DNA from: Ostreococcus lucimarinus
Lineage: Eukaryota
Assembly (NCBI GenBank): GCA_000092065.1
Contig: CP000583.1
Reading direction: 5' to 3' (one strand)
Length of the DNA stretch: 64,000 nt
Program-made: the position numbers and the translations under genes
In this document: positions 1-64,000 of the stretch, piece after piece
Position numbering within the stretch: the first letter of the stretch is position 1
Layout of the letters: each line of letters starts with the position of its first letter
Notes under the pieces: generated by a model
Databases searched by the model: none
Seen by the model: the letters and a program-made list of their open reading frames with translations, nothing else
Told to the model about the DNA's origin: nothing

Positions 1-4
1 GAAA

Positions 5-400
5 TTGCCCGGGGAAATACTCGTCGGTCGACGACCGTTCGCCGACGCGTCCGCCGACGCGTCCGCCGACGCCGCCAACGATCAATACGGCTTTGACCCG
101 CTCGCCGTCGTTGACCCTCCACGAGCGTACGTCTTCAACGTCTGTGTCGCTCCCGAATTCCGCGGTCGCGGCGTCGCGGAAGCCATGCTGCGCGTCTCCT
201 ACGAATATCTCGCGTCTCGCACGCGCGCCGCAGTCGTCTACATTCACGTCGAGCGCGACAACGTCAGCGCTCGACGCGCGTACGAAAAGGCTCTCTTTTC
301 CATCGAGAGCGAAGAGACGCCCGAGCAGAGCGCGAGCGCCGCGCACGAGCCTCGTATTTTGCTTTATCGAGAAATTCTTCGCGCGTCGCCGGCCTTTTGA
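5..400 (+). CDS. GNAT-family N-acetyltransferase, C-terminal fragment (5' end outside the window)
   Basis: The ORF runs to a stop at 398-400. It carries an acetyl-CoA-binding-like motif (RGRGVAEAML) and an ARRAYEKALF segment typical of the GNAT fold. No start is visible in the window. Confidence 0.5.
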   Translation: MPGEILVGRRPFADASADASADAANDQYGFDPLAVVDPPRAYVFNVCVAPEFRGRGVAEAMLRVSYEYLASRTRAAVVYIHVERDNVSARRAYEKALFSIESEETPEQSASAAHEPRILLYREILRASPAF

Positions 401-502
401 ACTTTCAACAAAGATCAGTTGTACAGTAATCAACCGTCTTCAGTACGGGCCTCGCCCCGTCGCCAACGTCAACGCGCGCGCGGTCATCAACAAGAACACG
501 CG

Positions 503-1948
503 ATGGCGTCGATCGTGCTCGCCGGCGGTGCCGCCGCGGCGTTCTTCCGCCAGAAATCCGCGACGAAATCGCAGCTTCAAAAGACAACGGTCGAGAATGA
601 GTCACAGCTTCAAAGCGTCCATCGCGCGCGTATCGACGCCGAATGCGAGCTGGCGCTCATGCACGCCGATCACGAAGACGCGCTTGAACGACTGCGCGAA
701 AGCGAGGCGCGAAACGCGGCGTTGGAGGCGACGATGAAAGAAATGGAGGAACAGCGGGAGGAGACGGCGTCAAAGGTGAGGGCGGAAAAGGAACAGACGA
801 CGAAACTTCGGTTCTCGTTGACTGTGGCGAATGGCAGGATCGATAAAATGCGCAAAGAAATCGATGCGCTCAAGGCGCAGGTAAGCGAGGAGGGGAAACT
901 GTCGGAGGAGAACAAGAGATGGAAAGAACGGGCCAACGACGCGTCGAAAAATTTGGAGACGACGAGGGGACGCGTGCGAGAATTGACGGAGAAGAATGGG
1001 GAGTTGGTGAAGGAAAAGTCTAGGCTTGAGCACGAGCTCGAGGATGCTAAGGCAGCAGAAGCAAAACTGGAGACGGCGCGTGCGCGAAACGTGCAGTTGA
1101 CCGATGAATTAGACGCGAAAAACCAAGAGTTGGCGGCGTCGACGCACGCTTTGCAAGATGCAGAGGTCAATTTTCGACACTCTGAGAGTCAAAATGTGCA
1201 ACTTGGGATCGAGGTAGAAGAATTGCGGGAACAAGTCGTCGCACTACGCGCTCAGGAGATTGAGTTACAAGCCGAGTTGAAAGAAATGCTCGAAACATTG
1301 AATATGGTGACGTCGAACGAGCACGAGGGCGAATTCGAGCGTGACGCCGAAATCGAGCGCATGATGGAAAAGTTGAGCACCCCATTGTCCGAACGTCAGG
1401 GATCTAGTATGGCGAGTGGTGATATGCAGGATGTCAGCCATAGAATGGCCGTCCTGATGGCTCGTGTGGAGGAGTGCAAGACGCCGATGGGGATTTCGAA
1501 AGCGATAGCGGAGTTGGATGAGCTTCAAGTCAAGCTCAGAGATCTTCAGGGCGACGAAGACGACGATATCACTCCGCCTGACGTGAACTCACCGGACGCT
1601 TGGCCCATCTCGCCTCCGTCACCGGTGACGACGTCTAAGAATATATCCGATGATGTTAACATCGGTGAGATTACGCCGCAACGAAGCTTGAACTTTGGCG
1701 ACACGTCGCCGCCGCCGAAAGGCGCCGCGAAGGATGGCATGTGCGCCAAGTGTGGTATCATCCCCATCGCCGATGGATGCGACGGTCGATGCGCGCTCTG
1801 CCATGCGAAAAAGCAGCAAAAGCTCGCGGCTTCGCCGTTACAGCGTGGACTTGCAAGTTTCAAGGACGTCTTTTCGCCATCGAAAGAGAAGAAGGAGGCA
1901 CGATCGGCCAAAAAGTCGAACAAGAAGAAAGGGAACAAGAAAAAGTAA
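503..1948 (+). CDS. Coiled-coil protein with a C-terminal Cys cluster (CAKCG...CDGRCALC, zinc-ribbon-like)
   Basis: ATG at 503 (MASIVLAGG...). Long E/K/L/A-rich heptad-like region. Amino-acid composition is protein-like, unlike the overlapping frames. Confidence 0.5.
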   Translation: MASIVLAGGAAAAFFRQKSATKSQLQKTTVENESQLQSVHRARIDAECELALMHADHEDALERLRESEARNAALEATMKEMEEQREETASKVRAEKEQTTKLRFSLTVANGRIDKMRKEIDALKAQVSEEGKLSEENKRWKERANDASKNLETTRGRVRELTEKNGELVKEKSRLEHELEDAKAAEAKLETARARNVQLTDELDAKNQELAASTHALQDAEVNFRHSESQNVQLGIEVEELREQVVALRAQEIELQAELKEMLETLNMVTSNEHEGEFERDAEIERMMEKLSTPLSERQGSSMASGDMQDVSHRMAVLMARVEECKTPMGISKAIAELDELQVKLRDLQGDEDDDITPPDVNSPDAWPISPPSPVTTSKNISDDVNIGEITPQRSLNFGDTSPPPKGAAKDGMCAKCGIIPIADGCDGRCALCHAKKQQKLAASPLQRGLASFKDVFSPSKEKKEARSAKKSNKKKGNKKK

Positions 1949-1977
1949 TTCGCCTATTACACATGTATGACAACGGT

Positions 1978-3483
1978 TTACATCCTTGCCTTGGTAAATA
2001 TCCCTTTCCCGTCGAACACTATCGTCGTCGCGCGTCTTCGGTCTTGCGCTATCCGCACTACTTCCATCGCGGCGATGTGTGCGGCGACGCATGCCGTCGG
2101 CGCATCCATCCATCCCGAGAACGACGCACGCGTGAAGGACGAGTCCGTGCCTAAACTAACATCCACAACACACGACCCCACGCTCGTACTCGTAATTTCA
2201 ATCACCGGCGATTTTGCCTCTCTCGCGATGGCGACGACTTCGTCGGCGGTGGCGCACGCGCTCGTGCGAACCACGACGTGGTATTTGTACGTTTCTAAAT
2301 CGTCTAAATCGCACAAATCGTCCACTTCGCAATCGTGCCGAACAAATACTTTTGATCCACTCGCCCCGTATACGTCGACGTTACCGACGCCGACGGCGGC
2401 AAGCGCGCAGACGCACGCGTCGTTGGCGAGCGAATCCGTGCCGCACACAAGGACGTACATCTCTCTCAGCTTAGCCAACGCGTCGTAGCCGAAAAGTCTC
2501 GCGTGCGTATCGAAACCCTCGCGATCTTCATCACCGTCTTGCGCGTCGTCGGCATCCATATCGTCCCCGCTCGGAAGAACCTCGTATTCGGACGCGTTTG
2601 GCACGGGCGCCGAGTCCGGGCGATCGGGCTTGTACAACGCCAACGCCTCCACGTGCGTCCACTGATCGCACTCGCGCGCCACTGCGACGGCTTCACTCGC
2701 GTCCAAATAACTCAATATCTTACTCGCCACGACCGCGGCGACGACGCCACACATAGACGCCGTCTCCGGCGCCTCGTCGTCGTCGCCGTTTCCCGGTAAT
2801 CCTTTCCTCGCGTCCGCGCCCGTGATCCCCAACAACGGCCGCGTCTCGGGATGCGCGCGCAAAAACTCCCAGTGCAATCCCGCCTGCAGTTCATCTCGCG
2901 CCTTCGCGTCCGCGTCCACGCCCGCGCTCGACGCCGACAGCGTCTCCGCTAATCTCGCCGTGGCGCTCGGTCGCAGCGCCTCGTACAGCGTCTTCGATCC
3001 CGCGCCGCCGTCGTCCACGAACACGCACCCCGTCGTCGCCTTCGCGCGCGCGTACGCGAACGCGCACGCGCCACTCCCGAGTCCATCTTCGTCGTCGCGC
3101 GTTCTTTTGCACGCCTCCGCCATCGCGCACGCCTCGCTCAGCGCCCCCGGGCCGCACCGCACCGCGACGCGCGCCCCCGTCGCTCGAATCTTCTCCGCGT
3201 CCAGCGCTTCGCCCTCGCGCGTCGACGCGCGCGCGACCGCTCGACCGCACTGACGGTTGATGGTATCAACGCACGCGTCGACGGCGTCGCGTCCGACGTC
3301 GCCGAGCGTCAGCGCGCCGCCCGCGGCTTCGTAATCTTCGAGCGAGACGCGGCGATGTCGACGCGCGTCGTGCACGATGAGCGTCGGATGCGTCGGCGCG
3401 CGGGCGAGAACCGCGGCGAGGGCGTGCGCGACGCCGCCGGACACGCCGGAGATGAGGATCGCGGGAGGATCGGCGCCGCGCAT
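1978..3483 (-). CDS. Hypothetical protein with a possible Rossmann/E1-like segment (VLVCGTDSLANDACVCALAAVGVGNVDVYG)
   Basis: 501-aa ORF with diverse composition (D/E/Y/K present), unlike the GC-artefact ORFs. No confident family assignment. Confidence 0.4.
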   Translation of the reverse strand: MRGADPPAILISGVSGGVAHALAAVLARAPTHPTLIVHDARRHRRVSLEDYEAAGGALTLGDVGRDAVDACVDTINRQCGRAVARASTREGEALDAEKIRATGARVAVRCGPGALSEACAMAEACKRTRDDEDGLGSGACAFAYARAKATTGCVFVDDGGAGSKTLYEALRPSATARLAETLSASSAGVDADAKARDELQAGLHWEFLRAHPETRPLLGITGADARKGLPGNGDDDEAPETASMCGVVAAVVASKILSYLDASEAVAVARECDQWTHVEALALYKPDRPDSAPVPNASEYEVLPSGDDMDADDAQDGDEDREGFDTHARLFGYDALAKLREMYVLVCGTDSLANDACVCALAAVGVGNVDVYGASGSKVFVRHDCEVDDLCDLDDLETYKYHVVVRTSACATADEVVAIAREAKSPVIEITSTSVGSCVVDVSLGTDSSFTRASFSGWMDAPTACVAAHIAAMEVVRIAQDRRRATTIVFDGKGIFTKARM

Positions 3484-3621
3484 GATCGCGGCGGAGTGGG
3501 GACGGGCGCGCGGACGCCGCGGGGCGTCGGTTCGTCGACGCGCGACGCGTAATCGTACCGGACGTCGTGAAACGGACGGCGTGAGACCGCAGCGCGGGTG
3601 CTATGATGAAGGTAATACATA

Positions 3622-5235
3622 TTAATCTTGTTCGAGCGCGGCGAGGCGCCCGAGGAGCTTGGCGTTTTCGAGGGAGAGGGCGTCTTTTTGCGCCTCGCAC
3701 TCGACGATTTCGTTTTGCAGCGCCGCGCACTCGGCGACGATGGTGTCTTTGACGGCCATCATTTCGCGCCCGATTGCGGCCAATTTTTCAAGGTTTCGAA
3801 TCTTTGCTTCTTGTTTGGATAAGGTGGCTTCAAAGTCCGCCTTCATCGCTTCCACGTCCTCGATGGGTGCGCCGACGGAGTTTAACAGCGTTTCCTCGAC
3901 GACGCCTTCGAGCGCGGAGATTTTAGCCTCCAAAGCGACGCGTTCTTGTGAGTGCGATTCGATCGCCGAGCGAAGCGCTTCGTCCCCCGCTAACTCCGCG
4001 CTTCGCACCGCTTCTGCGAGTTCGTCGACTCGGGATTCCAACTCTTCGACGGCGGCGGCGGCGGTTCGCGCCTCATCGCGCGCTCGCTCGAGATCGTCCC
4101 GCAACGTCTGCACGACGCTTTCACTGGAATCGAGCGTTGACTGTGCTTCACGATATGAGGCTTCGAGACGCTCGATTTGCGCGGTCGAAGCCGTCGCATT
4201 TTGCTCGTACTCTTGGCGCTCAGACTTTCGCCGTTGGGCTTCGTCGGAGAGACGGCTCTCCAACTCATCGCGAGCCGACTCTAGCGATGCGATGCGCTCG
4301 AGAAGTTCTACACCTCGATTGACTTCTATGCTGTGCGCGGATTGCGCGTGCGTCAACTTCTCTTCCACCTCGCGAAGTTGTTCGGCCATCTTTTGCTCCT
4401 TCTCCGCGAGCGCGCCCTCAAGTCCCGCCCTGACGCGTCCGAGCTCGTTCGCTTCGGCTCGCGCCTCCTCGAGCGCTACGTTCGATTGGTCCACGGCATC
4501 GACTGCAAGACTCAAGCGTGACTCTATGTCGCTCATCGCCTCAATCGTCTCCTTTTCGAATTCCTCCAGCGTGAGCTCGAGTAAAGTGGCTCGGCGTTCG
4601 GCGGCGGCGCGAGCCGAATCGCCCGATCCGCTCGCGCTCAGAGCTCCTATGCGTTCAGCTGCGCGCAATCGCTCACGCATTTCGCTTTCTAACGCCTCAA
4701 GTCGCGCCTCCTCCTTCTCCGTCGCGCGCTGTAATTCCTCTTCAAGCTCTCTATTCTTCGCCTCACTCTCCTCGAGCATGTGTTGCATCGCGTCCGTCAC
4801 CGCCTGCGCCGTGTCCCGCTCGCGATCGATTCCAGCCTCCTTCGCCGTCTCCAACTCACGCTCGAACGCCGCGCGCATCGCAATCATCTCATGCGCGTGT
4901 GCGTCCTCCATTTCCGTCACCGCGCTCGCATCGCCCGACCTCGACGCCCACCCCTCCTCGAGCGCCGTCAACTCCTCGCGCAGGTGCGCGTTTTCGTTGT
5001 GCGCGTCCCGCAGCTCTTCCCGCAGCCGCGCCACGATCGTCGCGTTCGGCGCCGCGCCGCCGTTCGCGTCGACGTCGTCGGGCGACACGCCGCTGTCTCC
5101 GCGCACGACCGCGCGCGCCGTCGTCGTCGTCGTCGTCGCGCGTCGGGACCGCCTTATCCGCATCGCGCGCGCGCGCGCGTCGTCGCGTTCGCGGCGCGCC
5201 GTCGCGCTCGGCGCGACGGCGAGCGCGCGCGACAT
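3622..5235 (-). CDS. Long coiled-coil protein (A/E/R/L-rich, SMC/myosin-tail-like heptads)
   Basis: 537-aa ORF with charged-heptad composition (ELEEELQRATEKEEARLEALESEM...). The overlapping plus-strand ORF 3659..5305 is S/A/R junk. Confidence 0.5.
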   Translation of the reverse strand: MSRALAVAPSATARRERDDARARAMRIRRSRRATTTTTTARAVVRGDSGVSPDDVDANGGAAPNATIVARLREELRDAHNENAHLREELTALEEGWASRSGDASAVTEMEDAHAHEMIAMRAAFERELETAKEAGIDRERDTAQAVTDAMQHMLEESEAKNRELEEELQRATEKEEARLEALESEMRERLRAAERIGALSASGSGDSARAAAERRATLLELTLEEFEKETIEAMSDIESRLSLAVDAVDQSNVALEEARAEANELGRVRAGLEGALAEKEQKMAEQLREVEEKLTHAQSAHSIEVNRGVELLERIASLESARDELESRLSDEAQRRKSERQEYEQNATASTAQIERLEASYREAQSTLDSSESVVQTLRDDLERARDEARTAAAAVEELESRVDELAEAVRSAELAGDEALRSAIESHSQERVALEAKISALEGVVEETLLNSVGAPIEDVEAMKADFEATLSKQEAKIRNLEKLAAIGREMMAVKDTIVAECAALQNEIVECEAQKDALSLENAKLLGRLAALEQD

Positions 5236-5301
5236 CGTCGTCGTCGTCCTCGCGCGCGGACGCGCCGTCCCGCGCGCGTTGCGCGGCGAAGTGTCGTCAC
5301 A

Positions 5302-6252
5302 ATGACGCGCTTCGCGGCGGTCGAGCTCGCGCGCGGCGCGCGTTTCCGCGTCGCGTCTCGCGAGCGCGGCGCGCGACTCCGCCGTCGCGCGACGCCGACG
5401 CGCCTGACGCCGTTCCCGCGCGACTACGCCGAGCTCGAGCGACAGGCGCGCGAGAGCGTGAAACGATGCGCGAAAGATGGCGTCGAGCTCGTCGAGCTTC
5501 AGTTTCCACCCGGTGGATTGGAACTCGCGAGCGGGGATTTAGAGGGAAACGTCGAGTGTAATCTCACCACCGAGCGGCTGAGAGGGATATGCGATGCGTT
5601 CGTGGCGAACGGGACGGCGAGCACGACGCGCGTGCTGTTTCCGGATCCCACGGAGATGCGGTTGGCGACGACGGGGGCGAACGCGGCGCCGGACGGGATT
5701 CGAGCGCCGGAACAGAGCGACACGCGCGGGTGGTTCGCGGATTGGAAAGGAACGCTAGATTACGTGGATGATCCTAGTTTCATGTCGGTGAGTGGATTCG
5801 ATAAGATATTCGGTGGGAAGAAGAATATTTCAGAGCGGATGAGAGGAGACGAGACGGCGTACGTCGTCGCGTATCCGAGCGCAAATATTTCCGAGTTGGC
5901 GAATACGCGAGATTTGTACGAAGGGTGCGTGCGAGGAACGGGAAAGTCGCTCGTGGTGTGTAACGGCGAGTTGGAACGCACGCGGTCGAATTATTATCCG
6001 CCGTTTTGGAACGCCGGGGAGATGGGACCGTTGCGATCGTTTTGTCGAAAATTTGAAGGCGCGTACGTAATCTATAATTTCAAGGGATCCAATCCCGCCG
6101 TGCTGTTTCGCGTGTACCCGGAGCCGTGGCAGGTATTTCGTCGACGCAAGGGCGGCCGCGACGGGTTGGAGACGCTCGAGCGTGTGTGCACGTTTGAGAA
6201 GTTTGAATCCGTGAAATCCGTGGCGCTGGACGTCTTGCCGCGATACCCGTGA
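5302..6252 (+). CDS. Hypothetical protein (possibly organellar)
   Basis: ATG at 5302 (MTRFAAVELARG...), divergent from the coiled-coil gene that starts at 5235. The downstream 300 aa have normal composition (W/Y/F/N/K present). The upstream part of the ORF-track entry is an R-rich artefact. Confidence 0.5.
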   Translation: MTRFAAVELARGARFRVASRERGARLRRRATPTRLTPFPRDYAELERQARESVKRCAKDGVELVELQFPPGGLELASGDLEGNVECNLTTERLRGICDAFVANGTASTTRVLFPDPTEMRLATTGANAAPDGIRAPEQSDTRGWFADWKGTLDYVDDPSFMSVSGFDKIFGGKKNISERMRGDETAYVVAYPSANISELANTRDLYEGCVRGTGKSLVVCNGELERTRSNYYPPFWNAGEMGPLRSFCRKFEGAYVIYNFKGSNPAVLFRVYPEPWQVFRRRKGGRDGLETLERVCTFEKFESVKSVALDVLPRYP

Positions 6253-6390
6253 TAGCGCGTTGTAGTCTTACTGTCTTACTGAAATGATTCGTGAAACCGT
6301 TCGTGTTAGACGTCTCGGCGTCACGGTGCTCGGCGTCACGGTGCTCGTCGTTGTTGTCTATGTAGCTGTGATATCACACGAGGGAGGTGT

Positions 6391-8088
6391 CTAGTGCCTG
6401 TCGATGTCTTCCAAAATCACCTGGGTCGACGGCGCGAGACGACGAAGATATTTGAACACCCAGAATTTAAATAATACGTCCACGGAGACCGGCACGAAGG
6501 CAACGAAGAGCGAAATGAGTTCTTCTTGTTCCTTCACGCCGTAGTGACCGCCAATGCTACGCAAAAGCGTTTGCCACGCGTCGGCGGAGTGATAGCCGAC
6601 GAGGACGTCCGAGGAGAGCAATAAAATGAAAGCTTGTTGCGCGGGCTCGAGGCTAAAGAATGCGTTCTTCGTCCCAGTGACGACGACTTTGGCTTGATCA
6701 GAGTATACGACAACCATGATCAAGAAAGCAGAGATAAAAACCAAGTCTCCGTACCGGTTGCCTCCGACTTGGATGAAGTGATTGATTTCCTCATCCTCCA
6801 GACGTTGCGCCTCGTGTCGAATCTTTTCCTCCTTTTGAATCGACGTGAGCGGTGCCTCACGACCCATAAGGATGTCAAACTCCATGCGTTGTTGGTAACG
6901 GGTAAGCTTACCGAGAATCTCCGCCTCTTGATCGTCGCGCAGCTCTATCGTGGTCCTGTCCTCGCCCGCTAATTTCAGTTCTTGGCTCACGATGGGATCG
7001 ATGATGGTGAACGTGACAACTTTGGAGATCAAGCTCGGAATGACAAAGAAATTGAACATCCACTTCGCGGCTTCGGATTGCGCAAATTCTTTGACGGCTT
7101 CCGCGAACGATTGACTAAAGTTCGTCTCTTCCTGTTGCTCCGCATCGCCCCCTTCGTCGAATTCGTCTTCCCATTCGCCGGAGAAAAACGCGCTTCCCTT
7201 CTTCTTCGCCTCGACTCGCGCTTGCTGAAGAGCTTTGCGTTTTTCTTGCTCTAGTACGCGCTCTCGCTTCTTGCGCCTTCGCTCGAGCTCTTTTGCGATC
7301 CGTTTCGCGCGACGTTGGCGCTCCAGCGTCTCGAGCTCGTCCACATCGATCGCCGTCTGTCCTAGAATGGCGTCGAATAAATCCGGCGTTCTCGCCTTCA
7401 TCCCATCCAGCGCCGTGCCGTCCAAACGCGAGCTATCCCACGACATACTATCGCCCCATTCTCTCATCACCTTGTCCGCGTCCGTGACCTTGATTTTCGA
7501 CGAACTTTCCTCCTTCTTCTTCCGCTTCGTAAACGTCGCCAACGCGCCGCCGACGTCCACCCCCGTCCACTTCTTCGCCATCTTATTCGACCCGTCCTCC
7601 GCCGCCCGCCCGCTCGACGTCCCGCCGCTCGCATCGCTCTCCTCGCGCGCTAACTCGATCGCGTCTTCCCAATTCCGGTCCGACGCGTCCGCGTCCGCGT
7701 CCGCGTTCGCGCCCCCCTCCGCGGCGGCTTCCGCGTCGTCCCTCTGCGCGATCGCCCGCGGCGCCCTCGTCCCCATCCTCGCGCGCCACGACTCCCGTCG
7801 CGCGCGCGTCCCCGGCGTCACTCCATCGGCGTCCGTTCCGCGCCCTCGCGCGTCGCGCCTCCCGCCGCGCGTCGCCGTTCGAAGCGTCGTCGTCGTCGCC
7901 GACGTGGCCGTCCCTACCCGCGGCATCTTTCGCGCCTGTCGCTCGCGCTCGCGCGCGCGCGCGCTCGCGCGCGTCCGGTTCGACGGGCAAAGACGCGTTC
8001 GCGTCGCTCGCGCGGTCGCGGTGCGCGCGTCGCGCCGCGCGCGTCGCGGTGTGCGCGGGCGCGCGCGCGGTCGACGCGGGACGCACAC
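6391..8088 (-). CDS. Hypothetical membrane protein with a K/E-rich coiled-coil middle and a conserved hydrophobic C-terminal region. The N-terminus is uncertain and may start at an internal Met.
   Basis: The C-terminal 300 aa contain several hydrophobic segments (NFFVIPSLISKVVTFTIIDPI, DLVFISAFLIMVVVYSD, LFVAFVPVSVDVLFKFWVFKYLRRL). The N-terminal 150 aa are R/A-rich and may not be translated. Confidence 0.45.
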   Translation of the reverse strand: MCVPRRPRARPRTPRRARRDARTATARATRTRLCPSNRTRASARARERERQARKMPRVGTATSATTTTLRTATRGGRRDARGRGTDADGVTPGTRARRESWRARMGTRAPRAIAQRDDAEAAAEGGANADADADASDRNWEDAIELAREESDASGGTSSGRAAEDGSNKMAKKWTGVDVGGALATFTKRKKKEESSSKIKVTDADKVMREWGDSMSWDSSRLDGTALDGMKARTPDLFDAILGQTAIDVDELETLERQRRAKRIAKELERRRKKRERVLEQEKRKALQQARVEAKKKGSAFFSGEWEDEFDEGGDAEQQEETNFSQSFAEAVKEFAQSEAAKWMFNFFVIPSLISKVVTFTIIDPIVSQELKLAGEDRTTIELRDDQEAEILGKLTRYQQRMEFDILMGREAPLTSIQKEEKIRHEAQRLEDEEINHFIQVGGNRYGDLVFISAFLIMVVVYSDQAKVVVTGTKNAFFSLEPAQQAFILLLSSDVLVGYHSADAWQTLLRSIGGHYGVKEQEELISLFVAFVPVSVDVLFKFWVFKYLRRLAPSTQVILEDIDRH

Positions 8089-8208
8089 CCGCGTGCGGTG
8101 CCAGTGAGAAAACGAGGCGCATTCGCGCGCGCTTTGGTGGCCGCAGAGCGCGCCTCGCGACGCGCGGGACGCTCGAGGGCGCGCGCGCGCGAAGAAAAAA
8201 ATCCCATC

Positions 8209-10250
8209 ATGGTGCGACCGCGCGCCGCGGACGACGCGCGACGTCGCGAAGCGCCGCGCGAGACGCGTCGACTCGAAGACGCGCGCGGACTGACGACGAC
8301 GCGATCGACGCGCGAAATCGCGGTGTAGGTGGTGCTGTCGGCGGCGATCGTCACCAAGGGCGGTAAAGGTGCGTGGAGAAGATAACGATGCGTCGAACGG
8401 GACGCGCGGGGAGGCGCGGATGCGGTCGCGACGCGCGCGAGGGTGGGATTTCGAGACGAGGGCGGAACGGTCGAGATCAAAGCGAAAGAAGCTCGGTGAC
8501 GGAAGACTGACGGTGGTGACGCGCGTGCGATGATGATGTAGCGCTGGTGTCGAGGCAGTACGTGCAGATGACGCGCGTGCGCGTCGAAGGGTTGCTCGCG
8601 GCGTTTCCGAAACTCGTCGGAAGCGGGAAGCAACACACGTACGTGGAGACGGAAAACGTGCGGTACGTGTATCAGCCGCTCGAGTGCGGGACGATGTACT
8701 TGCTGCTGGTGACGACGAAGGGCAGTAATATCTTAGAGGATTTGGACGTGTTGCGGTTGCTGGCGAAGACGCTGCCGGAGTACACGCAAGGGCAGGTGGA
8801 TGAAGAGGGTGTGTCGTTCGCGGCGTTCGATTTGATCTTCGCGTTTGACGAGATCATCTCGCTCGGGTACAAGGAAAACGTAACGATGGCGCAGGTGAAG
8901 ACTTTCACAGAGATGAACTCGCACGAAGAAAAGCTGCACAAGATGATGATCCAGAGTAAGATCAACGACACGAAGGATGTCATGCGTCGCAAGGCTACGG
9001 AGATCGACAAGGTCAAGCACGAGATGCAGCAATCAGCGATGCAACGAAGCGGAGGTTACGGCGGCCCGAGCCGCGGATTCGGGGCGCGAGATTCGTTCGA
9101 TGCGCGCGGTGGTTTTGGTGGGCAAAGTGGCGGTTTCGGTGGCCAGCAGGGAGGTGGTTTTGGTGGGCAAGGCGGGTTCGGCGACGGCTCGAGCGGCAGC
9201 TTCGACGACGGACGCAACGACGAGTTTGGATACCTCGGCCGCGGCGGCGGCGGAAGTGGCTCGTTCGGTGACGACCACCCGACGAGTGGCGGGTTCAGAA
9301 CCAGGTACAGCGATGACGTGGGCGGATACGGTCAACAGAGCTCCCCGGGTATGCCCCAAAAGTCTCTCGCCGGGCCGAAGAAGGGCATGCAACTCGGTGG
9401 CAAGCCGAAGACGAACCAGTTCCTGGAGAGTTTGCGTGCCGAAGGCGAATCTGTGGACGCAGATTTCGGCATCGAACCTTCTCGACCTGAAATGCCCGTT
9501 GCGGCGGCGCCTGCGGCGGCGCCGACGGAGAGCGTGAGTCTGGTTGTGGAAGAAAAACTCAACGTCACCTTGAACCGCAACGGCGGATTGGAGCAAATGG
9601 ATTTGCAAGGCAACATGCTTCTCGAAGTGCGCAACGAAGACGACGCTCTCATTCGTGTCGTGACCAAGGCGGGTGAGAACGCTGGGTTTCAGTTCAAGAC
9701 GCACCCGAACATTGACAAGGCTCTGCACGCAAACGAGAAAATTTTAGGCTTGAAGGACCCCAACCGTCCGTTTCCGTGCGGCTCGGCGCTCGGCGTGTTG
9801 AAGTGGCGATTCTCCACTAAGGATGAATCTGCGCTGCCTCTCAGCATCAACTGCTGGCCGACGATCAACGGCGGAGAAACCGCGGTGAGCATCGAATACG
9901 AGGCGTCGGATGCGATGGATTTACAAAACGTCGTCATTTCCATCCCGTGCCCGCCGTGCCGAGACCCGCCCGCGGTGAACTCGTGCGACGGCGAATTCCG
10001 ATTCGACGCGCGCAACGGCGTCATGGAGTGGAATATCGAGCTCATCGACGACAGCAATCGAAACGGAAGCATGGAATTCGTCATTCCTGTGGCCGACACA
10101 GAAGCGTTCTTCCCCATCGACGTCCACTTTTCTTCCGCGAAGACGTTCTGCGATATCGAAGTCGCGAGCATCTCTCGCACGACGGATGGCGCCCCCGTGA
10201 CGTTTGGCGGTAGAACGATGATGCTCGTGGACTCGTACCAAGTCGTATAG
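8209..10250 (+). CDS. ARCN1: Coatomer (COPI) delta subunit. Proposed exons: 8209..8211 (ATG only), 8329..8368, 8542..10250.
   Basis: The main exon has a longin-like N-domain ([45 protein letters not shown]) and a mu-homology C-domain collinear with metazoan delta-COP. The upstream micro-exon [13 protein letters not shown] plus ATG restores the conserved [15 protein letters not shown] N-terminus. Introns are 8212..8328 and 8369..8541, each GT...AG with an ACTGAC branch motif about 35-40 nt from the 3' splice site. Confidence 0.8.
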
Positions 10251-10325
10251 ACGTGCGTTGTAATTGCATGAATAAATGAAAGAATCGCTACGCAGTATCT
10301 CTATGATTCTATTTGTCTACTGTAC

Positions 10326-11363
10326 CTACTTTCTAGAGTCCGCCCAAATCGCAGCCGCTACCAATCCGACGACGACGTTTTCCATTTCGCGCTTTCGATT
10401 GAGAAAATTCAAGACGAACATCATCGCCGCAGCGTGCGGTTCCACCGCCGTTCGCAACACGGGAACCACCGCCGACGTCGAGATCAACATCAACGCCTGA
10501 TTGAGCACCAGCATCGTCCGTTGTCGCAAATACTTACGTTTGACGAGCGTTTGCAGGAAGAATTCGAGCACGTACGCCGCATTGAGCAAGAACCAAAACG
10601 CGCGCCACTCAAACAGGCTGATCAAATCCACCGGACGCATCGCCAGACTGACGTTTAATCCGTGCAAAAGCACCGTCTTATACAGCACATACTGCCACTT
10701 CTTCACGCGATACATGCAGCTCTCGAAATCTCGCATCCCGTCCCGATAATTGTTAGAGAACGAATTGATCGGAAAACGACTGCGCGCCGTCCACGCCGAA
10801 GTCGCCAGCAAGCACGCCGTCGCGCGCGTCTCCGCCGAACTTCTCACGAACCACGGCTGAGCGACGCAGTGCACGTACGCAATCTGAAATCCATTCACCA
10901 CGTGGTAAAACGCGTGCTCGAGCATCTCCGCCCCCGTCACCGCCGTCTTCGCGTGCAGCACGCCGCTCCGCACGCCGAGCTGTCGCCGCTCCGCGTGCTC
11001 GTGCGCCTTTGCAAAGTCCCAATGCGCCGTCAGCGTCAGCACGAGCCCACTGACGAACAACATCGCGTCCATCGTCGCCGCGTCGAGGTTCGTCTTTCGA
11101 TGCGCGACGACGTGCGCGCAATATAACGTGAGCACGCCGAGGTGCAGGCTTCCCGAAATTCTGTGTCGACGACCGAATTTACCCAAAAACGCGCGTCTCG
11201 AGCGCGCCGAGACGAGAAGAACGACGGCGAAGTACGACGCGATACACAGAGACGCGCATTCGCGCGCGTCGACGCGCATGCGCGCGTCGCCGCGCGCGTC
11301 GAAGCGCGGCGAAGTCTGCGGAAGCGGCGCTGCGTCCGCAGCGCTGCGTCGCGAATGCGCCAC
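10326..11363 (-). CDS. Hypothetical multi-pass integral membrane protein
   Basis: 345-aa ORF with several hydrophobic helices and His-containing motifs (EHAFYHVVNGF). Divergent partner of the TFIIE-beta gene. Family not recognised. Confidence 0.45.
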   Translation of the reverse strand: MAHSRRSAADAAPLPQTSPRFDARGDARMRVDARECASLCIASYFAVVLLVSARSRRAFLGKFGRRHRISGSLHLGVLTLYCAHVVAHRKTNLDAATMDAMLFVSGLVLTLTAHWDFAKAHEHAERRQLGVRSGVLHAKTAVTGAEMLEHAFYHVVNGFQIAYVHCVAQPWFVRSSAETRATACLLATSAWTARSRFPINSFSNNYRDGMRDFESCMYRVKKWQYVLYKTVLLHGLNVSLAMRPVDLISLFEWRAFWFLLNAAYVLEFFLQTLVKRKYLRQRTMLVLNQALMLISTSAVVPVLRTAVEPHAAAMMFVLNFLNRKREMENVVVGLVAAAIWADSRK

Positions 11364-11439
11364 TCAACGACGCGTGCGGGTGCGCGCTCGAAAGGCGAGT
11401 CGAGTGAGACAGCGCGCGCACGCATCGCGATCGCTCGTC

Positions 11440-12330
11440 ATGGCGGGGTCGTCCAAACGCAAGGCGTCGGTGCTGGAGAAGACGCTGAATAAGTACCGCT
11501 CTGGGCAAAAGGCGGCATCGAAGATCATGACCGCGGCGGCGCGCGATCGCGCGGCGCTGGACGCGCGATCGGAGGCGCAGTACGCGCGCATGAAAGCCGC
11601 GGCGGAGGCGCAGAAGCTCGCGGAGGCGGCGGCGATCGCGGCGATGGAGGCGGAGGCGAAACCCGTGGAGCCGGTCAAGGTGGTGGCGACGAATCTGCTG
11701 GCGAAGCAGAAACACGCGATCGATACGCTCTTCGCGCAGCGACGACCGATGTCGAACGATGATTTGAGAGTTTTCTTGGGCTTTGATTGCAACGTCGGAC
11801 CGCTGTTCGAGTCGCTGAAGAATCACGAGAAGGTTCGATACGACGCGGCGAAGGGGCTGTTCGAGTACAGGGCGAAGCACGACGTGTTGTGCAAGGAGGA
11901 CGTGTTGGAGCTGGTGAATTCGACGCCCGATGGATTAGCGATCGATGAAATCGTCGATGCGTACGTCAAGGCAAAGGATGATGCGATCGCACTCGCGGAA
12001 GAAGACGATGCGGTGATCATGTTGACGAACACGGAGACGAAGAAGAAGGTTTTGTTTAGAAAGCAGCCCGAGTACGAAGTCGACTTGAGTGAAGATTTCG
12101 TCGGATCCTTTCACGACATAGAGATCCCCGAGTACGACGTGGACTTCGATAAGGCGTTGCGCAGAGAGGGGATCGAACCGACACCGCGTCCAGTGTACGA
12201 CTTGGGCCCAGCGCCTGAGGTGGAAAAGAAGAAGAAGAAACGCGCGGTGAACTTTGAGCGCATGAACGTCACCAACGCGCACATGCCCGAGTTGTTCAAG
12301 GCGGCGCAAGTCGACCGATTGGACGGCTAA
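11440..12330 (+). CDS. General transcription factor IIE beta subunit
   Basis: ATG at 11440 (MAGSSKRKAS). The C-terminal half (VIMLTNTETKKKVLFRKQPEYEVDLSEDF...KKKKKRAVNFERMNVTNAHM) is collinear with TFIIE-beta (…ILFFNDKSCQFSVDEEF…KKRRFKTHNEHL). The winged-helix region is similar. Confidence 0.7.
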   Translation: MAGSSKRKASVLEKTLNKYRSGQKAASKIMTAAARDRAALDARSEAQYARMKAAAEAQKLAEAAAIAAMEAEAKPVEPVKVVATNLLAKQKHAIDTLFAQRRPMSNDDLRVFLGFDCNVGPLFESLKNHEKVRYDAAKGLFEYRAKHDVLCKEDVLELVNSTPDGLAIDEIVDAYVKAKDDAIALAEEDDAVIMLTNTETKKKVLFRKQPEYEVDLSEDFVGSFHDIEIPEYDVDFDKALRREGIEPTPRPVYDLGPAPEVEKKKKKRAVNFERMNVTNAHMPELFKAAQVDRLDG

Positions 12331-12482
12331 GTGAGTATTAGCGAGGGACAGTGTAATATGAGTAGATGCTGAAACAGAGTAAAACTTGAATTGAAATCAT
12401 CAAGAGGCGCCGCGTTTTCGTGAGTCGTAAAACAAAGTAAAAGTAATCATCAGGGCGGCTTTGGGCTGCTTAAAGCGTCAAT

Positions 12483-12881
12483 TCAAGACTGACGCATGCA
12501 TTCGTTCGAGATGCCACATTTTCCGAGTGCTTTAACTTCGTCGGACTCGAAGCCATCGTACTTCTTGAGGCAATCGAGAGCGCACTCTCGACCTTCGTCG
12601 CGGCAGTCGCGAAGGCAGCGCGTCGTCATGCGGCACGTCGAATCGTGCGCGCAGTCCTTCAATTCTCGACCACAATTATGAAGGAGGCATCGTAAAACGG
12701 CTCGATTGTCATCGCTGACTTTCTTTCCTTCGCGCACGCGCGCCCACCACCCGTCCGAGCACGGTTTCCACATGTGCTTCTTGTGGTGCTTCCACCCAGC
12801 CTCAGCTGGTTGTGCCACAGCGGCAATCAAGGCGACGATGACGAGCAAGAACGCCCGAGCGCTGAGTTTCGTGTTGAACAT
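12483..12881 (-). CDS. Small secreted cysteine-rich protein (signal peptide plus about 11 Cys in 105 mature residues)
   Basis: The N-terminus MFNTKLSARAFLLVIVALIAAVAQPAEA is a canonical signal peptide. The mature part is rich in Cys, Asp and Arg (CLLHNCGRELKDCAHDSTCRMTTRCLRDCRDEGRECALDCLKKYDGFESDEVKALGKCGISNEC). It sits in a relatively AT-rich spacer. Confidence 0.55.
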   Translation of the reverse strand: MFNTKLSARAFLLVIVALIAAVAQPAEAGWKHHKKHMWKPCSDGWWARVREGKKVSDDNRAVLRCLLHNCGRELKDCAHDSTCRMTTRCLRDCRDEGRECALDCLKKYDGFESDEVKALGKCGISNECMRQS

Positions 12882-13032
12882 TGAAAATGTAAAGTTCGTT
12901 TTCTTTCGCGACGCGCGTCCGTGCGTTGAAGTGAAGTGACTACGAACGAGGGGGCTTCACATGGCATTAAACGAGGCACATGAGTGGCTGTGATTCTCTC
13001 GGCGAGTGTGAGAGCCTCGTTGGGCTTGTTGA

Positions 13033-13045
13033 TTTATAAATCGTC
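13033..13045. promoter_or_regulatory. Palindromic TATA-like element (TTTATAAAT) about 155 bp upstream of the Cys-rich protein start
   Basis: Sequence gatttataaatcg lies in an otherwise GC-rich genome. It is positioned upstream of the minus-strand ATG at 12881. Confidence 0.25.
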
Positions 13046-13197
13046 GCCGATCGCCGCGTGACGTCAACAGACGTGGGCTTTAACGATGCAATCCGAGGTC
13101 CGAGAAGCGTTGCAGATCGCGAGAGGATCGACATCGACAGTAAACCATGTGTTATTCGGTATACAAAAATGCCAAGCGCGGGCTATGATGTAAAGCT

Positions 13198-15315
13198 TTA
13201 CGGCGGAGAGATGAACGCGTGACGCATCGGCTTCACCGCGCCCAGAGGAGTTTCCGGTGGTAAATGAGAAGCGTCGATGTTCCCACTCGCCACGGCATCG
13301 GCCATAATGGCGATAGATTTGATTCCACGCGGTGCTGTTCCTTGACGCTTCGGTGTTTGCACGGTGGCGCCGTACTTGACGTTTCCTTCGGAGTGCATGA
13401 AAGCGGGCGCAGGAGCCGCCTTGACGACTGGAGCCGGTGGTACCATCTCCGCGATAGGTGCCTCGGTCGGCATGACGATTGAAGCGTTCGCAGCGTACGC
13501 TGCTTTTTCTAAATTACGCTGAGCTGTCTTCACATACTGAGTTCGCCAAATCTCTTCGTCACACGTCGCCTCGGCGGCAGCATAAGCAGCGAGACTCGTC
13601 TCGGCGCGGAGTAAAGCCTTGTTGGTCACCAAATGAGCAGCCATTTCACTGCGAAGTAATTCTTCAATCACCGAGCGTGGTGCTGATTGGTCGCACATCA
13701 AATCGAAACGCGACGTCAGCGACGACAGACTTTGTTGCATCCCGATGAGTTTATGCGCCAAAATCGCGCTCCCTTGAATGACGCGATCGTTTTCCGTGCC
13801 GTGCGACGTACCCTCGCCCTTCATCTTTGCCATTTGAATTTGCAGCTGATGCATCGCCGTCTCAGAGTTGCTCAACAGTTGCTCGAGTCGGCCGACTAAC
13901 ACTTTGTATTCCGCTGCCTCTCTCTCAGCCTTGTGCTGACAAAGTTGTGCCGCCGCAGCCGTCATGTGCAGTTCGCACGATCTTGTGATGGCACCGTGAA
14001 GCTCGTCTCGTAGGGAACCATCCGGAATCTGATCAATACTCTCGCGAGTTGCTTGCGCGATTTGTTCCTGCGCGAGCGCCGTGTCCTCATTAATTGCCCC
14101 GAGATCGAGCTCGACTTGACGAATCCCTCGAATTGGTCGAGAAGGAGACATCACTGGCGCTTGAGGCTTGGTCGTCATTCGCGAAGGCTTCACCGGCGAC
14201 ATGGGAATACCACCAACCGAAGTGAGGGCGTCGAGGAGAACACCCATGCCGGCGTGCTGGTCGTCGTCCGACGTGTGCTCGGGCGTCATTTCTCCGTGTA
14301 CACTCGACAGCGACTGACGGGCCTTCTTCCGGCTTCGATCTTTCGCGGCAAGCGTGGACTTGGGAATCGCCGTCGACATCTGCGACGGTAGCACGAAAGC
14401 TGGGACCGTCCAGTGGTTGGACAACCCCTTGCGGTTGCTTCCGCACCCGCATTCAAGCTTGTCCGCGGTGAGAAGAACGTCGTCGCAGTTGCCCTTGGTA
14501 CCGATGATCTGCACCTGGGCGAGCAGTGGGCAAAGCTCGAGCGCTTGTAGGTTGAATCGAGTGACAGTCCACAAATAGTTATCGTCGTTGCCATACCTGT
14601 TCCTGTCGAGGTTTGTTGAGTACTCGTTGCCTTCCGCGTCGGACAACTGATGACGCCTAAGTTCTTCTGGCACTCTGTGCGTACCCGAGTTCAGCGCCAC
14701 AACCTTGGTACGGCGAGTGTTGACGCTGAGTAATTGCAGAATGTTACGAGCACCATCCGTACGTTGGCTTTCAGCCATATCCAAAGCGCGGAGCGTCTGC
14801 AGAAAAGCGCTCGTCACCGATGGACACGCCTCTGTCATCTTTGGCAACTGCTTTTTAACAATCGCCGGAATAGCGTGCTCGTAGTGTTCCCAATGAAAAT
14901 TGATACGATATAAAAGTTGGTTGTTCGTCGGACGTTGCCTCGGCGTCGTCGCGTCCCTCGCCGCGTTGGGGGATTTCATCGTCGCCGGGCTCAACTTTTT
15001 ACCGCCGCTCGCGTGCGAGCCAGCGTTGGACGATTTCCCTACGCTTCTTTGCTGCGTCGACGCCGACGCCTTGAATCCCAAACCCGACTCAATCTTCATA
15101 CGTTTCGCCCCCGTCGCGCCGTTAACGTAACGCCCACCGTCATTCTCCGCATTCGAAGACCTCGACCCGCTCCTCGACATCGTCGACGTCGACGCCTCTG
15201 CCCGCGCTTCCTCCTCCTGCGTCCTCGGCCGCGTTCTCGCCACAAAATCTCCACCCTGAAGTCGGTTCATCGTCGGTTCATACTGCATTTGCCAAAAACC
15301 GTCGTCAGTCGCCAT
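13198..15315 (-). CDS. Hypothetical protein with leucine-rich-repeat-like and coiled-coil regions
   Basis: 705-aa ORF starting MATDDGFWQMQYEP. The middle has LRR-like periodicity (NILQLLSVNTRRTKVVALNSGTHRVPEEL...LQALELCPLLAQVQIIGTKGNCDDVLL). The C-terminal part is predicted coiled-coil. Confidence 0.5.
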   Translation of the reverse strand: MATDDGFWQMQYEPTMNRLQGGDFVARTRPRTQEEEARAEASTSTMSRSGSRSSNAENDGGRYVNGATGAKRMKIESGLGFKASASTQQRSVGKSSNAGSHASGGKKLSPATMKSPNAARDATTPRQRPTNNQLLYRINFHWEHYEHAIPAIVKKQLPKMTEACPSVTSAFLQTLRALDMAESQRTDGARNILQLLSVNTRRTKVVALNSGTHRVPEELRRHQLSDAEGNEYSTNLDRNRYGNDDNYLWTVTRFNLQALELCPLLAQVQIIGTKGNCDDVLLTADKLECGCGSNRKGLSNHWTVPAFVLPSQMSTAIPKSTLAAKDRSRKKARQSLSSVHGEMTPEHTSDDDQHAGMGVLLDALTSVGGIPMSPVKPSRMTTKPQAPVMSPSRPIRGIRQVELDLGAINEDTALAQEQIAQATRESIDQIPDGSLRDELHGAITRSCELHMTAAAAQLCQHKAEREAAEYKVLVGRLEQLLSNSETAMHQLQIQMAKMKGEGTSHGTENDRVIQGSAILAHKLIGMQQSLSSLTSRFDLMCDQSAPRSVIEELLRSEMAAHLVTNKALLRAETSLAAYAAAEATCDEEIWRTQYVKTAQRNLEKAAYAANASIVMPTEAPIAEMVPPAPVVKAAPAPAFMHSEGNVKYGATVQTPKRQGTAPRGIKSIAIMADAVASGNIDASHLPPETPLGAVKPMRHAFISPP

Positions 15316-15862
15316 CTACACGCGACGATGATCGCCGTCGCCGTCGTCCGGCGGTTACGCCGCCGGCGTCGATCGCGGATCGTCATCACGCCCATCTTCT
15401 TCCCCACCACCGCCCACATTCCCTTCCGTTTCGCGCGCGTTTACGAGATCACACCACCACGCACCTTCACCGGCGGTTTCCTCGCGCGAATCTCCCGCAT
15501 CACGCGCTCGCAGGGCGTCGTTCGCTCGATCGGAGTCGTCGTTTCGACACGTCGGTCGTCGTCGCGCGATGATGCCGTCGCCGTCGCGCGGTTCCGGACG
15601 CGTTTCGCGCGCGCGGGTGCGGCGCGTTCGTCTCACGACTTTCTGCTCGATTCGCGCGCGGGCGAGCGCGTTGGCGTCGTCGAGGACGTCGGGCGCGTCG
15701 TCGATTGCCGCCGACCGCCAATGCCGGAACGAAAAATTTGAATTTTGGCGGCAAAAGTGCAGAAGTGGTCAATTCGGCGGCGATCGATCGAGCGGTGCGA
15801 CGAAGGGCGAATGACGCACGCGCGACGAATGATTGACGTAGAATACAAAACGGTGAAGATGA

Positions 15863-17150
15863 CTAGGAAGCGCCGCGGTCGCCGGCGGCGACGAGGGCGC
15901 GGAGCTCGGAGATGCGCTGTTTCGACTTCTCAGCGGCAACCATGAGTTCGATTTCCTTCTCGCCACGGGCGCCGGGTTCGTATTTCATCACCGCCTTGGC
16001 CTTCTTGCGCTCGATCTTGCGGCGAGGCTCGATGATCTCGCGACGCTCGTACGATTTGAGGCGATCGCCAAGGAGAGAGACGCCTGGCTTGAGGGTGCGG
16101 AGGGAACCGCCGTCGAGCTCGTCGGCGAAACGGACGTCGGCGTCGGCTTCTTTGTGACGAAGCTTGCCAAGACGTGAAGGCTGAGACGCGCGACGTTCGG
16201 CGCGAACGGCGTTGCGACGCGCCAGGTTTGCCTTCCTTTCCTCTTCCTCGGCTTCGATCTCTTTGTTCAAAGCCTTGAGGTTGCTCAGGTCTCGTCTGAG
16301 CTGCTTCGCCTTCTTGTTCGCCTGTTCGATCGCCTCCGCCTCCGCGCGTCGCTTGAGCTTGTTTCGCTTCGTTCTAGTGTACTTATCCGCGTTTACCGCG
16401 GGATTGATGCTGAGCTTACCGTCGCCATCGCCGTCTTCGTCGTCCGTCTCGTCTTCCCCGAATCCGCTCTCGAAATACAACTCGTTGACCAAATTCGCCT
16501 CCGCCACGACGTTCGACACGGGCACCGTCACCGGATCTAAATACCTCGCCTGCTTCGCCTTAAACTCCTTCGCGAGCGCAACCGCGACGACGTCTTCGCG
16601 CGCATCTTTCGGGGGATTAAACGAACACCCCGGATGTTCGGGCGCCACCGCCTTCGCGTTCGTCGTCGGCGCGGTGAGTTTCCTCGCCAATTTATTCACC
16701 CCTCTCGCCCGCGGTGCCTTACTCGCCCACACATCGAACACGCCGTCCGCTTTCTTTCCTTTCGAGCCCGCGCCCTTCACCACCGGCTTCGCTTTCCCCT
16801 TGACCCGCACCGCCTCGAGCGCTCGACTCGGCGGCGGGTTACACATCTTCCCCGCCCGCAGCTTCACCGGCGTCGGGTACGCGCGCGCCGCCGGCGCCTT
16901 CTCACACGCCGCATCAATCTTCAGCGCGCGCTGTCGCGCGCGCTCGCGCTTCGTTCCCGCGTTGTCGCGCCCGCGCGCGCCGTTCGAGTCGCCGCCGCCG
17001 CCGCCGGCGCGGTCGACGTAAAACAGCGCGTCGTTCGTCTTCGTCGCCGCGTCCTCGCGCGCGCTCGGCGCGCGGACGGCGTCGGCGACGTCATCCGCGA
17101 GCGCGCGCCAGGCGGCTTTGCTGTTTCGTCGCTTGGGCATCGCGCGGCGG
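15863..17150 (-). CDS. NOP53: Ribosome biogenesis protein NOP53 (GLTSCR2 family)
   Basis: ATG at 17150 (MPKRRNSKAAWRAL). Diagnostic HPGCSFNP motif (HPGxSYNP in the family) and a K/E/R-rich C-terminus. The upstream part of the 836-aa ORF-track entry is an R/S/A-rich artefact. Confidence 0.7.
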
Positions 17151-17165
17151 CGCCGCGACGTCGCG

Positions 17166-18794
17166 ATGTGGCGTCTCGGCGTCTCGGCGGCGTCACTTCG
17201 CGCGCCTCGCGCGCGCGACGCGACGCGATTCGAGCGCCTCGAGCGCGCGGCGCGGCGCGATTCGCGCGGCATGCGTCGCGCGGCGCGAGAGACGATATAC
17301 GCCCTCGCCACCGCGCGCGGGCGCGCGGGCGTGAGCGTCGTGCGCGTGAGCGGGCCGAACGCGCGCGACGCGCTGCGGCTGACGAGACCGCCGGGAGGCG
17401 CGAATTCGAGCGACGGCGCGTCGTCGACGAACGCCGCGGACGCGCGCGCGCGGTCGCGGGCGGCGGAGACGAGCGCGACGGCCGCGGAGCACGGACGGTT
17501 GCGGTTGGTTGAGTTCGCGCGAGGCGACGCGGCGCGCGACGAACCGCCCATCGATGTGGGATTTGTCGCGGTGTTCGCGTCGCCGAGGTCGTTCACGGGA
17601 GAAGATGTGGTAGAATTACACGCGCACGGTTCGGCCGCGGTGCAGCGCGCGCTCATGGACGCGCTGGGGACGTTGGATAATTTTCGCGTCGCCGAAGCCG
17701 GGGAGTTTTCGAGGCGAGCGTTTAGAAACGGGAAGATGGATTTGACGCAGGCTGAGGGGTTGGCGGATCTCTTGGACGCGGATACGGAGGCGCAGAGACG
17801 ACAAGCGATGATGTTGTCGCGGAACGCGGCGCAGAGATCGATGTATGAGACTTGGAGGAAAGAGTTGTTGACGTGCGCCGCGTATTGCGAGGCGGCTTTA
17901 GATTTCGGCGAGGAGGAGGATATAGCGAGCGACGTGGTGGAGAGGAAAGTGCGCGAACGCGTCAAGGCGCTTCGCGATACGTTACAAAAGTATTTAGACG
18001 CACCCGCGCGTGGGGAGCTGATTCGTCGGGGCGTGCGCGTCGCCCTCGTGGGCTCGCCTAACGTGGGCAAGAGTTCGATGCTCAACGCGCTCGCCGGCCG
18101 CGACGCCGCCATCGTTTCGCCGCACGCGGGGACGACTAGAGACGTCCTAGAGGTGTCTCTCGAGCTCGGTGGGTACAAGGTCATCGTCAGCGATACTGCC
18201 GGTCTTCGTGAGACCGAAGACGACGTGGAAAAGCTTGGCATCGCTCGAGCGCTCGAGCGAGCCGAAGACGCCGACGTCGTCGTCGCCCTCGCGGACGCCA
18301 CTAACGACGCATCCAACATCGATCTCAAGGCGCTCAATTTATCGAAAAAGACAATCGTTAACGTATGGAACAAATCCGACGCGCTGAGTGACGGACAAAC
18401 GCGCGAGTTGATGGAGATTGAAAACGAAACCGCCGCGGATGGCTACGAAACCGCCGTCGTGAGCTGCCTCACCGGCGCCGGTCTCGACGGTTTCATCTCG
18501 ACTCTCACGCGCATCGTCGCTCAAAAGTGCACGATCGGCGATGACGCATCCGACGCCAACGATTCCACCCTCGCCATCACGCGTTCGCGCCATCGAGTCA
18601 ACCTCGCTCGGTGCGTCGCTTCGCTCGACGCCGCCGTCGCGCGCGCTCGCGCGTCCTCCGCCTCCGCCTCCGCGCTCGAGCTCGAGGCCGAGGAGTTAAA
18701 GCTCGCGGCGCGCGCCCTCGGTCGCGTCACCGGCGCGTACGACGTGGAAGACGTCTTAGACGTCGTCTTTCGCGATTTCTGTGTAGGAAAGTAG
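17166..18794 (+). CDS. mnmE: tRNA modification GTPase MnmE/TrmE (MSS1/GTPBP3-type, probably mitochondrial)
   Basis: N-domain IYALATARGRAGVSVVRVSGP. G-domain LVGSPNVGKSSMLNAL...TTRD...DTAGLRE. C-terminal FCVGK motif. Starts 15 bp from the divergent NOP53 ATG. Confidence 0.85.
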   Translation: MWRLGVSAASLRAPRARDATRFERLERAARRDSRGMRRAARETIYALATARGRAGVSVVRVSGPNARDALRLTRPPGGANSSDGASSTNAADARARSRAAETSATAAEHGRLRLVEFARGDAARDEPPIDVGFVAVFASPRSFTGEDVVELHAHGSAAVQRALMDALGTLDNFRVAEAGEFSRRAFRNGKMDLTQAEGLADLLDADTEAQRRQAMMLSRNAAQRSMYETWRKELLTCAAYCEAALDFGEEEDIASDVVERKVRERVKALRDTLQKYLDAPARGELIRRGVRVALVGSPNVGKSSMLNALAGRDAAIVSPHAGTTRDVLEVSLELGGYKVIVSDTAGLRETEDDVEKLGIARALERAEDADVVVALADATNDASNIDLKALNLSKKTIVNVWNKSDALSDGQTRELMEIENETAADGYETAVVSCLTGAGLDGFISTLTRIVAQKCTIGDDASDANDSTLAITRSRHRVNLARCVASLDAAVARARASSASASALELEAEELKLAARALGRVTGAYDVEDVLDVVFRDFCVGK

Positions 18795-18970
18795 CCCCCC
18801 TCGCCCGCCTCGCCTCCGAGTCGCGCCGCCGCTCGTCGCGCGCGCGAAATCTGGAAATCGTCCGCGCGGCGACCCCGCGCGACGTCGCATCGCGTCGCGT
18901 CGTGCGCGTTCGCGACGACCTCGCGCGTCACCGCGCCGCGACGACCGGCGCGCGCGGCGAAACGCACGAA

Positions 18971-21355
18971 TCATGGTGCGACGCGCGCGCGATCGATCCA
19001 AGCCTCGCGCGCGCGACGCGACCGCGCGCCGACGACGCGACCGGTGTCGAAAGATGAAGATCGAAGATCTCGACGAACGCGCGGTGATGACGAACGACTG
19101 ACGCGGTGTGACGCGACGCGAACGCCGAGCAGGGGTTCGGAGACGCGCAAGAAGACGTCACGGACGCCGAGGGAGCGCTGTTTCCGATATTCGTCGTGAG
19201 CATGCTCGGGACGTTTTTGATTCCGGCGACGATCGCGCGACTGGCGAGCGCGGCGACGAAGACGGAACGCGGGAGCGGAGAGGGGAAGGGTGACGCGGCG
19301 AGCTCGAAGAAGCAGACGCAGACGATATCGACGGAGATTAGTGACGTAGAGAGTGAATGGGGAAAGGCGGCGATGGCGTCGATGAAACGGCGTAAGATGA
19401 CGACTGGGAGGCGCGTGGGCGGATTGTTTCGAGGGACCAATTTGTGGTACACGCTCGGGTGGATCGTGATGATCGCGCTGTCCGTGTACATCACGAGAAC
19501 GCCGTTACAGGAGAAACGGTTCGATCCGTACGATATCTTGGACCTGCGCGTGGGGGCGAGCACGAAGGAAATTAAGAGCGCGTACAGAAAGTTGTCGCTC
19601 AAGTATCACCCAGACAAGAACCCGGATCCCGCGGCGGCGGTTTATTTCGCCGAGTCCATCGCGCCGGCGTACAAGACGCTGACGGACGATGTCGCGCGAG
19701 AGAACTACGAAAAGTACGGTCATCCTGATGGTAAACAGAGCACCAAGCTCGGCATCGCGTTGCCCGAGCAACTTTTTGGAAAGGGTGGCATGGCGCCGGT
19801 GATGCTCATCGTGCTCGTTGTCGGAGGTATCATGCTTCCGCTTTTCATCGCTATGTGTTCGATCCGTAAAATGAACAAATTTGGTGGAAACAACGTGCTC
19901 AAGCAGACACAGGTTAATTACGCGCGCATGTTAAAGCCGGTGCTCGCGCTCTCAAAGGTTCCGGAGACGCTCGCCGTGGCGCACGAATTCATCGAGACGC
20001 CGTTCCTCGATGGACAAGATGCGGCCGTAAGCCAGCTTCTCAAAGATTACAAGAACGAGTACGAATCGAAAGATCAAAAGCTCATGAAGCGGTTGCCGAC
20101 CATCATCAAAGCACACATGTTGATCCTTACTCAGACGTCCCGGCGTGCGGCTTCGCTTCCACCTGTGCTCTCCGCGGATGCTAAAAAATTGGTGCTCACC
20201 CTGCCTCGATTGATCGAAGAGTTGCTCAAGATCGCAGCGATGCCAATCAACCGCGCCGGTCATTCGTACGCGCGACCGCAGATCAGCGTCATGGAGTTTT
20301 ACCAATGCTTCACTCAAGGCGTGCCTCTTTCTTCGCGAAAGCGAGATGAAGACGGAAACGCGAGTTTGCTTCAGCTCCCACATTTCTCCACGGAAAACCT
20401 CAACGGTGTTGCAAAAAAGTGCAAATCCCTGCACGCGCTGATGAAATTATCGAGCGAGGATCGCAAAAAGCTGTTGATTGGCGCAAGATTTTCTGAGGCC
20501 GCGACGAAGGATGTCGAGCGTCAGCTCGCGGTGATCCCACGTGTGACGACTTTTGAGGCGAAAATATCTGTCGACGACGACGACGACACCATCATGGAAG
20601 GAGATTTTGTCACCGCGAAGCTCAAGATTAAAATTGGACGATCTGGTGGACCGCTAGGTGGCGCGTTGCCTCCGTTACCGTTTTGCGCCGCTGATCGTAC
20701 AGAGGGTTGGCGCGTGTTCGTGTACGATCAATCCACGAACACCCTCTTAGCTAGCTCGACGTTAAAGCAGCGCGATGTAGAGAAGGCTGAGCGCGGGGAT
20801 GAACCTTTGGATTTGTCTGTCCAGTTCGTCGGCTTGCCGAGCGGTATGTACAACGTGGGCGTGTCGCTGATGAGCGACTATTGGATTGGTGTCGACGCCA
20901 AGGTTTCGTGCATGATGAAGGTGCTGAAGCCCACCGCGACGAACGTGGCAGCGCGCGAAGCCAAGTCCGCATCGCGTTCGGACGTCACGAAACCGAACGC
21001 TGAAGTGGAGGAGGAAGAATCGAGCGAATCGGACTATAGCGATGACGACGAGGACGATTACAGCGATGAGGACTATCCTTCGGATGAAACGGGAACGTCG
21101 GAATCCGATGATGAAGCCCGGGCTAGAATTGACGCGATGCGACGTCCTGAACAGACCAAAAACACAGTAAAGGAAGGTGCGACCGCTGCAAAACCGGCGT
21201 CAGTGCCGCAGCGAAAGACATCGACATTTGGACAGAAGGCGGCAGCGGCACGTCCCTCGATTCCAGGGCAAGCGGTTGTCCAGCAGACGCCGGCCACGGA
21301 AAAACCGGTCGTCGCCGAGGAAGTAAAGCCGGATACTGTTGATAACGTAGACTAA
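18971..21355 (+). CDS. SEC63: Translocation protein Sec63 (J-domain plus Sec63/Brl domain). Proposed exons: 18971..18973 (ATG) and 19133..21355.
   Basis: J-domain DPYDILDLRVGASTKEIKSAYRKLSLKYHPDKNP, then GHPDGKQSTKLGIALP and LLQLPHFSTENL, collinear with metazoan SEC63. Conserved N-terminal TM (GALFPIFVVSMLGTFLIPAT) lies upstream of the first in-frame ATG at 19202 with no ATG before the stop at 19109. This implies an ATG-only 5' exon at 18971 with donor GTGCGAC and branch ACTGAC at 19096. The acceptor could instead be 19129 or 19132. Confidence 0.75.
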
Positions 21356-21426
21356 AACACTACACATTGTTCAATGCAACTGGAGCTAAGAACTAAAGAT
21401 CCTACGTTGTTTGGGAGCCTCTCCCT

Positions 21427-22293
21427 TCACGAATGATACCAACGACCCATTCCGGATCCGCGCGCCGGGAACCACACGCCAGCGATGTTTTCGACGTATG
21501 GGTCCCAAATTAGCGCACAATCACATGACTGCACGAGCTTCAACCGCGACAGCGGACGTCGCTCGCACTCCACTCGCAACGCGTCCCAATACTTTTTCGG
21601 ATCGCTCGCCCGCGAGCGCTGCGCCGAAGAGAAATCAACCAAATTCCCGAGCACGACGACGACGACCCCTTTCGCCGCGGCGTAGTCCATCGCGAGCTTG
21701 AAATCATTATCGGACGTCACTATCAACACCACACGATCGCGACCGCGAACGATGGCTTCTATTTGCTCCTCCCGGACGTCCCAGCCCGTCGGCAGCGCCG
21801 CTCTCGCCTCGCGCGCGGCGTCCGCCCAAAACGTCGCCTCCTCGATCGCCGACGCGCGCTCTGTCGCCATCTCGGCGTTCACCCCGCTTTCATCGACCAT
21901 CAACCGTTTTTTCCCGCTGAACACGGGCGCGTCTTCGCCACCGACCGCGCGCGTCAACGCGTCGCCGAGCGCGTCGTCCGCCGCCTCCGAGCTCGACGCG
22001 CACGCCGTCACCTCAACCACCCCTTCCAGCCACTCCCCGTCCTCGGCCAACCTCGCCAGCGTCTGATCGTTCGCGTACGCGCGCACCGGGTGGTTCACGC
22101 GCCCGAACGCGGCGCCCGCGGCGAGCACGCGCTCGAACACGACCGCGGCGGTCGCGCTCTTCGGGCATAGATTATCCAAGTCCCAGTACACGTCCACCGT
22201 GCGCGTCGACGCGGCGCGCGCGAATCTCGGGCGACGCGCGCGTCCGCGCCGCGTCCTCGCGGGCGCCGCGCGCGCGCGCGCGCGCGTCGCCAT
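21427..22293 (-). CDS. NYN-domain (PIN-like RNase fold, MARF1/limkain-b1 type) protein
   Basis: ATG at 22293 (MATRARARAAPAR). Motif VDVYWDLDNLCP resembles the VFWDIENC NYN signature. A second conserved block is VLIVTSDNDFKLAMDYAAAKGVVVVVLG. Confidence 0.5.
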   Translation of the reverse strand: MATRARARAAPARTRRGRARRPRFARAASTRTVDVYWDLDNLCPKSATAAVVFERVLAAGAAFGRVNHPVRAYANDQTLARLAEDGEWLEGVVEVTACASSSEAADDALGDALTRAVGGEDAPVFSGKKRLMVDESGVNAEMATERASAIEEATFWADAAREARAALPTGWDVREEQIEAIVRGRDRVVLIVTSDNDFKLAMDYAAAKGVVVVVLGNLVDFSSAQRSRASDPKKYWDALRVECERRPLSRLKLVQSCDCALIWDPYVENIAGVWFPARGSGMGRWYHS

Positions 22294-22745
22294 GTGCGTA
22301 GAATGTACGGACTGTTTACACATACGACCGGGACATTCGGACATTTGGTCACGTTCCGTGTGTACGCTCGTCACGACACCTCGCGCGCGCGCGTCGCCCG
22401 CGCCGTCTTTACGACGCGCGACGACAGGTGCGCCGGCGACGACGACCCGACGCGACGCGCGCGCGGCGAAGACGACGCGCATCGATCGTTCGACCGCGCT
22501 TCGACGGCCCGCGACGTCGCGCGCGACGCCGAGACGCGGTCGAACGCGCGCGCGGTCGATCGCGCGCGGGCGCGCGCGACGATCGCGTCGGACGGCTCGC
22601 GTGACGCGCGCGATCGCCGCGCGATGACGCGCGCGCGATGATGCTGTCGGGAAAATCATCGTTCGCGCGCGGTCGACGCGCGGGCGGTCGATCGCGCGCG
22701 GGTGATGGGTGAAGCGCGCGCGATGGGGAGGCGCGCAAAGCCCTA

Positions 22746-22821
22746 GTGAGAAGAGGGTTGACGCGACGGAGGCGGGAAGGGCGAGGGACTGACGAATGAC
22801 GCGCGCGTTCGAAAATCACAG
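22746..22821 (+). other. Putative 5'UTR intron of the RPL12 gene (GTGAGA...ACTGAC...cacAG), ending 4 nt before the ATG
   Basis: Donor-like GTGAGA at 22746. ACTGAC branch-like motif at 22787-22792. AG at 22820-22821. ATG at 22826. Confidence 0.3.
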
Positions 22822-22825
22822 AAAG

Positions 22826-23326
22826 ATGCCGCCTAAGTTCGACCCGAACTCCGTTTTGGAGATTTTCATGCGCGCCACCGGCGGTGAAGTCGGCGCTGCG
22901 TCTTCGCTCGCGCCGAAGATCGGTCCGCTCGGTTTGTCGCCGAAGAAGGTCGGGGAAGACATCGCGAAGGAAACCGCCAAGGACTGGAAGGGTTTGCGCG
23001 TGACGGTGAAGCTCACCGTGCAAAACCGTCAAGCGAAGGTGTCTGTCGTGCCGACGGCCTCCGCCTTAGTCATTAAAGCGCTCAAGGAGCCGTTCCAAGA
23101 CCGCAAAAAGGTCAAGGGTATCTTGCACACGGGCAACTGCTCTTTGGACGACATCATCGAAGTCGCGCGCACTATGCGCCCGAGGTCTTGCGCCAAGTCG
23201 CTCGCCGGTACCGTCAAAGAAATTCTCGGTACGGCCAAGTCTGTGGGCTGCACCGTCGAGGGCGAAGACCCGTCGGACGTGCAAGAATCGATCGATTCCG
23301 GGGACATTGAAATTCCGGAAAAGTAG
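22826..23326 (+). CDS. RPL12: 60S ribosomal protein L12 (uL11)
   Basis: [48 protein letters not shown]...[30 protein letters not shown] is near-identical to eukaryotic RPL12 throughout. Confidence 0.95.
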
Positions 23327-23509
23327 ATTTCGCGTTTTGCGTTCGTTAGCCGGAGTGTTATGGAAAAGAGTGATTCCACATTATATCGTCGTCCGCTCGT
23401 CTCGTCGCACGAATTCTCGTCAAGTGCTTGCGTTGTGTTCAATGTCTAATGCGGCTATTATGCGGCGCTACAATAAATCGATTTTGGGATCTTGTTGCGG
23501 GCGGTGGTG

Positions 23510-25783
23510 CTATGTGTCGCTTTCGTTCGCGTCGACCAAGGACGACGACGACGACGACGAACCGTTCTTCTTCGAACCGTTCTTCTTTCCGTTCGTTTTA
23601 AAGAAGGCACCAATACTTCCATTCTTCTTCGAGCCATTCTTCTTCCGGCTTTCGGTGGTCTCTTGCGGCGTGAACGTAGTGGAAATATTCTTTTGTTGCG
23701 CCTCGAGCTCTTGCTGTTGAGCGAGAAGCCGCGACTCCATCTCTGCCATTTCTTCGATGACTGCGTTCATTTCATTTTGAATGGCTTCCATGCGAAGCCG
23801 AATGGCCTCAGAGTCTTCTTCTTTCGCCGGAGTTTGCTTGGAAATTCTAGCGAGCATGGACGACACCTTGTCCTTTGTGTTCTCGACCGTCTTTCTCATC
23901 GCCGGCGCCTTCGGAGTCGTCTTTTCTTCTCGCTCAACGTTTTCTGAAACTTGTCTTTCTTCGTCTTCGGCATCTGGCGCGTTAGGGCGAATCGCGCGCA
24001 AAAGCGTGTTCATGCCTTCATCGAAGCTCTTTCTCGTGTCCTGAGCGGCTCGGTTGACGCGATCATTGATGGACTGCATGCGTGTCTTCCCGATGCCGTT
24101 CGAGGAGAGATTCGACAGCAAGCCGTCGTACTCTTTCGACGTCTCAACGCCGCTCTCCTTGGCCGCTTTTTTCAACTCGGTCGCTGCGGAAACCATAGTC
24201 GTGCGCGCTTCGACTTCCTTGAAGCTCATGGATCGAACCAAGCCTTGTAATCCAACGCGCATCTTCTCGAGCGTCTTTTCCTCCTCTGCGATTTTCTTAG
24301 CGTCCTCACCGTCGTCTCGCATGCGCTGGATCGTCGTAGATTGTTTGGCTATGTTGACTTGCTGGCGTTGGATACGTTTTTCTAACGAAAACATATCAGT
24401 CAACATTCCAGCGGTCTCCGCTACCCAGTTATCACCGCGGCCTTCCTTCACTTCGACCTTGAGCTCGGTGGGGTCGACTTGGAAGAAGCGATGCTTGAGC
24501 GCTTGCTCTGCGCTCGGGCGCTCGCGGGCTTCTTGATCATCCTCGGCTTCGTACGGCCTCGGACGGAGTAAATCTGCCGCCAACTCCCATCCCGCGCCAT
24601 CACCAGCGTCGAGAACAGCCGTCTTCGATCGACTAAGTTGACCTTTGTTCGCTTCTCTCCACTTTTGCAAGTCGTACTTGAACTTTTTCAATCCGCGGTT
24701 GAAGCTTTGCAACCCACTGTTCGTGCGCAAGCTCGGCATGGCGAGCTGCATTAGTACGATTCCAGTGCTATACATATCGAATCGATCTGGTCTGTGTGAT
24801 AGCCATGCCGTGGTACCGGCCGCGAGCGCGACAGGTGCGAACATCTTTCGCAGATCGGGGGCGTCGTCCGTCGGAATTAAAAATTCCTCGGGAGGCGCGT
24901 ATTTCGGATCCATGATGGTTTCATCCGGGGTGAAATTCATCCCAGATCTGAAGCACGCACAAGCGCCGAGATCGATCACTTTAAATTCAGGCGTCGGCTC
25001 TCTCGCGAGCACGAGATTGTGCGGTTTCACGTCGCGATGAACCAACCCGGCGCGATGCATCGCCATCAGACTCGACAAGAGCTGCGAAATCGCGCGTTGC
25101 GTGATCTCGAGTTCCACCGCAGCGTCGCCGCGATACACGTCATCACGATCCAGTAATGCCTTCGCGAGTCCAGTGGGATAATCTGGCTGCGCGAGATATT
25201 GCGCCAACGTGCGATCGCCCTGGTATCTCCACACCAACCACAAGCCTTCCTTGCTCAACGCGTCGTTCGTCCCGGATGCCAACCAATCGTCCCGAGTCAC
25301 GCGAAACGATCCCACGAACTCCGCGCACGCCCCCTTCGCGTCTCGACTCACTCGATCGTTCATCCAAGACTCGATCTCCTGCAACTCCGCCGCGCCCTCG
25401 ACCGTGAGCTTCGGGCGCTTGAGCACCACGGCGTCGCCTTTGCGCAACCCGCGCGCGTCGTTCACCGCCACTCGTCCCTCGTACACCACCCCGAACGACC
25501 CCTCACCGATCTGACGCTCCATCTCAAAGTCACTCTTCTTATACTTGCTCCCGTTCACGACCACCAGCCCCCGTCGTCGTCGTCCCTCGCGTCTCCGCGT
25601 CGTCGCCGCGCGCGCGTCCGCTCGCCGCCCCTCGCCCCGCCGTCCACGCCCGACGCCCGCCGCATCCCGCGCGCCCTCGCGCGCGCCGAGCGACGTCGCC
25701 ATCCCACGCCGACGCTCGACCGCCTCCGCGCCTCTTCTTCGCGCCTCCCTCGGCGCTCGCGCGCGCCTCGCGTCTCGATTCAA
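23510..25783 (-). CDS. STN7: Stt7/STN7-family serine/threonine protein kinase (state-transition kinase-like) with a long charged C-terminal extension
   Basis: Kinase core GEGSFGVVYEG...HRDVKPHNLVL...DLGACACFRSGMNFTPDETIMDPKYAPPEEF...FDMYSTGIVLMQLAMPSLRTNSGLQSFNRGLKKFKYDLQKWR matches the STN7/Stt7 signature ([31 protein letters not shown]...FDIYSLGLIFLQMAFPSLR). R/A-rich presequence. About 330 aa of K/E-rich tail ending in KKNGS repeats. Confidence 0.8.
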   Translation of the reverse strand: MNRDARRARAPREARRRGAEAVERRRGMATSLGAREGARDAAGVGRGRRGEGRRADARAATTRRREGRRRRGLVVVNGSKYKKSDFEMERQIGEGSFGVVYEGRVAVNDARGLRKGDAVVLKRPKLTVEGAAELQEIESWMNDRVSRDAKGACAEFVGSFRVTRDDWLASGTNDALSKEGLWLVWRYQGDRTLAQYLAQPDYPTGLAKALLDRDDVYRGDAAVELEITQRAISQLLSSLMAMHRAGLVHRDVKPHNLVLAREPTPEFKVIDLGACACFRSGMNFTPDETIMDPKYAPPEEFLIPTDDAPDLRKMFAPVALAAGTTAWLSHRPDRFDMYSTGIVLMQLAMPSLRTNSGLQSFNRGLKKFKYDLQKWREANKGQLSRSKTAVLDAGDGAGWELAADLLRPRPYEAEDDQEARERPSAEQALKHRFFQVDPTELKVEVKEGRGDNWVAETAGMLTDMFSLEKRIQRQQVNIAKQSTTIQRMRDDGEDAKKIAEEEKTLEKMRVGLQGLVRSMSFKEVEARTTMVSAATELKKAAKESGVETSKEYDGLLSNLSSNGIGKTRMQSINDRVNRAAQDTRKSFDEGMNTLLRAIRPNAPDAEDEERQVSENVEREEKTTPKAPAMRKTVENTKDKVSSMLARISKQTPAKEEDSEAIRLRMEAIQNEMNAVIEEMAEMESRLLAQQQELEAQQKNISTTFTPQETTESRKKNGSKKNGSIGAFFKTNGKKNGSKKNGSSSSSSSLVDANESDT
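23520..23660. repeat. Short direct repeats (ccgttcttcttcgaaccgttcttctttccgttc...) encoding KKNGS/KNGSKKNGS units at the 3' end of the kinase gene
   Basis: Direct repetition of ttcttc/ccgttc blocks is visible on the + strand. Translated on the minus strand this gives NGSKKNGSIGAFFKTNGKKNGSKKNGSS. Confidence 0.6.
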
Positions 25784-26324
25784 ATATCTTCGAGCTCGTT
25801 ATCCGACGCTTTCGGGTCGTCTTCGCGCCGCTCGCGCGCCCCTCTTCGCCGTCGCGCGCGCGTTCGCGTCGTTTTCGAATCCGCTTCCGTTTCGCGCGTC
25901 GTCGACGCGCTTCCGCGTCGACGCGCGTCCGCGTCCGCGTCGCGATGTCGCGTCGATCGCCCGCGGGATGGGTCGCCGTCCCGCGACCCCCTCGCGTGGA
26001 GTCGCGACCCGTCGATGGGTGTCACGAGACCGGTCGGTCGTCACACACGGACTAACCGCGTCGTAAGGTGCGGAATAAAGTACGGCGTTTCATACACGAT
26101 CGCGCGGTCCGCGACGTCGCGACGTCGCGGTCGCGCGCGCGAGACGCGCGCGCGCGCGCGCGACGCGCGACGCGAGAGACGCGACCGTTCTCGACGCGCG
26201 CGGATTCGCAGAGACGATCGCGGAACCGGCGCGCGACCGCGAAGAGGGAAGAAGGTCTCGAGACGAACGAACGCACGACTCGGCGTCGCGAAGAACGACG
26301 GACGACGGCGCGCGCGCGCGCGCG

Positions 26325-27650
26325 ATGGCGGACGCGCGACGGAGGCGCGATGTATGCGCGACGACGCGCGCGGGCGGGCGACGCGAACGACGCGGCGGGC
26401 GGTCAGACGGCCGGGAATGGGTCGGGACGGCGTCGGGACGACGACGCGCGACGCGCGAGGACGACGCGGAGACGCGGACGCGAACGCGAGGATGGGTGAT
26501 TCGCGACGCGCGCGCGCGTGCGACGGCGGTGACGTCGTCGACGTCGATGGGGACGGCGGGAGGGGCGGGCGCGGGCGCGGGCGGGCGGCGGTGGAGGTTT
26601 TTGGCGGCGGCGGCGACGCGCGCGGCGGCGACGAAGGCGGCGACGGGACGCGGCGCGACGCGCAAGGCGAACGGGGGGGGCGCGAAGCCGCGGCGGCGAG
26701 AGAAAAAGTTGTCGAGGAAGGAAGAGGCGGGTCGGCGGTTGGCGAGCGGGACGCTGGCGACGGTGTGCGTGCGCACGGTGCTCGCGCCGCTGGAGAGGGT
26801 GAAGATTGAGTACCTGTTGAATCGCAGCGCGCTCAAGCTCGAGGCCATGGTGGGGGGGATATTGCGCACCGAAGGCGCGCTCGGATTTTGGAAAGGGAAC
26901 ATGCTCAACATCGCGCGCACGGCGCCGTTCAAGGCGATCAACTTTTGTGCGTTCGACACGTATCGCGAAATCGTCAACCGCACTTTTCCCGAGGGCAGCG
27001 ACGCGAGGAAAATCGGCTTGGTGTGCGCTGGCGCGGGGGCGGGAATGACGGCGGTCGTCACGTGTTTTCCCATGGATGTTTTGCGCACGAGACTGCTCAC
27101 GACGGGTGGGAAGGAAAAGTACGGCTCGTTCTTCGCGTGCGTGAAGATGATGTACCGACAAGAGGGCGCGAGCACGTTTTATCGCGGCATCACGCCGGCG
27201 CTCGTGTCCATGGTTCCGAACGCGGCGGTGTATTATAGCGTCTACGACGGGTTAAAGAACCGCAGATTAGCCCAACTCAACGCAGAGCTCGCGGCGACGC
27301 GGAAGAAGAGCGGATCGAAACAAGCAGAGGAAAATTCTGTGAAAAACATCGAGCAAAAGAACATGATGCTGTACGGCGCCGTCGCGGGCGTCGCCTCGGA
27401 AGCGTCGACGTACCCATTCGAGGTCATCCGTCGGCGAATGCAAATGCAAAGCGGTCGATCGTCCACCGCCATGGTGTTCGGTCGAAAAGCGCTCCTGAGT
27501 ATGGCCACGACGCTTCGCTCCGTCGCGCGCGAATCCGGCTTGAAGAGCCTCTACGCCGGTCTCGGTCCGAGTTGCGTGCAAGTTCTCCCATCCGCCGCGC
27601 TCGGGTACTACACGTACGAGATGTTCAAGCTGCTGTTAGAAGTAGATTAA
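26325..27650 (+). CDS. Mitochondrial carrier family (MCF/SLC25) transporter, possibly an adenine-nucleotide or Brittle-1-type. The real start may be the internal ATG at 26547.
   Basis: Three carrier repeats with signatures PLERVKIEYLL, PMDVLRTRL and PFEVIRRRMQ, and six hydrophobic helices. R/G-rich N-terminal leader. Confidence 0.8.
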   Translation: MADARRRRDVCATTRAGGRRERRGGRSDGREWVGTASGRRRATREDDAETRTRTRGWVIRDARARATAVTSSTSMGTAGGAGAGAGGRRWRFLAAAATRAAATKAATGRGATRKANGGGAKPRRREKKLSRKEEAGRRLASGTLATVCVRTVLAPLERVKIEYLLNRSALKLEAMVGGILRTEGALGFWKGNMLNIARTAPFKAINFCAFDTYREIVNRTFPEGSDARKIGLVCAGAGAGMTAVVTCFPMDVLRTRLLTTGGKEKYGSFFACVKMMYRQEGASTFYRGITPALVSMVPNAAVYYSVYDGLKNRRLAQLNAELAATRKKSGSKQAEENSVKNIEQKNMMLYGAVAGVASEASTYPFEVIRRRMQMQSGRSSTAMVFGRKALLSMATTLRSVARESGLKSLYAGLGPSCVQVLPSAALGYYTYEMFKLLLEVD

Positions 27651-27759
27651 TTCGTCACAGGATCGTTCGCGCGACGATCTGACGATAGATTATTTTAATA
27701 AAAACAGGCGCCGAGGACGCGACCGACGGCGCCGCCCTCCACACCGCGACGCGCTCGAC

Positions 27760-28482
27760 ATGTCCGCGCAGTTCACGCGCGCGGGCGACCCGAACGATGA
27801 CCGCGGTCCGTCGATGATGGTGCGACACGCCGAGCAGCGCGCGCGCGAGGCGGCGGCGAACGCCGACCGGTACCTACGCGAGACGTTCCCGAGAGCGAAC
27901 GCGACGACGCTGGCGCTGGCGCTCAAAGAGTTCAACAACGACGTCGCGCTGGCGAAGGACGCGTTGAAGGAGTTCTTCGAAGAGGAAGACGGAGGCGGTG
28001 GGCGAGGACGGCGACGGGGACGGGGACGAGGCGGGGAGGAGGACGCGCGACGCGACGGAAAGCGACGGCGCCGCGACAAAAAGGAGAAGCGAGAGAAGGA
28101 TAGAAAGCACAAGCGCAAACACAGGCGACGCTCGCGTTCGCGTTCGCGTTCGCGTTCGCGCGAGAGATGGCGCGAGCGACGACGGGACGAAGAGGCGGCG
28201 CCGCGACGCGCGTTCGGTAACGACGAAGAGGAGCGCCGAGCCGAGCTCGCGGAGGCTCGCAAGAAAGACGAAGAGGCGAGACAGAAAGAGATCGTCGCCA
28301 GACTTCGCGCGCACGGCGACGTGAGCGTGATGCGCGAGCAAGAGATACTTCGCCAGAAGTTGCAAATCGCCCATCGCGTCGGCGACGCGAGCGAAGCGGA
28401 ACGCATCAAGGCTTTGCTGTCAGTCGACGACGCGCTCGCGAAAGCCGCGAAGAGTAACTACGGCTTTCGACCCGGAGATTGA
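27760..28482 (+). CDS. CUE-domain protein with an arginine/serine (RS) and K/R/E-rich low-complexity region
   Basis: N-terminal LRETFPRANATTLALALKEFNNDVALAKDALKEF fits the CUE/UBA-like consensus (MFP...AL...N.V..A...L). It is followed by RSRSRSRSRSRERW and a KKEKREKDRKHKRKHRRR region. Confidence 0.5.
   Translation: MSAQFTRAGDPNDDRGPSMMVRHAEQRAREAAANADRYLRETFPRANATTLALALKEFNNDVALAKDALKEFFEEEDGGGGRGRRRGRGRGGEEDARRDGKRRRRDKKEKREKDRKHKRKHRRRSRSRSRSRSRERWRERRRDEEAAPRRAFGNDEEERRAELAEARKKDEEARQKEIVARLRAHGDVSVMREQEILRQKLQIAHRVGDASEAERIKALLSVDDALAKAAKSNYGFRPGD
28134..28163. repeat. (GCGTTC)5 hexanucleotide microsatellite encoding the RSRSRSRSRS tract
   Basis: The direct repeat cgcgttcgcgttcgcgttcgcgttcgcgttcgcg is visible. 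Confidence 0.8.
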
Positions 28483-28540
28483 TCGCGCCGCGCGCGCGTT
28501 TTAGGAAAACTACGCTACTAGATACATTAATCACATTTCG

Positions 28541-29218
28541 CTACCGTAGTCGAGACGCCTTCGCCTTCGTCGTCGTCGCCGCGAGACGCGGATCGAGCCC
28601 CAAAACATCCCCCAAGACGACGTACGCGCACGCCGCGCACGCCCCGACGAGGTGTCCTATCTCGATCCCTCGCAACACGCTGTTCGGCCACGCGAGCCAC
28701 GCGCGCTCCCAATCCAGCGCCGTCGCGCACGCGCCGCACCACGCCCCCGCCGCGCTCCCGAGCGCCGCCGCTCGCGCGCTCGCCTCCCTCGCCGTTCGCG
28801 CGCGCCCGTCCACGAACACCCGCTTCACGTCTTCCCCGTACGTTCGCAACGCTTCCTTCACCGTCTTCTCGTCACCGTCGCCGTCGTCGCGCGCGAGCGC
28901 GAACGCCGTCGTCGTCGTCGCGCTCAGCGCGCGCGCCGCCCGCCACGTCCCGCGCGCCGTCTCCGCCGCCGCGCGCGCGCCCGCGCCGAGCGCGCTTCCC
29001 GCGAACGCCCCGGCCGCGACGAACCACGCGCACGCGCCCAGGACGTGCGCGACGCCCGCGACGACGCCCGCGACGCGCGCGTCCTCGACGCCGCGAACCG
29101 TCATCGCGCGTCCCGCGACGCGCGCCGCCATCACCGCGCGCGTCGCGTCGACGCGCGACGCGCGACGCACCGCGAGCGCCGCCGTCTCGATCGCGCACGC
29201 GACGGTCTCGCGCCGCAT
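28541..29218 (-). CDS. Putative Tim17/Tim22/OEP16-family small membrane protein (tentative)
   Basis: ATG at 29218 (MRRETVACAIETAALAV). Gly/Ala-zipper-rich hydrophobic stretches (AGVVAGVAHVLGACAWFVAAGAFAGSALGAGARAAAE; AALGSAAGAWCGACATALDWERAWLAWP) resemble the GxxxG-rich helices of the Tim17 family. Convergent with the CUE gene and divergent, 81 bp away, from the Strawberry-notch gene. The upper 380 codons of the 606-aa ORF-track entry are the antisense of the SBNO gene and were rejected. Confidence 0.35.
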   Translation of the reverse strand: MRRETVACAIETAALAVRRASRVDATRAVMAARVAGRAMTVRGVEDARVAGVVAGVAHVLGACAWFVAAGAFAGSALGAGARAAAETARGTWRAARALSATTTTAFALARDDGDGDEKTVKEALRTYGEDVKRVFVDGRARTAREASARAAALGSAAGAWCGACATALDWERAWLAWPNSVLRGIEIGHLVGACAACAYVVLGDVLGLDPRLAATTTKAKASRLR

Positions 29219-29299
29219 CGCGCGCGCGTCGCGCGGTGCCGCGGTGCCTCGAATTTCAAGCGTCGCGTCAAACGTCGTCGCGCGTTCGACGCGCGCGCG

Positions 29300-32200
29300 A
29301 TGCGCGCGGCGCCGGGCGACGACGAGGTGATGCGCGACTACGTCCAGCGCCTGGCGGCGCGGCAGATGGAGGCGCGACGCGAGCGGAAACCGCGCGCGCC
29401 GCGAAGAGAGCGCGCGCGCGTCGTCGACGCGGCTCGACCGCGAGACGAGGAGGACGACGCGCGACGACGCGTCGACGCGCTGGACGCGAGCGGTGCGGAC
29501 GGCGAGGGCGACGCGAGGGACGCGGAGTACGAGCGGTACGCGCCGACGCACGGAACGATCGCGGGAGGACCGCATCCGGATCCGGTGGTGGAGACGGGAA
29601 CGCTGGCCAAGGTGGCGCCGCCGAAGCCGACGTACGAACACGGGATACGGGATCTGTGCGACAGCGGTGGACTGAGCGCGCTGCAGATGGAGTGCGTGAC
29701 GTACGCGTGCATGCGACACGAGCAGAGACTGCCGGGAGAGCGAAATGAAAGGGCGGGATTTTTCTTGGGAGACGGCGCGGGCGTGGGGAAGGGACGACAG
29801 ATCGCGGGATTGGTGTACGAACACGTGCGACGGGGAGGGAGACGGGTGCTGTGGGTGAGCACGAGCGCGGATTTGAGGTACGACGCCGAGCGGGATTTGA
29901 ACGATTTGAACGCGAAACCAAAGGTTGAGGTGATTCCTAAAAATACCGCGGCGATGCCGCGCGGAGACTTGAGCGAGCACCTCGACTCGGGCGTCGTGTT
30001 TTCCACGTACTCTTTGCTCACGCAGGGCACGGCGAAAGTCAAGAAGGACAAGTATTCGAACAATGACGAGATTCTGAAGATGATCACCAAGAACAGCCGA
30101 CTGGAGCAGTTTGTGACGTGGCTCAAGGAGGATGAGCGCGGGCCGCTCATAGTTTTTGACGAATGTCACAAGGCCAAGAACTTGTACAACTCGGGTGGCA
30201 AACCGACCAAGACCGCTTTGTGTGTGGTGGCGCTGCAACTCGCGATTCCGGACGCGCGTGTGCTGTATTGCTCCGCCACCGGCGCGAGCGAACCGAGGAA
30301 TTTGGGCTACATGACGCGCCTGGGTCACTTTGGATGGGCCGACACATTCGACATGTTGCAAAAGCTCGAGAGCGCGGGTCTGGGTGCGTTGGAGATGTTC
30401 GCGTGCGGGCTCAAGGCCACGGGAAGCTATCTTTGTAGGACGCTTTCGTACGAGCAGGCGGAGTTTGAACTCGTCGATTGTCCGATTTCGGAAGAGTTGA
30501 AAATGATGTACAATCGTAGCACCGAGTTGTGGGTCTTGTTCAAAAAAGTTGACGAAGCGATTTCCAAGTTACGCGGCATGGGCGGTGAAGAGTGGGTGAC
30601 CGCGAACGAGAAGAGCGCCAAAGCGCTCAACAGATTGTTTTGGGCGACGCACCAGCGATTTTACCGTCAGATGTTGCTATGCGCAAAAGTTCCTGAACTC
30701 GCGAAGCTCGCTCGAAAAGCCGTCACGCAGGAAAACTTGGCTGTTGTGATCGGACTTCAGAGCACTGGTGAAGCCAGCCTCACGCGCATGGCTGACGAAG
30801 CGAACGATGAAGATGACGAAGACTTCGTCAGCTCTCCCGCTGAGATGCTCACGAACTATCTCAAGAACAATTTCCCCACAACTTCGTGCCGCGCGTCTGC
30901 GAACAACGCCAGACTTTGGGACACTGTTTTGGCCGATGTTGTGCGCGTCGTCAACACGTGGTGCTCGCAAGAAACCATCGTCGAAGTGCTTGGTCGTAAT
31001 CCGCTTGATGACAACGTCCCAGCTGCGAACGCGGTTGGTGCCGCGGCGAGGGATGATGACATCGAAGTCGTGCATGAGAAAGGGCTGGACGAGGTGCTCG
31101 CCGAGCGCTTAGAGGCGGCCAAACTCGCCGGCAACTTTCTAGATTTGACGGATGACGACATCGAACGACGCGCGCGAAATGGGGTCAACGAGGCTCAGAT
31201 ACGCGATCTCGAGCGCATGGAGGAAGCAAACGCTGCGAATGAGCAGGCGCGACGAGATCGTCTGATTGCTGAGGAACGTCAGCTGGCAGAGTTGAATCGT
31301 CGACGCGTTGAAGAAGCTTTGGCCGCGGCGCCGTCGCCGAGTTCGAACGATGAAAATTTGCCGCCTCCGATGAGTCCACCGCCAGAACGACAAGCGCTCG
31401 TGGAAAATCGTCAGCAGATTTCACAGTCGGGAAATAAGAGATCTTCTCGGAGCGATGATGGTTCGGATCTGCCGCCCAATCCGCGACAGAAGGTTGCCGG
31501 CGCAATTCGCGACGTCGACATCATCGAGATAGACCTTACTTCTTCAGATGATGAGTCGCGAGATGCTTTCAATTCAAGTGTGCAGAAACGTCGAGAAGAG
31601 TTCGCGCGCAACGGTCAGATACTCAGTGGTGCCGCGCATACTATGGATATTCCGGCGCCGGCTCGTCCCGACGCTCCCGTCGCTTCTGGCTCTGGGATGC
31701 ACTTTTCCCGGGCAAACGCGCCTGATCCGCCCAAACCGGCCGTGAACGCTCTTGAACGACTACGCCGTTTCGTTCCAGCAGATCACGCTCCACCGCGCGA
31801 CGCGCCTCGCGCGAATGCAGGTGTTGTCCGAGTGAAACCCGAGCCTGTTCAAGGAGATCGCCGCCGCGCCGCCGCGCCGGTGAACCTTAAGGACGAGTTC
31901 GCCAACGCAGACGCGGAAGATTCAGACAGCGACGGCGCGCGAGAAGAGCTCTCGGATATGGACGAACCATTACCTGACGATGACGTCGAAAACCAGCATC
32001 TCGTGCACATCCGCGCTCTTTTGCTTCGAGCGGTCGACTCGTTGCAGCTTCCACCAAATCCGCTCGACAATCTCATCGCGCTCTGCGGTGGACACGAGCA
32101 CGTCGCCGAGATGACTGGCCGAAAGCTGCATCAGGTCCGACAGGAGAACGGCAAAATTATGACTCGAAAGCGTATGGACGATACGGACGCCGCGAACGCC

Positions 32201-33763
32201 AAGCTGATGAACATGACCGAGAAGAGAAAGTTCCAACAAGGTGAAAAACTCATCGCGATCATCTCCGACGCGGCGAGCACCGGTATTTCTCTCCAGGCGG
32301 ATAAACGTGTCCAAAATCAGCGTCGACGATGCCATATGACGCTTGAGCTTCCCTGGAGCGCTGATAAGGCAATTCAGCAGTTCGGTCGTTCTCACCGGTC
32401 GAATCAGTCGAGTGCTCCGCTCTATCGCATTCTCATGACGCCGTGCGGTGGCGAACGACGCTTCGCGTCCAGTGCAGCCAAACGTCTTCTTTCGCTCGGC
32501 GCCTTGCTCAAGGGTGATCGACGCGCGCTCGGCGCCGGCCAAAGTCTGCAAGCGTTTGACATAGATAACGCATACGGCTCTGAAGCGCTGAAGCGCATGA
32601 TTTCTGATCTCAAGCGCGACACCGATCCCATGCCGACTGTGCAGTACACGGAGGCGCAGCTTGACGCCATCATCAACATCATTCGAGGCGAGCTCGTGAA
32701 AGTCGGTCTCGCCGACGAAGACAATGGCGACGGGAGGTTTACACTCAAAGGCAACAAAACTAAAAATTCTGGTCTGAAGATCTCCACATTTTTGAATCGT
32801 CTTCTCGGGATGCCTATCGAAATGCAAGAAATTGCATTCGACTACTTTACGCAAACGTTTGAAGGCGTCATCAAGGATCATAAACAACGTGGCAAGTATG
32901 ACTCGGGCGTGACGAATATTACCGGTCAGAGCATCGTCTCAAAGCCAGAACACAACAAAGTTGTTCACAAGTGTCCGACATCTGGTGCTGAGACCAACGT
33001 TCGCTTAGTGGTCAGCGACTCCGGCGTTAAATATCGTCAAGTGTGCGCCATGATGCGCGATTACGAAGAGAATCGAGAGGCCTTGTTCGAAGGATCAAAC
33101 CAGCGTGGACTGTGTGGATTCTACATCGCGACGTACGGGACTATGGCCAAGACGAACCGACCGAACGTCTGTTACGCGCATGAAATTAGGAACATGGGCC
33201 AGCAGAATCAAAATTCGATCAAGAATCCGCAAATGCAGATCACGCGTGCGAATAAGCTCAACGCTTCAAAGATGGACCTGGACAACTTGCAGGCAAACTA
33301 CAAGAGAGTAGAACTTACCGATATTGACGGCGTGCTTCGTTTTCGTGAGCTGTGGAACTTTTGGTATGACTTCTTCAAATCCACGTGTGTGCACGGCAAA
33401 ACGTGTAAGCAGGGTGTAGGGAGGCGGATGTGCGACGCCGGGAAACGTTTCCGGAACGATCTGCTCATTTGCGGCGCCGTGTTACCGGTATGGAATCAGA
33501 TAAATGACCAATTCAAGGGTATGGTGGCCACGGAAGAAGGAACTGTTCGCGAAACTCATTTGAAAGTGATGCGCGCGCAGACCACGCTTGGCGAAAAGAT
33601 TGTCGGATTGAAGCTCGCGTCCATCGCAGTCGAAGATTTTGACGATTACGTTCGATCACTGCAAACCACGATTGAAGACAGAACCAAAGGAGGAGTTGGC
33701 CATGAACGACATGGCGGCGAAATTCACTATGACGAATATTACGATGACGACGATCTGTATTGA
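29300..33763 (+). CDS. SBNO: Strawberry notch (SBNO)-like DExH helicase-related protein
   Basis: P-loop block FFLGDGAGVGKGRQIAGLVYEHVRRGGRRVLWVSTSADLRYDAERDLNDL and DExH box FDECHKAKNL. Helicase-C-like block (IISDAASTGISLQADKR...HMTLELPWSADKAIQQFGRSHRSNQ). Conserved SBNO N-terminal region (HPDPVVETGTLAKVAPPKPTY...LSALQMECVTYACMRH). ATG at 29300. The upstream 216 codons of the ORF-track entry are an R-rich artefact. Confidence 0.8.
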   Translation: MRAAPGDDEVMRDYVQRLAARQMEARRERKPRAPRRERARVVDAARPRDEEDDARRRVDALDASGADGEGDARDAEYERYAPTHGTIAGGPHPDPVVETGTLAKVAPPKPTYEHGIRDLCDSGGLSALQMECVTYACMRHEQRLPGERNERAGFFLGDGAGVGKGRQIAGLVYEHVRRGGRRVLWVSTSADLRYDAERDLNDLNAKPKVEVIPKNTAAMPRGDLSEHLDSGVVFSTYSLLTQGTAKVKKDKYSNNDEILKMITKNSRLEQFVTWLKEDERGPLIVFDECHKAKNLYNSGGKPTKTALCVVALQLAIPDARVLYCSATGASEPRNLGYMTRLGHFGWADTFDMLQKLESAGLGALEMFACGLKATGSYLCRTLSYEQAEFELVDCPISEELKMMYNRSTELWVLFKKVDEAISKLRGMGGEEWVTANEKSAKALNRLFWATHQRFYRQMLLCAKVPELAKLARKAVTQENLAVVIGLQSTGEASLTRMADEANDEDDEDFVSSPAEMLTNYLKNNFPTTSCRASANNARLWDTVLADVVRVVNTWCSQETIVEVLGRNPLDDNVPAANAVGAAARDDDIEVVHEKGLDEVLAERLEAAKLAGNFLDLTDDDIERRARNGVNEAQIRDLERMEEANAANEQARRDRLIAEERQLAELNRRRVEEALAAAPSPSSNDENLPPPMSPPPERQALVENRQQISQSGNKRSSRSDDGSDLPPNPRQKVAGAIRDVDIIEIDLTSSDDESRDAFNSSVQKRREEFARNGQILSGAAHTMDIPAPARPDAPVASGSGMHFSRANAPDPPKPAVNALERLRRFVPADHAPPRDAPRANAGVVRVKPEPVQGDRRRAAAPVNLKDEFANADAEDSDSDGAREELSDMDEPLPDDDVENQHLVHIRALLLRAVDSLQLPPNPLDNLIALCGGHEHVAEMTGRKLHQVRQENGKIMTRKRMDDTDAANAKLMNMTEKRKFQQGEKLIAIISDAASTGISLQADKRVQNQRRRCHMTLELPWSADKAIQQFGRSHRSNQSSAPLYRILMTPCGGERRFASSAAKRLLSLGALLKGDRRALGAGQSLQAFDIDNAYGSEALKRMISDLKRDTDPMPTVQYTEAQLDAIINIIRGELVKVGLADEDNGDGRFTLKGNKTKNSGLKISTFLNRLLGMPIEMQEIAFDYFTQTFEGVIKDHKQRGKYDSGVTNITGQSIVSKPEHNKVVHKCPTSGAETNVRLVVSDSGVKYRQVCAMMRDYEENREALFEGSNQRGLCGFYIATYGTMAKTNRPNVCYAHEIRNMGQQNQNSIKNPQMQITRANKLNASKMDLDNLQANYKRVELTDIDGVLRFRELWNFWYDFFKSTCVHGKTCKQGVGRRMCDAGKRFRNDLLICGAVLPVWNQINDQFKGMVATEEGTVRETHLKVMRAQTTLGEKIVGLKLASIAVEDFDDYVRSLQTTIEDRTKGGVGHERHGGEIHYDEYYDDDDLY

Positions 33764-33902
33764 ACACACAAACTGCGAACGGCGTAAACGTCGACGAACG
33801 CTGAAAAATGCTAAACGTCGCGTTACGTCGAAAAGCTCCGCGCGGAGCTCGTAGATAGCTACAACACTACACTAGAACGATTGAATTGAAATTTGTACAC
33901 CA

Positions 33903-35399
33903 TCAACGCACGCTCGACGCGACAGACTTCGCCGGCAAAGCGATGCAGCCGCTCGCGTCGCATCGCAACACGACCTTCGCCACGACGTCGGCGCCATACG
34001 GAATCGTCGTGTGACCAGTCATTATCCATGCACCATCGGTGTCATCGCGTTCGAAAGTCTGCGTGCAGAGTAGAGTCGCGCCATTGGCGACGGTTTCTAA
34101 TCCAGTGAGCGTTGCGAGGCCCTTTTCGATCGTCACGTCGAGGTCGCTCACTATGATACCCTGCGGTCGGCGATCTGGTCGCAAAACAACGTCCCATCCA
34201 TCGAGACGCGCACCCTTATCGACAAGCGGCGCCAGCGCGCTCTGTCGCGTCTTACTCTTTGACCAAATAGCCGCCATCGCTTCTTCGTCGCCCTCGCCCA
34301 GGGCGCGATAAAAGCCTTCGTGTATGGCGACGATTTCGCTCAATTCGGGCACGTCGCGTGGAAGCGCTTGCGAAATCGCGCCGCGCCCACCGCCCGAGGC
34401 GATTCGAGTGCCTTCCTCCTTCGACGTGAGCGCCTCGGACGAATCTAATGTCGCGCGTTTCCACGCTTTCTCCGCCTCTTCATCTTGTTTGTTCCCCGGC
34501 CGGTTCCGAGGAAACGTGCTCAACAAAACATCCCAATTCGGCGCGCCCACGCCAGAGCCGCGAATCATGCCGCTCGTGGAAATGGTCAAGTACCCGCCCG
34601 ACGCCGCCGCGTCACCCATCAGTCGCCGGAAATACCCGCTCCAATCGTCGTTTCGCGTCGGCCACGCGAGCCATCTTCCCGCGCCGGCGCCCGGAAACGC
34701 CTTAACGACGTCCTTCAAAAGCTCCCACCGTCCCGGTCCGACGTCCGCGACGGCCGACGTCGCCGCCGCGCTCTCGCGCTCGACCACGGGCACGACTAAA
34801 ATCCGACTCTGTTCCAACCGCCGTCGATACGGCGTCGCCGCCATCAAATCTCGCTCCACTTTCGCCGCGTCGCCGTACACCACCGCGACGCGCGCCACGT
34901 CCCGCAGCTCCCCCAGCGCGAACCTCGTCTCCTCCCGAAACTTATTCCTCTGAATCACCGTCATCTTCCCCAGCGCCAGCTCTCGCTGCAACCGCTCCAG
35001 ATCTTTCTTCCGCTTATCCGCGTCAACCTTGGCGAGCGTCGCGCACGCCGCGAGCCCGCCCGCGTTCTCCAGCAGCGCCGCCGTCGCCTCGGCGCTCCCG
35101 CCGCTCCGCGCCGCGTCGCCGATCGAGCTCGGCAGCGACAGCGCGAGTCCGAGCGCGAGCGAGCCGACGAGCGTCAGTCGCGGGTAGAACCACGCCGCGC
35201 GCGACTCCCACGTGCGCAGCGTCGCGTCGTCGAAGCGACCGCCGCTGAGCGCATCGGTGCGCGCGTCGTCGCGCGCGCGCTCGACGACGACGTCGTCGTC
35301 GCGACGCGACGCGCGCGAGGACGCGCCGCGCGCGCGGTCGCGCGCGACGCGCGCGCGACGCGGCGTCGCGCGACGCGGCGACGACGCGACGACGCGCAT
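33903..35399 (-). CDS. Hypothetical protein with an N-terminal hydrophobic segment and a C-terminal NTF2/SnoaL-like domain. Probably organellar.
   Basis: R/A/S-rich presequence and a TM-like WFYPRLTLVGSLALGLALSL. The C-terminal AIHEGFYRALGEGDEEAMAAIWSKS...WDVVLRPDRRPQGIIVSDLDVTIEKG...DGAWIMTGHTT resembles the NTF2-like (DUF4440/SnoaL) fold. Confidence 0.5.
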   Translation of the reverse strand: MRVVASSPRRATPRRARVARDRARGASSRASRRDDDVVVERARDDARTDALSGGRFDDATLRTWESRAAWFYPRLTLVGSLALGLALSLPSSIGDAARSGGSAEATAALLENAGGLAACATLAKVDADKRKKDLERLQRELALGKMTVIQRNKFREETRFALGELRDVARVAVVYGDAAKVERDLMAATPYRRRLEQSRILVVPVVERESAAATSAVADVGPGRWELLKDVVKAFPGAGAGRWLAWPTRNDDWSGYFRRLMGDAAASGGYLTISTSGMIRGSGVGAPNWDVLLSTFPRNRPGNKQDEEAEKAWKRATLDSSEALTSKEEGTRIASGGGRGAISQALPRDVPELSEIVAIHEGFYRALGEGDEEAMAAIWSKSKTRQSALAPLVDKGARLDGWDVVLRPDRRPQGIIVSDLDVTIEKGLATLTGLETVANGATLLCTQTFERDDTDGAWIMTGHTTIPYGADVVAKVVLRCDASGCIALPAKSVASSVR

Positions 35400-35407
35400 C
35401 GACGTCG

Positions 35408-36517
35408 ATGAGTGACGACGACGCGCGGACGCACTTCGCGCCGCGTCGAGCGCGCGCGATGCGCGCGACGACGGCGACGACGGCGACGGCGAACGCGCCG
35501 CGCGCGCGCGCGAGCGACGGCGACGGCGACGCGCGACGGCGACGCGCGACGCGGCGACGCGACGGCGAGCGCGCCGCGAAAAAAGATGACGACGCGGCGT
35601 CGCGGCGCGCGACGTGCGCGGCGGCGGCGCTGACGGTGGCGATGGCGACGACGACGCACGCGCGACCGGTGCGGGCGTACGCCGATCGACGCACGGTGGT
35701 GCGGCGAGAGATAAAGCGCGAGGACTTTGAGTCGCTGCGAGACTTTGAACGCGCGAGGAGCGGCGAACGCGCGAGCGAGTCGGCGAAAGATTCCGAGCGA
35801 GGGATTCCCGTGACGCTGAGCAGCTCGAGCGAGGGCGAGAACGAGAGCGCGATGATGTACACGGAGCCGCCGAGACGGGCGACGGCGCGGAGGAAGGGGG
35901 CGTTCGACGCGCGACGGGCGGCGAGCGCGGCGTTTCAATGGAGCGTCATAGGGGGAGTGGTGTACAGCGTGCGCCGGGCGCAGAGACGGTCGGAAGACGT
36001 GTCGAAGAATCTCGCGCGACGGTTCGCGTACGCCGACGCGGAGCCTGACGCGCTCGTGGGGACGCGTTGGCGCGTGTACGCGGACATAGGACGAGAATCG
36101 GGCACCTGGATGCCCCCGGCGTGGGGGCAATCCGGCATGCGTTTGGTGTGTCCGATCGCCATCGAGTTTAAAGACAACGGCGTCGTCGAACCCATCGCAA
36201 CGGGCGCGTTCACGCCGACGAAGTTTGAAGCGGGCACGTGGAGCATTGACGGTGACACGCTGCGGTTCAACCTGAAGATGGTCGGCGGCTTGCGGCGAGG
36301 CGACATCGAATTCGGCGAAGAGTCGCTGTACTTTAAAACCTTGGCCTGGGGCGATAAAGTCAGCGCGAACAAAGGCCGCATGCTCGTGAACCAAACTCGG
36401 TTCTTAATCCGTCGCGAATGGCGTTCGGTGGGGACGTTTAAGACGGAGCGCATCGCCGCCGACGAAGACGCCGGCGCGCAACTCGTGCCGCCCATGCGCG
36501 TTCGCGTGCCCGAATGA
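35408..36517 (+). CDS. Hypothetical protein
   Basis: ATG at 35408, 9 bp from the divergent gene's start. The C-terminal 200 aa have normal composition (WRVYADIGRESGTWMPPAWGQSGMRLVCPIAIEFKDNG...). The N-terminal 100 aa are R/A/T-rich low complexity, possibly a presequence. Confidence 0.45.
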   Translation: MSDDDARTHFAPRRARAMRATTATTATANAPRARASDGDGDARRRRATRRRDGERAAKKDDDAASRRATCAAAALTVAMATTTHARPVRAYADRRTVVRREIKREDFESLRDFERARSGERASESAKDSERGIPVTLSSSSEGENESAMMYTEPPRRATARRKGAFDARRAASAAFQWSVIGGVVYSVRRAQRRSEDVSKNLARRFAYADAEPDALVGTRWRVYADIGRESGTWMPPAWGQSGMRLVCPIAIEFKDNGVVEPIATGAFTPTKFEAGTWSIDGDTLRFNLKMVGGLRRGDIEFGEESLYFKTLAWGDKVSANKGRMLVNQTRFLIRREWRSVGTFKTERIAADEDAGAQLVPPMRVRVPE

Positions 36518-36593
36518 GCGGCGACGGTGCACACGCGCACGAAATGAATGAATATTATCATAGTTTTAGGGTTCATACCCCCGTAGTCTACTT

Positions 36594-37145
36594 TTACCCC
36601 GAAATTTGCCTGCTCTCGCACCACGCCGCGATTTCCTCCACCGTCGCCTCCATCGCGTCCGCGTTCGCGTTCGCTCGCACCCAAACCTCCTCGTACGCCT
36701 CCTTCGCCTCCTCCACGACGACTTGAAAGATGTCACACTCCACATTTTCCCGTATCTTCTTTTCCGAGTACCCTCGCGCCGCCAACCGATCGTACAGCGT
36801 CGCCGTGTCGTCCACCAGCGTCAGGCACGTCACCAAGTCGAACCACCGCTCCGGGAACAGCTCGCACGAGTGATAATCCACCACGCACGCCTCCCCTCGC
36901 GCCGCGTGCCCCTCGAGCAGGTCTTCCATGCGATCCAACAGCGCGTCCTCGTCCAGCTCGTGCGTGTCCGCGTCCTCGACGTACGCGCCGTGAAAACCTT
37001 CGCGCGCGCACAGCGCCCCGACGTCGATCCTCTTCGCGTCGATTCGCGTCGCCAGCGCGTCCGCGAGCGTCGTCTTGCCCGCGCCCGGGACGCCGGTGAC
37101 GAGGATGAACGGCCTCGCGCGCGTTGCCGCCGTCGTGGGCGCCAT
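36594..37145 (-). CDS. AK6: Adenylate kinase isoenzyme 6 (Fap7/hCINAP)
   Basis: ATG at 37145. Walker A ILVTGVPGAGKTTLADALA and AK6-type collinearity (ACVVDYHSCELFPERWFDLVTCLTLVDDTATLYDRLAARGYSEKKIRENVECDIF). The upstream part of the 463-aa ORF-track entry is an R-rich artefact. Confidence 0.85.
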   Translation of the reverse strand: MAPTTAATRARPFILVTGVPGAGKTTLADALATRIDAKRIDVGALCAREGFHGAYVEDADTHELDEDALLDRMEDLLEGHAARGEACVVDYHSCELFPERWFDLVTCLTLVDDTATLYDRLAARGYSEKKIRENVECDIFQVVVEEAKEAYEEVWVRANANADAMEATVEEIAAWCESRQISG

Positions 37146-37193
37146 GACGCGCTTCCGACGCGCCCGAACGTGCCGCCACTCGCCGTCGCGCCG

Positions 37194-38729
37194 ATGGCGT
37201 CGCTCGTTCGCGTCGACCCGCTGCGACGCGTCGCGGCGAGCGCGGACGACGACCGCGGCGACGACGCGAATCACGACGCGCGCGAGCGCACCGCGGGGCC
37301 GCGCTCGATGCTCGAGGGCGAGGCGCGCGAAGAGACGTACGCGCGGTCGCCGTGCGAGGACCTCGCGCGATTGACGCTCGCGGCGCTCCTGTCCGTCGTC
37401 CAGGCGGCGTGCGCGTGCGCGCTGTGCGCGCTTTACGCGGTGCGCGCGGTGACGCCCGCGCCGGTCGAGCGGTTTACGCGCGCGCGGGCGTTCGACGTCG
37501 CGTACGCGGTGTACGCGAGCGCGCTGGGGCGAGCGGCGCATCGAGGCGCGGTTTCGATGACGCGAGGCGGCGGGACGCACTCGACGGCGCACCCGCCGAT
37601 GGCGTGCGGCGGGAAGTCGGTGATAGTGAGCGTGCCGTTCATGAACGATAATTATTCGTACGTCGTCGTGGATTCGGAAACGCGAGAGGCGTGCGCGATC
37701 GATCCCGCGGATCCCGAGGCGACGCTGGAGTGCGCGAAGAAAATCGGCGCGCGGTTGACGACGGTGTTGACGACGCATAAGCATCACGATCACGCGGGAG
37801 GGAACGGGAGGTTGGTGGCGATGATGGCGGAGGAGGAGAACGGTGCGGTCGCGATGAAGGTGTACGGACACGCGCGAGATGGGTGTCACGGGGTGAACGC
37901 GCGCGTGGAGCACGGGGACGTCGTGCGAGTCGGGCGCGGGACGCGGTTTTTGGTGACGCACGTGCCGTGTCACACGCGCGGGCACGTGGTTTATGGATTA
38001 TTAGGGCAGGAATACGAAGACGATGGCGAGACGGCGCCGTCGCTGGCGGACGTCAAGGCGATGTTCACGGGAGACGCCATCATCAACGGCGGCGTCGGGG
38101 CGTTCTTCCACGGCGACGCCAAGGATTGTTACGAAAATCTTCACGAGCGTCTGGCCGACGTCTCGGACGATTGCTTGGTGTTCAGCGGGCACGAGTACAT
38201 GGAGACCAACTTACGGTTCGCTAAAGCGATCGACGTCGCGGATGAAATCACGGCAAATTGCTTTTTCGCCATTCTGTTGCACCGGCATAAGCGCGCGAGC
38301 ACGATGCCGTCGTCGTTTCGCGTCGAGCGTCGACTCAATCCGTTCTTCAGGTGTCGCGATCGAGAGTACTTGAGAACGCTCGTCGAGACGAAGAAGGAGT
38401 TCGCCAAGGCAAAACAACGACCATGGTGGCACAGATACTTTGGGCCCGACGCGAAAACTCTCGCGGAACGGCGAGAGCGAGAGGTGGAAAACGGCGCGCT
38501 CGCTCGCCTCCTCGCGTCGGCGAATCACGAGTTGGCGGCGACCAAGGAAGAGGCAGTGGCGGGTATGAACATGGTGATAAATTTGATGTCGGATGTGTTC
38601 TCTGAGATAGATGCGAGGAACGGCGACGATGAGGAGCGACGCGTGTTCGTCCAGTACGCGAAGCACGCTGCCGCATCGGGCCACACGCGCGTCGTCGTTT
38701 CGCAGCTCATCGCGCCGGGGCTGGTGTAG
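37194..38729 (+). CDS. Hydroxyacylglutathione hydrolase (glyoxalase II)-like metallo-beta-lactamase with N- and C-terminal extensions
   Basis: VPFMNDNYSYVVVD, then metal-binding TTHKHHDHAGGN, HTRGHV and FTGDAIINGGVGAFFHGD match GloII motifs (THHHWDHAGGN / FTGDTLF.AGCG.FFEG). ATG at 37194, 48 bp from the divergent AK6 start. About 120 aa of N-terminal leader with a Cys/Ala hydrophobic stretch, and about 190 aa of C-terminal extension. Confidence 0.8.
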   Translation: MASLVRVDPLRRVAASADDDRGDDANHDARERTAGPRSMLEGEAREETYARSPCEDLARLTLAALLSVVQAACACALCALYAVRAVTPAPVERFTRARAFDVAYAVYASALGRAAHRGAVSMTRGGGTHSTAHPPMACGGKSVIVSVPFMNDNYSYVVVDSETREACAIDPADPEATLECAKKIGARLTTVLTTHKHHDHAGGNGRLVAMMAEEENGAVAMKVYGHARDGCHGVNARVEHGDVVRVGRGTRFLVTHVPCHTRGHVVYGLLGQEYEDDGETAPSLADVKAMFTGDAIINGGVGAFFHGDAKDCYENLHERLADVSDDCLVFSGHEYMETNLRFAKAIDVADEITANCFFAILLHRHKRASTMPSSFRVERRLNPFFRCRDREYLRTLVETKKEFAKAKQRPWWHRYFGPDAKTLAERREREVENGALARLLASANHELAATKEEAVAGMNMVINLMSDVFSEIDARNGDDEERRVFVQYAKHAAASGHTRVVVSQLIAPGLV

Positions 38730-38805
38730 AGAGGAGGGAGTTTTAGAAGTAGAGAAATGTATTAATCACACGTCGCACGCACGCTCAAATTTTGATTTGA
38801 AACGC

Positions 38806-39924
38806 TTACTTGCCGAGAACCGTCTCGTTGAAGCGTTCGACTTCCTTGGCGGAGCCGATGCAGAGCGCGGTGCGTTGGTCAACGGTGTTGATTTGGACGT
38901 CCAAAACGGAGCCGCCGGTGACGCCGTCAGACGTCTTACCACCAGACTTTTCGACGAGCAAACCGAACGGCGCGGCTTCGAACGCGAGGCGAAGCTTGGC
39001 CGGGGATTTGGCGGAGGTCGGGTTGGAGAACACACCTTGGTTCTTGGTGAATTGCTGGTACACATCCGGGACGAGGCCGCCAGAGTAGCGGAGCGTGTAG
39101 CGTTCGTCCATGTAGTAGTCCAACAACTTCTTGTAGCCTTCGGTGTCTTGCGCGGCGCGCATGTTCGCCGGAGAGAAGATCTTGGAGGTTTCGTTGATCT
39201 TAATGTTCATGCGGGAGCAGATCCACGGCTCGAAGGAGCCGTCCGGAAGTTGGCAACCCTCCGGCGTGCAGCCGTAGGAGAATTCGTAGACGCCGTCGTC
39301 GAGGGCGACGATGACGGTGGTACGCGGACCGTAAAGCGCGACGAGAGACGTGCGCTGGTCGCGGCCGGTGGCACCGAGCAAACCGTCGGCGCCAGTCCCG
39401 GAGGTCGAGTCCCAGATACCGATGATGGTACCGACGGCCCAGTTGTTGTCGACGATGGAGGAGCCGTCGAGCGGGTCCCAGCACACGGTGTACTCGCCGT
39501 TCGGGTTGCACTGCACAACTTCCGGCTCTTCTTCGGACGCACCGTACGCCACAGTTTCAGAGCTCTTCACGCAATCCCACATGAGGTTATCCGCGATCAC
39601 GTCCACGGAAAGTTGCGCGTCACCAAAGGTGTTCGCGCTCCCCTCCACGGTGACGAGCGCCGAGCGCAACGCCTCGGTGATATCCGCGCAGCAATCGAGC
39701 ATCTCGACAATCACCTTGCGCAACTTTTCGTCCGCGCAGTGCTTACCCAAGATGTTTTCAAGGCTCGGGTACGAGTCTTGCTTCTCCGTCGTCGTGTAGA
39801 ACGACGTCGACGAGGCGCCGTATTCGTGCGCTCGCACGTCCCGGCGCACCGGCTTCGCCGCTTGGCGTCGCTTCGTCGCTTGGTGCGTCTTCGCGGAGCA
39901 TCGCGCGCGCGTCGCCGCGTTCAT
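38806..39924 (-). CDS. SBPASE: Sedoheptulose-1,7-bisphosphatase, chloroplast (FBPase superfamily)
   Basis: ATG at 39924. [29 protein letters not shown]...GATGRDQ...LYGPRTT...[15 protein letters not shown]...[22 protein letters not shown] is collinear with SBPase ([29 protein letters not shown]...YTLRYTGGMVPDVNQ...AKLRLLFEVAPLGFLIEKAGG). R/K/T-rich transit-peptide-like N-terminus. Confidence 0.9.
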   Translation of the reverse strand: [372 protein letters not shown]

Positions 39925-40329
39925 CTGTCGTCGTAAAGATCCGCGTTCCCATCGTTCGTCAGTCGCCGCGCGTCCTCGCCGCCGTCTCCCGCCGCGCCGT
40001 CGCCGCGCCGCGCGCGCGTCGTCCCGCCGCCCCGATCGTCTCGCGCCCCATCGCGTCGCGTCTCTCGCCCCCGTCGACGCATCGCTCGCGCGCGCGCACC
40101 GTGGACATGGCGGACATGATCGAGTTCGAGTGTCTTCGCGCGCGTCGCTCGTGCGAGGCGCGGTGTGCGTCGCGCGCGCTCGCGTCGCGCGTCGCCGGCG
40201 AGTGGATAAGATCATTCGGTCCGTGTGTCGATTCGTGTCGATTCGTCTCACGTATGGGCAAACAGTGTACATATCGACGGCAGACGCGCCGACGCCGACG
40301 ACGACGCGCGCACACGGCGACGCGCGACG

Positions 40330-40466
40330 ATGTCGACGACGGCGCGCGCGACGGCGTCGGCGTCGGCGCGACGCGCGACGCCGGCGCGCGCGCGCGGCGC
40401 GACGCGAACGCGCGCGGTGCGCCGACGCGCGATCGCGAGACGCGCGACCGGGGACGGGACGACGCG

Positions 40467-40499
<33 letters not shown>

Positions 40500-41091
40500 G
40501 GCGGCGGCGGCGCGCGCGTCGAAGAAGTGGAAACCGAAACCGCTGCCGTCGACGTTCGGGGACGCGGCGTCGCCGAGAGCGCGGTCGCCGTTCGACGCGA
40601 AGACGGGGGCGACGTCGCCGTTCGAGAAGGCGCCGGGGACGTCGGCGTCGCCGTTCGAGAAGGCGACGAGCGACGGGACGGGTAAACCGGCGAGTCCGTT
40701 CGGGGCGGTGGCGACGCCGGTGACAGAGGGCGGGGCGGCGAGCGGGGACGCGACGACGACGCGCGCGAAGGCGGCGGCGAGCCCGTTCGGGGCGGCGGAG
40801 GCGCGGTCGCCGTTCGCCGCGGCGCCGGGCGCGGCGAAGAGCCCGTTCGGAGGAGCGAGCGCGGCGAAGAATCCGTTCAACGAACCGGAAGCCGCGCTGT
40901 ACGGCGCGAAGCCGGTGGCGAAGAAGCCGGCGGTGAAGGTGGAAGAGAAGACGTCGTTTTTGGAGTCTTTGCCGCGACCGACGCTCGGGCAATTCTTCAT
41001 CGTGTTCTCGTTCGTGACGATCATTTCTTTGATGCTCGGGACGTTTTGGGTCGTCGTCAACGCCGGTGGCGTGCACTTTAACGATTCTTAA
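40330..41091 (+). CDS. Hypothetical tail-anchored protein with eight or more SPF(E/G/D) repeats, an R/A/T-rich presequence and a C-terminal TM helix
   Basis: ATG at 40330 (MSTTARATASASARRATPARARG). Repeats ASPFGAV/SPFEKA/SPFDAK/SPFGGAS run through the middle. C-terminal LGQFFIVFSFVTIISLMLGTFWVVV. The (GACGCG)6 tract at 40468..40503 encodes DADADADADA. Confidence 0.5.
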
Positions 41092-41201
41092 GCCGAGCGC
41101 GACGTGCTCGCACTCATTTATCGCTCGCGTTGCTTTACATTATCCTTGTAGTCGGCAAATAGGTCACACATTCATCGTTTGTTTGTTTGTTCGTTTCTCG
41201 T

Positions 41202-42623
41202 TCATCGCGCGCTCAAGCGGCCTTCGAGGCAAAGCGCGCATACGTAGTCGAACGCATCGCTCGCCGTTTCGGGCGTTCGACGCAATCGCGGGTCGGAAAG
41301 AATGGCGGCGAGCCGCGAGCGCTGCGCCTCCAGCTGCCGAACGAAGCATTCGCGTTGGAGAGAGTCGAGCGAAAGCCGATGGAGCTCGAGCAACGCGCCT
41401 TGCAAGCGCTCGGAAGGCACGCGTCGAATCGCCGCCGTCAGTCGAAGTGTCTGCTCGGAAACCTCCCGCTCGATCGTGTTCGCTCGAAACGCGTGACGAC
41501 TCGCTTCACCGTCCAAGGCTTGTGCTTCCGCGTCGACCCATCGTAGAAAACTCAAGCCGATCGTCTGCGAAGGCGTCGTTCTCGCGCGAGACGTTCGTGG
41601 AAGATTGGAAAGACGATACGTCAACATTCGTCGCCACACGTCGTCGTCATCGTCGCCTTGGTTGCATTCTTCGTCCTCATTCGTGGTGAAGGACGAAAAG
41701 TCGCCGAGCGCGTCGTGGATGCTGGCGCGCGCGCGCGGCGGAAAAATTTCAATTTCCCTCGGCGTCCACGCGGCTTCTTCGGGCGACGACGAATCTTCGT
41801 CGACGTCGCCGGATGAATGCAGCGTACCGAGCGATGACGGCTTCAACGACGAGACCGTTCGTAACGATTTCACGCCCGAACGCTCGGGCGTCACGCACGT
41901 CCGCGTCGGCGATTCGGAATCGGAGCTCTCGCTCAACGTCGCCGGATCGGCGCTCCGTCGACGCATGGCGTTCACGCGCCTCAGTTTCGGCGTCTCACCC
42001 CCCACGACGACGGCGCGGTGCAAACAATCACCGCCATCAACGCTCGCGTCATCGATCGCGCACGCGAGCAGCAAAGCCGCGCCCGAACTTTCCGAAGACG
42101 TGCGCGCCGACGCCGCCGATCCCGACGTCGTCGAGTCCAATCGCGCCGTCGCGTGCGCGCTCGACATCCGCCCGAGCGGCACCACCTCGAGCGCCTCGCC
42201 CATCGTCATCGTCACCGACCGATACTTCACGCGCGCGTCGTCGTCCAGATACGCCAACAGTTTCCTCGTCGCCGTCTCGTCGTCTTCCCCTCCCTCGCCG
42301 CCTCCGATCTCGAACCCGTTCTCGGCGTCCGCGCGCATCTCCTTCGCCGTTCTCTCCAACCGCGCCAGCGTCCCATCCCGTCGCAGCGCCTCGACGAAAT
42401 CCTCCACCAACCCCTCGCTCGCGATTCCCTCGCGTTCGCGTTCGCTCGTCGCGCTCGTCGTCGTCGTCGACGCCCGCCCCGACGACGCGTCCTCGTCGTC
42501 GTCGCGCCCTCGTCCTCCCGTCTCTTCCTCAACTTTCACTTTCGCCTTCGTTTTCGCCCGTCGCGTCGTCTTTCGCGCGCGTCGCGCGATAAACCTTCGC
42601 CACGCGTCGCGCGCGCGCGTCAT
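41202..42623 (-). CDS. Hypothetical protein (acidic/Ser-rich middle, conserved-looking C-terminal 150 aa)
   Basis: ATG at 42623 (MTRARDAWRRF). Protein-like composition. The opposite-strand ORF 41605..42768 is S-rich junk. Family not recognised. Confidence 0.45.
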   Translation of the reverse strand: MTRARDAWRRFIARRARKTTRRAKTKAKVKVEEETGGRGRDDDEDASSGRASTTTTSATSEREREGIASEGLVEDFVEALRRDGTLARLERTAKEMRADAENGFEIGGGEGGEDDETATRKLLAYLDDDARVKYRSVTMTMGEALEVVPLGRMSSAHATARLDSTTSGSAASARTSSESSGAALLLACAIDDASVDGGDCLHRAVVVGGETPKLRRVNAMRRRSADPATLSESSDSESPTRTCVTPERSGVKSLRTVSSLKPSSLGTLHSSGDVDEDSSSPEEAAWTPREIEIFPPRARASIHDALGDFSSFTTNEDEECNQGDDDDDVWRRMLTYRLSNLPRTSRARTTPSQTIGLSFLRWVDAEAQALDGEASRHAFRANTIEREVSEQTLRLTAAIRRVPSERLQGALLELHRLSLDSLQRECFVRQLEAQRSRLAAILSDPRLRRTPETASDAFDYVCALCLEGRLSAR

Positions 42624-42660
42624 GTCGCCGCGCGCGCGTCGTCGCGCGCGTCGGTGCCGT

Positions 42661-42765
42661 CGAGTCGAGCAGTGTCGACTTTCGATCGACATCGATCGAC
42701 ATCGATCGACGTTCCGTCGATCGATCGATGGTCTCGATCGATGGTCTCGATCGATGTTACTCGAA
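42661..42765. repeat. Tandem array of TCGATCGA palindromic units ((ATCGATCGAC)x3, then (TCGATCGATGGTC)x2-3) in the bidirectional promoter between the divergent genes at 42623(-) and 42999(+)
   Basis: Visible as ttcgatcgacatcgatcgacatcgatcgacgttccgtcgatcgatcgatggtctcgatcgatggtctcgatcgatg. Confidence 0.8.
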
Positions 42766-42998
42766 TGAACACGGACCGCGTCCTCGCCCGGTCTCCGGGC
42801 GGCGCGCCGTCGCGCGCGCCGCGGAAGGACGCGCGCGGCGACGCGGCGCGCGGCGACGCGGCGCGCGGCGAACGTCGCGGGGCGACATCGCGCGCGCGGC
42901 GCGGCGCGGCGAGGCGCGAACGGACGCGAACGGACGACGCGAGAGACGCGGTGATTTCGAAACGCGCTTCGACGGAAACGGAACGGCGCGACGACGCG

Positions 42999-43577
42999 AT
43001 GGCGCGCGACCCGAGGGAGATGACGGGAGAGGTGGCGCGCGTCGTCATCGGTGGGGACGTGTTCCAGGTGAACGACGCGGTGTTGGTCAAGGCGCCGGGG
43101 GCGAACGAGCGGTACGTGGGGCGCATCGTGAGCGTGGCGGTGGAGAACGGGGCGGTGAAGGCGCGGTTGTGCTGGTATTATCGACCGCAAGAGACGCGAG
43201 GGGGACGGAAACGGTTTCACGGGGTGAAGGAGTTGTTTTCGAGCGATCACTACGATTGGGTGAGCGTGAACACGATCGATGCGAAGTGCGAGGTGTGGTC
43301 GCTGCGGGAGTATCAAGAGCTCGAGGCGGTGACGGAGTTTGATTTTTACGCTCGGTTTTTGTATCGAAGCTCGCGGGGGGAGTTCCGACCGGAGAAGGTG
43401 CCGGTGTTCTGTAAGTGCGCGGAGCCGTATAATCCCGATCGGTTCATGGTCGAGTGCGATCAGTGTAACGATTGGTTCCATCCCGAGTGCGTCAACGAGA
43501 CGAAATCCAGCGCTTCGCAGCTCGACGTTTGGCGGTGTCCCGACTGTCGATTGAGCAAGATTACGGGCGAGGTTTGA
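42999..43577 (+). CDS. BAH-PHD chromatin reader (EBS/SHL-like)
   Basis: BAH region RLCWYYRPQETRGGRKRFHGVKELFSSDHYDWVSVNTIDAKCEVW. PHD finger VFCKCAEPYNPDRFMVECDQCNDWFHPECV...WRCPDC. Collinear with plant EBS/SHL (HCRWYYRPEE...YCKCEMPYNPDDLMVQCEGCKDWYHPAC). Confidence 0.85.
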   Translation: MARDPREMTGEVARVVIGGDVFQVNDAVLVKAPGANERYVGRIVSVAVENGAVKARLCWYYRPQETRGGRKRFHGVKELFSSDHYDWVSVNTIDAKCEVWSLREYQELEAVTEFDFYARFLYRSSRGEFRPEKVPVFCKCAEPYNPDRFMVECDQCNDWFHPECVNETKSSASQLDVWRCPDCRLSKITGEV

Positions 43578-43822
43578 AACGCGAAATGAGCGCATCGAAT
43601 AATTGAATGTACAAATGAAATCGCGCGCGCGGCACCGTCGCTGAGCACGCGACGGGCGCGCGACGCGAACTTATAGCAAGACGGCGCCGTTCACCCTTAG
43701 ATAATTCGAGTAGCACGAAGCAACTCCATCGCTCGATTAGCACCCAGCACACCACCGAAAAATGGCACGTCTGAAATATTCTATCGCTATATCACAATGA
43801 ATCCGTGCGTCGATCGCCGTCA

Positions 43823-45280
43823 CTACTCGTAACCTTCGCCGATTTCGATGCCTGCGTCGATGAGTGCGTTCCCAGTCGCTTTCATTCGCGCGGCGAACTT
43901 GCACGCCGCGCGGAGCTTTGCCATGCGCAAACGCTTCAAAAGCTGCTTGGCGAGGTGCGCCACGCGAGGGTTGCGCGAGTTTTGCAAATAATCAACCACC
44001 TTAGTGCCGTCCTCGACAATCATGATGGACTGATTTCCGGGCGATAACATCAAGTTGGATAACGCGGTGATGGCGGCGGTTTCCGAGCGCACGTCCCCGG
44101 TCCGAGCGAGCTGAATGATCCATTTTAACGCCCCTTGCTTGCAAAAGCGCTCACCGTTTGGCTCGTACAGCGCTAATTCTGCGATCGCGAGCGCGGCGAA
44201 CCGCTTTACTTCCTGCTGCGGACTGCGCAACATGAAGATGCACGCCTGAATGGCGCCCGTTTTTCCGGCGAGCGCGCGCAAATCGAAATTCGACGCCAAA
44301 TTTTTCAACCCGAGCGCGGCGACTAATTGCATCTCCGCCATATCGATTCGTTCCGACGTGTTCATCGCAATCGTGCAAAACAACTGAATGGCGCGATACT
44401 TGACGAGCGTCTCGCGCAAATCCTTGTTGCGCGCCATGTGCGCGATGACGAGCGCCGCCGCCAGCTTCCGAGCCGGAATCTTATCTCTCGAGAGTTCGAA
44501 CAAAAAAGGCACGTAACCTTTTTTCTCCATCAAATTACTAAATTCGTCGTTCATCGCCAAACGCGCGATGGCGATGAGCGCCCACTTCTCCGTGTCCGTG
44601 TCGTCCGTCTTATCGACGAAGTCGAGAAAGTTTTTAATCAATTGCTCCGGCGCCTTCGCGCTCATCAGCGACGCCACCTCGGGATCATCCGCGATTCTCG
44701 CGAACGTCACCACGCAATTTCTTTTAACCCTCACCCCTAACCCCTTTTCCGTGATCAGCGCCGTCATGCTCTTATCCAGCCCCTCGTCGCTCGCTAAAAA
44801 CCGCGTATCGTCGTGATTCACCAGCGTCGTCAGCGCCCCGCTCGCCGCCACCGCGCGCTCTTTATCTTTCCCCTTGATCGTCGCCACGCACAGTTTAAAC
44901 ATCTCCTTCGTCGCCAGCGCCGTCGCGCAATCATCGTGCAGCGCCAGCGTCTGCACCAGCCCGAACGCCGCGATCTGCGCCTCTCGCTCCTTAAACTCGC
45001 ACAGCCGCGGCAGGCTCTCCCTCAGAAACGTCCCGCGCGTCCTGTGCGTCAGCTTCCCCCACGTCGTCTCCACCTCTCCCGCGATCGCCGCTCGAAGCGC
45101 GCGCATCTGTCGCAGCAAGCGTCGCATCTTCCCCGTCGATCGCTTCCATCCCGCGATGTCGTCCATCATCGCGTGCACCTTGGCGTCCGTCATCGCTTCG
45201 TCCACCGTCTCGCGCGCGCACGTCACGAACGCGATGAACGCGCGCACCGCGCGCACCATGCGACGCCGCGCCACGCGCAT
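43823..45280 (-). CDS. Armadillo/HEAT-type helical-repeat protein
   Basis: 485-aa ORF with recurring 40-aa helical units of the form L..L...L..NL (ALAIAELALYEPNGERFCKQGALKWIIQLAR...AAITALSNLMLSPGNQSIMI), typical of ARM repeats. Confidence 0.6.
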   Translation of the reverse strand: MRVARRRMVRAVRAFIAFVTCARETVDEAMTDAKVHAMMDDIAGWKRSTGKMRRLLRQMRALRAAIAGEVETTWGKLTHRTRGTFLRESLPRLCEFKEREAQIAAFGLVQTLALHDDCATALATKEMFKLCVATIKGKDKERAVAASGALTTLVNHDDTRFLASDEGLDKSMTALITEKGLGVRVKRNCVVTFARIADDPEVASLMSAKAPEQLIKNFLDFVDKTDDTDTEKWALIAIARLAMNDEFSNLMEKKGYVPFLFELSRDKIPARKLAAALVIAHMARNKDLRETLVKYRAIQLFCTIAMNTSERIDMAEMQLVAALGLKNLASNFDLRALAGKTGAIQACIFMLRSPQQEVKRFAALAIAELALYEPNGERFCKQGALKWIIQLARTGDVRSETAAITALSNLMLSPGNQSIMIVEDGTKVVDYLQNSRNPRVAHLAKQLLKRLRMAKLRAACKFAARMKATGNALIDAGIEIGEGYE

Positions 45281-45422
45281 CGCGAGAGTCTAACTAGCGT
45301 TCGTCTTTCAGCGTTCTGTGCGTGTCCGCGTTCTGTGCGCATCCGCGTCGCGCGGTGCCGACGCGTCGATCGTAACGGTCGAACGAAATCGCGAAATCGA
45401 CGCATCGCGACGCGACGACGCG

Positions 45423-46103
45423 ATGTGGACGACGCGGGAGATCGACGGCGTCGCGCGCGCGCTTCGCGAGGTCGCGGACGCGCTCGCGGAGGCGTCGAGC
45501 GAGGCGAAATCGAGGGACGCGCGACGCGCGCGCGACGACGACGACGACGACGATGGACCGGCGCTCGGCGCGGTGAGAGGGGCGACGCTGGCGGGGAACT
45601 GCGCGGTGAAGCTGCGAGAGGCGCTCGAACGCGTCGAGGCGCACGCGGGGGAGGCGTTTCGGGACGTCGAGGGCGCGACGAAGGCGGCGGCGAGAAGGAA
45701 AGCGAGGGGAGGGGAGGCGGGGGAGGGGGACGACGACGACGGGGAGGACGACGCGTTCGAGGATATGTTCGATAAGGATGGGAAACCGCGGCGGGGGAGC
45801 GCGCCGAGGCGGGGACACACGCTGCCGGGGATGAGCGACGCGCTCGGGGAGCTGCGCGGAGTTTTGCAAAAGGTGGGCGTGAAGAGCGCGGCGGCGGCGG
45901 CGGAGGCGGCGGACGATCCGACGAGCTCGGGCGCGGAGGCGGATGGCGAGGCGAGCGAGGTGGAGAGCGAGCGACGCGCGGTGCGCGAACCCGTGGTCGC
46001 GGCGCCGCCGCCGGCGAAGGCGGAAAAACCGCAGTGGATGGTTGAGTTGGCGGCGAAGAACGCGGCGAAGCGCGCCGCGCAAAACTCGAGCGACGCGCGA
46101 TAG
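45423..46103 (+). CDS. Hypothetical acidic low-complexity protein
   Basis: ATG at 45423 (MWTTREIDGVARAL). D/E/A-rich. Divergent from the ARM gene. Composition is less GC-artefact-like than the alternatives, but support is weak. Confidence 0.4.
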   Translation: MWTTREIDGVARALREVADALAEASSEAKSRDARRARDDDDDDDGPALGAVRGATLAGNCAVKLREALERVEAHAGEAFRDVEGATKAAARRKARGGEAGEGDDDDGEDDAFEDMFDKDGKPRRGSAPRRGHTLPGMSDALGELRGVLQKVGVKSAAAAAEAADDPTSSGAEADGEASEVESERRAVREPVVAAPPPAKAEKPQWMVELAAKNAAKRAAQNSSDAR

Positions 46104-46168
46104 CTCGAATCGCGAACGCTTTGCGTGTCTAAATTCCACCGCTATCTACTAATGTTCTACTGCCTGTA

Positions 46169-49100
46169 CTAATTTTGTTTCGCGTTGGCGTTCACGAACG
46201 GCGAGAGCGCGCTCGAAAGCCAACGCGCGGCGTCTTCGTCGGCGCATCGCACGACGATCGACGTCGGCGTCGCCGCGTCTTCGCCGCGGAAAGTCTCATC
46301 GACGTCGTGGAATGATTGATCCTGTTCTCGATGCATCCACCCGAACGCGAATCCATACGCTCGAGCGAACACGCTTTGCGTCTGTGCGAGGGACACGCGC
46401 GTCGATCGCTCCGCTCTCGCGGCGTACACGGAGACGCGATTCCCGTCGCGAAGGACGCCGGAGATGTCCACAAATCTCACGCTCGAGCGCACGTACGGCG
46501 CGTTGACGTCCGATCGATGAACGACGAGCAGTTTCCCACCCGTCAAAACACACATATCGTGCGACGGCCACATCAACGAAGCGGTGGCGACGAATCGTTC
46601 TCGTTTTTCGCTCGAAGCGAGTTTCGCGAGCGTCTCCCTGCCGATGGCCTCTATGAGATGGTACGGCCGTATGGGGTCCATGTATGACGTGGGAAGCGGG
46701 CGACGCGGGCGCATGTACTCCCCTTCGAACGTTTTCGCCGCCGTGAAAAGTCGAAGTCGCCTCGCGCTGAGCTCGGCGCCATCCAGAGCGGCGGCTAAAA
46801 CGCGCGTCAACGCGCTCATCAAGCCGATGACGGAGCCTTCAACCAACCCTCTCACGCCGGCCAGTTCCAGGCCATGCAGTGGTCCATCGATGACATCGAA
46901 GACGACGCGACCGACAGTGTCAAATATGCGCGCCACAAACGTCACCGTCGCCTGCTTCTCGAGATCTTCGACCGTGCCGAGTCTTCTCGGTCGAAGCGAA
47001 AATCGCCGACTGGCTTGGGCGACTTCCAGCGCTTCGAGCCAACCATCGACGACGTCACGCGCTTGCGATAGCGCCGTCTCTCCAGAATGCGCAAACGCAG
47101 CTGTGAGTGCCATTATTACTCGTGGCAACGCGGTTGTCGCCGAACCTTGATGCATCTCATCGAAAGCTTCGATGATTTCATCCCAAAGCCGGCGCGGATC
47201 GCCGAGTAAGGAGTTATGCGCCCAAAGAGAACCGGCGACGATGACGGCTTCCCTAGCGAAATGACGCGCGGCCATCATGCTGACATCTGCCGCCATGAGT
47301 GACGGCTGGTTCATGTGAAAGCCTCGCAGTCGCAAATTCGCGCGATCAACGCCGGCCAACGCTCGTACGGCGACCGGTAATCCGGGTAAACGAGAAAACG
47401 ACAGGACGAGCTCGACATCGTTTATGATGAGTTCTTGTAAGTATACGGACGTAAGCGCGCCCACAGTTTCGCCTTCCAAGCTGCGCTTACGTGCACCGTT
47501 CGCTTTTATCGTCGGTTTCGCAGGAGGCAAGAGCAACTCTGCGTGACGGACGCACGGCGCGATGGCGCGCGGCACGGATTCAATCAATTCATCGTGTAAA
47601 TCGACGAATGCTGGCGCCAAATCAACCTTCAACGAACGTATGACGGGTAAACCATTCAACTTCTGCACCCGTCCGTGCACCTGCAACTCGAGTGCCTCTC
47701 GGGCGCTTTGATGCCGCTCGGGTATGGCTAACACGATTGGTCGTTTCGCTTTGCTGCTTGTGTGATCGACTCGTGCGCTGTGCACGCGGACGGCGCTCTT
47801 GAACTCGGAACCGTCCGCGAGCACCTTCACCGTAATACCACTCACGCGTCCGTACAGCAACTCTTCGTGTCCATGGATCGCACTCACACCAATCCAACCA
47901 CACTTGAACGACACGTTGACGGGGGCTCCGGGGCGTTGGGGCGTCTTCGTCGATAGTCGCGGGCGCTCGGGCGTATCTGCGACGCGACTGCTCAGCGCGT
48001 CTTCAATGATGACAGAGCACATCGGTCCCTCTCTCGTTACCATCACGCGCAAGCACCGCTTGTCTGTCGTCACCACGCTATACGACAGAGTGCGAGTGAT
48101 GTCAAGCGAAATCGGTTCGCCCAACGAAAGATCGCCGTACCCAATGACGAGCGCGCGAGGAAGAGACGAGTCTTCAATCAGTCGCTCTTCGCTCTCCTTG
48201 GGCGCGAGCGTCGCGCGCGCATCATCGGCACCGAGCTGGTGATACCAGATTGACGCGTTCGAGTGGTTCTCGATGGAATGCATTCCGAGCGCGCCGTCGA
48301 TCTCAGTCGGCCGCGCGATGCGAATGTCAAACGTTCCGTCGTCGTTTTCTAGAATCGAGACCGTGATAGTTTCCGTGTGCAACGTACTATCTCCGCCGAG
48401 GTGACGCATCTTCAGTATAGAAGCAGTATGCTCAGGCACATGCACTGGCTTAGACCATTCGAAAACTCCCTTCTCCGGTCTGAACATGATCACTTTGGGC
48501 ACCTTGGAGCGCATGTCAAACCAACGCAGCGGCGTCGCCGAGCGGGGCTGCAACAAATCCACGCTCTCCGTGCCGCCGTGTCGGATCCAAACGGCTTCGT
48601 CTAGCGTACTTTTGATGAGAAACTTTGGTCGTATCATGATCTTTGCCGTCTTGCACAATTTATCGGTCGAAACCATGGAAGCAGTCACGACGAATACATG
48701 CTCGCAAACATCTGAGCCGGCGTCTGAGGGTAGCCTGATTTCAATCGGCAGACCCGTCGGATCGATCCTAAAAGGGCGACTCCACGCGCTTGAAGACTTG
48801 AGCCGAATACGAATCCGTGGACGCCGTTTGATTGACTTGCGCCAATGCGCTGAACTACCGAGAACGGTCGCGCGTTGATCCAGTGAATCCTCGTCGTCGA
48901 CGCCGTAGTCCACGCCGTGGTCCGTCGATACCGTCTGGCGTCCGGGCGTTGATGGCGTGAGAAGCGTGACCGAATCGGCATTCAATCGCAACGACGACTG
49001 TCGCATCAACAACGGGCTTGTTTGTGACAACACATTCGTCGAAGAACTCATACGTCGAAGAGACGGCAAAGCTTGATTCTGCGCAAGTCGAGCGAAAGGA

Positions 49101-52100
49101 GAAGCCGGCGCCGGGGGAGTCTCAAAGTTCTCAGCGTCTTCTATGAAGAGACGGTTCGGAAGCGGTGAGTTCGTTCCTTGGCGTTCTGCATCGGGGTTTG
49201 ACTCGAAAACTTCGATTTCACTCTGCACAGACTCCTCCATCTCAGTGCCATAGAGCATGTCTTCGAGCACGATGGCGCAGGATGTTGAATTCAGCACGAC
49301 GAGTGGCGCGGCGCAGTACAAGGTCCGTGACTGCGTCGCTTCATCGATGTAAAACGTAAAGCGCAAGGAAACGGCTTGTGAAGACGATTTGTCACCTCCG
49401 TCGTGAATCCTTTTCGTATCTCGATCAACATGGTAAATCTCACCGTTTGCCTGACACTTGGCGTTTTTCAAAGCCATCGTGTATTCCGGCACGACGAGCT
49501 CTTCGCACGGCGCATATCCAACGATTTGTGCAGATACCGAAGCAGACCAAGTGGGGTGAGAGGCTGTGAATAAAGTCGACTCACCCGGATTCACCACATG
49601 TGACTCTATGCGCGCATCATGGCCAAATGCATTCCTAGCGCGGCAAGTGACCACCATCTGCAGCGGTAGCGTGTTGACAAATTTCAGCGGCGCGCTCAGC
49701 GCCAGCTGCACGCGTTTGAGTGTCTCGTCGCGAGTCACCGTGAACGCACACGTGTACGGATCAGACGAAGCAATACTATGTTCTTTCGTCACCGAACAAA
49801 GCGATGCCTCGATAGCATCTTCTTTCGCGACCAAATCAGAAAACGCGACAAAGGTACTCCAATTGTGACGACGTCGCCAGAACGCGTCCCCAAAGGGTGA
49901 GCGTGGAGTGGCGTTGGTTTTCGAACGATGGAGCGGGCTGAGGAAAGGTGACCCAGCGGAAGCTTCAGAATCATCCACCTCATCCACGGAGATTTCTCCA
50001 AAATCTTCATCCGGCGACACCACGCGCCATTGCACGTTTTTAGCTAAGCGCAGGGGTATCGGAAGCCACACACTTTCGCCGGGAAGTATCGGGCCGAAAA
50101 TCGTCGCCGGCAGCGTCGCACTTTGCTGAAAGCACATCACGATCGGGGCGTTCGTGCCATTCAAAATTGCGACGTCCGAACGAAGCAATAGTTCATATCG
50201 ATTCACCTTGTTCGAGCAAGGGCCGATCTCCGCGATGACACGCGCGCAGGAACCGTCCACCATCTGTGCTTCGTATTCCAGCAAGCTCGTCTCCTCGCCA
50301 ATGGTGTCGAGAGAAATTGCCTCGTCTATGTCGACCTGGATGTCTTCAAATTCGAGCGACACGTGAGGAACGCGTTCTTGCGTCGATTCCGATCGATGGC
50401 GCACGCTCGCGCCGTCATCTTCATCGTCATCATTGATCGGCGATGCCCAGTACGAGGCCCCTCGCTCTATGACGCGGTTGGTTTTGCACGCACGATTTTC
50501 CTCGCGCCGCTCAAAGTGCATAACGTTTGTGTCACCCGCGATAGTTTTACCCGCCCCGGCGGACGTGATTTCGCCACCACGAACTAACGTGAGCGCATAA
50601 GCGACGTTGAATCCAGTGGCGTTCGTCATCTGATAAGTGCAAGGTCCAAAAGTCGTCGACTGTTCGAGATCCGCGATGGGCGCTTGCGCCGCTTGCGCGA
50701 TGATTTGCGTCTTGAGAAGCGCTTCGACGACACTATGCGACATTGTTATTTCGATCCCAGCCGCAACGTTGATGTTGACACTCTCAAATAGAAACTCTGG
50801 CGTGAGCTTGATTGACGTCGAAACGCGCATGGGTTCAAGAATGGGTTCCCAAGCCGCTTTCACTGGATGCAAGTAGTCCATCTCTACATCCATCGATGCG
50901 CTTCCATCCACGCCAGAGCTCGAGCTCTTAACATCAACACGCGCGTCCGTCATCATGACTTGCAAAACTGGCACAACGATGTGGACCTGTGCGTGTTCCA
51001 GGCACGCACTCATGGACTCTACGTTGATGGAAAGATCGAACTCGTGTGGGCTTGAACTCGAGGGCAATTGATCATACGCCTCTATGGCGTTCAAAGTTGC
51101 CGGTTGCGCGAGGATCAGCGCCGAAACTTCTTGTATCAAGTGTAAAGAAACTTCGTTTGCGCGTGCGCGCATCTCATGTACAGTAACGTCCATTTTCGGC
51201 ACGACTTTGCGCGCAAAGTGTTCAGGAGATGTGGGCGGCAAAGTCATTCTACTCGAAAGTCCAATAACTTCGGCGAGCGTAAACATGATTGATGAACCTT
51301 CGAGATCATCTTCATCCTTGCAGTATCCTGTCTCAAGCGTGAACTCATCCAGTGTGAACGTCGCATTGACGCAAGATCCCGCAGTGAACTCATTCAAAGT
51401 ACCCGATTGCCGAGTCTTCAAACGTACGATACGCAGCGGCGCATGGCGCTCGCTCTCTGAACGCCAAGGTAGTTGTACTGTCCAAGTTTCCGTGCGAAAG
51501 TTCGCAGACACGAGAGTTAAAGACAAAGGTGATATCGATGGTGCAGATGTCGTTGTCGACGCGGTCAACACAGGCATTGCCTGTCTCACGCCATGCAAGA
51601 CACTCGTTCCCGCAATGATGTACGGCGCGTTGAACTCGACATCGCCTTTCCCAATGAGCAACTCGGACTTTACTGAGCCTTGGGCGTACATGGCATCCAT
51701 TTTGACAGCCGCACCGGACTCACTCGATATATGAAGCAACGTCGTCGGGTGTTCGATACTTTTGCGTGTGCAAACTTGCAGATCAATAGAGTCCACTCGT
51801 AATTCAGCGAGATGGCCGTCTTCTCGCGGACTCGCGCGCCCCGTCACGTCGAAAAACGTCAACGAAATTTCATCCGCTTCTCTAGCGCTCAACCTGATTC
51901 GTTTCACATTCACGTCGACGGAAGGAATTGAAAACACTTTGGCGTCAGTGATCCCAGGAGAAGCTATAGGTGAACTCTTAGTCAGAGAGGGCATCTTTGG
52001 AATCGATTCCGAGACGACGACCAGTCGCCGCACGTCTGTGGGGGTAATTTCAGCGCCAATACTCCCCACCTGCACCTTCGCCGCGTTTGAGGCGCTCCCG

Positions 52101-55100
52101 AAAGAATGAGTAAAATGTACATCCTCGACATCGAGTAATGAAGTAGAAAACTCGGCGTTGAGAATAGAGAGTAACATTCTAGGGAGCTCAAGTTCCACGT
52201 GCGAGGCATTGCCTCGAATCTCCATGGCACGCGTCGTGAGCGCAACCGCTTCCTTTTCGCCCGACTCTTCAAAGAGCTTGAACGACATGGGTTCAATGGA
52301 GCCGTGTAAAAATAGTGACAACGAGTCTGCGATATCGAACGTCGCTACACAACTCCACGCCCTGTCGAACTCACCACGGACGGAACGACTCTGAATAGGG
52401 CTCGCGACGTGCAGACGTTCACCAAAGAACTTCTTGACGTCTTTCGTAAGGCGGGCAAACTCTGATAGCGTTTCGAGTACATTTTGCGTAACTCTTACGT
52501 CGATGGCTCCCAATTCGATCGTACCCGCGATTCGTGCGCAGACGTGAGCTTTCAGTATAGAGTCCTTCGGCGAGCAACGCACAATTTCTGTTTGCGCCGA
52601 ATCAGCGTCCATGTGCACGCCAGATACCGTACCTACGCTTGATTTCATCCTCCAATCGTCGCTCGAACCCTTCGTGGCGATACTGATGTCCGTGACCGTG
52701 TAATGCATTCGGCCTGATGCGCTATTCAAATTCAGCGCGATCTTTTCTAAGTTGAATCGAAGCCCAGAATCCACGGCGAAGGGCGTCGAACTCGCAGTTG
52801 TCTGTACAGAGACGTCTGCAAAGGCTTGGACCACGTGAACCACCGCCGCGACGCTTACCGGATCGAAGTTGAGTTCGATCGGTTCCAAGTCTACCATCGT
52901 CACATCGGAATCGAATATTGTCGCATCGTTCACGACAGTAAGTTTCACTCCTTCAGCTATAGCAGCGGAGGCGTTTGCCGCGGTCATCCACGCGCCGTCG
53001 ACGTGTGCGAAACTACGAGTTTGCAAAACAAATTCAGACAACTCTTCCAGGGCGCGCCACGCTTCCTTTGCATCGTAAGCATAATCCATCATCGCTGAAG
53101 CTTCGTCTACCAATCGATCAAACGATCCATCATCGCGTGATCGCGAACCGTTTTCCTGGCAAAAGACAATCTTTTCCGCGCCAAACGCCAACGCAGCCGA
53201 CGTCTCCACATCGATCGATGGCGGTGCAGTTTGAGCGGGTACGACAAGTAAGGGTGAATCGATCTCAACGAGCACAGGTATCGCTTGTATCCCGTCGCCA
53301 AGGAGCTTGATCATCTTCAACCTGCACTCTGGCGAGCGATTGTTCAACCCCAAAGTCGCTCTTCGTAGTGCTTGCCAGTAAGGTCCATCTCTGATACTCG
53401 CGAAACCCGCGAGCACTTTGGCCGTTGACGGTCGAATAGCCATACCGTGTGGCGCCATCTTCACGTGCACGTTTACGAGCACGTCCAGCGTCGCGCACGC
53501 ACTCGGATTCAACTTGATCGTAACCGCTCGCTCGCCATCAGTTTCTCGAGACCAAATCATATCCTCAGCAACACCCGAGCTCGAGTCCTCAGCGTGCACG
53601 CGATCGACGTGTATCTGCGTCTCACTGACGACACCTTCGTCATCGGCGAAGAGAGCACCATGCGCCAGTGATATGTTATTCGCCGTGAACCGTAATCGAT
53701 TCTCCGCCGCGTCTCGAATCGTCATCGAGACGCCGGGAATCTCCACAGATACTTCTGGCTCAAAGTCACCGACTGATTCTGATGCCGACGCATATTTTGA
53801 TGACACGTTGACATAGTTGTAAGCTTTGGAGATGTAACTCGTGCTCTTGGCATAGAGATAGCTCGTGAGACTCGTTGACGTCTGTTTTGACTCTGGCATT
53901 CTTCTTATCTGCTCCGCGGTCTCCTCCGCATCATCGCCGCTGGTGTCGAATATATCCGCGGCGCTGTATGACGAGTGATACGAAGGAAACATGCTATCCA
54001 TCATATCATCTTCTGTCTCTTGAAGACTCGCCACCTTGCGCTCGACAAGCGATGTGATGAGCTCAACGTCATCCGCCGTGAGCCTCGTCTCAAACTTTTG
54101 TAAATGTTCAGGCATCGTGATTCTCTGCCCACGTTTGCGCTCGACGCACACCTCGACGTACGCCTCGAGCTGTGAGCGCCCATGTCTAAGTCTATCTAGC
54201 ATTCGAGCGCGATGGTGCTCTCCGCGCGGCACCGTCGCCCTGACGGCGTATCTCCACCAATCGACGGGATTCTTCGTCTTTGGTCTACGTTCGCCGTGCG
54301 CTCTTCTCTTCGTCCACATATCAATCTCATCGCGCACCAAAAGCAACATCTGCGCCTGCGAAGCGCTAATATTCGTTTCTAGAACGTCTCGAACGTCTAT
54401 CTTCGCGACGTATTTCGATGCCTTCGGGCGAAGGAATCTCGCGCGCCGCGCGCGTTTGCGCAAGTGCACGTCCATTCGCACGCGACCGTTCGGTCCCACG
54501 ACATCGTGCTGCCCCGACGTCTCACCATCATCCACGATGAGCGACAGTCCTGTTATTTCGACGCGCTTCATCGCGTCTCCGCTGAACGACGCGTCGCCCG
54601 CGTCGTCGTCGTGCTCGGAAGTCTTTGTTTTCTTTCGCTCTGGCTCGCCGTCGTTCGCGTCCTCGTCATCCTCCGCTGACCGAGCGCTCGACGTCTTCCC
54701 TACGCTCTTCATCGTAAACCGCTCGATGCTTCCTCGCAATCGCCCGACGTCACCCTCCCGCCCCGAACCCGTCGCCTTCGTCGCGTACGTCGCGCTCGCG
54801 CGTCGACACTCCACCGATAAACGCTCAAACGCCGCCGCGAACCACGCGTTGGACCACGCCGACCCTTTCACCATCTCTCGCGCGTGCGTCTCCATCGCGC
54901 TCGCGATGTGTTCCATCGCTTTCTCCCTCGCGTCCCGTCGTTCGCGCAGCGCATCCGAGTCGACCCCATCACCCGAGTCGTCTTCGTCTTCTTCGTCGTC
55001 GTTCGGCGCCTCCGCCTCGACGTCGACGCCTTCCACGCGCACCCGAAGCGTCTCCTCTCGCTTCCCGAACACCGCGTAGTGCACGTCGATCGTCTCGATG

Positions 55101-55288
55101 CGCACTCGCGTGAGTTTTATCCCCAGGTTCAGCTCGCGATTGAGCGCGTCGCAGTTCACGGACACGTTTCGCAGCGAAAGTTTTCGTCGCAGCAGGGCGA
55201 TGCGCAGGGTGTCGGAATTGACGCCGTCGAGGTAGCGATTGAGCGCGCGCGCGAGCAAAGGCGCGAGTATGGTGTGCGCGCCGATCAT
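46169..55288 (-). CDS. VPS13: VPS13-like bridge-like lipid-transfer protein (chorein-N family), 3039 aa in a single exon
   Basis: N-terminus MIGAHTILAPLLARALNRYLDGVNSDTLRIALLRRKLSLRNVSVNCDALNRELNLGIKLTRVRIETIDV matches the chorein-N pattern (LLNRFLG.YV.....QL.IG...G...L.NL.L...AL..L.LP). Size and extended-beta composition throughout are typical of VPS13. Uninterrupted 9.1-kb ORF. Confidence 0.75.
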   Translation of the reverse strand: MIGAHTILAPLLARALNRYLDGVNSDTLRIALLRRKLSLRNVSVNCDALNRELNLGIKLTRVRIETIDVHYAVFGKREETLRVRVEGVDVEAEAPNDDEEDEDDSGDGVDSDALRERRDAREKAMEHIASAMETHAREMVKGSAWSNAWFAAAFERLSVECRRASATYATKATGSGREGDVGRLRGSIERFTMKSVGKTSSARSAEDDEDANDGEPERKKTKTSEHDDDAGDASFSGDAMKRVEITGLSLIVDDGETSGQHDVVGPNGRVRMDVHLRKRARRARFLRPKASKYVAKIDVRDVLETNISASQAQMLLLVRDEIDMWTKRRAHGERRPKTKNPVDWWRYAVRATVPRGEHHRARMLDRLRHGRSQLEAYVEVCVERKRGQRITMPEHLQKFETRLTADDVELITSLVERKVASLQETEDDMMDSMFPSYHSSYSAADIFDTSGDDAEETAEQIRRMPESKQTSTSLTSYLYAKSTSYISKAYNYVNVSSKYASASESVGDFEPEVSVEIPGVSMTIRDAAENRLRFTANNISLAHGALFADDEGVVSETQIHVDRVHAEDSSSGVAEDMIWSRETDGERAVTIKLNPSACATLDVLVNVHVKMAPHGMAIRPSTAKVLAGFASIRDGPYWQALRRATLGLNNRSPECRLKMIKLLGDGIQAIPVLVEIDSPLLVVPAQTAPPSIDVETSAALAFGAEKIVFCQENGSRSRDDGSFDRLVDEASAMMDYAYDAKEAWRALEELSEFVLQTRSFAHVDGAWMTAANASAAIAEGVKLTVVNDATIFDSDVTMVDLEPIELNFDPVSVAAVVHVVQAFADVSVQTTASSTPFAVDSGLRFNLEKIALNLNSASGRMHYTVTDISIATKGSSDDWRMKSSVGTVSGVHMDADSAQTEIVRCSPKDSILKAHVCARIAGTIELGAIDVRVTQNVLETLSEFARLTKDVKKFFGERLHVASPIQSRSVRGEFDRAWSCVATFDIADSLSLFLHGSIEPMSFKLFEESGEKEAVALTTRAMEIRGNASHVELELPRMLLSILNAEFSTSLLDVEDVHFTHSFGSASNAAKVQVGSIGAEITPTDVRRLVVVSESIPKMPSLTKSSPIASPGITDAKVFSIPSVDVNVKRIRLSAREADEISLTFFDVTGRASPREDGHLAELRVDSIDLQVCTRKSIEHPTTLLHISSESGAAVKMDAMYAQGSVKSELLIGKGDVEFNAPYIIAGTSVLHGVRQAMPVLTASTTTSAPSISPLSLTLVSANFRTETWTVQLPWRSESERHAPLRIVRLKTRQSGTLNEFTAGSCVNATFTLDEFTLETGYCKDEDDLEGSSIMFTLAEVIGLSSRMTLPPTSPEHFARKVVPKMDVTVHEMRARANEVSLHLIQEVSALILAQPATLNAIEAYDQLPSSSSPHEFDLSINVESMSACLEHAQVHIVVPVLQVMMTDARVDVKSSSSGVDGSASMDVEMDYLHPVKAAWEPILEPMRVSTSIKLTPEFLFESVNINVAAGIEITMSHSVVEALLKTQIIAQAAQAPIADLEQSTTFGPCTYQMTNATGFNVAYALTLVRGGEITSAGAGKTIAGDTNVMHFERREENRACKTNRVIERGASYWASPINDDDEDDGASVRHRSESTQERVPHVSLEFEDIQVDIDEAISLDTIGEETSLLEYEAQMVDGSCARVIAEIGPCSNKVNRYELLLRSDVAILNGTNAPIVMCFQQSATLPATIFGPILPGESVWLPIPLRLAKNVQWRVVSPDEDFGEISVDEVDDSEASAGSPFLSPLHRSKTNATPRSPFGDAFWRRRHNWSTFVAFSDLVAKEDAIEASLCSVTKEHSIASSDPYTCAFTVTRDETLKRVQLALSAPLKFVNTLPLQMVVTCRARNAFGHDARIESHVVNPGESTLFTASHPTWSASVSAQIVGYAPCEELVVPEYTMALKNAKCQANGEIYHVDRDTKRIHDGGDKSSSQAVSLRFTFYIDEATQSRTLYCAAPLVVLNSTSCAIVLEDMLYGTEMEESVQSEIEVFESNPDAERQGTNSPLPNRLFIEDAENFETPPAPASPFARLAQNQALPSLRRMSSSTNVLSQTSPLLMRQSSLRLNADSVTLLTPSTPGRQTVSTDHGVDYGVDDEDSLDQRATVLGSSAHWRKSIKRRPRIRIRLKSSSAWSRPFRIDPTGLPIEIRLPSDAGSDVCEHVFVVTASMVSTDKLCKTAKIMIRPKFLIKSTLDEAVWIRHGGTESVDLLQPRSATPLRWFDMRSKVPKVIMFRPEKGVFEWSKPVHVPEHTASILKMRHLGGDSTLHTETITVSILENDDGTFDIRIARPTEIDGALGMHSIENHSNASIWYHQLGADDARATLAPKESEERLIEDSSLPRALVIGYGDLSLGEPISLDITRTLSYSVVTTDKRCLRVMVTREGPMCSVIIEDALSSRVADTPERPRLSTKTPQRPGAPVNVSFKCGWIGVSAIHGHEELLYGRVSGITVKVLADGSEFKSAVRVHSARVDHTSSKAKRPIVLAIPERHQSAREALELQVHGRVQKLNGLPVIRSLKVDLAPAFVDLHDELIESVPRAIAPCVRHAELLLPPAKPTIKANGARKRSLEGETVGALTSVYLQELIINDVELVLSFSRLPGLPVAVRALAGVDRANLRLRGFHMNQPSLMAADVSMMAARHFAREAVIVAGSLWAHNSLLGDPRRLWDEIIEAFDEMHQGSATTALPRVIMALTAAFAHSGETALSQARDVVDGWLEALEVAQASRRFSLRPRRLGTVEDLEKQATVTFVARIFDTVGRVVFDVIDGPLHGLELAGVRGLVEGSVIGLMSALTRVLAAALDGAELSARRLRLFTAAKTFEGEYMRPRRPLPTSYMDPIRPYHLIEAIGRETLAKLASSEKRERFVATASLMWPSHDMCVLTGGKLLVVHRSDVNAPYVRSSVRFVDISGVLRDGNRVSVYAARAERSTRVSLAQTQSVFARAYGFAFGWMHREQDQSFHDVDETFRGEDAATPTSIVVRCADEDAARWLSSALSPFVNANAKQN

Positions 55289-55440
55289 GTGCGTCGATCG
55301 TGCGCCGCGCGCGCGGCGCGTGCGGCGCGTGCCGCGCGTGGCGCGCGAGAGAATGACGAAAGCGAAAAGTTCGTTGGTCGAGCGCGCGACGCGACGGGAC
55401 GGGACGGGACGCGGCGATGGAATAACATGAATGAATTACA

Positions 55441-56508
55441 TCACGAAGGCACGGGCACCGCGCCTGGGACGCGCTCTGCGTCTTCGTCTCCGGGCGCCAA
55501 CGCCTCGTCGATCTCGCGATCGCTCACGGGCGGCGGCGATTTGCCCTTGGCGACGTCATATCCTTTGCGGCGCTCGCGCGGCGCGGGACCGGTGGATACG
55601 ATGGAGTACGCGGCGTTTAAGACGTCGTATCGCGACGTCGTGAGCGTGCGGTTGGCGAACACGGCCGCACTGAGTCGTTTGGTGAAATCACCGCCGGGCA
55701 TTTTATCGCCCTCGTCGATGTCGATGTCTTGCATGCGAACGTCGAACGCGTTGTCCACCAAAGTCAACGCGTAGTCGGCTTGCACGACTTTACTCGTCGG
55801 CCCGTTTCCTCGCAATTCTCCCGTGCGCACGATGGTGAACGTCCATCCATCCGCGACACCGCCCGGTTTCACCGTTTTCGCCGCGCGGCGGCGTATCATG
55901 TCCTCGCACGCGACGCAATCGTCCAACGGCGCGCCGCCTCGAAACGTCTTGCGATTCATATACTTGAACGGATCGACGTCTCGCCGTTCGACGCCGATTC
56001 TCGACATCAACACCACGCGCCGCAATCTCGGGAACCGACCGCCGTCGATCGCCTCACAAAACGTCTCCACGCACGCCTTGAGCTTCTTCGAGCTCTCCTC
56101 CGCGAATATCACGCACGTCGTTCGCTCGCGCGTCGCCGTCTCGCCTCCCAGCGTCTCCCCGAGCTCCGCCGTCTCCACCCCTTGTTCGTCGAGCATCTCC
56201 AGCGTCTTCGCGTGCGGGTACACCAGCGTCGTCGATCGCACGTCTCGCGGATTTCGCACGCCCTCGAACGCCTCGCGCGGCAGCGCCGCGACGACGCGCA
56301 CGTCGCTCGACTTTTCGTTTCGCTTCAGCTCGACCGCCGACGTTTGCGCCAGCCGTTCGAGCGCGCCGGTGACGACGACGACGTCGCGCGCGGCGTCGAG
56401 CGCGCGCGGCGAGACGCGCGCGCGTCGCGGCGTCGAGCGCGCGTCCCGCGCGCGTCGCGACGACGCGCGCGGCGTCGCGGTCGACGGCGCGCGGCGCACC
56501 GACGCCAT
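55441..56508 (-). CDS. Hypothetical organelle-targeted protein with a possible NAD(P)-binding Rossmann N-terminus
   Basis: ATG at 56508 (MASVRRAPSTATPRASSRRARDARSTPRRA presequence), then DVVVVTGALERLAQ. The rest has normal composition. No family assigned. Confidence 0.45.
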   Translation of the reverse strand: MASVRRAPSTATPRASSRRARDARSTPRRARVSPRALDAARDVVVVTGALERLAQTSAVELKRNEKSSDVRVVAALPREAFEGVRNPRDVRSTTLVYPHAKTLEMLDEQGVETAELGETLGGETATRERTTCVIFAEESSKKLKACVETFCEAIDGGRFPRLRRVVLMSRIGVERRDVDPFKYMNRKTFRGGAPLDDCVACEDMIRRRAAKTVKPGGVADGWTFTIVRTGELRGNGPTSKVVQADYALTLVDNAFDVRMQDIDIDEGDKMPGGDFTKRLSAAVFANRTLTTSRYDVLNAAYSIVSTGPAPRERRKGYDVAKGKSPPPVSDREIDEALAPGDEDAERVPGAVPVPS

Positions 56509-56519
56509 CGCGCGACGCA

Positions 56520-57845
56520 ATGGCGACGCGCGTCGCCGGCGCACCGCGCCCGCGCGTCGTCGCGCGCGCGTCGCGACGCGCGACCGTCGCGCGTTCGAGC
56601 GACGGCGCGTTCGACTGCGCGCACTGGCCGCGGTGCGCGGGATGCGTCGACGTCGACGCGCCGCTGCGACCCGAGGCGGAGGCGCGCGCGCGCGCGTACT
56701 TTGCGTCGCTGGACGCGCGCGCGGGCGAGACGGGCGAGACGCGCGAGACGCACGAGACGTATCGCGGACGCGCGACGCGATGGCGCGTCAAGGCGAAGCT
56801 CGCGGCGCGCGCGCACGAGGGCGAGACGCGACTGGGGCTGTTCGCGCGAGGCTCGCACGCGCTGGAGCCCATCGACGACGCGAGCGGGTGCGCGGTGTCG
56901 GCGATCGCGGTCGAAAGAGCGATGGCGCTGGTGCGAGAGGTGTGCGCGTCGATGGATGTGAAAGGGTACGACGAAACGACGGGGAACGGGGAGCTGCGGT
57001 ACGCGCAAATCGTGGCGCAGACGAGAACGGCGGGACAGTGGGACGCGGCGAAGGACGAAGACGCGCGAGCGGCGATTTCGTTGGTGTGGAACGCGCGGAA
57101 GATGACGCCGCGCGCGATGGCGGTGTGCGAGGAAATCGCGCGAAGGGGTGGAGATTTCGTGCACGGGACGTGGGTGAACGCGCAAGACGCGCGAAATAAC
57201 GTGATTTTTAACAACGACGGGTGGCACCACGCGACGGGCGAGCGAGAAACGCACTCGTACACGCCCAACGGTGCCAAGGTGTTTTATCTGCCGGGAAGCT
57301 TCATGCAAGCCAACGCGGAGGCGTACGGAGAGTTGCTCAAGCGCATGCCGCGACACGTGCCGAAGAACGCGCGCGTCGTCGAGATGTACGCCGGCGTCGG
57401 CGCCATTGGTTTTTCGCTTCTGACGAACGACGCGCTCGGCGTGAAGAGCTTGCGATGCGTGGAATCGTCGAGCGCGGTCGCCGAAGCGTGGGAACGCACG
57501 CGTGGCGAGTTACCAGAAGATTTGCGAGGTCGAGCAAGTTTGCAAGTCGAAAAGGCGGAGCGCATCGCCGTCGAATCGACGAAGGATTGCGACGTTCTCA
57601 TCGTCGACCCGCCTCGAAAGGGACTCGACGCCAAGCTGCGCGCCGTGCTCACCGACGTCGATGGTCTGAGCGATGACTTGCAAACTTTGCTTTACGTGTC
57701 GTGCGGATTTGAATCATTCATGCGCGACTCGGACGAGTTATTGGCGAGCGGCGTGTGGCAAATCCGTCATCACGAGAGCTTCGTGTTCTTCCCAGGCACG
57801 AATCACATCGAAATCTTTGCCGTGTTTTCGCGCACGCCTTATTAG
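56520..57845 (+). CDS. RumA/TrmA-family RNA (uracil-C5)-methyltransferase with an N-terminal Cys cluster. Probably organellar.
   Basis: N-terminal CAHWPRCAGC Fe-S-type Cys motif. SAM-MTase core VVEMYAGVGAIGFSL...VLIVDPPRKGLD...LLYVSCGFESFMRDSDEL...FFPGTNHIE matches the TrmA-family motifs DPPR.G, YVSCNP..L.RD and FP.T.H.E. Starts 11 bp from the divergent upstream gene. Confidence 0.75.
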   Translation: MATRVAGAPRPRVVARASRRATVARSSDGAFDCAHWPRCAGCVDVDAPLRPEAEARARAYFASLDARAGETGETRETHETYRGRATRWRVKAKLAARAHEGETRLGLFARGSHALEPIDDASGCAVSAIAVERAMALVREVCASMDVKGYDETTGNGELRYAQIVAQTRTAGQWDAAKDEDARAAISLVWNARKMTPRAMAVCEEIARRGGDFVHGTWVNAQDARNNVIFNNDGWHHATGERETHSYTPNGAKVFYLPGSFMQANAEAYGELLKRMPRHVPKNARVVEMYAGVGAIGFSLLTNDALGVKSLRCVESSSAVAEAWERTRGELPEDLRGRASLQVEKAERIAVESTKDCDVLIVDPPRKGLDAKLRAVLTDVDGLSDDLQTLLYVSCGFESFMRDSDELLASGVWQIRHHESFVFFPGTNHIEIFAVFSRTPY

Positions 57846-57905
57846 AGTGTAGTCGATTAGAACGGTCCTTAGCTAGGCCTAGCTAGTTGTAGCGATTAAG
57901 TAGTT

Positions 57906-59153
57906 TTACTCCTCCTTCCTTGGGGGAAGAATGAATATGTTTGAGTGCATCCCGAGACATCCCGTGACTTGCGCGCAAAGCGTCGCGCTTCGGTGAAGCA
58001 ACAAAAATAACGCGGCGCCGAGGAGGATGCCGCCGATGAACATGTTGCCCGCGGGCACAAATGTCGTCATGATCATGATGAACCCGCTCAACCAGTTGAA
58101 CAGCGGCCAATCGGGGTCTGAAACGCGCAGGCGCATGATGCTCATCTCGGCTTCGGCGAAGAGAAGCATGCTCGTGGCGTGCGCCAACGCCAAGTTTGGC
58201 GCAAAATACAAGCACACGCCGTGAAACAACTCGTTGACGATGCAAAACAACGCAATACGCGTCGGATTACGATGCTTTGGCCAGTGTGGTGGCACTTCTT
58301 TTGCCGTGACGGTGCGATAAAACGTCATCGCGCGAGATCGCACGCCGAACAACGCCCCGCCGTCGACGAGCAGGCGCACCACGCCTCGCTCGCCGATGAT
58401 GGGTAGAGTGATCGTAAACGCATTCATCGCGTCGCTCCCAACGAATCCGAAGACAATCATACTTATTTGCAACAGGATCTGCATCTCTTGCACGTCAAAA
58501 GCGGTGTTCACAGGTAACAATCCCGTGTACGTGCTCGAAACCGTGTCGACGGCGAAAAAAATCCGGCTCGACGTCATCATCATCACCGCGAACGCTCTCG
58601 CCGCGGGCGTCGCGATACCGACGGCCAATAAATCAACGAAAATAATCCCGTACACGCACGTGCAAATCGCATCGCATCCGTGATCGACGACTTCTCCCAA
58701 CGGCGACCCGCTCTTCGTTCGTCTCGCTTGCTTACCGTCGATGCCGTCCGCCGTCTGATACGCAAACATTAAAACAGCGCTCACCGCGTACATCCACGAC
58801 GGCGCGGTGTGCGCCAGCACTGGCGTGTGCGTCCAATACAACGCGTACGTCACCATCACCAACATTAATCCGCCGAACGTCAACGCGTTCGGCGCCACCC
58901 ACAGCGGACACCACCGTTCGACGACGTACGTCCACCATCGCTCCAAAAACAGCTTCTCAAACGACGTCGACGGCGGTGATGTATACTTGTACGAGTGCAC
59001 CTGCGCGCACGTGCGCTCGGACGCGCCCACGTGCGCGCGTTTCGCTTCGCGCTCATTTTTTTGGGCGTAGCACACCAAGTCCTCGTTCGACCCATCGTGT
59101 CCACCGCGCGTCAGCACATCGAGGCGCGCGCGTCGAACGGCGGCGATCGGCAT
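57906..59153 (-). CDS. CDP-alcohol phosphotransferase (choline/ethanolaminephosphotransferase, CPT1/EPT1-like)
   Basis: Catalytic motif DGIDGKQARRTKSGSPLGEVVDHGCDAI matches D-G-x2-A-R-x8-G-x3-D-x3-D. N-terminal WTYVVERWCPLWVAPNALTFGG and multiple TM helices. Confidence 0.85.
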   Translation of the reverse strand: MPIAAVRRARLDVLTRGGHDGSNEDLVCYAQKNEREAKRAHVGASERTCAQVHSYKYTSPPSTSFEKLFLERWWTYVVERWCPLWVAPNALTFGGLMLVMVTYALYWTHTPVLAHTAPSWMYAVSAVLMFAYQTADGIDGKQARRTKSGSPLGEVVDHGCDAICTCVYGIIFVDLLAVGIATPAARAFAVMMMTSSRIFFAVDTVSSTYTGLLPVNTAFDVQEMQILLQISMIVFGFVGSDAMNAFTITLPIIGERGVVRLLVDGGALFGVRSRAMTFYRTVTAKEVPPHWPKHRNPTRIALFCIVNELFHGVCLYFAPNLALAHATSMLLFAEAEMSIMRLRVSDPDWPLFNWLSGFIMIMTTFVPAGNMFIGGILLGAALFLLLHRSATLCAQVTGCLGMHSNIFILPPRKEE

Positions 59154-59317
59154 CGCGGCGGCTTTCGATCTTCGCGTCCGCGTCGCTTCGGGTCCGCGCG
59201 CGCGACGTCGGCGTCGTCTTCTGCCGTCGCGTTCGGCGGGACTCTCGTCGTTCCAGTGTCAACGAGATCTCATCGCGCGCCCTTCGTCCTCTGCGCGCGA
59301 ATCCGGGACGCGGCGCG

Positions 59318-61231
59318 ATGGCAGGCGGTGTTGCGGTGGCGTCGGGAGAGATCCGGCACGGCGATAGGGTCTTCAGTGGGAACTCTGGCCCCGCGCAGCG
59401 CGAACAACCCATAAACAAAGAACTCATCGCGCACTTCAAAAGCAAGGGAGACAGTGTGTCCTGGGGCATCGCTGCAAGCATAGAGAACTACGAGGAGGAT
59501 ACGAAGAGGCCAGTGTTGTCGGGCGCATGCATCGCGTCGCTCTACGACCAAGAGACCGAGCGCGAGTTGGCAGAGGAGGTGGAGAACAGAATTGAGCGGG
59601 TGCTAAGCGACGACGCAGCCTTGTTGAAAATACGTCGATATTTGAAGACCTTCCACGCGGACGAGCGCGAATGGGATGTGAGAACGTGTGCAGCGGCGGC
59701 TCGAGGGGGCAACTTGGAGTGTTTGAAATATCTGCACGAGCACGGGTGCGCGTGGGATAAGAGTGCGTGTGAAGCGGCGGCTCAAGGTGACCACTTGGAG
59801 TGTTTGAAATATCTGCATGCGAACGGGTGCACATGCGATGAGAGTGCGTGTTTAGCAGCGGCTGAAGGTGGTCACTTGGAGTGTTTGAAATATCTGCACG
59901 AGCACGGGTACCCATGGAGTGAGTGGGTGAGTTTAGCAGCGGCCGAAGGCGGTCACTTGGAGTGTTTGAAATATCTGCACGAGCACGGGTGCGTATGGAA
60001 TAAGAAAACGTGTCGAGCAGCGGCTCGAGGTGGCGACTTGGAGTGTTTGAAATATCTGCACGAGCACGGGTGCGCGTGGGATGAGAGTGCGTGTGAAGCG
60101 GCGGCTCGATGTGGTCATTTGGAGTGTTTGAAATATCTGCATGAGCACGGGTGCCCGTGCGATGAGAGTGCGTGTGAAGCGGCGGCTAGCTGTGGCGACT
60201 TGGAGTTTTTGAAAGACCTGCACGAGCACGGGTGCCCATGGGATGAGAGTGCGTGTGAAGCGGCGGCTCTAGGTGGTCACTTGGAGTGTTTGAAATATCT
60301 GCACGAGCACGGGTGCGTATGGAATAAGAAAACGTGTCGAGCAGCGGCTCGAGGTGGCGACTTGGAGTGTTTGAAATATCTGCACGAGCACGGGTGCGCG
60401 TGGGATAAGAGTGCGTGTTCTGCAGCGGCTGGACGCGGTCACTTGGAGTGTTTGAAATATCTGCACGAGCACGGGTACCCATGGAGTGAGTGGGTGAGTT
60501 TAGCAGCGGCCGAAGGCGGTCACTTGGAGTGTTTGAAATATCTGCACGAGCACGGGTGCGTATGGAATAAGAAAACGTGTCGAGCAGCGGCTCGAGGTGG
60601 CGACTTGGAGTGTTTGAAATATCTGCACGAGCACGGGTGCCCGTGCGATGAGAGTGCGTGTGAAGCGGCGGCTAGCTGTGGCGACTTGGAGTTTTTGAAA
60701 GACCTGCACGAGCACGGGTGCCCATGGGATGAGAGTGCGTGTGAAGCGGCGGCTCTAGGTGGTCACTTGGAGTGTTTGAAATATCTGCACGAGCACGGGT
60801 GCGTATGGAATAAGAAAACGTGTCGAGCAGCGGCTCGAGGTGGCGACTTGGAGTGTTTGAAATATCTGCACGAGCACGGGTGCCCGTGCGATGAGAGTGC
60901 GTGTGAAGCGGCGGCTAGCTGTGGCGACTTGGAGTGTTTGAAATATCTGCGCGAGCACGGGTGCCCGTGCGATGAGAGTGCGTGTGAAGCGGCGGCTCTA
61001 GGTGGTCACTTGGAGTTTTTGAAAGACCTGCATGAGCACGGGTGCGCATGGGATAAGAGTGCGTGTTCTGCAGCGGCTCGAGGTGGTCACTCGGAGTGCT
61101 TGAAGTACTTGCACACGCACGGGTGCCCCGGGAATAAGCGTGCGTCTGAAGCGGCGGCTGGAGGTGACGTCATGGAGTGTTTGAGTTTGAAGTACTTGCA
61201 TAGATCGCTCAAACGAAAGATTTACAGGTAG
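59318..61231 (+). CDS. Ankyrin-like repeat protein: about 18 tandem 27-aa units of HLECLKYLHEHGC(P/A)WD(E/K)SAC.AAA.GG
   Basis: ATG at 59318. The first 58 codons of the ORF-track entry overlap the CPT gene and were excluded. The repeat shares the AA..GHLE.LK.L...G core with ankyrin repeats but is 27 aa rather than 33 aa. Confidence 0.75.
   Translation: MAGGVAVASGEIRHGDRVFSGNSGPAQREQPINKELIAHFKSKGDSVSWGIAASIENYEEDTKRPVLSGACIASLYDQETERELAEEVENRIERVLSDDAALLKIRRYLKTFHADEREWDVRTCAAAARGGNLECLKYLHEHGCAWDKSACEAAAQGDHLECLKYLHANGCTCDESACLAAAEGGHLECLKYLHEHGYPWSEWVSLAAAEGGHLECLKYLHEHGCVWNKKTCRAAARGGDLECLKYLHEHGCAWDESACEAAARCGHLECLKYLHEHGCPCDESACEAAASCGDLEFLKDLHEHGCPWDESACEAAALGGHLECLKYLHEHGCVWNKKTCRAAARGGDLECLKYLHEHGCAWDKSACSAAAGRGHLECLKYLHEHGYPWSEWVSLAAAEGGHLECLKYLHEHGCVWNKKTCRAAARGGDLECLKYLHEHGCPCDESACEAAASCGDLEFLKDLHEHGCPWDESACEAAALGGHLECLKYLHEHGCVWNKKTCRAAARGGDLECLKYLHEHGCPCDESACEAAASCGDLECLKYLREHGCPCDESACEAAALGGHLEFLKDLHEHGCAWDKSACSAAARGGHSECLKYLHTHGCPGNKRASEAAAGGDVMECLSLKYLHRSLKRKIYR
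59690..61150. repeat. Tandem array of near-identical 81-bp coding repeats with duplicated higher-order blocks of about 250-490 bp
   Basis: cacttggagtgtttgaaatatctgcacgagcacgggtgc recurs every 81 bp. The block 59880..60080 repeats at 60470..60660. The block 60148..60400 repeats at 60640..60890, almost base for base. Confidence 0.85.
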
Positions 61232-61254
61232 CGGAAAAATTACGCGAATTGAAA

Positions 61255-62580
61255 TCAAATACCTACGAAATCGGCGTACGCCGGACAGAGCCTACGACAG
61301 TGGCGAAATAAACGCATCGCTTCCATGGCGTCGCCCGAGGTCTCCGCGTCCACGGCGCGCTTGTGCAGGGCGTACGCCTCGGCGCCGACGGCGTCGGCGA
61401 ACGCCGGCGGCTCGCGAGCGTACATGACGTCGGTGCGAATGATGAATTTCACCGCGCCCTCGCCCACGGGCGCGCCCTCGTGCGGAATGTCTTGTCGAAA
61501 CACCAGAGCAGTGCCTCGCGCGCACGGCGCGGCGTCGGCGATCCATTCATCCGGCCAACGGTATCGATCGTCCTCGTCGCGCACGAATTTCGACGGCTCA
61601 AAGTCGCTCGGCGGCGCGAACATCGACGTCTCCCCACCTCGCGCGCAATCGTTCAGGTACACCAAGACGCTATAAAACGAACGCGTATTGAAATCTTCGA
61701 TCGTCGCCCCGTCGGTGTGCGGTGAAAAGTGCCCGCGTCCAGAGTATCGATTAAACAACAAGTGTTCGTTCACGCCTCGCGCCACCCATCGTCCGCGCGC
61801 CCCCGCGCCGTGCGTCTCATCCTCCTCAATCGTGATCTCCGGCGTCGCGTGCGGTTTCAATCGCGCCCACAGCGCTTCCGCGACCGTCTTCGACATCACC
61901 TCCACCGTATCCGCGTTCCTGAACGATTTTCTATTCCTCGCCTCCGCGTCCTCGTGCCAAAAGCTCAACCGTCCCGACCGCCGCGCGGCGTCCACCAGCC
62001 TTTCGCACTCCGTCGCCGTCAGCACGTCCCGCGCGACGAACGCATCGAGCGGGCTCGCGCACCTTCGCGCGCTCGTCGTCGCTTCGTCACCGCGTCGCTC
62101 GACCGCGTCGTCGAACGGTTTCGCGTCTTCGGCGCACGCCTTCTCCACGGGCGTCACCGCGCTCTTATCGACGTCCACGAACGCGCGCGACATCGCCTCG
62201 ACGACGGCGTCGACGACGGTCGCGTCGCCGCCGCCGTCGTCGCCGCCGCGCGCGTCGACGCTCGACCGTTCGGTCGACCGTTCGCGGCGCGGCGCGGCGA
62301 GCTGTGCGGCACTGTCGAGCGCGATGGAACGCGTCGCGCGCGCGTCGTCGCGCGCGGCGACGGTCGGGGCGTCGCGTGCGGGGACGGGGAACGCGCGCGC
62401 GACGACGGCGTCGCGCGGCGCGCGCGCGACGACGGCGCGGCGCGCGCCGGCGGCGGCGTTTCTTTCGTCGGTGTCTCGAAAGTGTCGTCGCGGAAGGACG
62501 ACGACGACGGGAGCGCTGGCGATTCCGGACACCGCGTTCACGGTGGCGACGATGGCGGTGATGCCGATGTACGCGCTCAT
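61255..62580 (-). CDS. Prolyl 4-hydroxylase-like 2OG-Fe(II) oxygenase. The start is uncertain: ATG at 62580 or internal ATG at 62193.
   Basis: Catalytic core LFNRYSGRGHFSPHTDG (HxD) ...FYSVLVYLND...GGETSMFAP...VFRQDIPHEGAPVGEGAVKFIIRTDVMY carries the second His and the basic residue. The N-terminal 130 codons are A/R/V-rich and overlap the divergent ABA4 start. Confidence 0.65.
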   Translation of the reverse strand: MSAYIGITAIVATVNAVSGIASAPVVVVLPRRHFRDTDERNAAAGARRAVVARAPRDAVVARAFPVPARDAPTVAARDDARATRSIALDSAAQLAAPRRERSTERSSVDARGGDDGGGDATVVDAVVEAMSRAFVDVDKSAVTPVEKACAEDAKPFDDAVERRGDEATTSARRCASPLDAFVARDVLTATECERLVDAARRSGRLSFWHEDAEARNRKSFRNADTVEVMSKTVAEALWARLKPHATPEITIEEDETHGAGARGRWVARGVNEHLLFNRYSGRGHFSPHTDGATIEDFNTRSFYSVLVYLNDCARGGETSMFAPPSDFEPSKFVRDEDDRYRWPDEWIADAAPCARGTALVFRQDIPHEGAPVGEGAVKFIIRTDVMYAREPPAFADAVGAEAYALHKRAVDAETSGDAMEAMRLFRHCRRLCPAYADFVGI

Positions 62581-63016
62581 GATCGCGAGCCCGCGGTCGA
62601 AGCGCGTGCTCGCGATGGTGGAGTCGAAGGCGTTGTTTTGGGTGCTCGGAGCGTGTTATCTGTGCGCGGCGGGGGCGTCGTTGGCCTCGGCGCACGTGTT
62701 CGACGCGGCGAGAGCGGTGCTGAATGATCGTTCAGCGCCTTTGGTGACGAAATTCGTGACGCTGGTGAGCGAATTCATGGCGACGTCGGAGACGGCGGCG
62801 AGCGCGTGGGTACACCTGTTGTCGTTGGATTTCTTCGTGGCGAGATTCGTGTACTTGGATTCGGCCAAGTATAGCTCGAGCGCGGGGGATTTGGTGGCGC
62901 GGATACCGGTACGGCACTCACTTATTTTGTGCTGCATGTTCGGACCGCTCGGGCTGATTTCGCACGCGCTGACGCGGGCAATTTGGAACACGTACGTCGT
63001 CGTCGACGTGGTGTGA
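62325..63016 (+). CDS. ABA4: ABA4/DUF4281-family plastid membrane protein (neoxanthin-synthesis-related). The start is tentative.
   Basis: FTVATMAVMPMYALMIASP...SETAASAWVHLLSLDFFVARFVYLDSAKYS...VRHSLILCCMFGPLGLISHALTRAIW is collinear with Arabidopsis ABA4 (AVLPFYTLMVVAP...[24 protein letters not shown]...[26 protein letters not shown]). An R/A/S/T-rich transit-peptide-like leader begins at ATG 62325. Confidence 0.55.
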
Positions 63017-63091
63017 CGCGACGCCGACGACCGAAGATCGGAAGTTTGTCGAATGTATCAATACAAAAGAATGCTGTGATTTGAATTTGAA

Positions 63092-63991
63092 TTATTGCGC
63101 CTCCTCCGTAGCCTTGCGCTTGTTTGCCGCCGGCACGTTGATTTTGAACAACCCGGGATTAGCGGCGTGCGAGCTCTCGCCAGATTTGAAGTCTGCTTTC
63201 GCCGCCTTGACGAGCGCGTTGACGCGAGCGATGTAGTCGGGGATGCTAAACTTCTTCTTTGTGCTGTCGTACGCCATGTATCGAATCTTGCCGAAAACTT
63301 CGCGTTCTTTCCAACCTTGATCGTGCACGCCCACGATGGACCACATGCATCCGACGTAGCCGCTCGGATCGCGACCATCCAGCGAGTACGTGTCGTTCAA
63401 ATAAATTGCAAACTTCAACGCTTGCTCGGGCGACTCGGTCCACTCGAGAATCTTCTTCGCCCAATACATTCGACAAAAGCCGTGCATCTTACCTCCATAA
63501 CGCAACTCTCGCTGGGCGGCGTTCCACAGATCGTCGTGCGTCTTCGCCCGCTCGAGTTCTTCGAGCGAGTACAAGTACGGACGCTTGTCACTCGCATGCA
63601 GGCGAAGCGTGTCCTTGGCCCAGTCGTACTTTTGTCCCTCAATCTGATCGTACTTCGGGCTGTAGTAGCAAAAGTTGTCGGACAACTCTCGACGAACGAC
63701 GAGCTCTTCGAAGAACGACTCATACGCGGGCGGCGACGCCTTTCCGACGGCTTTCTTTGCCTCGAGCGCGCATCGCTGACCAGAAATCTGCCCAAAGTGC
63801 AGCCAAGGCGACAGCCCGCTCAGCGCCTGCGGCTTGGATGGATCGTTGCGCTTCTCGTACAACTTCATGCGTGAGTTCACAAAGTCGTCCAAAACAGCGT
63901 GCGCCGCGGTTTCGCCCGGGATCGCCCACGTCACTTCCGGCACCGCTTGCCCGCGCGACAGCGCCTCGGCGATGATGTCGTCCCACTTCAC
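63092..63991 (-). CDS. Class II CPD photolyase, C-terminal FAD-binding part. The N-terminal part lies beyond the window end.
   Basis: LSGLSPWLHFGQISGQRCALEAKK matches the class II signature LSPYLHFGQIS. Also WAKKILEWTESPEQALKFAIYLNDTYSLDGRDPSGYVGCMWSI. The ORF runs to the window edge. Confidence 0.85.
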   Translation of the reverse strand: MKWDDIIAEALSRGQAVPEVTWAIPGETAAHAVLDDFVNSRMKLYEKRNDPSKPQALSGLSPWLHFGQISGQRCALEAKKAVGKASPPAYESFFEELVVRRELSDNFCYYSPKYDQIEGQKYDWAKDTLRLHASDKRPYLYSLEELERAKTHDDLWNAAQRELRYGGKMHGFCRMYWAKKILEWTESPEQALKFAIYLNDTYSLDGRDPSGYVGCMWSIVGVHDQGWKEREVFGKIRYMAYDSTKKKFSIPDYIARVNALVKAAKADFKSGESSHAANPGLFKINVPAANKRKATEEAQ

Positions 63992-64000
63992 CGCGTCGAG

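Follow-up and report, generated by a model that had tools for sequence, protein, structure and literature searches.

Strand alternation and three classes of short spacer in a gene-dense stretch of the Ostreococcus lucimarinus genome

Introduction

Few free-living eukaryotes match the gene density of Ostreococcus lucimarinus. Genes that overlap on opposite strands are treated as an established feature of Ostreococcus in a study that marked 8.9% of EST clusters as potential mergers of transcripts from the two strands and confirmed 26 paired overlapping loci (PMC2367439). The same study gives a mean EST cluster of 1358 bp against a mean longest ORF of 1059 bp, which implies about 300 nt of untranslated region per transcript, more than the available spacer. 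For O. lucimarinus, 1482 cis-antisense pairs are listed among 7805 transcripts (PMC3245084), and in O. tauri vectors a short convergent intergenic region has been used as a two-way ‘strong stop’ (PMC6562926). Opposite-strand transcripts that overlap, and alternating strands in compact genomes, have both been reported before. The stretch of 64,000 nucleotides analysed here, which we call the window, comes from a nuclear chromosome of O. lucimarinus, and it presents the same phenomenon in the same organism as the compaction described for Ostreococcus and other Mamiellophyceae (intergenic distances below 200 bp, overlapping opposite-strand transcripts, cis-antisense pairs; PMC2367439, PMC3245084). 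Nothing essential differs, though alternation in the window (84%) and its number of pairs at 100 nt or less exceed what the published genome-wide totals suggest.

Comparable arrangements are known elsewhere. Mammalian CpG-island bidirectional promoters are likewise head-to-head within 1 kb, GC- and CpG-rich and without AT-rich elements (PMC4035068), though distances in the window are measured between start codons rather than transcription start sites; with ATG gaps down to 11 nt, coding DNA would have to serve as promoter. Brown-algal genomes show an excess of opposite-strand neighbours by the same binomial test, and divergent spacers shorter than tandem ones (bioRxiv 10.1101/2024.02.19.579948), but introns are plentiful in these large genomes and spacers run from hundreds to thousands of bp, against 10–600 nt in the window. 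Tail-to-tail 3′ ends share a short region in the convergent overlapping pairs of Micromonas (PMC4815162) and, as outlined in bioRxiv 10.1101/2022.11.02.514956, in yeast bidirectional termination zones. The Micromonas pairs lie mainly in a low-GC region with upstream-neighbour distances of 0.9–1.3 kb, whereas GC is normal in the window and the upstream spacers are short, and overlap there is predicted from the spacers. In microsporidia and nucleomorphs, according to the citation of Williams et al. 2005 in PMC2367439, extreme compaction drives transcripts into neighbouring genes; these are parasitic or endosymbiotic relic genomes with many multi-gene transcripts, whereas Ostreococcus is free-living and nothing in the window suggests multi-gene transcripts.

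Results and Discussion

The gene map

The window holds 38 complete or near-complete genes and one partial gene at 1–400, is about 90% coding, and averages roughly 1.7 kb and 160 nt of non-coding DNA per gene. The genes are almost intron-free. We built the map from Pfam, a six-frame codon-usage scan, official O. lucimarinus models and the O. tauri reference annotation, in which 14 genes have the same order and strands. Pfam domains were found on 26 of the 38 genes, or 28 with PF06699 and PF00875 taken from orthologous calls, and six products match O. lucimarinus CCE9901 proteins exactly.

In stop-poor DNA of 61% GC, long ORFs on both strands, read from their most upstream ATGs, could in principle create such a pattern. 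Against the 38 genes stand 101 ORFs of 150 aa or more, first-ATG ORFs overlap in two divergent pairs (by 175 and 257 nt), O. tauri starts correspond to internal Mets for three genes (TrmE, the kinase and the 301-aa gene), and a 797-aa ORF at 41202–43595 (−) is partly antisense to a real BAH-PHD gene. We nevertheless consider an annotation artefact very improbable. Pfam and codon usage back the strands, as do the official gene models of O. lucimarinus and O. tauri and the separate GC ranges of 5′–5′ and 3′–3′ spacers; stop-to-stop gaps are independent of start choice, and the 11-nt and 48-nt head-to-head gaps survive all start-codon tests. Moreover, correction of the map lifted alternation from 29/36 to 31/37 pairs. 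In the corrected map the 797-aa ORF is replaced by two genes, one of 473 aa at 41202–42623 (−; exact match to ABO95383, codon scan) and the BAH-PHD gene at 42741–43577 (+; likely start 42999; Pfam BAH and PHD, codon scan).

At the left edge lies the cut 3′ part of an acetyltransferase gene (1–400, +), placed by synteny with locus L008 and by a codon scan favouring the plus frame at 211–301; in L008 an Acetyltransf_1 gene of 325 aa stops 102 nt ahead of the orthologue of the next gene, and the pair in the window is tandem with a 102-nt spacer. This next gene (503–1948, +; 481 aa) converges on a 501-aa gene (1978–3483, −), both without Pfam domain and called by codon scan. A 537-aa gene (3622–5235, −; codon scan) follows in tandem after 138 nt and stands head-to-head with a DUF1995 gene (5302–6252, +), whose Met1 is needed because its PF09353 domain begins at residue 39. 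Beyond these are a CemA-like gene (6391–7926, −; PF03040), an adaptor-complex medium-subunit family gene (Adap_comp_sub; 8568–10250, +; PF00928) behind a divergent spacer of 641 nt that is GC-rich and non-coding by codon scan, a 317-aa gene (10326–11279, −; codon scan), the TFIIE beta gene (11440–12330, +; PF02186; its 296-aa product is also called in other strains), a small VDE-lipocalin-like gene of 132 aa (12483–12881, −; exact match to ABO95375, partial PF07137) and a 705-aa gene with weak codon bias (13198–15315, −; codon scan). The Nop53 gene (15863–17140, −; exact match to ABO95377) has a well-supported start, position 2 of the Nop53 profile falling at residue 5. Its divergent neighbour, an MnmE/TrmE GTPase gene (17166–18794, +; Pfam, codon scan), begins at 17166 or 17271 and is followed in tandem, after 407 nt, by a DnaJ/Sec63 gene (19202–21355, +; Pfam).

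Four genes make up the next segment: a function-unassigned gene (21427–22659, −; codon scan) with a likely start near 22293, its 301-aa O. tauri orthologue aligning from Met123; the ribosomal protein L12e (uL11) gene (22796–23326, +; Pfam), whose likely start at 22826 gives an MPPKFDP N-terminus, typical of eukaryotic L12; a protein kinase gene (23510–25702, −; Pfam), likely beginning at 25522, where the O. tauri start aligns with Met61; and a mitochondrial carrier gene (26325–27650, +; Pfam) with a long divergent spacer upstream. A 240-aa gene (27760–28482, +) has an O. tauri orthologue annotated on the same strand. A PIG-F gene (28541–29218, −; PF06699 on orthologous calls) and a Strawberry-notch-type helicase gene (29300–33763, +; Pfam) lead to a DUF4440 gene of 498 aa (33903–35399, −), whose Met1 is supported by a 494-aa O. 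tauri orthologue and by a conserved block, LRTWESRAA, upstream of the next Met. Its function-unassigned partner (35408–36517, +) has 369, 352 or 291 aa depending on the start (strain calls, O. tauri); as 8 strains share identical DNA here, the 352- and 369-aa calls differ by start choice alone.

The AAA_18 or adenylate-kinase-like gene (36594–37145, −; Pfam) has a robust Met1, its N-terminus being conserved with O. tauri from residue 1, and diverges from a hydroxyacylglutathione-hydrolase-like gene (37194–38729, +; Pfam). The sedoheptulose/fructose bisphosphatase gene (38806–40272, −; Pfam, codon scan) likely starts at 39924, giving 372 aa, the form on record. A 253-aa gene (40330–41091, +) matches ABO95087 exactly, and the plus frame wins the codon scan. 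To the right of the BAH-PHD gene lie an Armadillo-repeat gene (43823–45280, −; Pfam), a 226-aa gene (45423–46103, +; codon scan), a VPS13 gene of 3039 aa (46169–55288, −; Pfam) and an NAD(P)-binding protein gene (55441–56508, −; exact match to ABO95386), which requires Met1 because its VVVTGA Rossmann motif is otherwise left out. It diverges from a TrmA/RlmD-like RNA methyltransferase gene (56520–57845, +; exact match to ABO95090, Pfam, alignment A1). Then come a CDP-alcohol phosphatidyltransferase gene (57906–59153, −; Pfam), an ankyrin-repeat gene (59318–61231, +; Pfam; first ATG 58979), which is a strain-polymorphic insertion absent or truncated in L010–L013, a 2OG-Fe(II) oxygenase gene (61255–62580, −; likely start 62193; Pfam, codon scan), an ABA4-like gene (62324–63016, +), for which Met1 is needed because Pfam profile positions 1–127 match only with the 62324 start, and a DNA photolyase gene (63092–64000, −; PF00875 on orthologous calls) that runs off the window.

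Strand alternation against its background

Opposite-strand neighbours account for 31 of the 37 adjacent pairs (84%; binomial p = 2.1e-5 against 0.5), and the longest strictly alternating run spans 14 genes, from 27760 to 46169. The excess over random orientation is strong, but a sequence-only reading of this DNA went too far in describing the alternation as near-perfect, with six same-strand pairs inside the window and a seventh at the left edge.

The excess over the lineage's own background, about 58–67% alternation, is not clear. The immediate flanks alternate at 7/13, and three loci of other genera at 19/26 (Micromonas-like L014, 6/8; Bathycoccus-like L016, 9/11; Micromonas-like L025, 4/7), which together gives 26/39, or about 67%, outside the window. 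When we simulated genomes of 7,800 genes with assumed rates of 58–67%, between 1 and 17 such stretches per genome were expected by chance, compared to 0.04 at p = 0.5. The latter figure weighs against the proposal of an unbiased genome (50%) in which the window is extreme by luck, which we think unlikely, since the independent loci of other genera also alternate and the literature calls alternation typical of compact genomes. The flanks do fit that proposal, as does a published count for O. tauri: of about 7,725 genes, 3884 stand head-to-head at less than 1 kb, with 2288 pairs (PMC4035068, PMC3245084), the unique genes in such pairs being about 50% of genes. Since this count implies only about 50–59% alternation, the bias across the lineage may be weak, with the window in part a fluctuation.

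Head-to-head spacers

Starts were revised by comparison with the annotated O. tauri genes, by the limits of Pfam domains and by where codon usage sets in, giving two sets of gaps for the 15 divergent pairs. With first-ATG starts the median is 81 nt and 8/15 are at most 100 nt; with conservative starts it is 142 nt (range 11–1024) and 5/15 are at most 100 nt, the other ten, at 130–1024 nt, leaving room for two separate promoters. Most of the small ATG–ATG distances arise because the most upstream ATG was chosen in DNA of 61% GC, where stops are few. The shifts are 17166 to 17271 (TrmE), 40272 to 39924 (bisphosphatase), 22659 to 22293 (the 301-aa-type gene), 25702 to 25522 (kinase) and possibly 35408 to 35459.

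The sequence-only reading named wider gaps from revised starts as the observation that would speak against it, and roughly one in two divergent pairs did widen in this way; 56508/56520 did not. The head-to-head gaps at 56508/56520 (11 nt between codons), 37145/37194 (48 nt) and 5235/5302 (66 nt) exist as described. The 15 bp given for 17150/17166 was wrong: the minus-strand CAT lies at 17138–17140, so the spacer (17141–17165; GC 0.92) is 25 nt, or 130 nt with the start at 17271; Met36 lines up with the start used in O. tauri, where the gap is 79 nt. For 35399/35408, given as 9 bp, the first ATG does leave 8 nt (35400–35407) between the CAT at 35397–35399 and the ATG at 35408, but this may be 59 nt if the plus-strand gene begins at Met18 (35459); in O. 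tauri the gap is 75 nt.

The 48-nt spacer at 37146–37193 is GC-rich. The tightest robust pair is separated by 11 nt (56509–56519), both products matching official models; N-terminal lengths are conserved in 12 orthologues, and the pair stays tight in two further Ostreococcus species, at 28 nt in L012 and 38 nt in L013. With 11 nt between well-supported starts, either the 5′UTRs are 11 nt or shorter or transcription starts inside the partner coding region, and in both cases both core promoters must overlap the partner gene.

Tail-to-tail and tandem spacers

The small convergent gaps reported earlier were confirmed at 23 nt (61231/61255), 29 nt (1948/1978) and 58–76 nt for eight more; all 16 range from 23 to 245 nt (median 75.5), ten being at most 76 nt. 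The shortest spacer (61232–61254) is AT-rich and exists only where the ankyrin gene is present; the 29-nt spacer (1949–1977) carries TGTA on both strands. With 23–29 nt between convergent stops, the 3′ ends are bound to overlap each other or to fall within the partner coding sequence.

Composition separates convergent from divergent spacers completely, GC being 0.35–0.53 in the former (n = 16) and 0.56–0.92 in the latter (n = 15; Mann-Whitney U = 0, p = 2e-6), a split that backs the strand assignments without recourse to ORF calling. Tandem spacers (n = 6, median 234 nt) are longer than convergent ones (p = 0.005), though not significantly longer than divergent ones with conservative starts (p = 0.23), and they are composite: that at 27651–27759 (109 nt) has an AT-rich 3′ part followed by a GC-rich 5′ part. 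In the 70 nt after stops TAATA ranks first among enriched words, with TGTA-type pentamers among the most enriched (TTGTA 9/37 against 0.87 expected). TGTA density in convergent spacers is 5x that of the window, and the 24 occurrences compare with 13.1 in shuffles matched for composition (P = 0.004), though only 5/16 carry it on both strands and one has none.

A streamlined genome with spacers that probably act as shared modules

We regard the window, with a probability of about 0.8, as a normal stretch of a streamlined compact genome in which spacers act as shared modules and whose alternation lies at the upper end of a moderate bias across the lineage. It is an ordinary stretch, not a new system or special locus, and tight packing is a known hallmark. 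Streamlining has trimmed the non-coding DNA, and the remainder sorts into three spacer types. The 5′–5′ spacers, GC/CpG-rich and without AT-rich stretches, most likely form one shared nucleosome-free promoter region with divergent transcription; in the tightest pairs the promoter or 5′UTR of each gene would have to reach into the start of the partner's coding sequence, where low-complexity, Arg/Ala-rich N-terminal presequences are encoded. The short, AT-rich, TGTA-enriched 3′–3′ spacers most likely serve as shared two-way cleavage/polyadenylation and termination regions, where 3′ ends of convergent mRNAs would abut or overlap, and tandem spacers, about three times longer, would have to hold a terminator and then a promoter in series. 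The composition of the first two classes fits shared promoter and terminator regions; bidirectional firing, antisense overlap, the positions of transcription starts and poly(A) sites, and co-expression are inferences. Compact genomes would be enriched in alternation because opposite-strand neighbours share modules and avoid read-through into a downstream promoter, a plausible selective reason.

The sequence-only reading went further, making alternation, bidirectional promoters and antisense 3′ overlap obligatory genome-wide, with one shared promoter for every divergent pair. Its logic of overlapping promoters and 3′UTRs holds for the tightest pairs, but “obligatory” and “default architecture” are not supported given the six or seven tandem pairs, the wide conservative gaps and the flanks. 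We find so strict a rule unlikely. The 31/37 alternation agrees with it, as do 14/15 divergent gaps under 1 kb (the exception being 1024 nt, with conservative starts), the 5–8 divergent gaps and ten convergent gaps noted above as short, and the 11-nt pair staying tight in other Ostreococcus species. Against it stand the further tandem pairs in the flanks, the 26/39 outside the window, the rate implied for O. tauri, and a tandem ancestral arrangement at 57.9–62.6 kb, where two alternations were created by the strain-specific ankyrin gene.

Conservation of partners

Divergent pairs might instead be functional units, with selection keeping specific partners for co-regulation through a shared bidirectional promoter. 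Order and orientation are indeed conserved in O. lucimarinus, O. tauri and two further Ostreococcus lineages, and a few adjacencies (kinase with carrier, and the convergent hydrolase and bisphosphatase genes) are kept in Bathycoccus. However, conservation within Ostreococcus is the general expectation from synteny, 4,060–4,697 adjacent pairs being conserved between species (PMC3446292), and partner functions are unrelated (Nop53/TrmE; NAD-binding protein/RNA methyltransferase; adenylate-kinase-like/glyoxalase II-like), and selection on particular partners seems improbable. Outside Ostreococcus partner identity is not conserved, and the methyltransferase in Micromonas-like L014 has different neighbours on both sides. 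The 481-aa protein encoded at 503–1948 is also called on contigs in 824 assembly-collection blocks, mostly marine metagenomes.

Gene map and genome identity

The window is an ordinary piece of the nuclear genome of a picoalga that is very abundant. Six of its ORF products are identical to proteins of the 982,987-bp record of O. lucimarinus CCE9901 (ABO95375, ABO95377, ABO95383, ABO95386, ABO95087 and ABO95090), and 14 consecutive genes keep their order and strands in the O. tauri reference record CAID01000003.2. Proteins of the window recur on contigs in hundreds of assembly-collection blocks, chiefly marine metagenomes. The domain set (TFIIE beta, Nop53, Sec63, VPS13, CemA-like, ABA4-like, VDE-like lipocalin, SBPase and the Pfam family Adap_comp_sub, the adaptor-complex medium-subunit family) is typical of eukaryotes and of the green lineage. 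A bacterial origin was ruled out by the eukaryote-specific TFIIE, Nop53, AP mu, VPS13 and Sec63 together with the exact Ostreococcus matches.

At 61% GC overall (0.54–0.65 along its length) the window contains 101 ORFs of 150 aa or longer as against 38 genes, and because stop codons are scarce in GC-rich DNA an ORF listing alone is unreliable here. The gene map combines Pfam hits, a codon-usage scan (six-frame log-likelihood, trained on the domain-bearing genes of the window), exact look-ups of official models and the O. tauri annotation. Gene calls on metagenome contigs are prokaryote-style, and official models were instead deduced from exact protein look-ups and the O. tauri reference record. 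Together these sources give 38 genes and, at 1-400, the 3′ portion of an acetyltransferase gene; some 90% of the window is coding. The 797-aa ATG-to-stop ORF at 41202-43595 (minus strand) shows how poorly a longest-ORF reading serves in such a genome. It is a chimera in which the real gene covers only 41202-42623 (minus strand; 473 codons, official model ABO95383), while Pfam, the codon scan and the official-model look-up agree that its 5′ (upstream) third lies antisense to a BAH-PHD gene at 42999-43577 (plus strand). Scans for tRNAs and Rfam families revealed no hidden RNA gene in the window, long spacers included.

Two regions, 12000-16000 and 46169-55288, have lower GC (0.54–0.57) and weak codon bias, with a GC3 of 0.63 in the gene at 13198-15315 and 0.62 in VPS13, compared to 0.75–0.80 in most neighbours; low expression could be the cause. 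Separately, the 132-aa VDE-like protein (12483-12881, minus strand) is also filed under MDA9599345.1, an accession in the style of prokaryotic metagenome-assembled genomes, and further proteins of the window are filed under the WGS prefixes MDSW01 and MDSX01, which suggests that bins submitted as prokaryotic contain Ostreococcus contigs.

Strand alternation

In order, the genes lie on the strands +--+-+-+---++-+-++-+-+-+-+-+-+--+-+-+-, so that 31 of 37 neighbouring pairs are on opposite strands (binomial p = 2.1e-5 versus 0.5) and the longest strictly alternating run comprises 14 genes. The opposite-strand share is thus significantly above 0.5 by a binomial test, the definition of compact-genome alternation used for Ectocarpus and for small genomes. 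The sequence-only reading had called the alternation near-perfect; the excess is real, and the GC of the spacers backs the strands, but with six same-strand pairs the wording was too strong. When the flanks are added, 38 of 50 pairs alternate (p = 1.5e-4), with 3 of 7 to the left of the window and 4 of 6 to the right. A search with the mitochondrial carrier for unlinked Ostreococcus paralogues gave orthologues only, and for this reason orthologous loci of other genera, where the neighbours are mostly different, were chosen. Here 6 of 8 pairs alternate in one Micromonas-like locus (L014, GC 0.69), 4 of 7 in another (L025) and 9 of 11 in a Bathycoccus-like locus (L016, GC 0.47). Taken together, pairs outside the window alternate in 26 of 39 cases (67%, with p versus 0.5 estimated at about 0.03; p = 0.025 for a subset of 22 of 32).

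The published O. tauri counts, 2288 head-to-head pairs at less than 1 kb in which 3884 of about 7,725 genes take part, imply an alternation of 50–59%. A simulated genome of 7,800 genes with 58–67% alternation contains 1–17 non-overlapping stretches in which 31 or more of 37 steps are switches, and 3–14 runs of at least 13 switches, compared to 0.04 such stretches at 50%. It follows that the window lies at the high end of a bias that is moderate and lineage-wide.

Two of the alternations are recent additions. They involve an ankyrin-repeat gene (59318-61231, plus strand, within 58979-61254) that is a presence/absence polymorphism across the window and five other Ostreococcus loci (L006, L010–L013). 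Locus L006 carries the gene complete, as does the window; L010 keeps a 5′ remnant (window 59670-61242 is missing), L011 lacks it (53 unrelated nt replace 59233-61242), and so do two other Ostreococcus species. The two deletion alleles have their right breakpoint in common, 12 nt past the ankyrin stop codon, and the gene has internal repeats at roughly 81-nt multiples, with a prominent 243-nt spacing. In other strains of O. lucimarinus type, as in other species, the minus-strand genes that flank it here follow each other directly in tandem, and the 23-nt convergent gap in the window exists only because of the ankyrin insertion.

At longer range, the convergent glyoxalase-II-like/SBPase pair (37194-38729 / 38806-40272) is kept convergent in the Bathycoccus-like locus (L016 16944-19873), with the pair inverted as a block, and the block kinase (minus), carrier (plus), unknown (plus) and PIG-F (minus) is also retained; a few adjacencies thus persist where synteny between genera has generally been lost.

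Distances between divergent start codons

When every ORF is read from its most upstream ATG, the 15 divergent gaps are 8, 11, 25, 48, 48, 57, 66, 81, 130, 136, 142, 160, 164, 622 and 641 nt (median 81). With conservative starts, moved downstream on O. tauri, domain or codon evidence, they become 11, 48, 59, 66, 81, 130, 130, 142, 160, 164, 375, 405, 532, 641 and 1024 nt (median 142). For instance, the O. tauri start of TrmE corresponds in alignment to Met36 (17271), and the Nop53/TrmE gap is 79 nt in that species; the 15-bp gap reported earlier for a start at 17150 was an error, as the CAT lies at 17138-17140 and leaves 25 nt. Similarly, the O. tauri orthologues of the kinase and of the 301-aa-type gene align from Met61 and Met123, and SBPase is on record with 372 aa and a start at 39924. 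Two divergent pairs have first-ATG ORFs that run into each other, with overlaps of 175 and 257 nt. One of these is the ABA4/2OG pair, where a complete ABA4 domain requires the start at 62324 and a move of the oxygenase start to 62193 is indicated.

At 35399 the minus-strand start is sound: the next Met comes downstream of a conserved block, and in O. tauri the orthologue has 494 aa. Its plus-strand partner at 35408 starts either at Met1, which leaves 8 nt, or at Met18, which leaves 59 nt, compared to a gap of 75 nt in O. tauri; the DNA is identical in the eight strains compared and so does not discriminate between the two. The deposited O. lucimarinus models of these genes have 353 aa (33903-35399, minus strand) and 291 aa (35408-36517, plus strand), as against ORFs of 498 and 369 aa, and the O. 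tauri length and the conserved upstream block suggest that the 353-aa model is N-terminally truncated. These cases show that reading first-ATG ORFs in GC-rich DNA readily exaggerates compaction: the tiny head-to-head gaps of the sequence-only reading hold for a minority of pairs, and many of the first ATGs behind them are doubtful.

One pair of that minority, 56508/56520, kept its 11-nt gap through every start-codon test, and both products are official models. In the NAD(P)-binding gene (minus strand) Met1 is the only ATG upstream of the VVVTGA Rossmann motif, and in the RNA methyltransferase gene (plus strand) it is the only ATG upstream of the conserved Cys cluster; the presequence has a similar length in 12 orthologues. 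Between ATG starts the orthologous gap is 28 and 38 nt in two other Ostreococcus lineages (L012 and L013, respectively). With gaps of 11–38 nt, the mRNAs must be almost without leaders unless promoter or 5′UTR function lies in the DNA that encodes the presequences. An unlikely proposal is that, in the tightest conserved pairs, the DNA encoding the low-complexity N-terminal targeting presequence doubles as the partner's core promoter and/or 5′UTR, with mRNAs that would be near-leaderless (5′UTR of at most 11 nt) or overlap antisense at their 5′ ends within the CDS, and, as a further possibility, that alternation in Ostreococcus far exceeds the 50–59% that older annotations imply. Were the rate that high, module sharing would be a real organising principle instead of a mild bias. 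The 11-nt pair, if its TSSs were mapped, would offer a compact natural model of two RNA polymerase II promoters within or over coding sequence. This conserved head-to-head pair is the single point of residual interest in the window.

Tail-to-tail distances and probable 3′ signals

The short stop-to-stop distances described earlier are confirmed, and they are independent of the choice of starts. The 16 convergent gaps are 23, 29, 58, 60, 65, 71, 75, 75, 76, 76, 110, 138, 139, 152, 183 and 245 nt. UGUAA is the polyadenylation signal of Chlamydomonas. In the 70 nt after stop codons TAATA is the most enriched pentamer and TGTA-containing pentamers are among the most enriched, with TTGTA in 9 of 37 cases compared to 0.87 expected. 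The density of TGTA in convergent spacers is 5 times that of the window (24 observed, versus 13.1 in composition-matched shuffles; P = 0.004), and given the Chlamydomonas signal this enrichment probably marks cleavage sites. In the two shortest spacers (23 and 29 nt) either the signal or the cleavage site to be expected falls inside or beyond the stop codon of the partner, and these gaps and TGTA positions suggest 3′ overlap of the transcripts. As TGTA occurs on both strands in only 5 of the 16 convergent spacers, this overlap is putative.

Spacer classes and proposed shared modules

The GC of the convergent spacers (0.35–0.53, 16 of 16) and that of the divergent spacers (0.56–0.92, 15 of 15) occupy disjoint ranges (U = 0, p = 2e-6), which gives independent support to the strand assignment. 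A scan for AT-rich islands as 3′-end markers was dropped in favour of per-spacer GC, being noisy at GC < 0.44, with AT-poorer stretches also found within CDSs. The six tandem spacers have a median of 234 nt compared to 75.5 nt for convergent ones (p = 0.005), and one of them, 27651-27759, is visibly composite. They are also longer than divergent spacers with first ATGs (p = 0.04), although with conservative starts, and only six tandem spacers, p is 0.23. The three classes suggest modular sharing, in which a divergent pair would be served by one GC/CpG-rich promoter region and a convergent pair would be terminated in one AT-rich region, while a tandem spacer would need both terminator and promoter in series.

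Ostreococcus ESTs have a mean cluster length of 1358 bp and a mean longest ORF of 1059 bp (PMC2367439, Table 4), which implies about 300 nt of UTR per mRNA. As the window holds only about 160 nt of non-coding DNA per gene, transcripts must commonly enter neighbouring transcription units. Vectors for O. tauri use a short convergent intergenic region to stop transcription in both directions (a "strong stop") and roughly half of an intergenic region to supply the promoter (PMC6562926); the AT-rich 3′-3′ spacers are candidate two-way terminators of the kind already used empirically in Ostreococcus vectors. The claim that bidirectional promoters and antisense overlap are the obligatory default is overstated, but where pairs are tightest the reasoning holds.

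The divergent partners are functionally unrelated, and partner identity is not kept in Micromonas, which favours economy of space over co-regulated gene pairs as the explanation.

Comparison with known systems

Strand alternation and tight spacers of this kind are a known phenomenon, every element of which has been described before. Ostreococcus is noted for having the most compact genome of free-living eukaryotes, with intergenic regions below 200 bp and overlapping transcripts from opposite strands; on account of such overlap 8.9% of EST clusters were flagged as possibly merged, and 26 of these were confirmed as paired overlapping loci (PMC2367439). For O. lucimarinus, 1482 cis-antisense pairs have been catalogued (PMC3245084). 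Under the Trinklein-Adachi definition of a bidirectional pair (head-to-head, opposite strands, less than 1 kb between 5′ ends, for which ATGs serve as proxies here), all 15 divergent pairs qualify by position with first ATGs (8–641 nt), and 14 of 15 with conservative starts (11–641 nt), the remaining one lying at 1024 nt. The divergent spacers resemble mammalian CpG-island promoters in composition. The distance used by PlantNATsDB for cis-natural antisense pairs (transcripts of opposite strands that overlap or are separated by no more than 100 nt) covers 10 of 16 convergent and 5–8 of 15 divergent CDS gaps; these counts are lower bounds because transcripts extend past CDSs. The convergent overlapping pairs (COPs) of Micromonas (PMC4815162), defined by 3′UTR overlap in directional cDNA, lie mainly in a low-GC region, some 0.9–1.3 kb from their upstream neighbours. 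In the window GC is 0.54–0.65 and upstream spacers are mostly below 200 nt, so that its pairs differ in setting, and the 23–29-nt gaps and TGTA positions suggest a putative 3′ overlap. None of these features, the 11-nt pair and the 3′-3′ spacers included, opens a new class of system; the window serves mostly as a calibration case for how far a free-living eukaryote shrinks its regulatory DNA, at about 160 nt per gene in three spacer types.

Other spacer observations

In the left flank (L008 6743-6769), an LRR gene is followed in tandem by a CBS-domain gene, both on the minus strand, with a called stop-to-ATG distance of 25 nt that is far below any tandem spacer of the window. Either the start has been called too far upstream, or the pair is a candidate for polycistronic or read-through expression.

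The E2F-like GCGCGAAA, considered as a promoter element, is not enriched across the window (17 observed versus 22 expected). Six of the 17 copies of GCGCGAAA/TTTCGCGC lie in 5′-type spacers, which make up less than 10% of the window (7928-7935, 8310-8317, 15429-15436, 15603-15610, 18842-18849 and 25890-25897), and this clustering may be an effect of composition only.

Kinase and mitochondrial-carrier genes are separated by a divergent spacer (window 25703-26324, up to 26546) that scores as non-coding and is unusually long in the four genera sampled: at least 622 nt in the window, 433 in O. tauri (L015 9568-10000), 307 in the Bathycoccus-like locus (L016 9694-10000) and 684 in a Micromonas-like locus (L025 4744-5427). 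It could contain a conserved regulatory region, or an unannotated small exon or RNA.

What the first reader, a model, noticed from the sequence alone, without database searches (positions are those of the whole stretch)
8209..8541. Intron placed directly after the start codon in delta-COP, leaving the ATG as a 3-nt exon
The main delta-COP exon lacks the conserved N-terminal 15 residues, and an in-frame stop at 8517 precedes it. The missing peptide [13 protein letters not shown](A) is encoded at 8329..8368 between two GT..AG intervals, but it is preceded in frame by TAG rather than ATG. The only route to Met is an ATG at 8209-8211 followed directly by GTGCGAC. Splicing 8212..8328 and 8369..8541 gives [33 protein letters not shown], collinear residue for residue with metazoan [33 protein letters not shown]. 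Both introns carry ACTGAC about 35-40 nt from the AG, a canonical CTRAY branch motif. An intron that separates the ATG from codon 2 is rare and easily mis-annotated.
Basis: partly seen in the sequence, partly recalled or inferred. Interest (0 to 1): 0.7.

Follow-up and report, generated by a model that had tools for sequence, protein, structure and literature searches.

The report
Start-codon intron in Ostreococcus delta-COP
The delta-COP gene of this tiny green alga really does have an intron directly after its ATG, followed by a 40-base mini-exon; assembled transcripts confirm it, but it belongs to a known class of intron, so its main value is correcting truncated database gene models.

Summary
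The observation and the interpretation are both correct. ATG 8209-8211 is followed by a GT..AG intron (8212-8328), a 40-nt exon (8329-8368), a second GT..AG intron (8369-8541) and the main exon (8542-10250).

- **Transcript evidence.** Three assembled contigs from three different samples are 100% identical to the window over the gene. They lack exactly those two intervals and encode the predicted 583-aa protein.
- **Conservation.** The same layout occurs in four other Ostreococcus lineages, two of which also have spliced contigs. It also occurs in two Micromonas-like contigs and in Klebsormidium nitens, whose NCBI model already includes it. A Bathycoccus-like contig keeps only intron 1, and Myrmecia bisecta keeps only intron 2. 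Both introns are therefore probably ancient in green plants.
- **Protein fit.** The spliced N-terminus aligns from residue 1 with solved delta-COP structures.
- **Database models.** The Ostreococcus gene models called on genomic contigs that I examined, including O. tauri CEF97336.1, start at Met24 or carry spurious N-termini.
- **Context.** Introns directly after the start codon are a described, over-represented class (Nielsen and Wernersson 2006). A second candidate, in Sec63, lies in the same window. The "rare" claim is overstated, and the "3-nt exon" is only the coding part of a longer first exon.

Verdict: a sound gene-model correction of modest biological novelty.

The parts
8170..8211 (+). 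Exon 1: 5'UTR (minimum extent seen in a transcript contig) plus the initiator ATG at 8209-8211. The context is cccatcATGG, with A at -3 and G at +4.
   Evidence: L008 matches 8170-8214 and L007 is contiguous further upstream. There is no ATG on the + strand in 7900-8208, so this is the first AUG for any nearby transcription start.
8212..8328 (+). Intron 1, the start-codon intron: phase 0, between codons 1 and 2. It is 117 nt, with donor GTGCGA, branch motif ACTGAC at 8289-8294 and acceptor TAG. If retained, the ATG frame stops at TAG 8326-8328 (codon 40).
   Evidence: Absent from L007, L008 and L009. Only the 8211/8329 placement gives GT..AG (inspection). Anatomy.
8329..8368 (+). Exon 2, a 40-nt microexon encoding [13 protein letters not shown] plus the first base of Ala15.
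   Evidence: Present at 100% identity in L007-L009. Mean pairwise identity among five Ostreococcus lineages is 90%, against 55-59% for the flanking introns.
8369..8541 (+). Intron 2: phase 1, inside the Ala15 codon (G|CG). It is 173 nt, with donor GTGCGT, branch motif ACTGAC at 8506-8511 and acceptor TAG. It contains the in-frame TGA at 8517-8519.
   Evidence: Absent from L007-L009. The same position is occupied in Ostreococcus, Micromonas-like, Klebsormidium and Myrmecia loci.
8542..10250 (+). Exon 3: the rest of the delta-COP CDS (residues 15-583), ending in stop TAG 10248-10250. Met24 at 8568-8570 is the start used by most database models.
   Evidence: Translation. Pfam PF00928 matches residues 342-582. 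The truncated 560-aa form is on 486 contigs.
10251..10288 (+). 3'UTR up to the probable mRNA 3' end. TGTAA lies at 10259-10263 and AATAAA at 10271-10276.
   Evidence: L008 ends at window position 10284 and L009 at 10288. Sequence.

Best explanation
This is the 5' end of the delta-COP (coatomer delta subunit, ARCN1/RET2 orthologue) gene of an Ostreococcus that is identical or nearly identical to O. lucimarinus CCE9901.

The gene has three exons. Exon 1 carries the 5'UTR and only the initiator ATG. A U2-type GT-AG intron of 117 nt follows at once, then a 40-nt exon, a 173-nt GT-AG intron, and a 1709-nt final exon.

Splicing joins ATG to GTG GTG CTG... and gives a 583-aa protein. Its first 23 residues form the conserved N-terminus of the longin domain.

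Shown here:
- both introns are removed precisely in assembled transcripts;
- the architecture is conserved from Mamiellales to a streptophyte alga.

Inferred here:
- Translation starts at this ATG. It is the first AUG, sits in a good Kozak context and restores residue-for-residue homology.
- The intron persists because cap-proximal introns are efficiently spliced and tend to raise expression (intron-mediated enhancement). ATG|G also approximates a proto-splice site.
- Unspliced intron 1 turns the AUG into a 39-codon dead-end ORF. Only spliced mRNA can therefore make full-length delta-COP.
For: - **Anatomy.** The coordinates and the 583-aa translation were verified.
- **Transcripts.** L007 (Logan SRR28369058), L008 (Logan SRR17229684) and L009 (JGI 3300023696) are 100% identical to the window across exon 2 and from 8540 on. 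L007 matches at 99.8% over the 2.9 kb upstream. All three lack exactly 8212-8328 and 8369-8541. L008 and L009 end at 10284 and 10288, just after AATAAA, as mRNA 3' ends would.
- **Predicted protein.** P0254 equals the predicted protein exactly.
- **Two more lineages.** Spliced and unspliced pairs exist in L010 versus L005 and in L011 versus L004.
- **Conservation within Ostreococcus.** ATG|GT(G/A)CG, the microexon and both introns are present in five Ostreococcus lineages. Intron lengths differ (107-159 nt and 173-303 nt) and a CTGAC motif sits 28-36 nt from each acceptor. Exon 2 is 90% identical and the introns 55-59%.
- **Wider conservation.** The same structure is found in Micromonas-like L012 and L015 and in Klebsormidium nitens L096, where the NCBI model starts MVVLGASVISKSGKALV.
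- **Initiation.** There is no upstream ATG in 7900-8208.
- **Protein homology.** The N-terminus aligns 1-175 to 1-172 of 5a1u_H and 5mu7_B, starting at residue 1.
- **Literature.** Start-codon introns are a known over-represented class (PMC1626468). In Yarrowia they are associated with high splicing efficiency and high expression (PMC13309789).
Against: - The RNA origin of L007-L009 is inferred from the precise loss of both introns, not from sample metadata. L007 also spans the divergent promoter and neighbouring genes, which is unusual for a single mRNA. It can be explained by merged overlapping transcripts in a compact genome.
- The first 303 nt of L008 do not match the window, so that contig is probably a chimera.
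- No protein-level evidence for the N-terminus exists here.
- Any functional role for the intron (expression enhancement, quality control) is untested.
- Delta-COP is not short or lysine-rich, unlike the typical proteins with start-codon introns described in PMC1626468.
Confidence: 0.95

Rival explanations
1. The gene has a single exon and translation starts at Met24 (ATG 8568-8570), as in most public models. The upstream microexon-like sequence would then be a coincidence or a relic.
For: The 560-aa form from 8568 is the form found on 486 contigs, with NCBI, MGnify, JGI and Tara among its sources. O. tauri CEF97336.1/XP_022838638.1 also starts [10 protein letters not shown].
Against: Most of those models sit on metagenome contigs called without intron modelling (an inference: some use GTG or TTG starts). 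Spliced contigs encode the longer protein. The microexon is conserved at 90% while the flanks are at 55-59%. Starting at Met24 would delete the first 23 residues of a domain that aligns from residue 1 with solved structures.
Confidence: 0.02
2. The intron-less contigs L007-L011 are genomic DNA from strains or retrocopies that have lost both introns, not spliced RNA. Splicing in this genome would then be unproven.
For: L007 is 5.7 kb long. It is collinear with the genome across intergenic DNA and genes on both strands. Sample types were not verified.
Against: Three different lineages would each need both an intron-containing and a precisely intron-less form with near-identical flanks. L008 and L009 end about 10 nt after AATAAA, like mRNAs. 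Even under this reading, precise loss of both introns implies reverse transcription of a spliced mRNA, which still proves the junctions.
Confidence: 0.02
3. A substantial share of transcripts retain intron 1. They then either initiate at the non-AUG GTG at 8329 or serve as non-productive, uORF-like regulated isoforms. On this reading the start-codon intron is a regulatory switch rather than a constitutive intron.
For: P0250 (582 aa, starts MVLSAAIV..., Logan, 4 contigs) is a call that begins at GTG 8329 with intron 2 removed but no ATG fused. That fits intron-1-retaining or 5'-truncated transcripts. Retention gives a 39-codon ORF ending at TAG 8326.
Against: The consequence of retention is not conserved: the stop falls at codon 8 to 70 in the five Ostreococcus lineages and codon 31 in the Bathycoccus-like locus, and there is none within the intron in the Micromonas-like loci. 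No quantitative data are available.
Confidence: 0.05

Closest known systems
Start-codon introns: phase-0 introns between codons 1 and 2 (Nielsen and Wernersson 2006, BMC Genomics 7:256, PMC1626468; first noted for human ribosomal protein genes)
   Same: The intron lies exactly between ATG and codon 2, in a protein without a signal peptide. ATG|G resembles a proto-splice site. The position is evolutionarily conserved.
   Different: [quoted passage not shown] Typical members are short, lysine-rich and often ribosomal, whereas delta-COP is a 583-aa coat subunit.
Klebsormidium nitens delta-COP gene (GCA_000708835.1, DF237861.1; protein P0093)
   Same: Identical architecture: ATG|GTGAGT intron, a 40-nt exon encoding VVLGASVISKSGK plus G, a phase-1 intron, then ALVLRNYVEM.... 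The public model already annotates it.
   Different: It is a streptophyte alga with longer AT-richer introns (about 165 and 780 nt) and many further introns. Ostreococcus retains only these two.
Yarrowia lipolytica TEF intron and other introns at the start codon (PMC13309789)
   Same: The 5' splice site lies directly after the start codon. In Yarrowia this class is associated with the highest splicing efficiency and expression, which offers a plausible reason for retention.
   Different: It is a fungal system with an ACTAAC branch point next to the 3' splice site. The expression effect has been tested there and not here.
Public delta-COP models for Ostreococcus, for example O. tauri CEF97336.1 / XP_022838638.1 (553 aa)
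   Same: Same gene and orthologous locus, with the same neighbours: DUF1995, CemA and TFIIE-beta.
   Different: The models start at Met24 or at spurious upstream codons and lack residues 1-23. In the O. tauri reference assembly an N-gap and divergent sequence replace the ATG exon region that is present in O. tauri-like contigs L001 and L003.

Membership tests
Start-codon intron (phase-0 intron between codon 1 and codon 2) | The 5' splice site lies immediately after the G of the initiator ATG, with canonical GT..AG ends. | tested here: met
   ATG 8209-8211 | GTGCGA ... TAG 8326-8328. Only this register gives GT-AG.
Start-codon intron (phase-0 intron between codon 1 and codon 2) | The intron is actually removed from the mRNA at that junction. 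| tested here: met
   L007, L008 and L009 lack 8212-8328. The same holds in two other lineages, L010 and L011.
Start-codon intron (phase-0 intron between codon 1 and codon 2) | The ATG before the intron is the codon used for initiation. | tested here: inconclusive
   Supported indirectly. There is no upstream ATG in 7900-8208, A is at -3 and G at +4, and homology starts at residue 1. Direct proof needs ribosome profiling or N-terminal proteomics.
U2-type spliceosomal intron | GT-AG termini with a CTRAY branch motif upstream of the acceptor. | tested here: met
   ACTGAC lies 35 and 31 nt before the 3' ends. A CTGAC sits 28-36 nt from both acceptors in all five Ostreococcus lineages, and a CTGAC or CTCAC motif at a similar distance in the Micromonas-like loci.
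Coatomer delta subunit (delta-COP / ARCN1 / RET2) | An N-terminal longin domain and a C-terminal mu-homology domain, collinear with characterised delta-COP. | tested here: met
   PF00928 matches residues 342-582 at E=2e-38. Residues 1-175 align to 1-172 of 5a1u_H at E=1e-63 and to 5mu7_B. The top named hit is O. tauri coatomer delta subunit.
Introner elements (repeated, mobile intron families, as in Micromonas) | The intron sequence recurs as a repeat family in other introns of the genome. | tested here: not met
   BLAST of both introns against the 64-kb window gives only short CG-rich low-complexity matches of 72-92% identity. Orthologous introns are at conserved positions but diverged in sequence. 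Only this window was searched, not the whole genome.

The most novel reading that the evidence does not exclude
The start-codon intron and the 40-nt microexon may be an architecture about a billion years old, shared across green plants. It has survived the massive intron loss of the Mamiellales because it is functional. One possibility is that it drives delta-COP expression through intron-mediated enhancement. Another is that it acts as a splicing-dependent gate: unspliced mRNA offers only a dead-end 39-codon ORF, which would couple coatomer dosage to splicing. With the second candidate in Sec63, it would point to systematic retention of start-codon introns in secretory-pathway genes of minimal green algae.
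Probability: 0.12. Interest if true: 0.45.

Novelty: new member of a known kind. Interest (0 to 1): 0.25.

Why it matters
**Annotation.** The Ostreococcus delta-COP models called on genomic contigs that I examined lack the first 23 residues or replace them with spurious sequence. This includes the O. tauri reference protein and the form present on 486 contigs. The missing residues are the conserved start of the longin domain. Gene callers that do not model introns, or that need a longer first coding exon, will repeat this error wherever an intron follows the ATG. The same window holds a second likely case in Sec63, whose O. lucimarinus model is flagged partial.

**Evolution.** The two intron positions are shared between Mamiellales and a streptophyte alga. 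They are therefore rare survivors in genomes that have lost most introns, which makes them usable markers for studies of intron loss.

**Limits.** The finding does not reveal a new mechanism.

Tried and rejected
1. **A third ATG|GTGCG site at 45259 (- strand).** Rejected. The 240-nt "intron" is a multiple of 3 and the frame stays open for 91 codons upstream of the putative acceptor, so it is ordinary coding sequence.
2. **Transcript proof for the Sec63 start-codon intron.** The exact predicted 742-aa protein is not in the collection. An exact junction pattern found nothing in metagenome contigs. Only comparative support was obtained.
3. **Rfam scan of 7900-8650 for an intron-hosted RNA.** No match at E<=1.
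4. **Introner or repeat origin of the introns.** Only CG-rich low-complexity similarity was found.
5. **O. tauri reference locus L002.** No ATG|GT was found upstream because of an N-gap and divergent sequence. O. tauri-like contigs L001 and L003 do have it.
6. **Ostreococcus-specific literature on start-codon introns.** None found. The 2026 O. tauri T2T preprint discusses start codons only in the context of annotation repair and methylation.

Full report
**What is in the sequence.**

- ATG 8209-8211 sits in the context cccatcATGG and is followed directly by GTGCGAC.
- The interval 8212-8328 (117 nt) ends in TAG.
- 8329-8368 reads GTG GTG CTG TCG GCG GCG ATC GTC ACC AAG GGC GGT AAA G. This encodes [13 protein letters not shown] plus one base.
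- 8369-8541 (173 nt) starts GTGCGT and ends TAG.
- 8542 onwards continues CG CTG GTG TCG AGG CAG..., giving [10 protein letters not shown]...
- Joining the three pieces gives a 1752-nt CDS and a 583-aa protein that ends at TAG 10248-10250.
- The in-frame TGA at 8517-8519 and the TAG just before exon 2 are both present.
- ACTGAC lies at 8289-8294 and 8506-8511, which puts the branch adenosine 35 and 31 nt from each intron's 3' end.
- If intron 1 is retained, the ATG frame stops at codon 40, the TAG at 8326-8328.
- No ATG occurs on the + strand anywhere in 7900-8208. ATG 8209 is therefore the first AUG for any plausible transcription start.

**Organism and gene.**

The spliced protein is a coatomer delta subunit.

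- Pfam PF00928 (the mu-homology domain) matches residues 342-582.
- Residues 1-175 align with residues 1-172 of mammalian delta-COP (5a1u_H, E=1e-63) and of Chaetomium delta-COP (5mu7_B). Both alignments begin at residue 1.
- The nearest named protein is O. tauri coatomer delta subunit, at 79% identity.
- The neighbouring Sec63 gene in the window differs by one residue from O. lucimarinus CCE9901 XP_001416787.1 over the aligned residues. The window is therefore O. lucimarinus or a near-identical strain.

**Direct evidence for splicing.**

Cluster members of the closest database protein include P0254, a 583-aa sequence identical to the predicted spliced product. Its three encoding contigs are L007 (Logan SRR28369058), L008 (Logan SRR17229684) and L009 (JGI 3300023696).

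- Each contig matches the window at 100% identity across exon 2 and from 8540 onwards. L007 matches at 99.8% over the 2.9 kb upstream (5333-8214), and L008 at 100% over 8170-8214.
- Each contig skips exactly 8212-8328 and 8369-8541.
- GTG follows both the ATG and the acceptor, so the first junction can be slid by up to 3-4 nt in an alignment. Only the 8211/8329 register has GT..AG ends (inspection).
- L008 and L009 end at window positions 10284 and 10288, about 10 nt after AATAAA (10271-10276), as mRNA 3' ends would.

I infer from this that the contigs are transcript assemblies. I could not check the sample metadata.

**Comparative evidence.**

Orthologous genomic contigs from four other Ostreococcus lineages were examined: L005, L006, L004 and the O. 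tauri-like L001/L003. All of them carry:

- ATG|GT(G/A)CG;
- an intron of 107-159 nt;
- the 40-nt exon, encoding VVLAAA(I/V)VTKGGK;
- a second intron of 205-303 nt;
- a CTGAC 28-36 nt before each acceptor.

Mean pairwise identity among the five lineages is 90% in the microexon and 87% in the first 120 nt of exon 3. It is only 59% in intron 1, 55% in intron 2 and 56% in the upstream 100 nt. That is the pattern expected of a coding exon between two introns.

Two of these lineages also have spliced contigs with the same junctions: L010 against L005, and L011 against L004.

Beyond the genus, the picture is as follows.

| Locus | Intron 1 (after ATG) | Intron 2 (in Ala15 codon) |
|---|---|---|
| Micromonas-like L012 and L015 | present | present |
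| Bathycoccus-like L013 | present | absent |
| Klebsormidium nitens L096 (streptophyte alga) | present | present |
| Myrmecia bisecta L097 (trebouxiophyte) | absent | present |

The genus labels for L012, L013 and L015 are inferred from GC content, about 58-60% protein identity and shared gene neighbours. In Klebsormidium the layout is ATG | intron | 40-nt exon | intron, and the NCBI model already starts MVVLGASVISKSGKALV. The simplest reading is that both intron positions predate the split between chlorophytes and streptophytes and were lost independently in some lines.

**State of the public annotation.**

The Ostreococcus delta-COP models that I examined on genomic contigs either start at Met24 ([10 protein letters not shown]...) or carry spurious N-termini read out of intron 2. 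Examples of the latter are MVRACSSVAAMVSRQ, MELFSRFAALVSRQ and MRNETTDRGAGNDFRSRAALVSRQ.

- The Met24 group includes O. tauri CEF97336.1/XP_022838638.1.
- The truncated 560-aa translation of this window is on 486 contigs, with NCBI, MGnify, JGI and Tara among its sources.
- In the O. tauri reference assembly GCA_000214015.2, an N-gap and divergent sequence lie where O. tauri-like contigs carry the ATG exon.

"Easily mis-annotated" is therefore correct.

**How it most likely works.**

- *Shown.* These are two constitutive-looking U2-type introns that are removed precisely, and the resulting mRNA encodes a full-length delta-COP.
- *Inferred.* Initiation is at AUG 8209. It is the first AUG, with A at -3, and G at +4 both before and after splicing because exon 2 also starts with G.
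- *Inferred from established knowledge and the cited papers.* ATG|G approximates the (A/C)AG|G proto-splice site. Start-codon introns form a sharp, conserved peak in vertebrates, arthropods, fungi and plants (PMC1626468). In Yarrowia, introns at the start codon are associated with the highest splicing efficiency and expression (PMC13309789).

Retention of this intron in an otherwise intron-poor genome is compatible with an expression or quality-control role. Nothing here tests that. A member of the same protein cluster, P0250 (MVLSAAIV..., 582 aa), hints at transcripts with intron 2 removed but no ATG fused. I could not fetch its contigs.

**How unusual is it?**

It is not very unusual.

- The class is already described (PMC1626468).
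- A scan of this window for ATG|GT followed by a branch motif, an acceptor and a long ORF with a closed upstream frame returns exactly two sites: delta-COP and Sec63.
- In Sec63, ATG 18973-18975 is followed by GTGCGAC, a 154 or 157-nt intron with GACTGAC, and an NAGNAG acceptor (gagcag). The ORF then continues as (Q)GFGDAQEDVTDAEGALFPIFVV..., which restores the N-terminal transmembrane segment.
- A second Ostreococcus lineage (L016) has ATG|GTGCGT, a diverged intron and cag|GGGTTCGGT at the same place. Micromonas-like contigs encode MVQSDPTDAHGNLFPIF without an intron.
- I obtained no transcript proof for Sec63.

**Verdict.**

It is a worthwhile gene-model correction and a neat example of an anciently conserved start-codon intron and microexon. 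It is also a new instance of a known kind of feature, already annotated correctly in at least one green alga, so I score its interest as low to moderate.

Noticed in passing
window 18973-19133 (+): Second probable start-codon intron, in the Sec63/ERdj2-like gene. ATG 18973-18975 is followed by GTGCGAC, a 154 or 157-nt intron (GACTGAC branch motif, NAGNAG acceptor gagcag), then (Q)GFGDAQEDVTDAEGALFPIFVV... It is conserved in another Ostreococcus contig (L016) and absent in Micromonas-like L017 and L018. Public models start at Met or GTG inside the first transmembrane helix, or are flagged partial (XP_001416787.1). No transcript proof was obtained.
   Followed up: partly
L002 (O. tauri GCA_000214015.2, CAID01000003.2) about 2417-2700, compared with L001 and L003: The O. 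tauri reference assembly has a 20-N gap and about 290 bp of sequence unrelated to O. tauri-like metagenome and SRA contigs, just upstream of the delta-COP microexon. The ATG exon and most of intron 1 are missing there. This is probably a local misassembly, and it makes the correct gene model impossible on that reference.
   Followed up: partly
window 22428-22830 (+): The ribosomal protein L12 (uL11) gene starts at ATG 22827 ([10 protein letters not shown]...). It is preceded by ACTGAC (22788-22793) and cacAG (ending at 22820) only 6 nt upstream of the ATG. A possible donor, AG|GTGCGC, lies near 22428. This suggests a 5'UTR intron ending just before the start codon. The mechanical ORF call extends it to [10 protein letters not shown].
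   Followed up: no
L008 1-303: The first 303 nt of this Logan contig do not match the window. They join the delta-COP 5'UTR at window position 8170 with no splice-site signature. The contig is probably an assembly chimera, so the true transcription start is not defined by it.
   Followed up: partly
protein P0250 (cluster of P0001; Logan, 4 contigs): A 582-aa call starting MVLSAAIV uses GTG 8329 as its start, with intron 2 spliced out. It implies contigs with intron 2 removed but no ATG fused, from either intron-1 retention or 5'-truncated transcripts.
   Followed up: no
window 7927-8208 and non-coding stretches generally: Intergenic and intronic DNA is dominated by CG-rich low-complexity sequence (gcgcgcg and cgacgcg runs). 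This produces many weak BLAST matches between unrelated introns and promoters, and could mimic repeat families.
   Followed up: partly
L013 about 2260-2300 (Bathycoccus-like intron 1): The 390-nt start-codon intron of the Bathycoccus-like orthologue contains (GAA)n and (TA)n simple repeats. It is more than twice as long as the Ostreococcus and Micromonas-like introns. This lineage has lost intron 2.
   Followed up: no

What the first reader, a model, noticed from the sequence alone, without database searches (positions are those of the whole stretch)
12483..12881. Small secreted cysteine-rich protein in an unusually AT-rich, spacer-rich pocket with a palindromic TATA element
The 132-aa ORF has a textbook signal peptide and about 11 Cys in 105 mature residues. 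No family was recognisable from memory. It sits in the one region of the window with long, relatively AT-rich intergenic DNA (12330-13198) and a TTTATAAAT element about 155 bp upstream. Everywhere else the genes abut within 100 bp. This is a candidate lineage-specific secreted peptide, such as a signalling, defence or adhesion molecule.
Basis: partly seen in the sequence, partly recalled or inferred. Interest (0 to 1): 0.5.

Follow-up and report, generated by a model that had tools for sequence, protein, structure and literature searches.

The report
Stand-alone VDE-type cysteine-rich domain protein
The small ORF is a real, conserved gene of the picoalga Ostreococcus lucimarinus whose product is a signal peptide, a tryptophan/lysine/histidine-rich stretch and one copy of the ten-cysteine helical module known from the N-terminus of violaxanthin de-epoxidase, with no enzyme part attached; it is a modestly interesting domain-only variant, and its AT-rich setting and TATA element are ordinary.

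Summary
The ORF at 12483-12881 (-) is real. It is identical to O. lucimarinus CCE9901 XP_001417082.1. It is under purifying selection: 9 of 9 differences between strains are synonymous, and dN/dS against other clades is 0.1-0.2. It has a Sec-type signal peptide and 11 Cys.

It is not family-less. Residues 63-129 match Pfam PF07137 above the curated cut-off, but only profile positions 3-68 of 242. That stretch is the 10-Cys N-terminal domain of violaxanthin de-epoxidase (VDE/VDL/VDR). There is no lipocalin barrel and no Glu-rich tail, so the protein cannot be a de-epoxidase.

Orthologs occur in O. tauri, in other apparent Ostreococcus clades, and in contigs that look like Bathycoccus (~50% GC) and Micromonas (68-71% GC). 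The same module forms tandem arrays in large secreted proteins, one of them from a Myxococcota MAG.

The predicted fold is all-helical and has no PDB match.

The "unique AT-rich, spacer-rich pocket" is not supported. The TATA palindrome is strain-specific. A paired CATGTG motif is conserved instead.

Most likely it is a non-catalytic, disulfide-locked binding module sent into an oxidising compartment. I favour the secretory route; the thylakoid lumen is not excluded.

This is a new variant of a known domain family, of moderate to low interest.

The parts
12483..12881 (-). Complete single-exon CDS, 132 codons plus a TGA stop. Identical to O. lucimarinus CCE9901 XP_001417082.1 / ABO95375.1 / UniRef A4RV60.
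   Evidence: establish identity to P0012. In one search, 9 of 9 nucleotide differences from strain contigs L001/L004 are synonymous third-position changes. In one search, dN/dS is 0.10-0.24 against other clades.
12798..12881 (-). Predicted cleavable Sec-type signal peptide, residues 1-28 (MFNTKLSARAFLLVIVALIAAVAQPAEA | G).
   Evidence: Hydrophobicity and the -3/-1 Ala rule. The n/h/c architecture and the invariant Ala at -1 are conserved in the aligned orthologs. No SignalP or TargetP was available, so this is an inference from sequence.
12696..12797 (-). Basic Trp/Lys/His-rich segment, residues 29-62 (pI about 10). It contains the invariant W30, W38 and P40-C41-S42-x-G44-W45-W46. Cys41 is the 11th, odd cysteine.
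   Evidence: Invariant columns and composition. The AF2 model has low confidence here. The Micromonas-like homologs have a much longer W/K/H-rich and (CDD)n-containing version.
12495..12695 (-). VDE-type ten-cysteine helical module, residues 63-129. Framework: C-x4-C-x6-C-x5-C-x5-C-x3-C-x6-C-x3-C-x17-C-x5-C.
   Evidence: Pfam PF07137 at E = 2.5e-8, 34.1 bits against a 25.7-bit cut-off, matching profile positions 3-68 of 242 only. The Cys framework is the same as in VDR-like, VDL-like and VDE sequences and in tandem-repeat proteins. BLASTP gives 38% identity, E = 4e-14, to the Cys-rich region of a VDR-like protein. AF2 gives six helices with pLDDT 76-83 in the core.
12958..12982 (-). Pair of same-sense CATGTG (E-box-like) motifs, 77-101 bp upstream of the ATG. 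Candidate conserved cis-regulatory element.
   Evidence: It is the only CATGTG-N8-30-CATGTG in the window, against 0.04 expected. Doublets or triplets of CATGTG lie at similar positions upstream of the orthologs in L005, L007 and L008. L009 and L011 carry degenerate versions.
13032..13041 (.). A possible TATA box specific to O. lucimarinus-type strains.
   Evidence: Unique in the window. Kept in L001 despite about 7% divergence of the spacer. Absent upstream of the orthologs in L005, L007, L008 and L011.
12882..13197 (.). 316-bp 5' spacer (50.6% GC) between the stop of the upstream 705-aa gene (13198-15315, minus strand) and this ATG. It must hold that gene's 3' end as well as this gene's promoter and 5' UTR.
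   Evidence: No Rfam match.
12331..12482 (.). 152-bp convergent 3' spacer (42% GC) shared with the TFIIE-beta gene, which ends at 12330 on the plus strand. It leaves no room for a further exon such as a lipocalin domain.
   Evidence: TFIIE_beta calls in L001-L004. The same convergent arrangement occurs in L005, L006 and L008.

Best explanation
This is a real nuclear gene of Ostreococcus lucimarinus. Its orthologs sit in the same place in other Ostreococcus-type sequences, next to TFIIE-beta, including O. tauri chromosome 3.

The precursor has three parts:
- a 28-residue Sec-type signal peptide;
- a basic Trp/Lys/His-rich segment with one invariant extra cysteine (PCSDGWW);

The lipocalin barrel, which carries the VDE catalytic residues, and the acidic tail are absent. 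The protein therefore cannot de-epoxidise xanthophylls.

Proposed mechanism (inferred, not shown):
- The signal peptide takes the protein across a membrane into an oxidising compartment.
- The ten cysteines form five intradomain disulfides there. By homology with the AlphaFold-based pairing published for A. thaliana VDE, these would be C65-C128, C70-C122, C77-C83, C89-C104 and C93-C100.
- The resulting rigid helical knob acts as a non-catalytic binding module.
- The cationic Trp/Lys/His-rich N-terminal segment holds it at a membrane or polyanionic surface.
- The odd Cys41 is available for an intermolecular disulfide or for metal ligation.

The n-region before the hydrophobic core is only 9 residues long, which leaves no room for a stromal transit peptide. 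I therefore favour entry into the ER and the secretory route (cell surface, extracellular space or endomembrane lumen) over the thylakoid lumen.
For: Shown:
- The ORF and its Cys content.
- Identity to XP_001417082.1.
- Purifying selection: 9 of 9 synonymous differences between strains, and dN/dS of 0.10-0.24.
- A PF07137 match above the curated cut-off, restricted to profile positions 3-68 of 242.
- A Cys spacing of 5,7,6,6,4,7,4,18,6. VDR-like proteins have 5,7,6,6,4,7,4,15,7. A. thaliana VDE has C9, C14, C21, C27, C33, C37, C46, C50, C65, C72 (numbering confirmed in PMC13181403).
- BLASTP E = 4e-14 to the Cys-rich region of a VDR-like protein, and 9e-8 to the A. thaliana VDE N-terminus. That sequence was recalled from memory and agrees with the published numbering.
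- The protein ends 4 residues after the last Cys in all aligned Ostreococcus and ~50% GC orthologs except P0010 (which ends after 3), and a convergent gene lies 152 bp away.
- The AF2 model is all-helical, with pLDDT 76-83 in the domain.
- The module also occurs as 2-12 tandem copies in large proteins that carry Somatomedin_B, LNR or Dicty_CTDC domains. Two of these start with lipoprotein-type signal peptides, and one comes from a Myxococcota MAG. The module is therefore used as an extracellular building block outside plastids.
- Coesel et al. 2008 had already reported the Cys-rich domain in non-photosynthetic protists (PMC2483416).
- The signal-peptide architecture is conserved.
- Both candidate O. 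tauri gene IDs at the syntenic position (ostta03g05330 and ostta03g05340) appear in a published table of rhythmically expressed genes.
Against: - No localisation predictor or experiment was available.
- Every characterised carrier of this domain in photosynthetic eukaryotes (VDE, VDL, VDR) is a plastid or thylakoid-lumen protein (PMC13181403).
- The domain is most similar to the VDR-like type.
- The Micromonas-like homologs have longer (14-19 aa or more) Ser/Thr/Arg-rich n-regions that could be short transit peptides.
- The cleavage motif always has Ala at -1, which also fits the thylakoid processing peptidase.
- No ligand, partner or disulfide map is known.
- The mapping of the O. tauri gene ID rests on synteny alone.
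- The AF2 confidence is only moderate (mean pLDDT 71), and the N-terminal segment is not modelled with confidence.
Confidence: 0.6

Rival explanations
1. Thylakoid-lumen accessory. The free-standing Cys-rich module is targeted to the lumen. There it acts in trans with xanthophyll-cycle or carotenoid enzymes (VDE, VDR) or with the membrane. It could be a pH-sensitive (His-rich), redox-sensitive (disulfide) regulator or a membrane-docking factor.
For: - In photosynthetic eukaryotes the domain is known only from the VDE/VDL/VDR family, and VDE acts on the lumenal side of the thylakoids. The domain is essential for VDE activity, although its role is not understood.
- The closest lipocalin-bearing relatives are VDR-like.
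- The His/Lys/Trp-rich segment would gain charge at lumenal pH under high light.
- Ala at -1 is invariant, as at thylakoid processing sites.
- The Micromonas-like homologs have longer hydroxylated, Arg-rich n-regions.
Against: - In Ostreococcus only 9-12 residues precede the hydrophobic core, which leaves no recognisable stromal-targeting part.
- The same module is common in clearly extracellular bacterial and protist proteins.
- Published reviews state that VDE, VDL and VDR all keep their own 10-Cys domain, so no complementation in trans is obviously needed.
- I did not retrieve the Ostreococcus VDE or VDR sequences to compare presequences.
Confidence: 0.25
2. Secreted membrane-active defence protein, analogous to puroindolines. 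The Trp/Lys-rich cationic N-terminus inserts into foreign (bacterial or viral) membranes, and the disulfide-rich helical domain provides stability.
For: - Mature N-termini such as GWKHHKKHMWK (this window) and FKWWKWK, FKWRWWKWK and FKWKWWKWN (Micromonas-like homologs) resemble Trp-rich antimicrobial motifs in composition.
- From my own knowledge, puroindoline-a carries a WRWWKWWK motif in a 10-Cys helical secreted protein.
- The mature protein is small and basic (pI 8.7) and has a signal peptide.
Against: - This is analogy only. There is no Pfam hit to LTP, 2S-albumin or puroindoline families, and the Cys framework is different.
- The gene sits in a conserved housekeeping neighbourhood.
- dN/dS is 0.1-0.2, with no sign of the diversifying selection typical of defence effectors.
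- No homolog was found in viral contigs, and there is no evidence of induction.
Confidence: 0.12
3. Metal-handling protein. The His-rich, Cys-containing N-terminal segment binds Cu, Zn or Ni in the secretory pathway or the lumen. The segment is HHKKHM...C in Ostreococcus. In the Micromonas-like forms it is HGHHGGHH, HHHHH and (CDD)n-C, which contains CxxC repeats.
For: His is always present, at 1-4 residues in the Ostreococcus-type sequences and in long His/Gly runs plus C-D-D-C repeats in the Micromonas-like homologs.
Against: - His positions are not conserved. Only the composition is.
- No match to any metal-binding family.
- The Foldseek hits to copper-storage proteins are non-significant, with E > 6.
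Confidence: 0.08
4. Non-functional remnant or artefact: a chance ORF in GC-rich DNA, or the decayed 5' fragment of a former VDE-family gene.
For: - GC-rich genomes produce many spurious ORFs, and many are visible.
- The Pfam match covers only the first quarter of the VDE model.
Against: - All 9 differences between strains are synonymous, and dN/dS is well below 1.
- Collinear orthologs, nearly all ending at the same alignment column, occur in at least five clades and in O. tauri.
- The protein has its own conserved signal peptide and a family-specific N-terminal motif.
- The GC3 > GC1 > GC2 coding pattern is present.
Confidence: 0.02

Closest known systems
[quoted passage not shown]
   Same: - Ten cysteines with near-identical spacing.
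- 33-38% identity over 60-63 residues in the pairwise BLASTP alignments of the ~65-residue module.
- Predicted all-helical.
- Presumably five disulfides.
- A hydrophobic export signal lies before it.
   Different: - No lipocalin barrel, so the catalytic Asp177 and Tyr198 equivalents are missing.
- No Glu-rich C-terminus and no DUF3479 extension.
- The whole mature protein is about 104 residues.
- It has a Trp/Lys/His-rich segment with an extra Cys that was not seen in the VDE-family sequences examined here.
- The presequence is a plain 28-residue signal peptide, not an obvious bipartite lumen-targeting sequence.
Multi-repeat secreted proteins built from the same module: a Myxococcota MAG protein MEC9072996.1 (P0070) and metagenomic proteins P0069 and P0073-P0081. 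Also the protist multi-domain proteins noted by Coesel et al. 2008.
   Same: The same 10-Cys framework, in some repeats with exactly the spacing 5,7,6,6,4,7,4,18,6. The module is used without any lipocalin and behind a secretion signal.
   Different: - Those proteins carry 2-12 tandem copies.
- They are highly acidic.
- They are combined with Somatomedin_B, LNR or Dicty_CTDC domains.
- Two of them (P0069, P0070) start with lipoprotein-type signal peptides.
- The Ostreococcus protein has a single copy, near-neutral in the domain and basic overall.
Puroindolines, nsLTP and 2S-albumin type small helical disulfide-rich plant proteins (analogy only, from my own knowledge)
   Same: A small, secreted, helical protein of about 10 Cys with a Trp/Lys-rich membrane-interacting motif.
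   Different: - No sequence or profile similarity.
- A different Cys framework, without the CC or CxC motifs.
- The Trp-rich segment is N-terminal rather than in an internal loop.

Membership tests
Violaxanthin de-epoxidase family enzymes (VDE/VDL/VDR) | N-terminal domain of about 80 residues with ten conserved cysteines | tested here: met
   PF07137 scores 34.1 bits against a 25.7-bit cut-off, matching residues 64-129 to profile positions 3-68. All ten Cys are in register. BLASTP to a VDR-like protein gives E = 4e-14.
Violaxanthin de-epoxidase family enzymes (VDE/VDL/VDR) | Central lipocalin beta-barrel carrying the catalytic residues (Asp177 or Glu, and Tyr198 in A. thaliana VDE numbering) | tested here: not met
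   The Pfam alignment stops at profile position 68 of 242. The protein ends 4 residues after the tenth Cys. The model has helices only. The convergent TFIIE-beta gene 152 bp downstream leaves no room for another exon.
Violaxanthin de-epoxidase family enzymes (VDE/VDL/VDR) | C-terminal Glu-rich domain (VDE proper) | tested here: not met
   The protein sequence ends ...NECMRQS.
Violaxanthin de-epoxidase family enzymes (VDE/VDL/VDR) | Bipartite chloroplast / thylakoid-lumen targeting presequence | tested here: inconclusive
   Only 9 residues precede the hydrophobic core in this protein. The Micromonas-like homologs have 14-19 or more. No TargetP or PredAlgo was available, and no Ostreococcus lumenal reference proteins were compared.
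VDE-type Cys-rich module as an independent, mobile extracellular or lumenal domain | The framework C-x4-C-x6-C-x5-C-x5-C-x3-C-x(4-11)-C-x3-C-x(14-18)-C-x(4-6)-C, occurring without a lipocalin and behind an export signal | tested here: met
   The regex and alignment find it in this window's protein, in nine stand-alone Mamiellales-type homologs and in 58 repeats of 10 multi-repeat proteins. Signal or lipoprotein peptides are visible.
   No Pfam hit other than PF07137 even at E <= 10. The module has 10 Cys over 64 residues, and the model has six helices and no strands.
Any fold with a solved structure | Significant sequence or structural match in the PDB | tested here: not met
   [not shown]

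The most novel reading that the evidence does not exclude
The protein is a naturally free-standing version of the enigmatic but essential Cys-rich domain of VDE. It resides in the thylakoid lumen of Mamiellales and acts in trans as a pH- and redox-responsive regulator or membrane-docking partner of xanthophyll-cycle or carotenoid enzymes. If so, it would provide the first system in which the function of this domain can be studied apart from the lipocalin catalytic domain.
Probability: 0.15. Interest if true: 0.65.

Novelty: new variant of a known kind. Interest (0 to 1): 0.35.

Why it matters
[quoted passage not shown] Its actual role is unknown, and no experimental structure covers it.

A conserved, expressed protein of about 12 kDa that consists essentially of this domain would be useful in two ways:
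- It is a convenient object for determining the fold, the disulfide map and the binding partners of the module.
- It offers a way to ask whether the module is a generic extracellular or lumenal binding unit that was fused to a lipocalin to create VDE.

The automatic name "VDE lipocalin domain-containing protein" for this protein and its orthologs is misleading. Such sequences should not be used as lipocalins in phylogenies.

Beyond that, this is an ordinary small gene in an ordinary piece of a compact green-algal genome.

Tried and rejected
- ShK, EGF or knottin folds and other small Cys-rich families: no Pfam support.
- Solved-structure relatives: none by sequence or by fold. The AFDB library was unavailable.
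- Viral or prasinovirus origin or a viral homolog: the viral-contig scan found no relative, and BFVD fold hits are all at E > 2.
- An RNA gene or other repeat element hidden in the spacers: no Rfam hit at E <= 1 and only trivial repeats.
- First exon of a larger VDE-like gene: rejected because the stop codon is conserved, the convergent neighbour is close and the orthologs are collinear.
- The TATA palindrome as a conserved promoter feature: rejected, as it is found only in O. lucimarinus-type contigs.
- A uniquely AT-rich or long spacer: rejected.
- Literature look-up by accession numbers: no paper mentions the protein. A secretome search returned nothing on Ostreococcus. A CATGTG literature search returned nothing on Ostreococcus.
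- Naming the O. tauri gene ID precisely: I could only narrow it to ostta03g05330 or ostta03g05340 by synteny.
- I ran no further search on retrieving the Ostreococcus VDE or VDR.

Full report
**Observation**

The minus-strand ORF at 12483..12881 exists as described. It starts with ATG, encodes 132 codons and ends with TGA. It has 11 cysteines, at positions 41, 65, 70, 77, 83, 89, 93, 100, 104, 122 and 128. All lie in the 104-residue part that follows a textbook n/h/c signal peptide, MFNTKLSAR-AFLLVIVALIAAVA-QPAEA|G.

The protein is identical to the annotated "predicted protein" XP_001417082.1 / ABO95375.1 of Ostreococcus lucimarinus CCE9901. UniRef names it "VDE lipocalin domain-containing protein". 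This identifies the window's organism. The window GC of 60.7% fits that species.

**Is it a gene?**

Metagenomic contigs of closely related strains (L001, L004) differ from the window at 9 positions in the ORF. All 9 are synonymous third-position changes, while the flanking spacers carry about 6-7% differences including indels.

Against more distant clades dN/dS is 0.10-0.24. The least saturated pair, L008 against L011, has dS 0.56 and dN/dS 0.19.

Orthologs of 134-144 aa are collinear from the start codon to a stop at almost the same alignment column. They keep the signal-peptide architecture and 38 invariant columns. The set includes O. tauri Q01BY0 / XP_003078437.1.

The gene order is also kept in the contigs long enough to show it: Nop53, a 705-aa protein, this gene, convergent TFIIE-beta, a ~345-aa protein, coatomer-delta, a CemA-like protein.

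In O. tauri the same block is ostta03g05290-05380. The ortholog must be ostta03g05330 or ostta03g05340, and both IDs are listed in Table S1 ("rhythmic genes") of PMC12216367. This is indirect evidence of transcription, because the ID mapping rests on synteny.

A chance ORF, a pseudogene fragment and the first exon of a larger gene are all excluded for practical purposes. The convergent TFIIE-beta stop codon is only 152 bp from this gene's stop.

**What the protein is**

Pfam PF07137 ("VDE lipocalin domain") matches at E = 2.5e-8, with 34.1 bits against a 25.7-bit cut-off. The match covers only residues 64-129 against profile positions 3-68 of 242. That part of the model is not the lipocalin. 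[quoted passage not shown]

The ten cysteines C65...C128 have spacings of 5,7,6,6,4,7,4,18,6. VDR-like proteins have 5,7,6,6,4,7,4,15,7. A. thaliana VDE has C9, C14, C21, C27, C33, C37, C46, C50, C65, C72 (numbering and AlphaFold-based pairing from PMC13181403).

Pairwise BLASTP gives 38% identity (E = 4e-14) to the Cys-rich region of a VDR-like protein, P0085. It gives 33% identity (E = 9e-8) to the A. thaliana VDE N-terminus.

By homology the disulfides would be C65-C128, C70-C122, C77-C83, C89-C104 and C93-C100. This pairing is inferred.

The lipocalin barrel, with the catalytic Asp177/Tyr198 equivalents, and the Glu-rich tail are absent. The protein is therefore not a de-epoxidase and fails membership of the VDE enzyme family, although it shares one of its domains.

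An AlphaFold2 model of residues 40-132 has mean pLDDT 71, and 76-83 in the core. It is a six-helix bundle.

It has no significant match in the PDB:
- Sequence searches gave nothing credible.
- Foldseek found nothing at E <= 0.001.
- The AFDB library was not available.

**Family and wider distribution**

An exhaustive profile search of 1.84 billion cluster representatives found only 36 proteins at E <= 1e-3. The close family is small:
- Ostreococcus O. lucimarinus and O. tauri plus several unnamed metagenomic clades with 55-61% GC loci.
- A ~50% GC form, which looks like Bathycoccus (loci L009, L010).
- A more distant group of 206-280 aa from 68-71% GC contigs, which looks like Micromonas. One subgroup (P0107-P0109) carries a read-through GT...AG intron.

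The taxon assignments for the last two groups rest on GC content and gene structure only.

The Ostreococcus and Micromonas-like groups share the plan of a signal peptide ending in Ala, a Trp/Lys/His-rich segment and a C-terminal 10-Cys module; the ~50% GC form follows it with Ala at -1, from one complete sequence. In the long forms the middle segment is expanded into FKWWKWK-type, His/Gly-rich and (CDD)n-C stretches.

Outside this family the same module appears in two contexts:
- VDR-like and VDL-like lipocalin proteins.
- As 2-12 tandem copies in large acidic proteins that carry Somatomedin_B, LNR or Dicty_CTDC domains. Two of these (P0069, P0070) start with lipoprotein-type signal peptides. 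One of them, P0070, is annotated as coming from a Myxococcota MAG.

Coesel et al. 2008 had already found the Cys-rich domain in non-photosynthetic protists and proposed that VDE arose by fusing it to a lipocalin. They found none in 915 prokaryotic genomes (PMC2483416).

Recent reviews describe VDE, VDL and VDR as always keeping all three domains and all ten Cys. They do not mention a stand-alone form in green algae (PMC13181403). No paper in the library cites this protein's accessions.

**Genomic context claims**

The two spacers are 152 bp (42% GC, convergent 3' ends) and 316 bp (51% GC, holding the upstream gene's 3' end plus this gene's promoter).

A rough GC3-based gene map of the window shows many spacers of 130-230 bp with 36-53% GC. 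It also shows a divergent spacer of at least 458 bp between the CemA-like and coatomer-delta genes. The lowest-GC stretches of the window are inside a long ORF near 32.7 kb. The "one AT-rich, spacer-rich pocket" is therefore not a real anomaly.

The palindrome ATTTATAAAT (13032-13041) is unique in the window. TATAAA overall is at chance level. The palindrome is present only in O. lucimarinus-type contigs and not upstream of the orthologs in other clades.

What is conserved is a pair of same-sense CATGTG motifs 77-101 bp upstream of the ATG (12958-12982). It is the only such pair in 64 kb, against 0.04 expected. Doublets or triplets occur at similar positions in L005, L007 and L008, and degenerate copies in L009 and L011. 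I found no literature on this motif in Ostreococcus.

**Mechanism**

The following are shown: the export signal as an architecture, the ten-Cys VDE-type module, the absence of any catalytic domain, the conservation, and the use of the module in extracellular proteins elsewhere.

The following are inferred:
- The protein is translocated into an oxidising compartment.
- It forms five disulfides there and works as a rigid, non-catalytic binding unit.
- The cationic Trp/Lys/His-rich N-terminal segment (pI about 10, four invariant Trp) tethers it to a membrane or anionic surface.
- The odd Cys41 (invariant PCSDGWW) is free for a dimerising disulfide or for metal ligation.

I favour the ER and secretory route at about 0.6, for two reasons. 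Only 9-12 residues precede the hydrophobic core in the Ostreococcus sequences, and the module is widely used outside plastids.

The thylakoid lumen remains a serious alternative at about 0.25, for these reasons:
- All characterised plant and algal carriers of the domain are plastid or lumenal proteins.
- The domain is closest to the VDR-like type.
- The His-rich segment would be pH-responsive in the lumen.
- The Micromonas-like presequences are longer and hydroxylated.

The puroindoline-like defence role and the metal-handling role are compositional analogies only.

**Verdict**

This is a genuine, already annotated but uncharacterised gene. It is a lipocalin-less, single-copy variant of the VDE Cys-rich domain family that appears restricted to Mamiellales-type algae.

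The claims of "no family" and of an unusual genomic pocket are not.

Interest is moderate to low. Its main value is as a handle on a domain whose function and structure are unknown, and as a correction of a misleading automatic annotation.

Noticed in passing
window 12958-12982 (-); L005, L007, L008, L009, L011 upstream of the orthologous ATG: A pair of same-sense CATGTG (E-box-like) motifs lies 77-101 bp upstream of the start codon. It is unique in the 64-kb window (expected 0.04). It recurs as doublets or triplets in the orthologous promoters of other clades, whereas the TATA palindrome does not. This is probably the real conserved cis-element of the gene. The factor that binds it is unknown.
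   Followed up: partly
proteins P0069-P0081 (not in the window): The VDE-type 10-Cys module occurs as 2-12 tandem repeats in large acidic proteins together with Somatomedin_B, LNR and Dicty_CTDC domains. Two of them (P0069, P0070) start with lipoprotein-type signal peptides. One, P0070, is annotated as coming from a Myxococcota MAG (MEC9072996.1). A 2008 survey had found the domain in no prokaryote, so its origin may need revisiting.
   Followed up: partly
L012 5001-5831; proteins P0102-P0109: Homologs from GC-rich (68-71%) contigs, which look like Micromonas, are 206-280 aa long. They have an expanded middle region with FKWWKWK-type, His/Gly-rich and C-D-D-C repeat stretches. P0107-P0109 contain a read-through GT...AG intron inside the Cys-rich domain, between the fifth and sixth Cys. 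These loci are not syntenic with TFIIE-beta.
   Followed up: partly
database annotation of XP_001417082.1 / UniRef A4RV60: The automatic name "VDE lipocalin domain-containing protein" is a misnomer, because only the Cys-rich part of PF07137 is matched. The "Bathycoccus prasinos lipocalin domain" used as an outgroup in the trees of PMC13181403 might be an ortholog of this protein. I could not check this.
   Followed up: no
protein P0001 and cluster members P0013-P0024: Natural O. lucimarinus-type populations carry in-frame length variants of the protein, for example a 2-residue Ala-Gly insertion after DDNR, as well as 121-137 aa gene calls. These are consistent with a coding region that tolerates small indels in the linker.
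   Followed up: no
window 15328-15741 (+) and L002 2150-2554 / L003 2141-2554: Some metagenome annotations call a ~134-138 aa ORF between the 705-aa gene and the Nop53 gene, on the opposite strand. It has a coding-like GC3 pattern. O. tauri has enough gene IDs (05350/05360) to accommodate it. Its reality and function are unknown.
   Followed up: no
window 12352-12356 (+): TGTAA lies about 22 nt after the TFIIE-beta stop codon. Similar TGTAA(T)AA motifs follow the stop of the upstream 705-aa gene in L007, L008 and L011. This fits the green-algal UGUAA polyadenylation signal, which I know from my own background and did not test. It suggests that much of the AT-richness of these spacers is 3'-end signal.
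   Followed up: no
window ~32600-33700: The lowest-GC stretch of the whole window (about 46-49% in 300-nt windows) lies inside the long plus-strand ORF 28652/29300-33763, not in an intergenic region.
   Followed up: no
[not shown]
   Followed up: no
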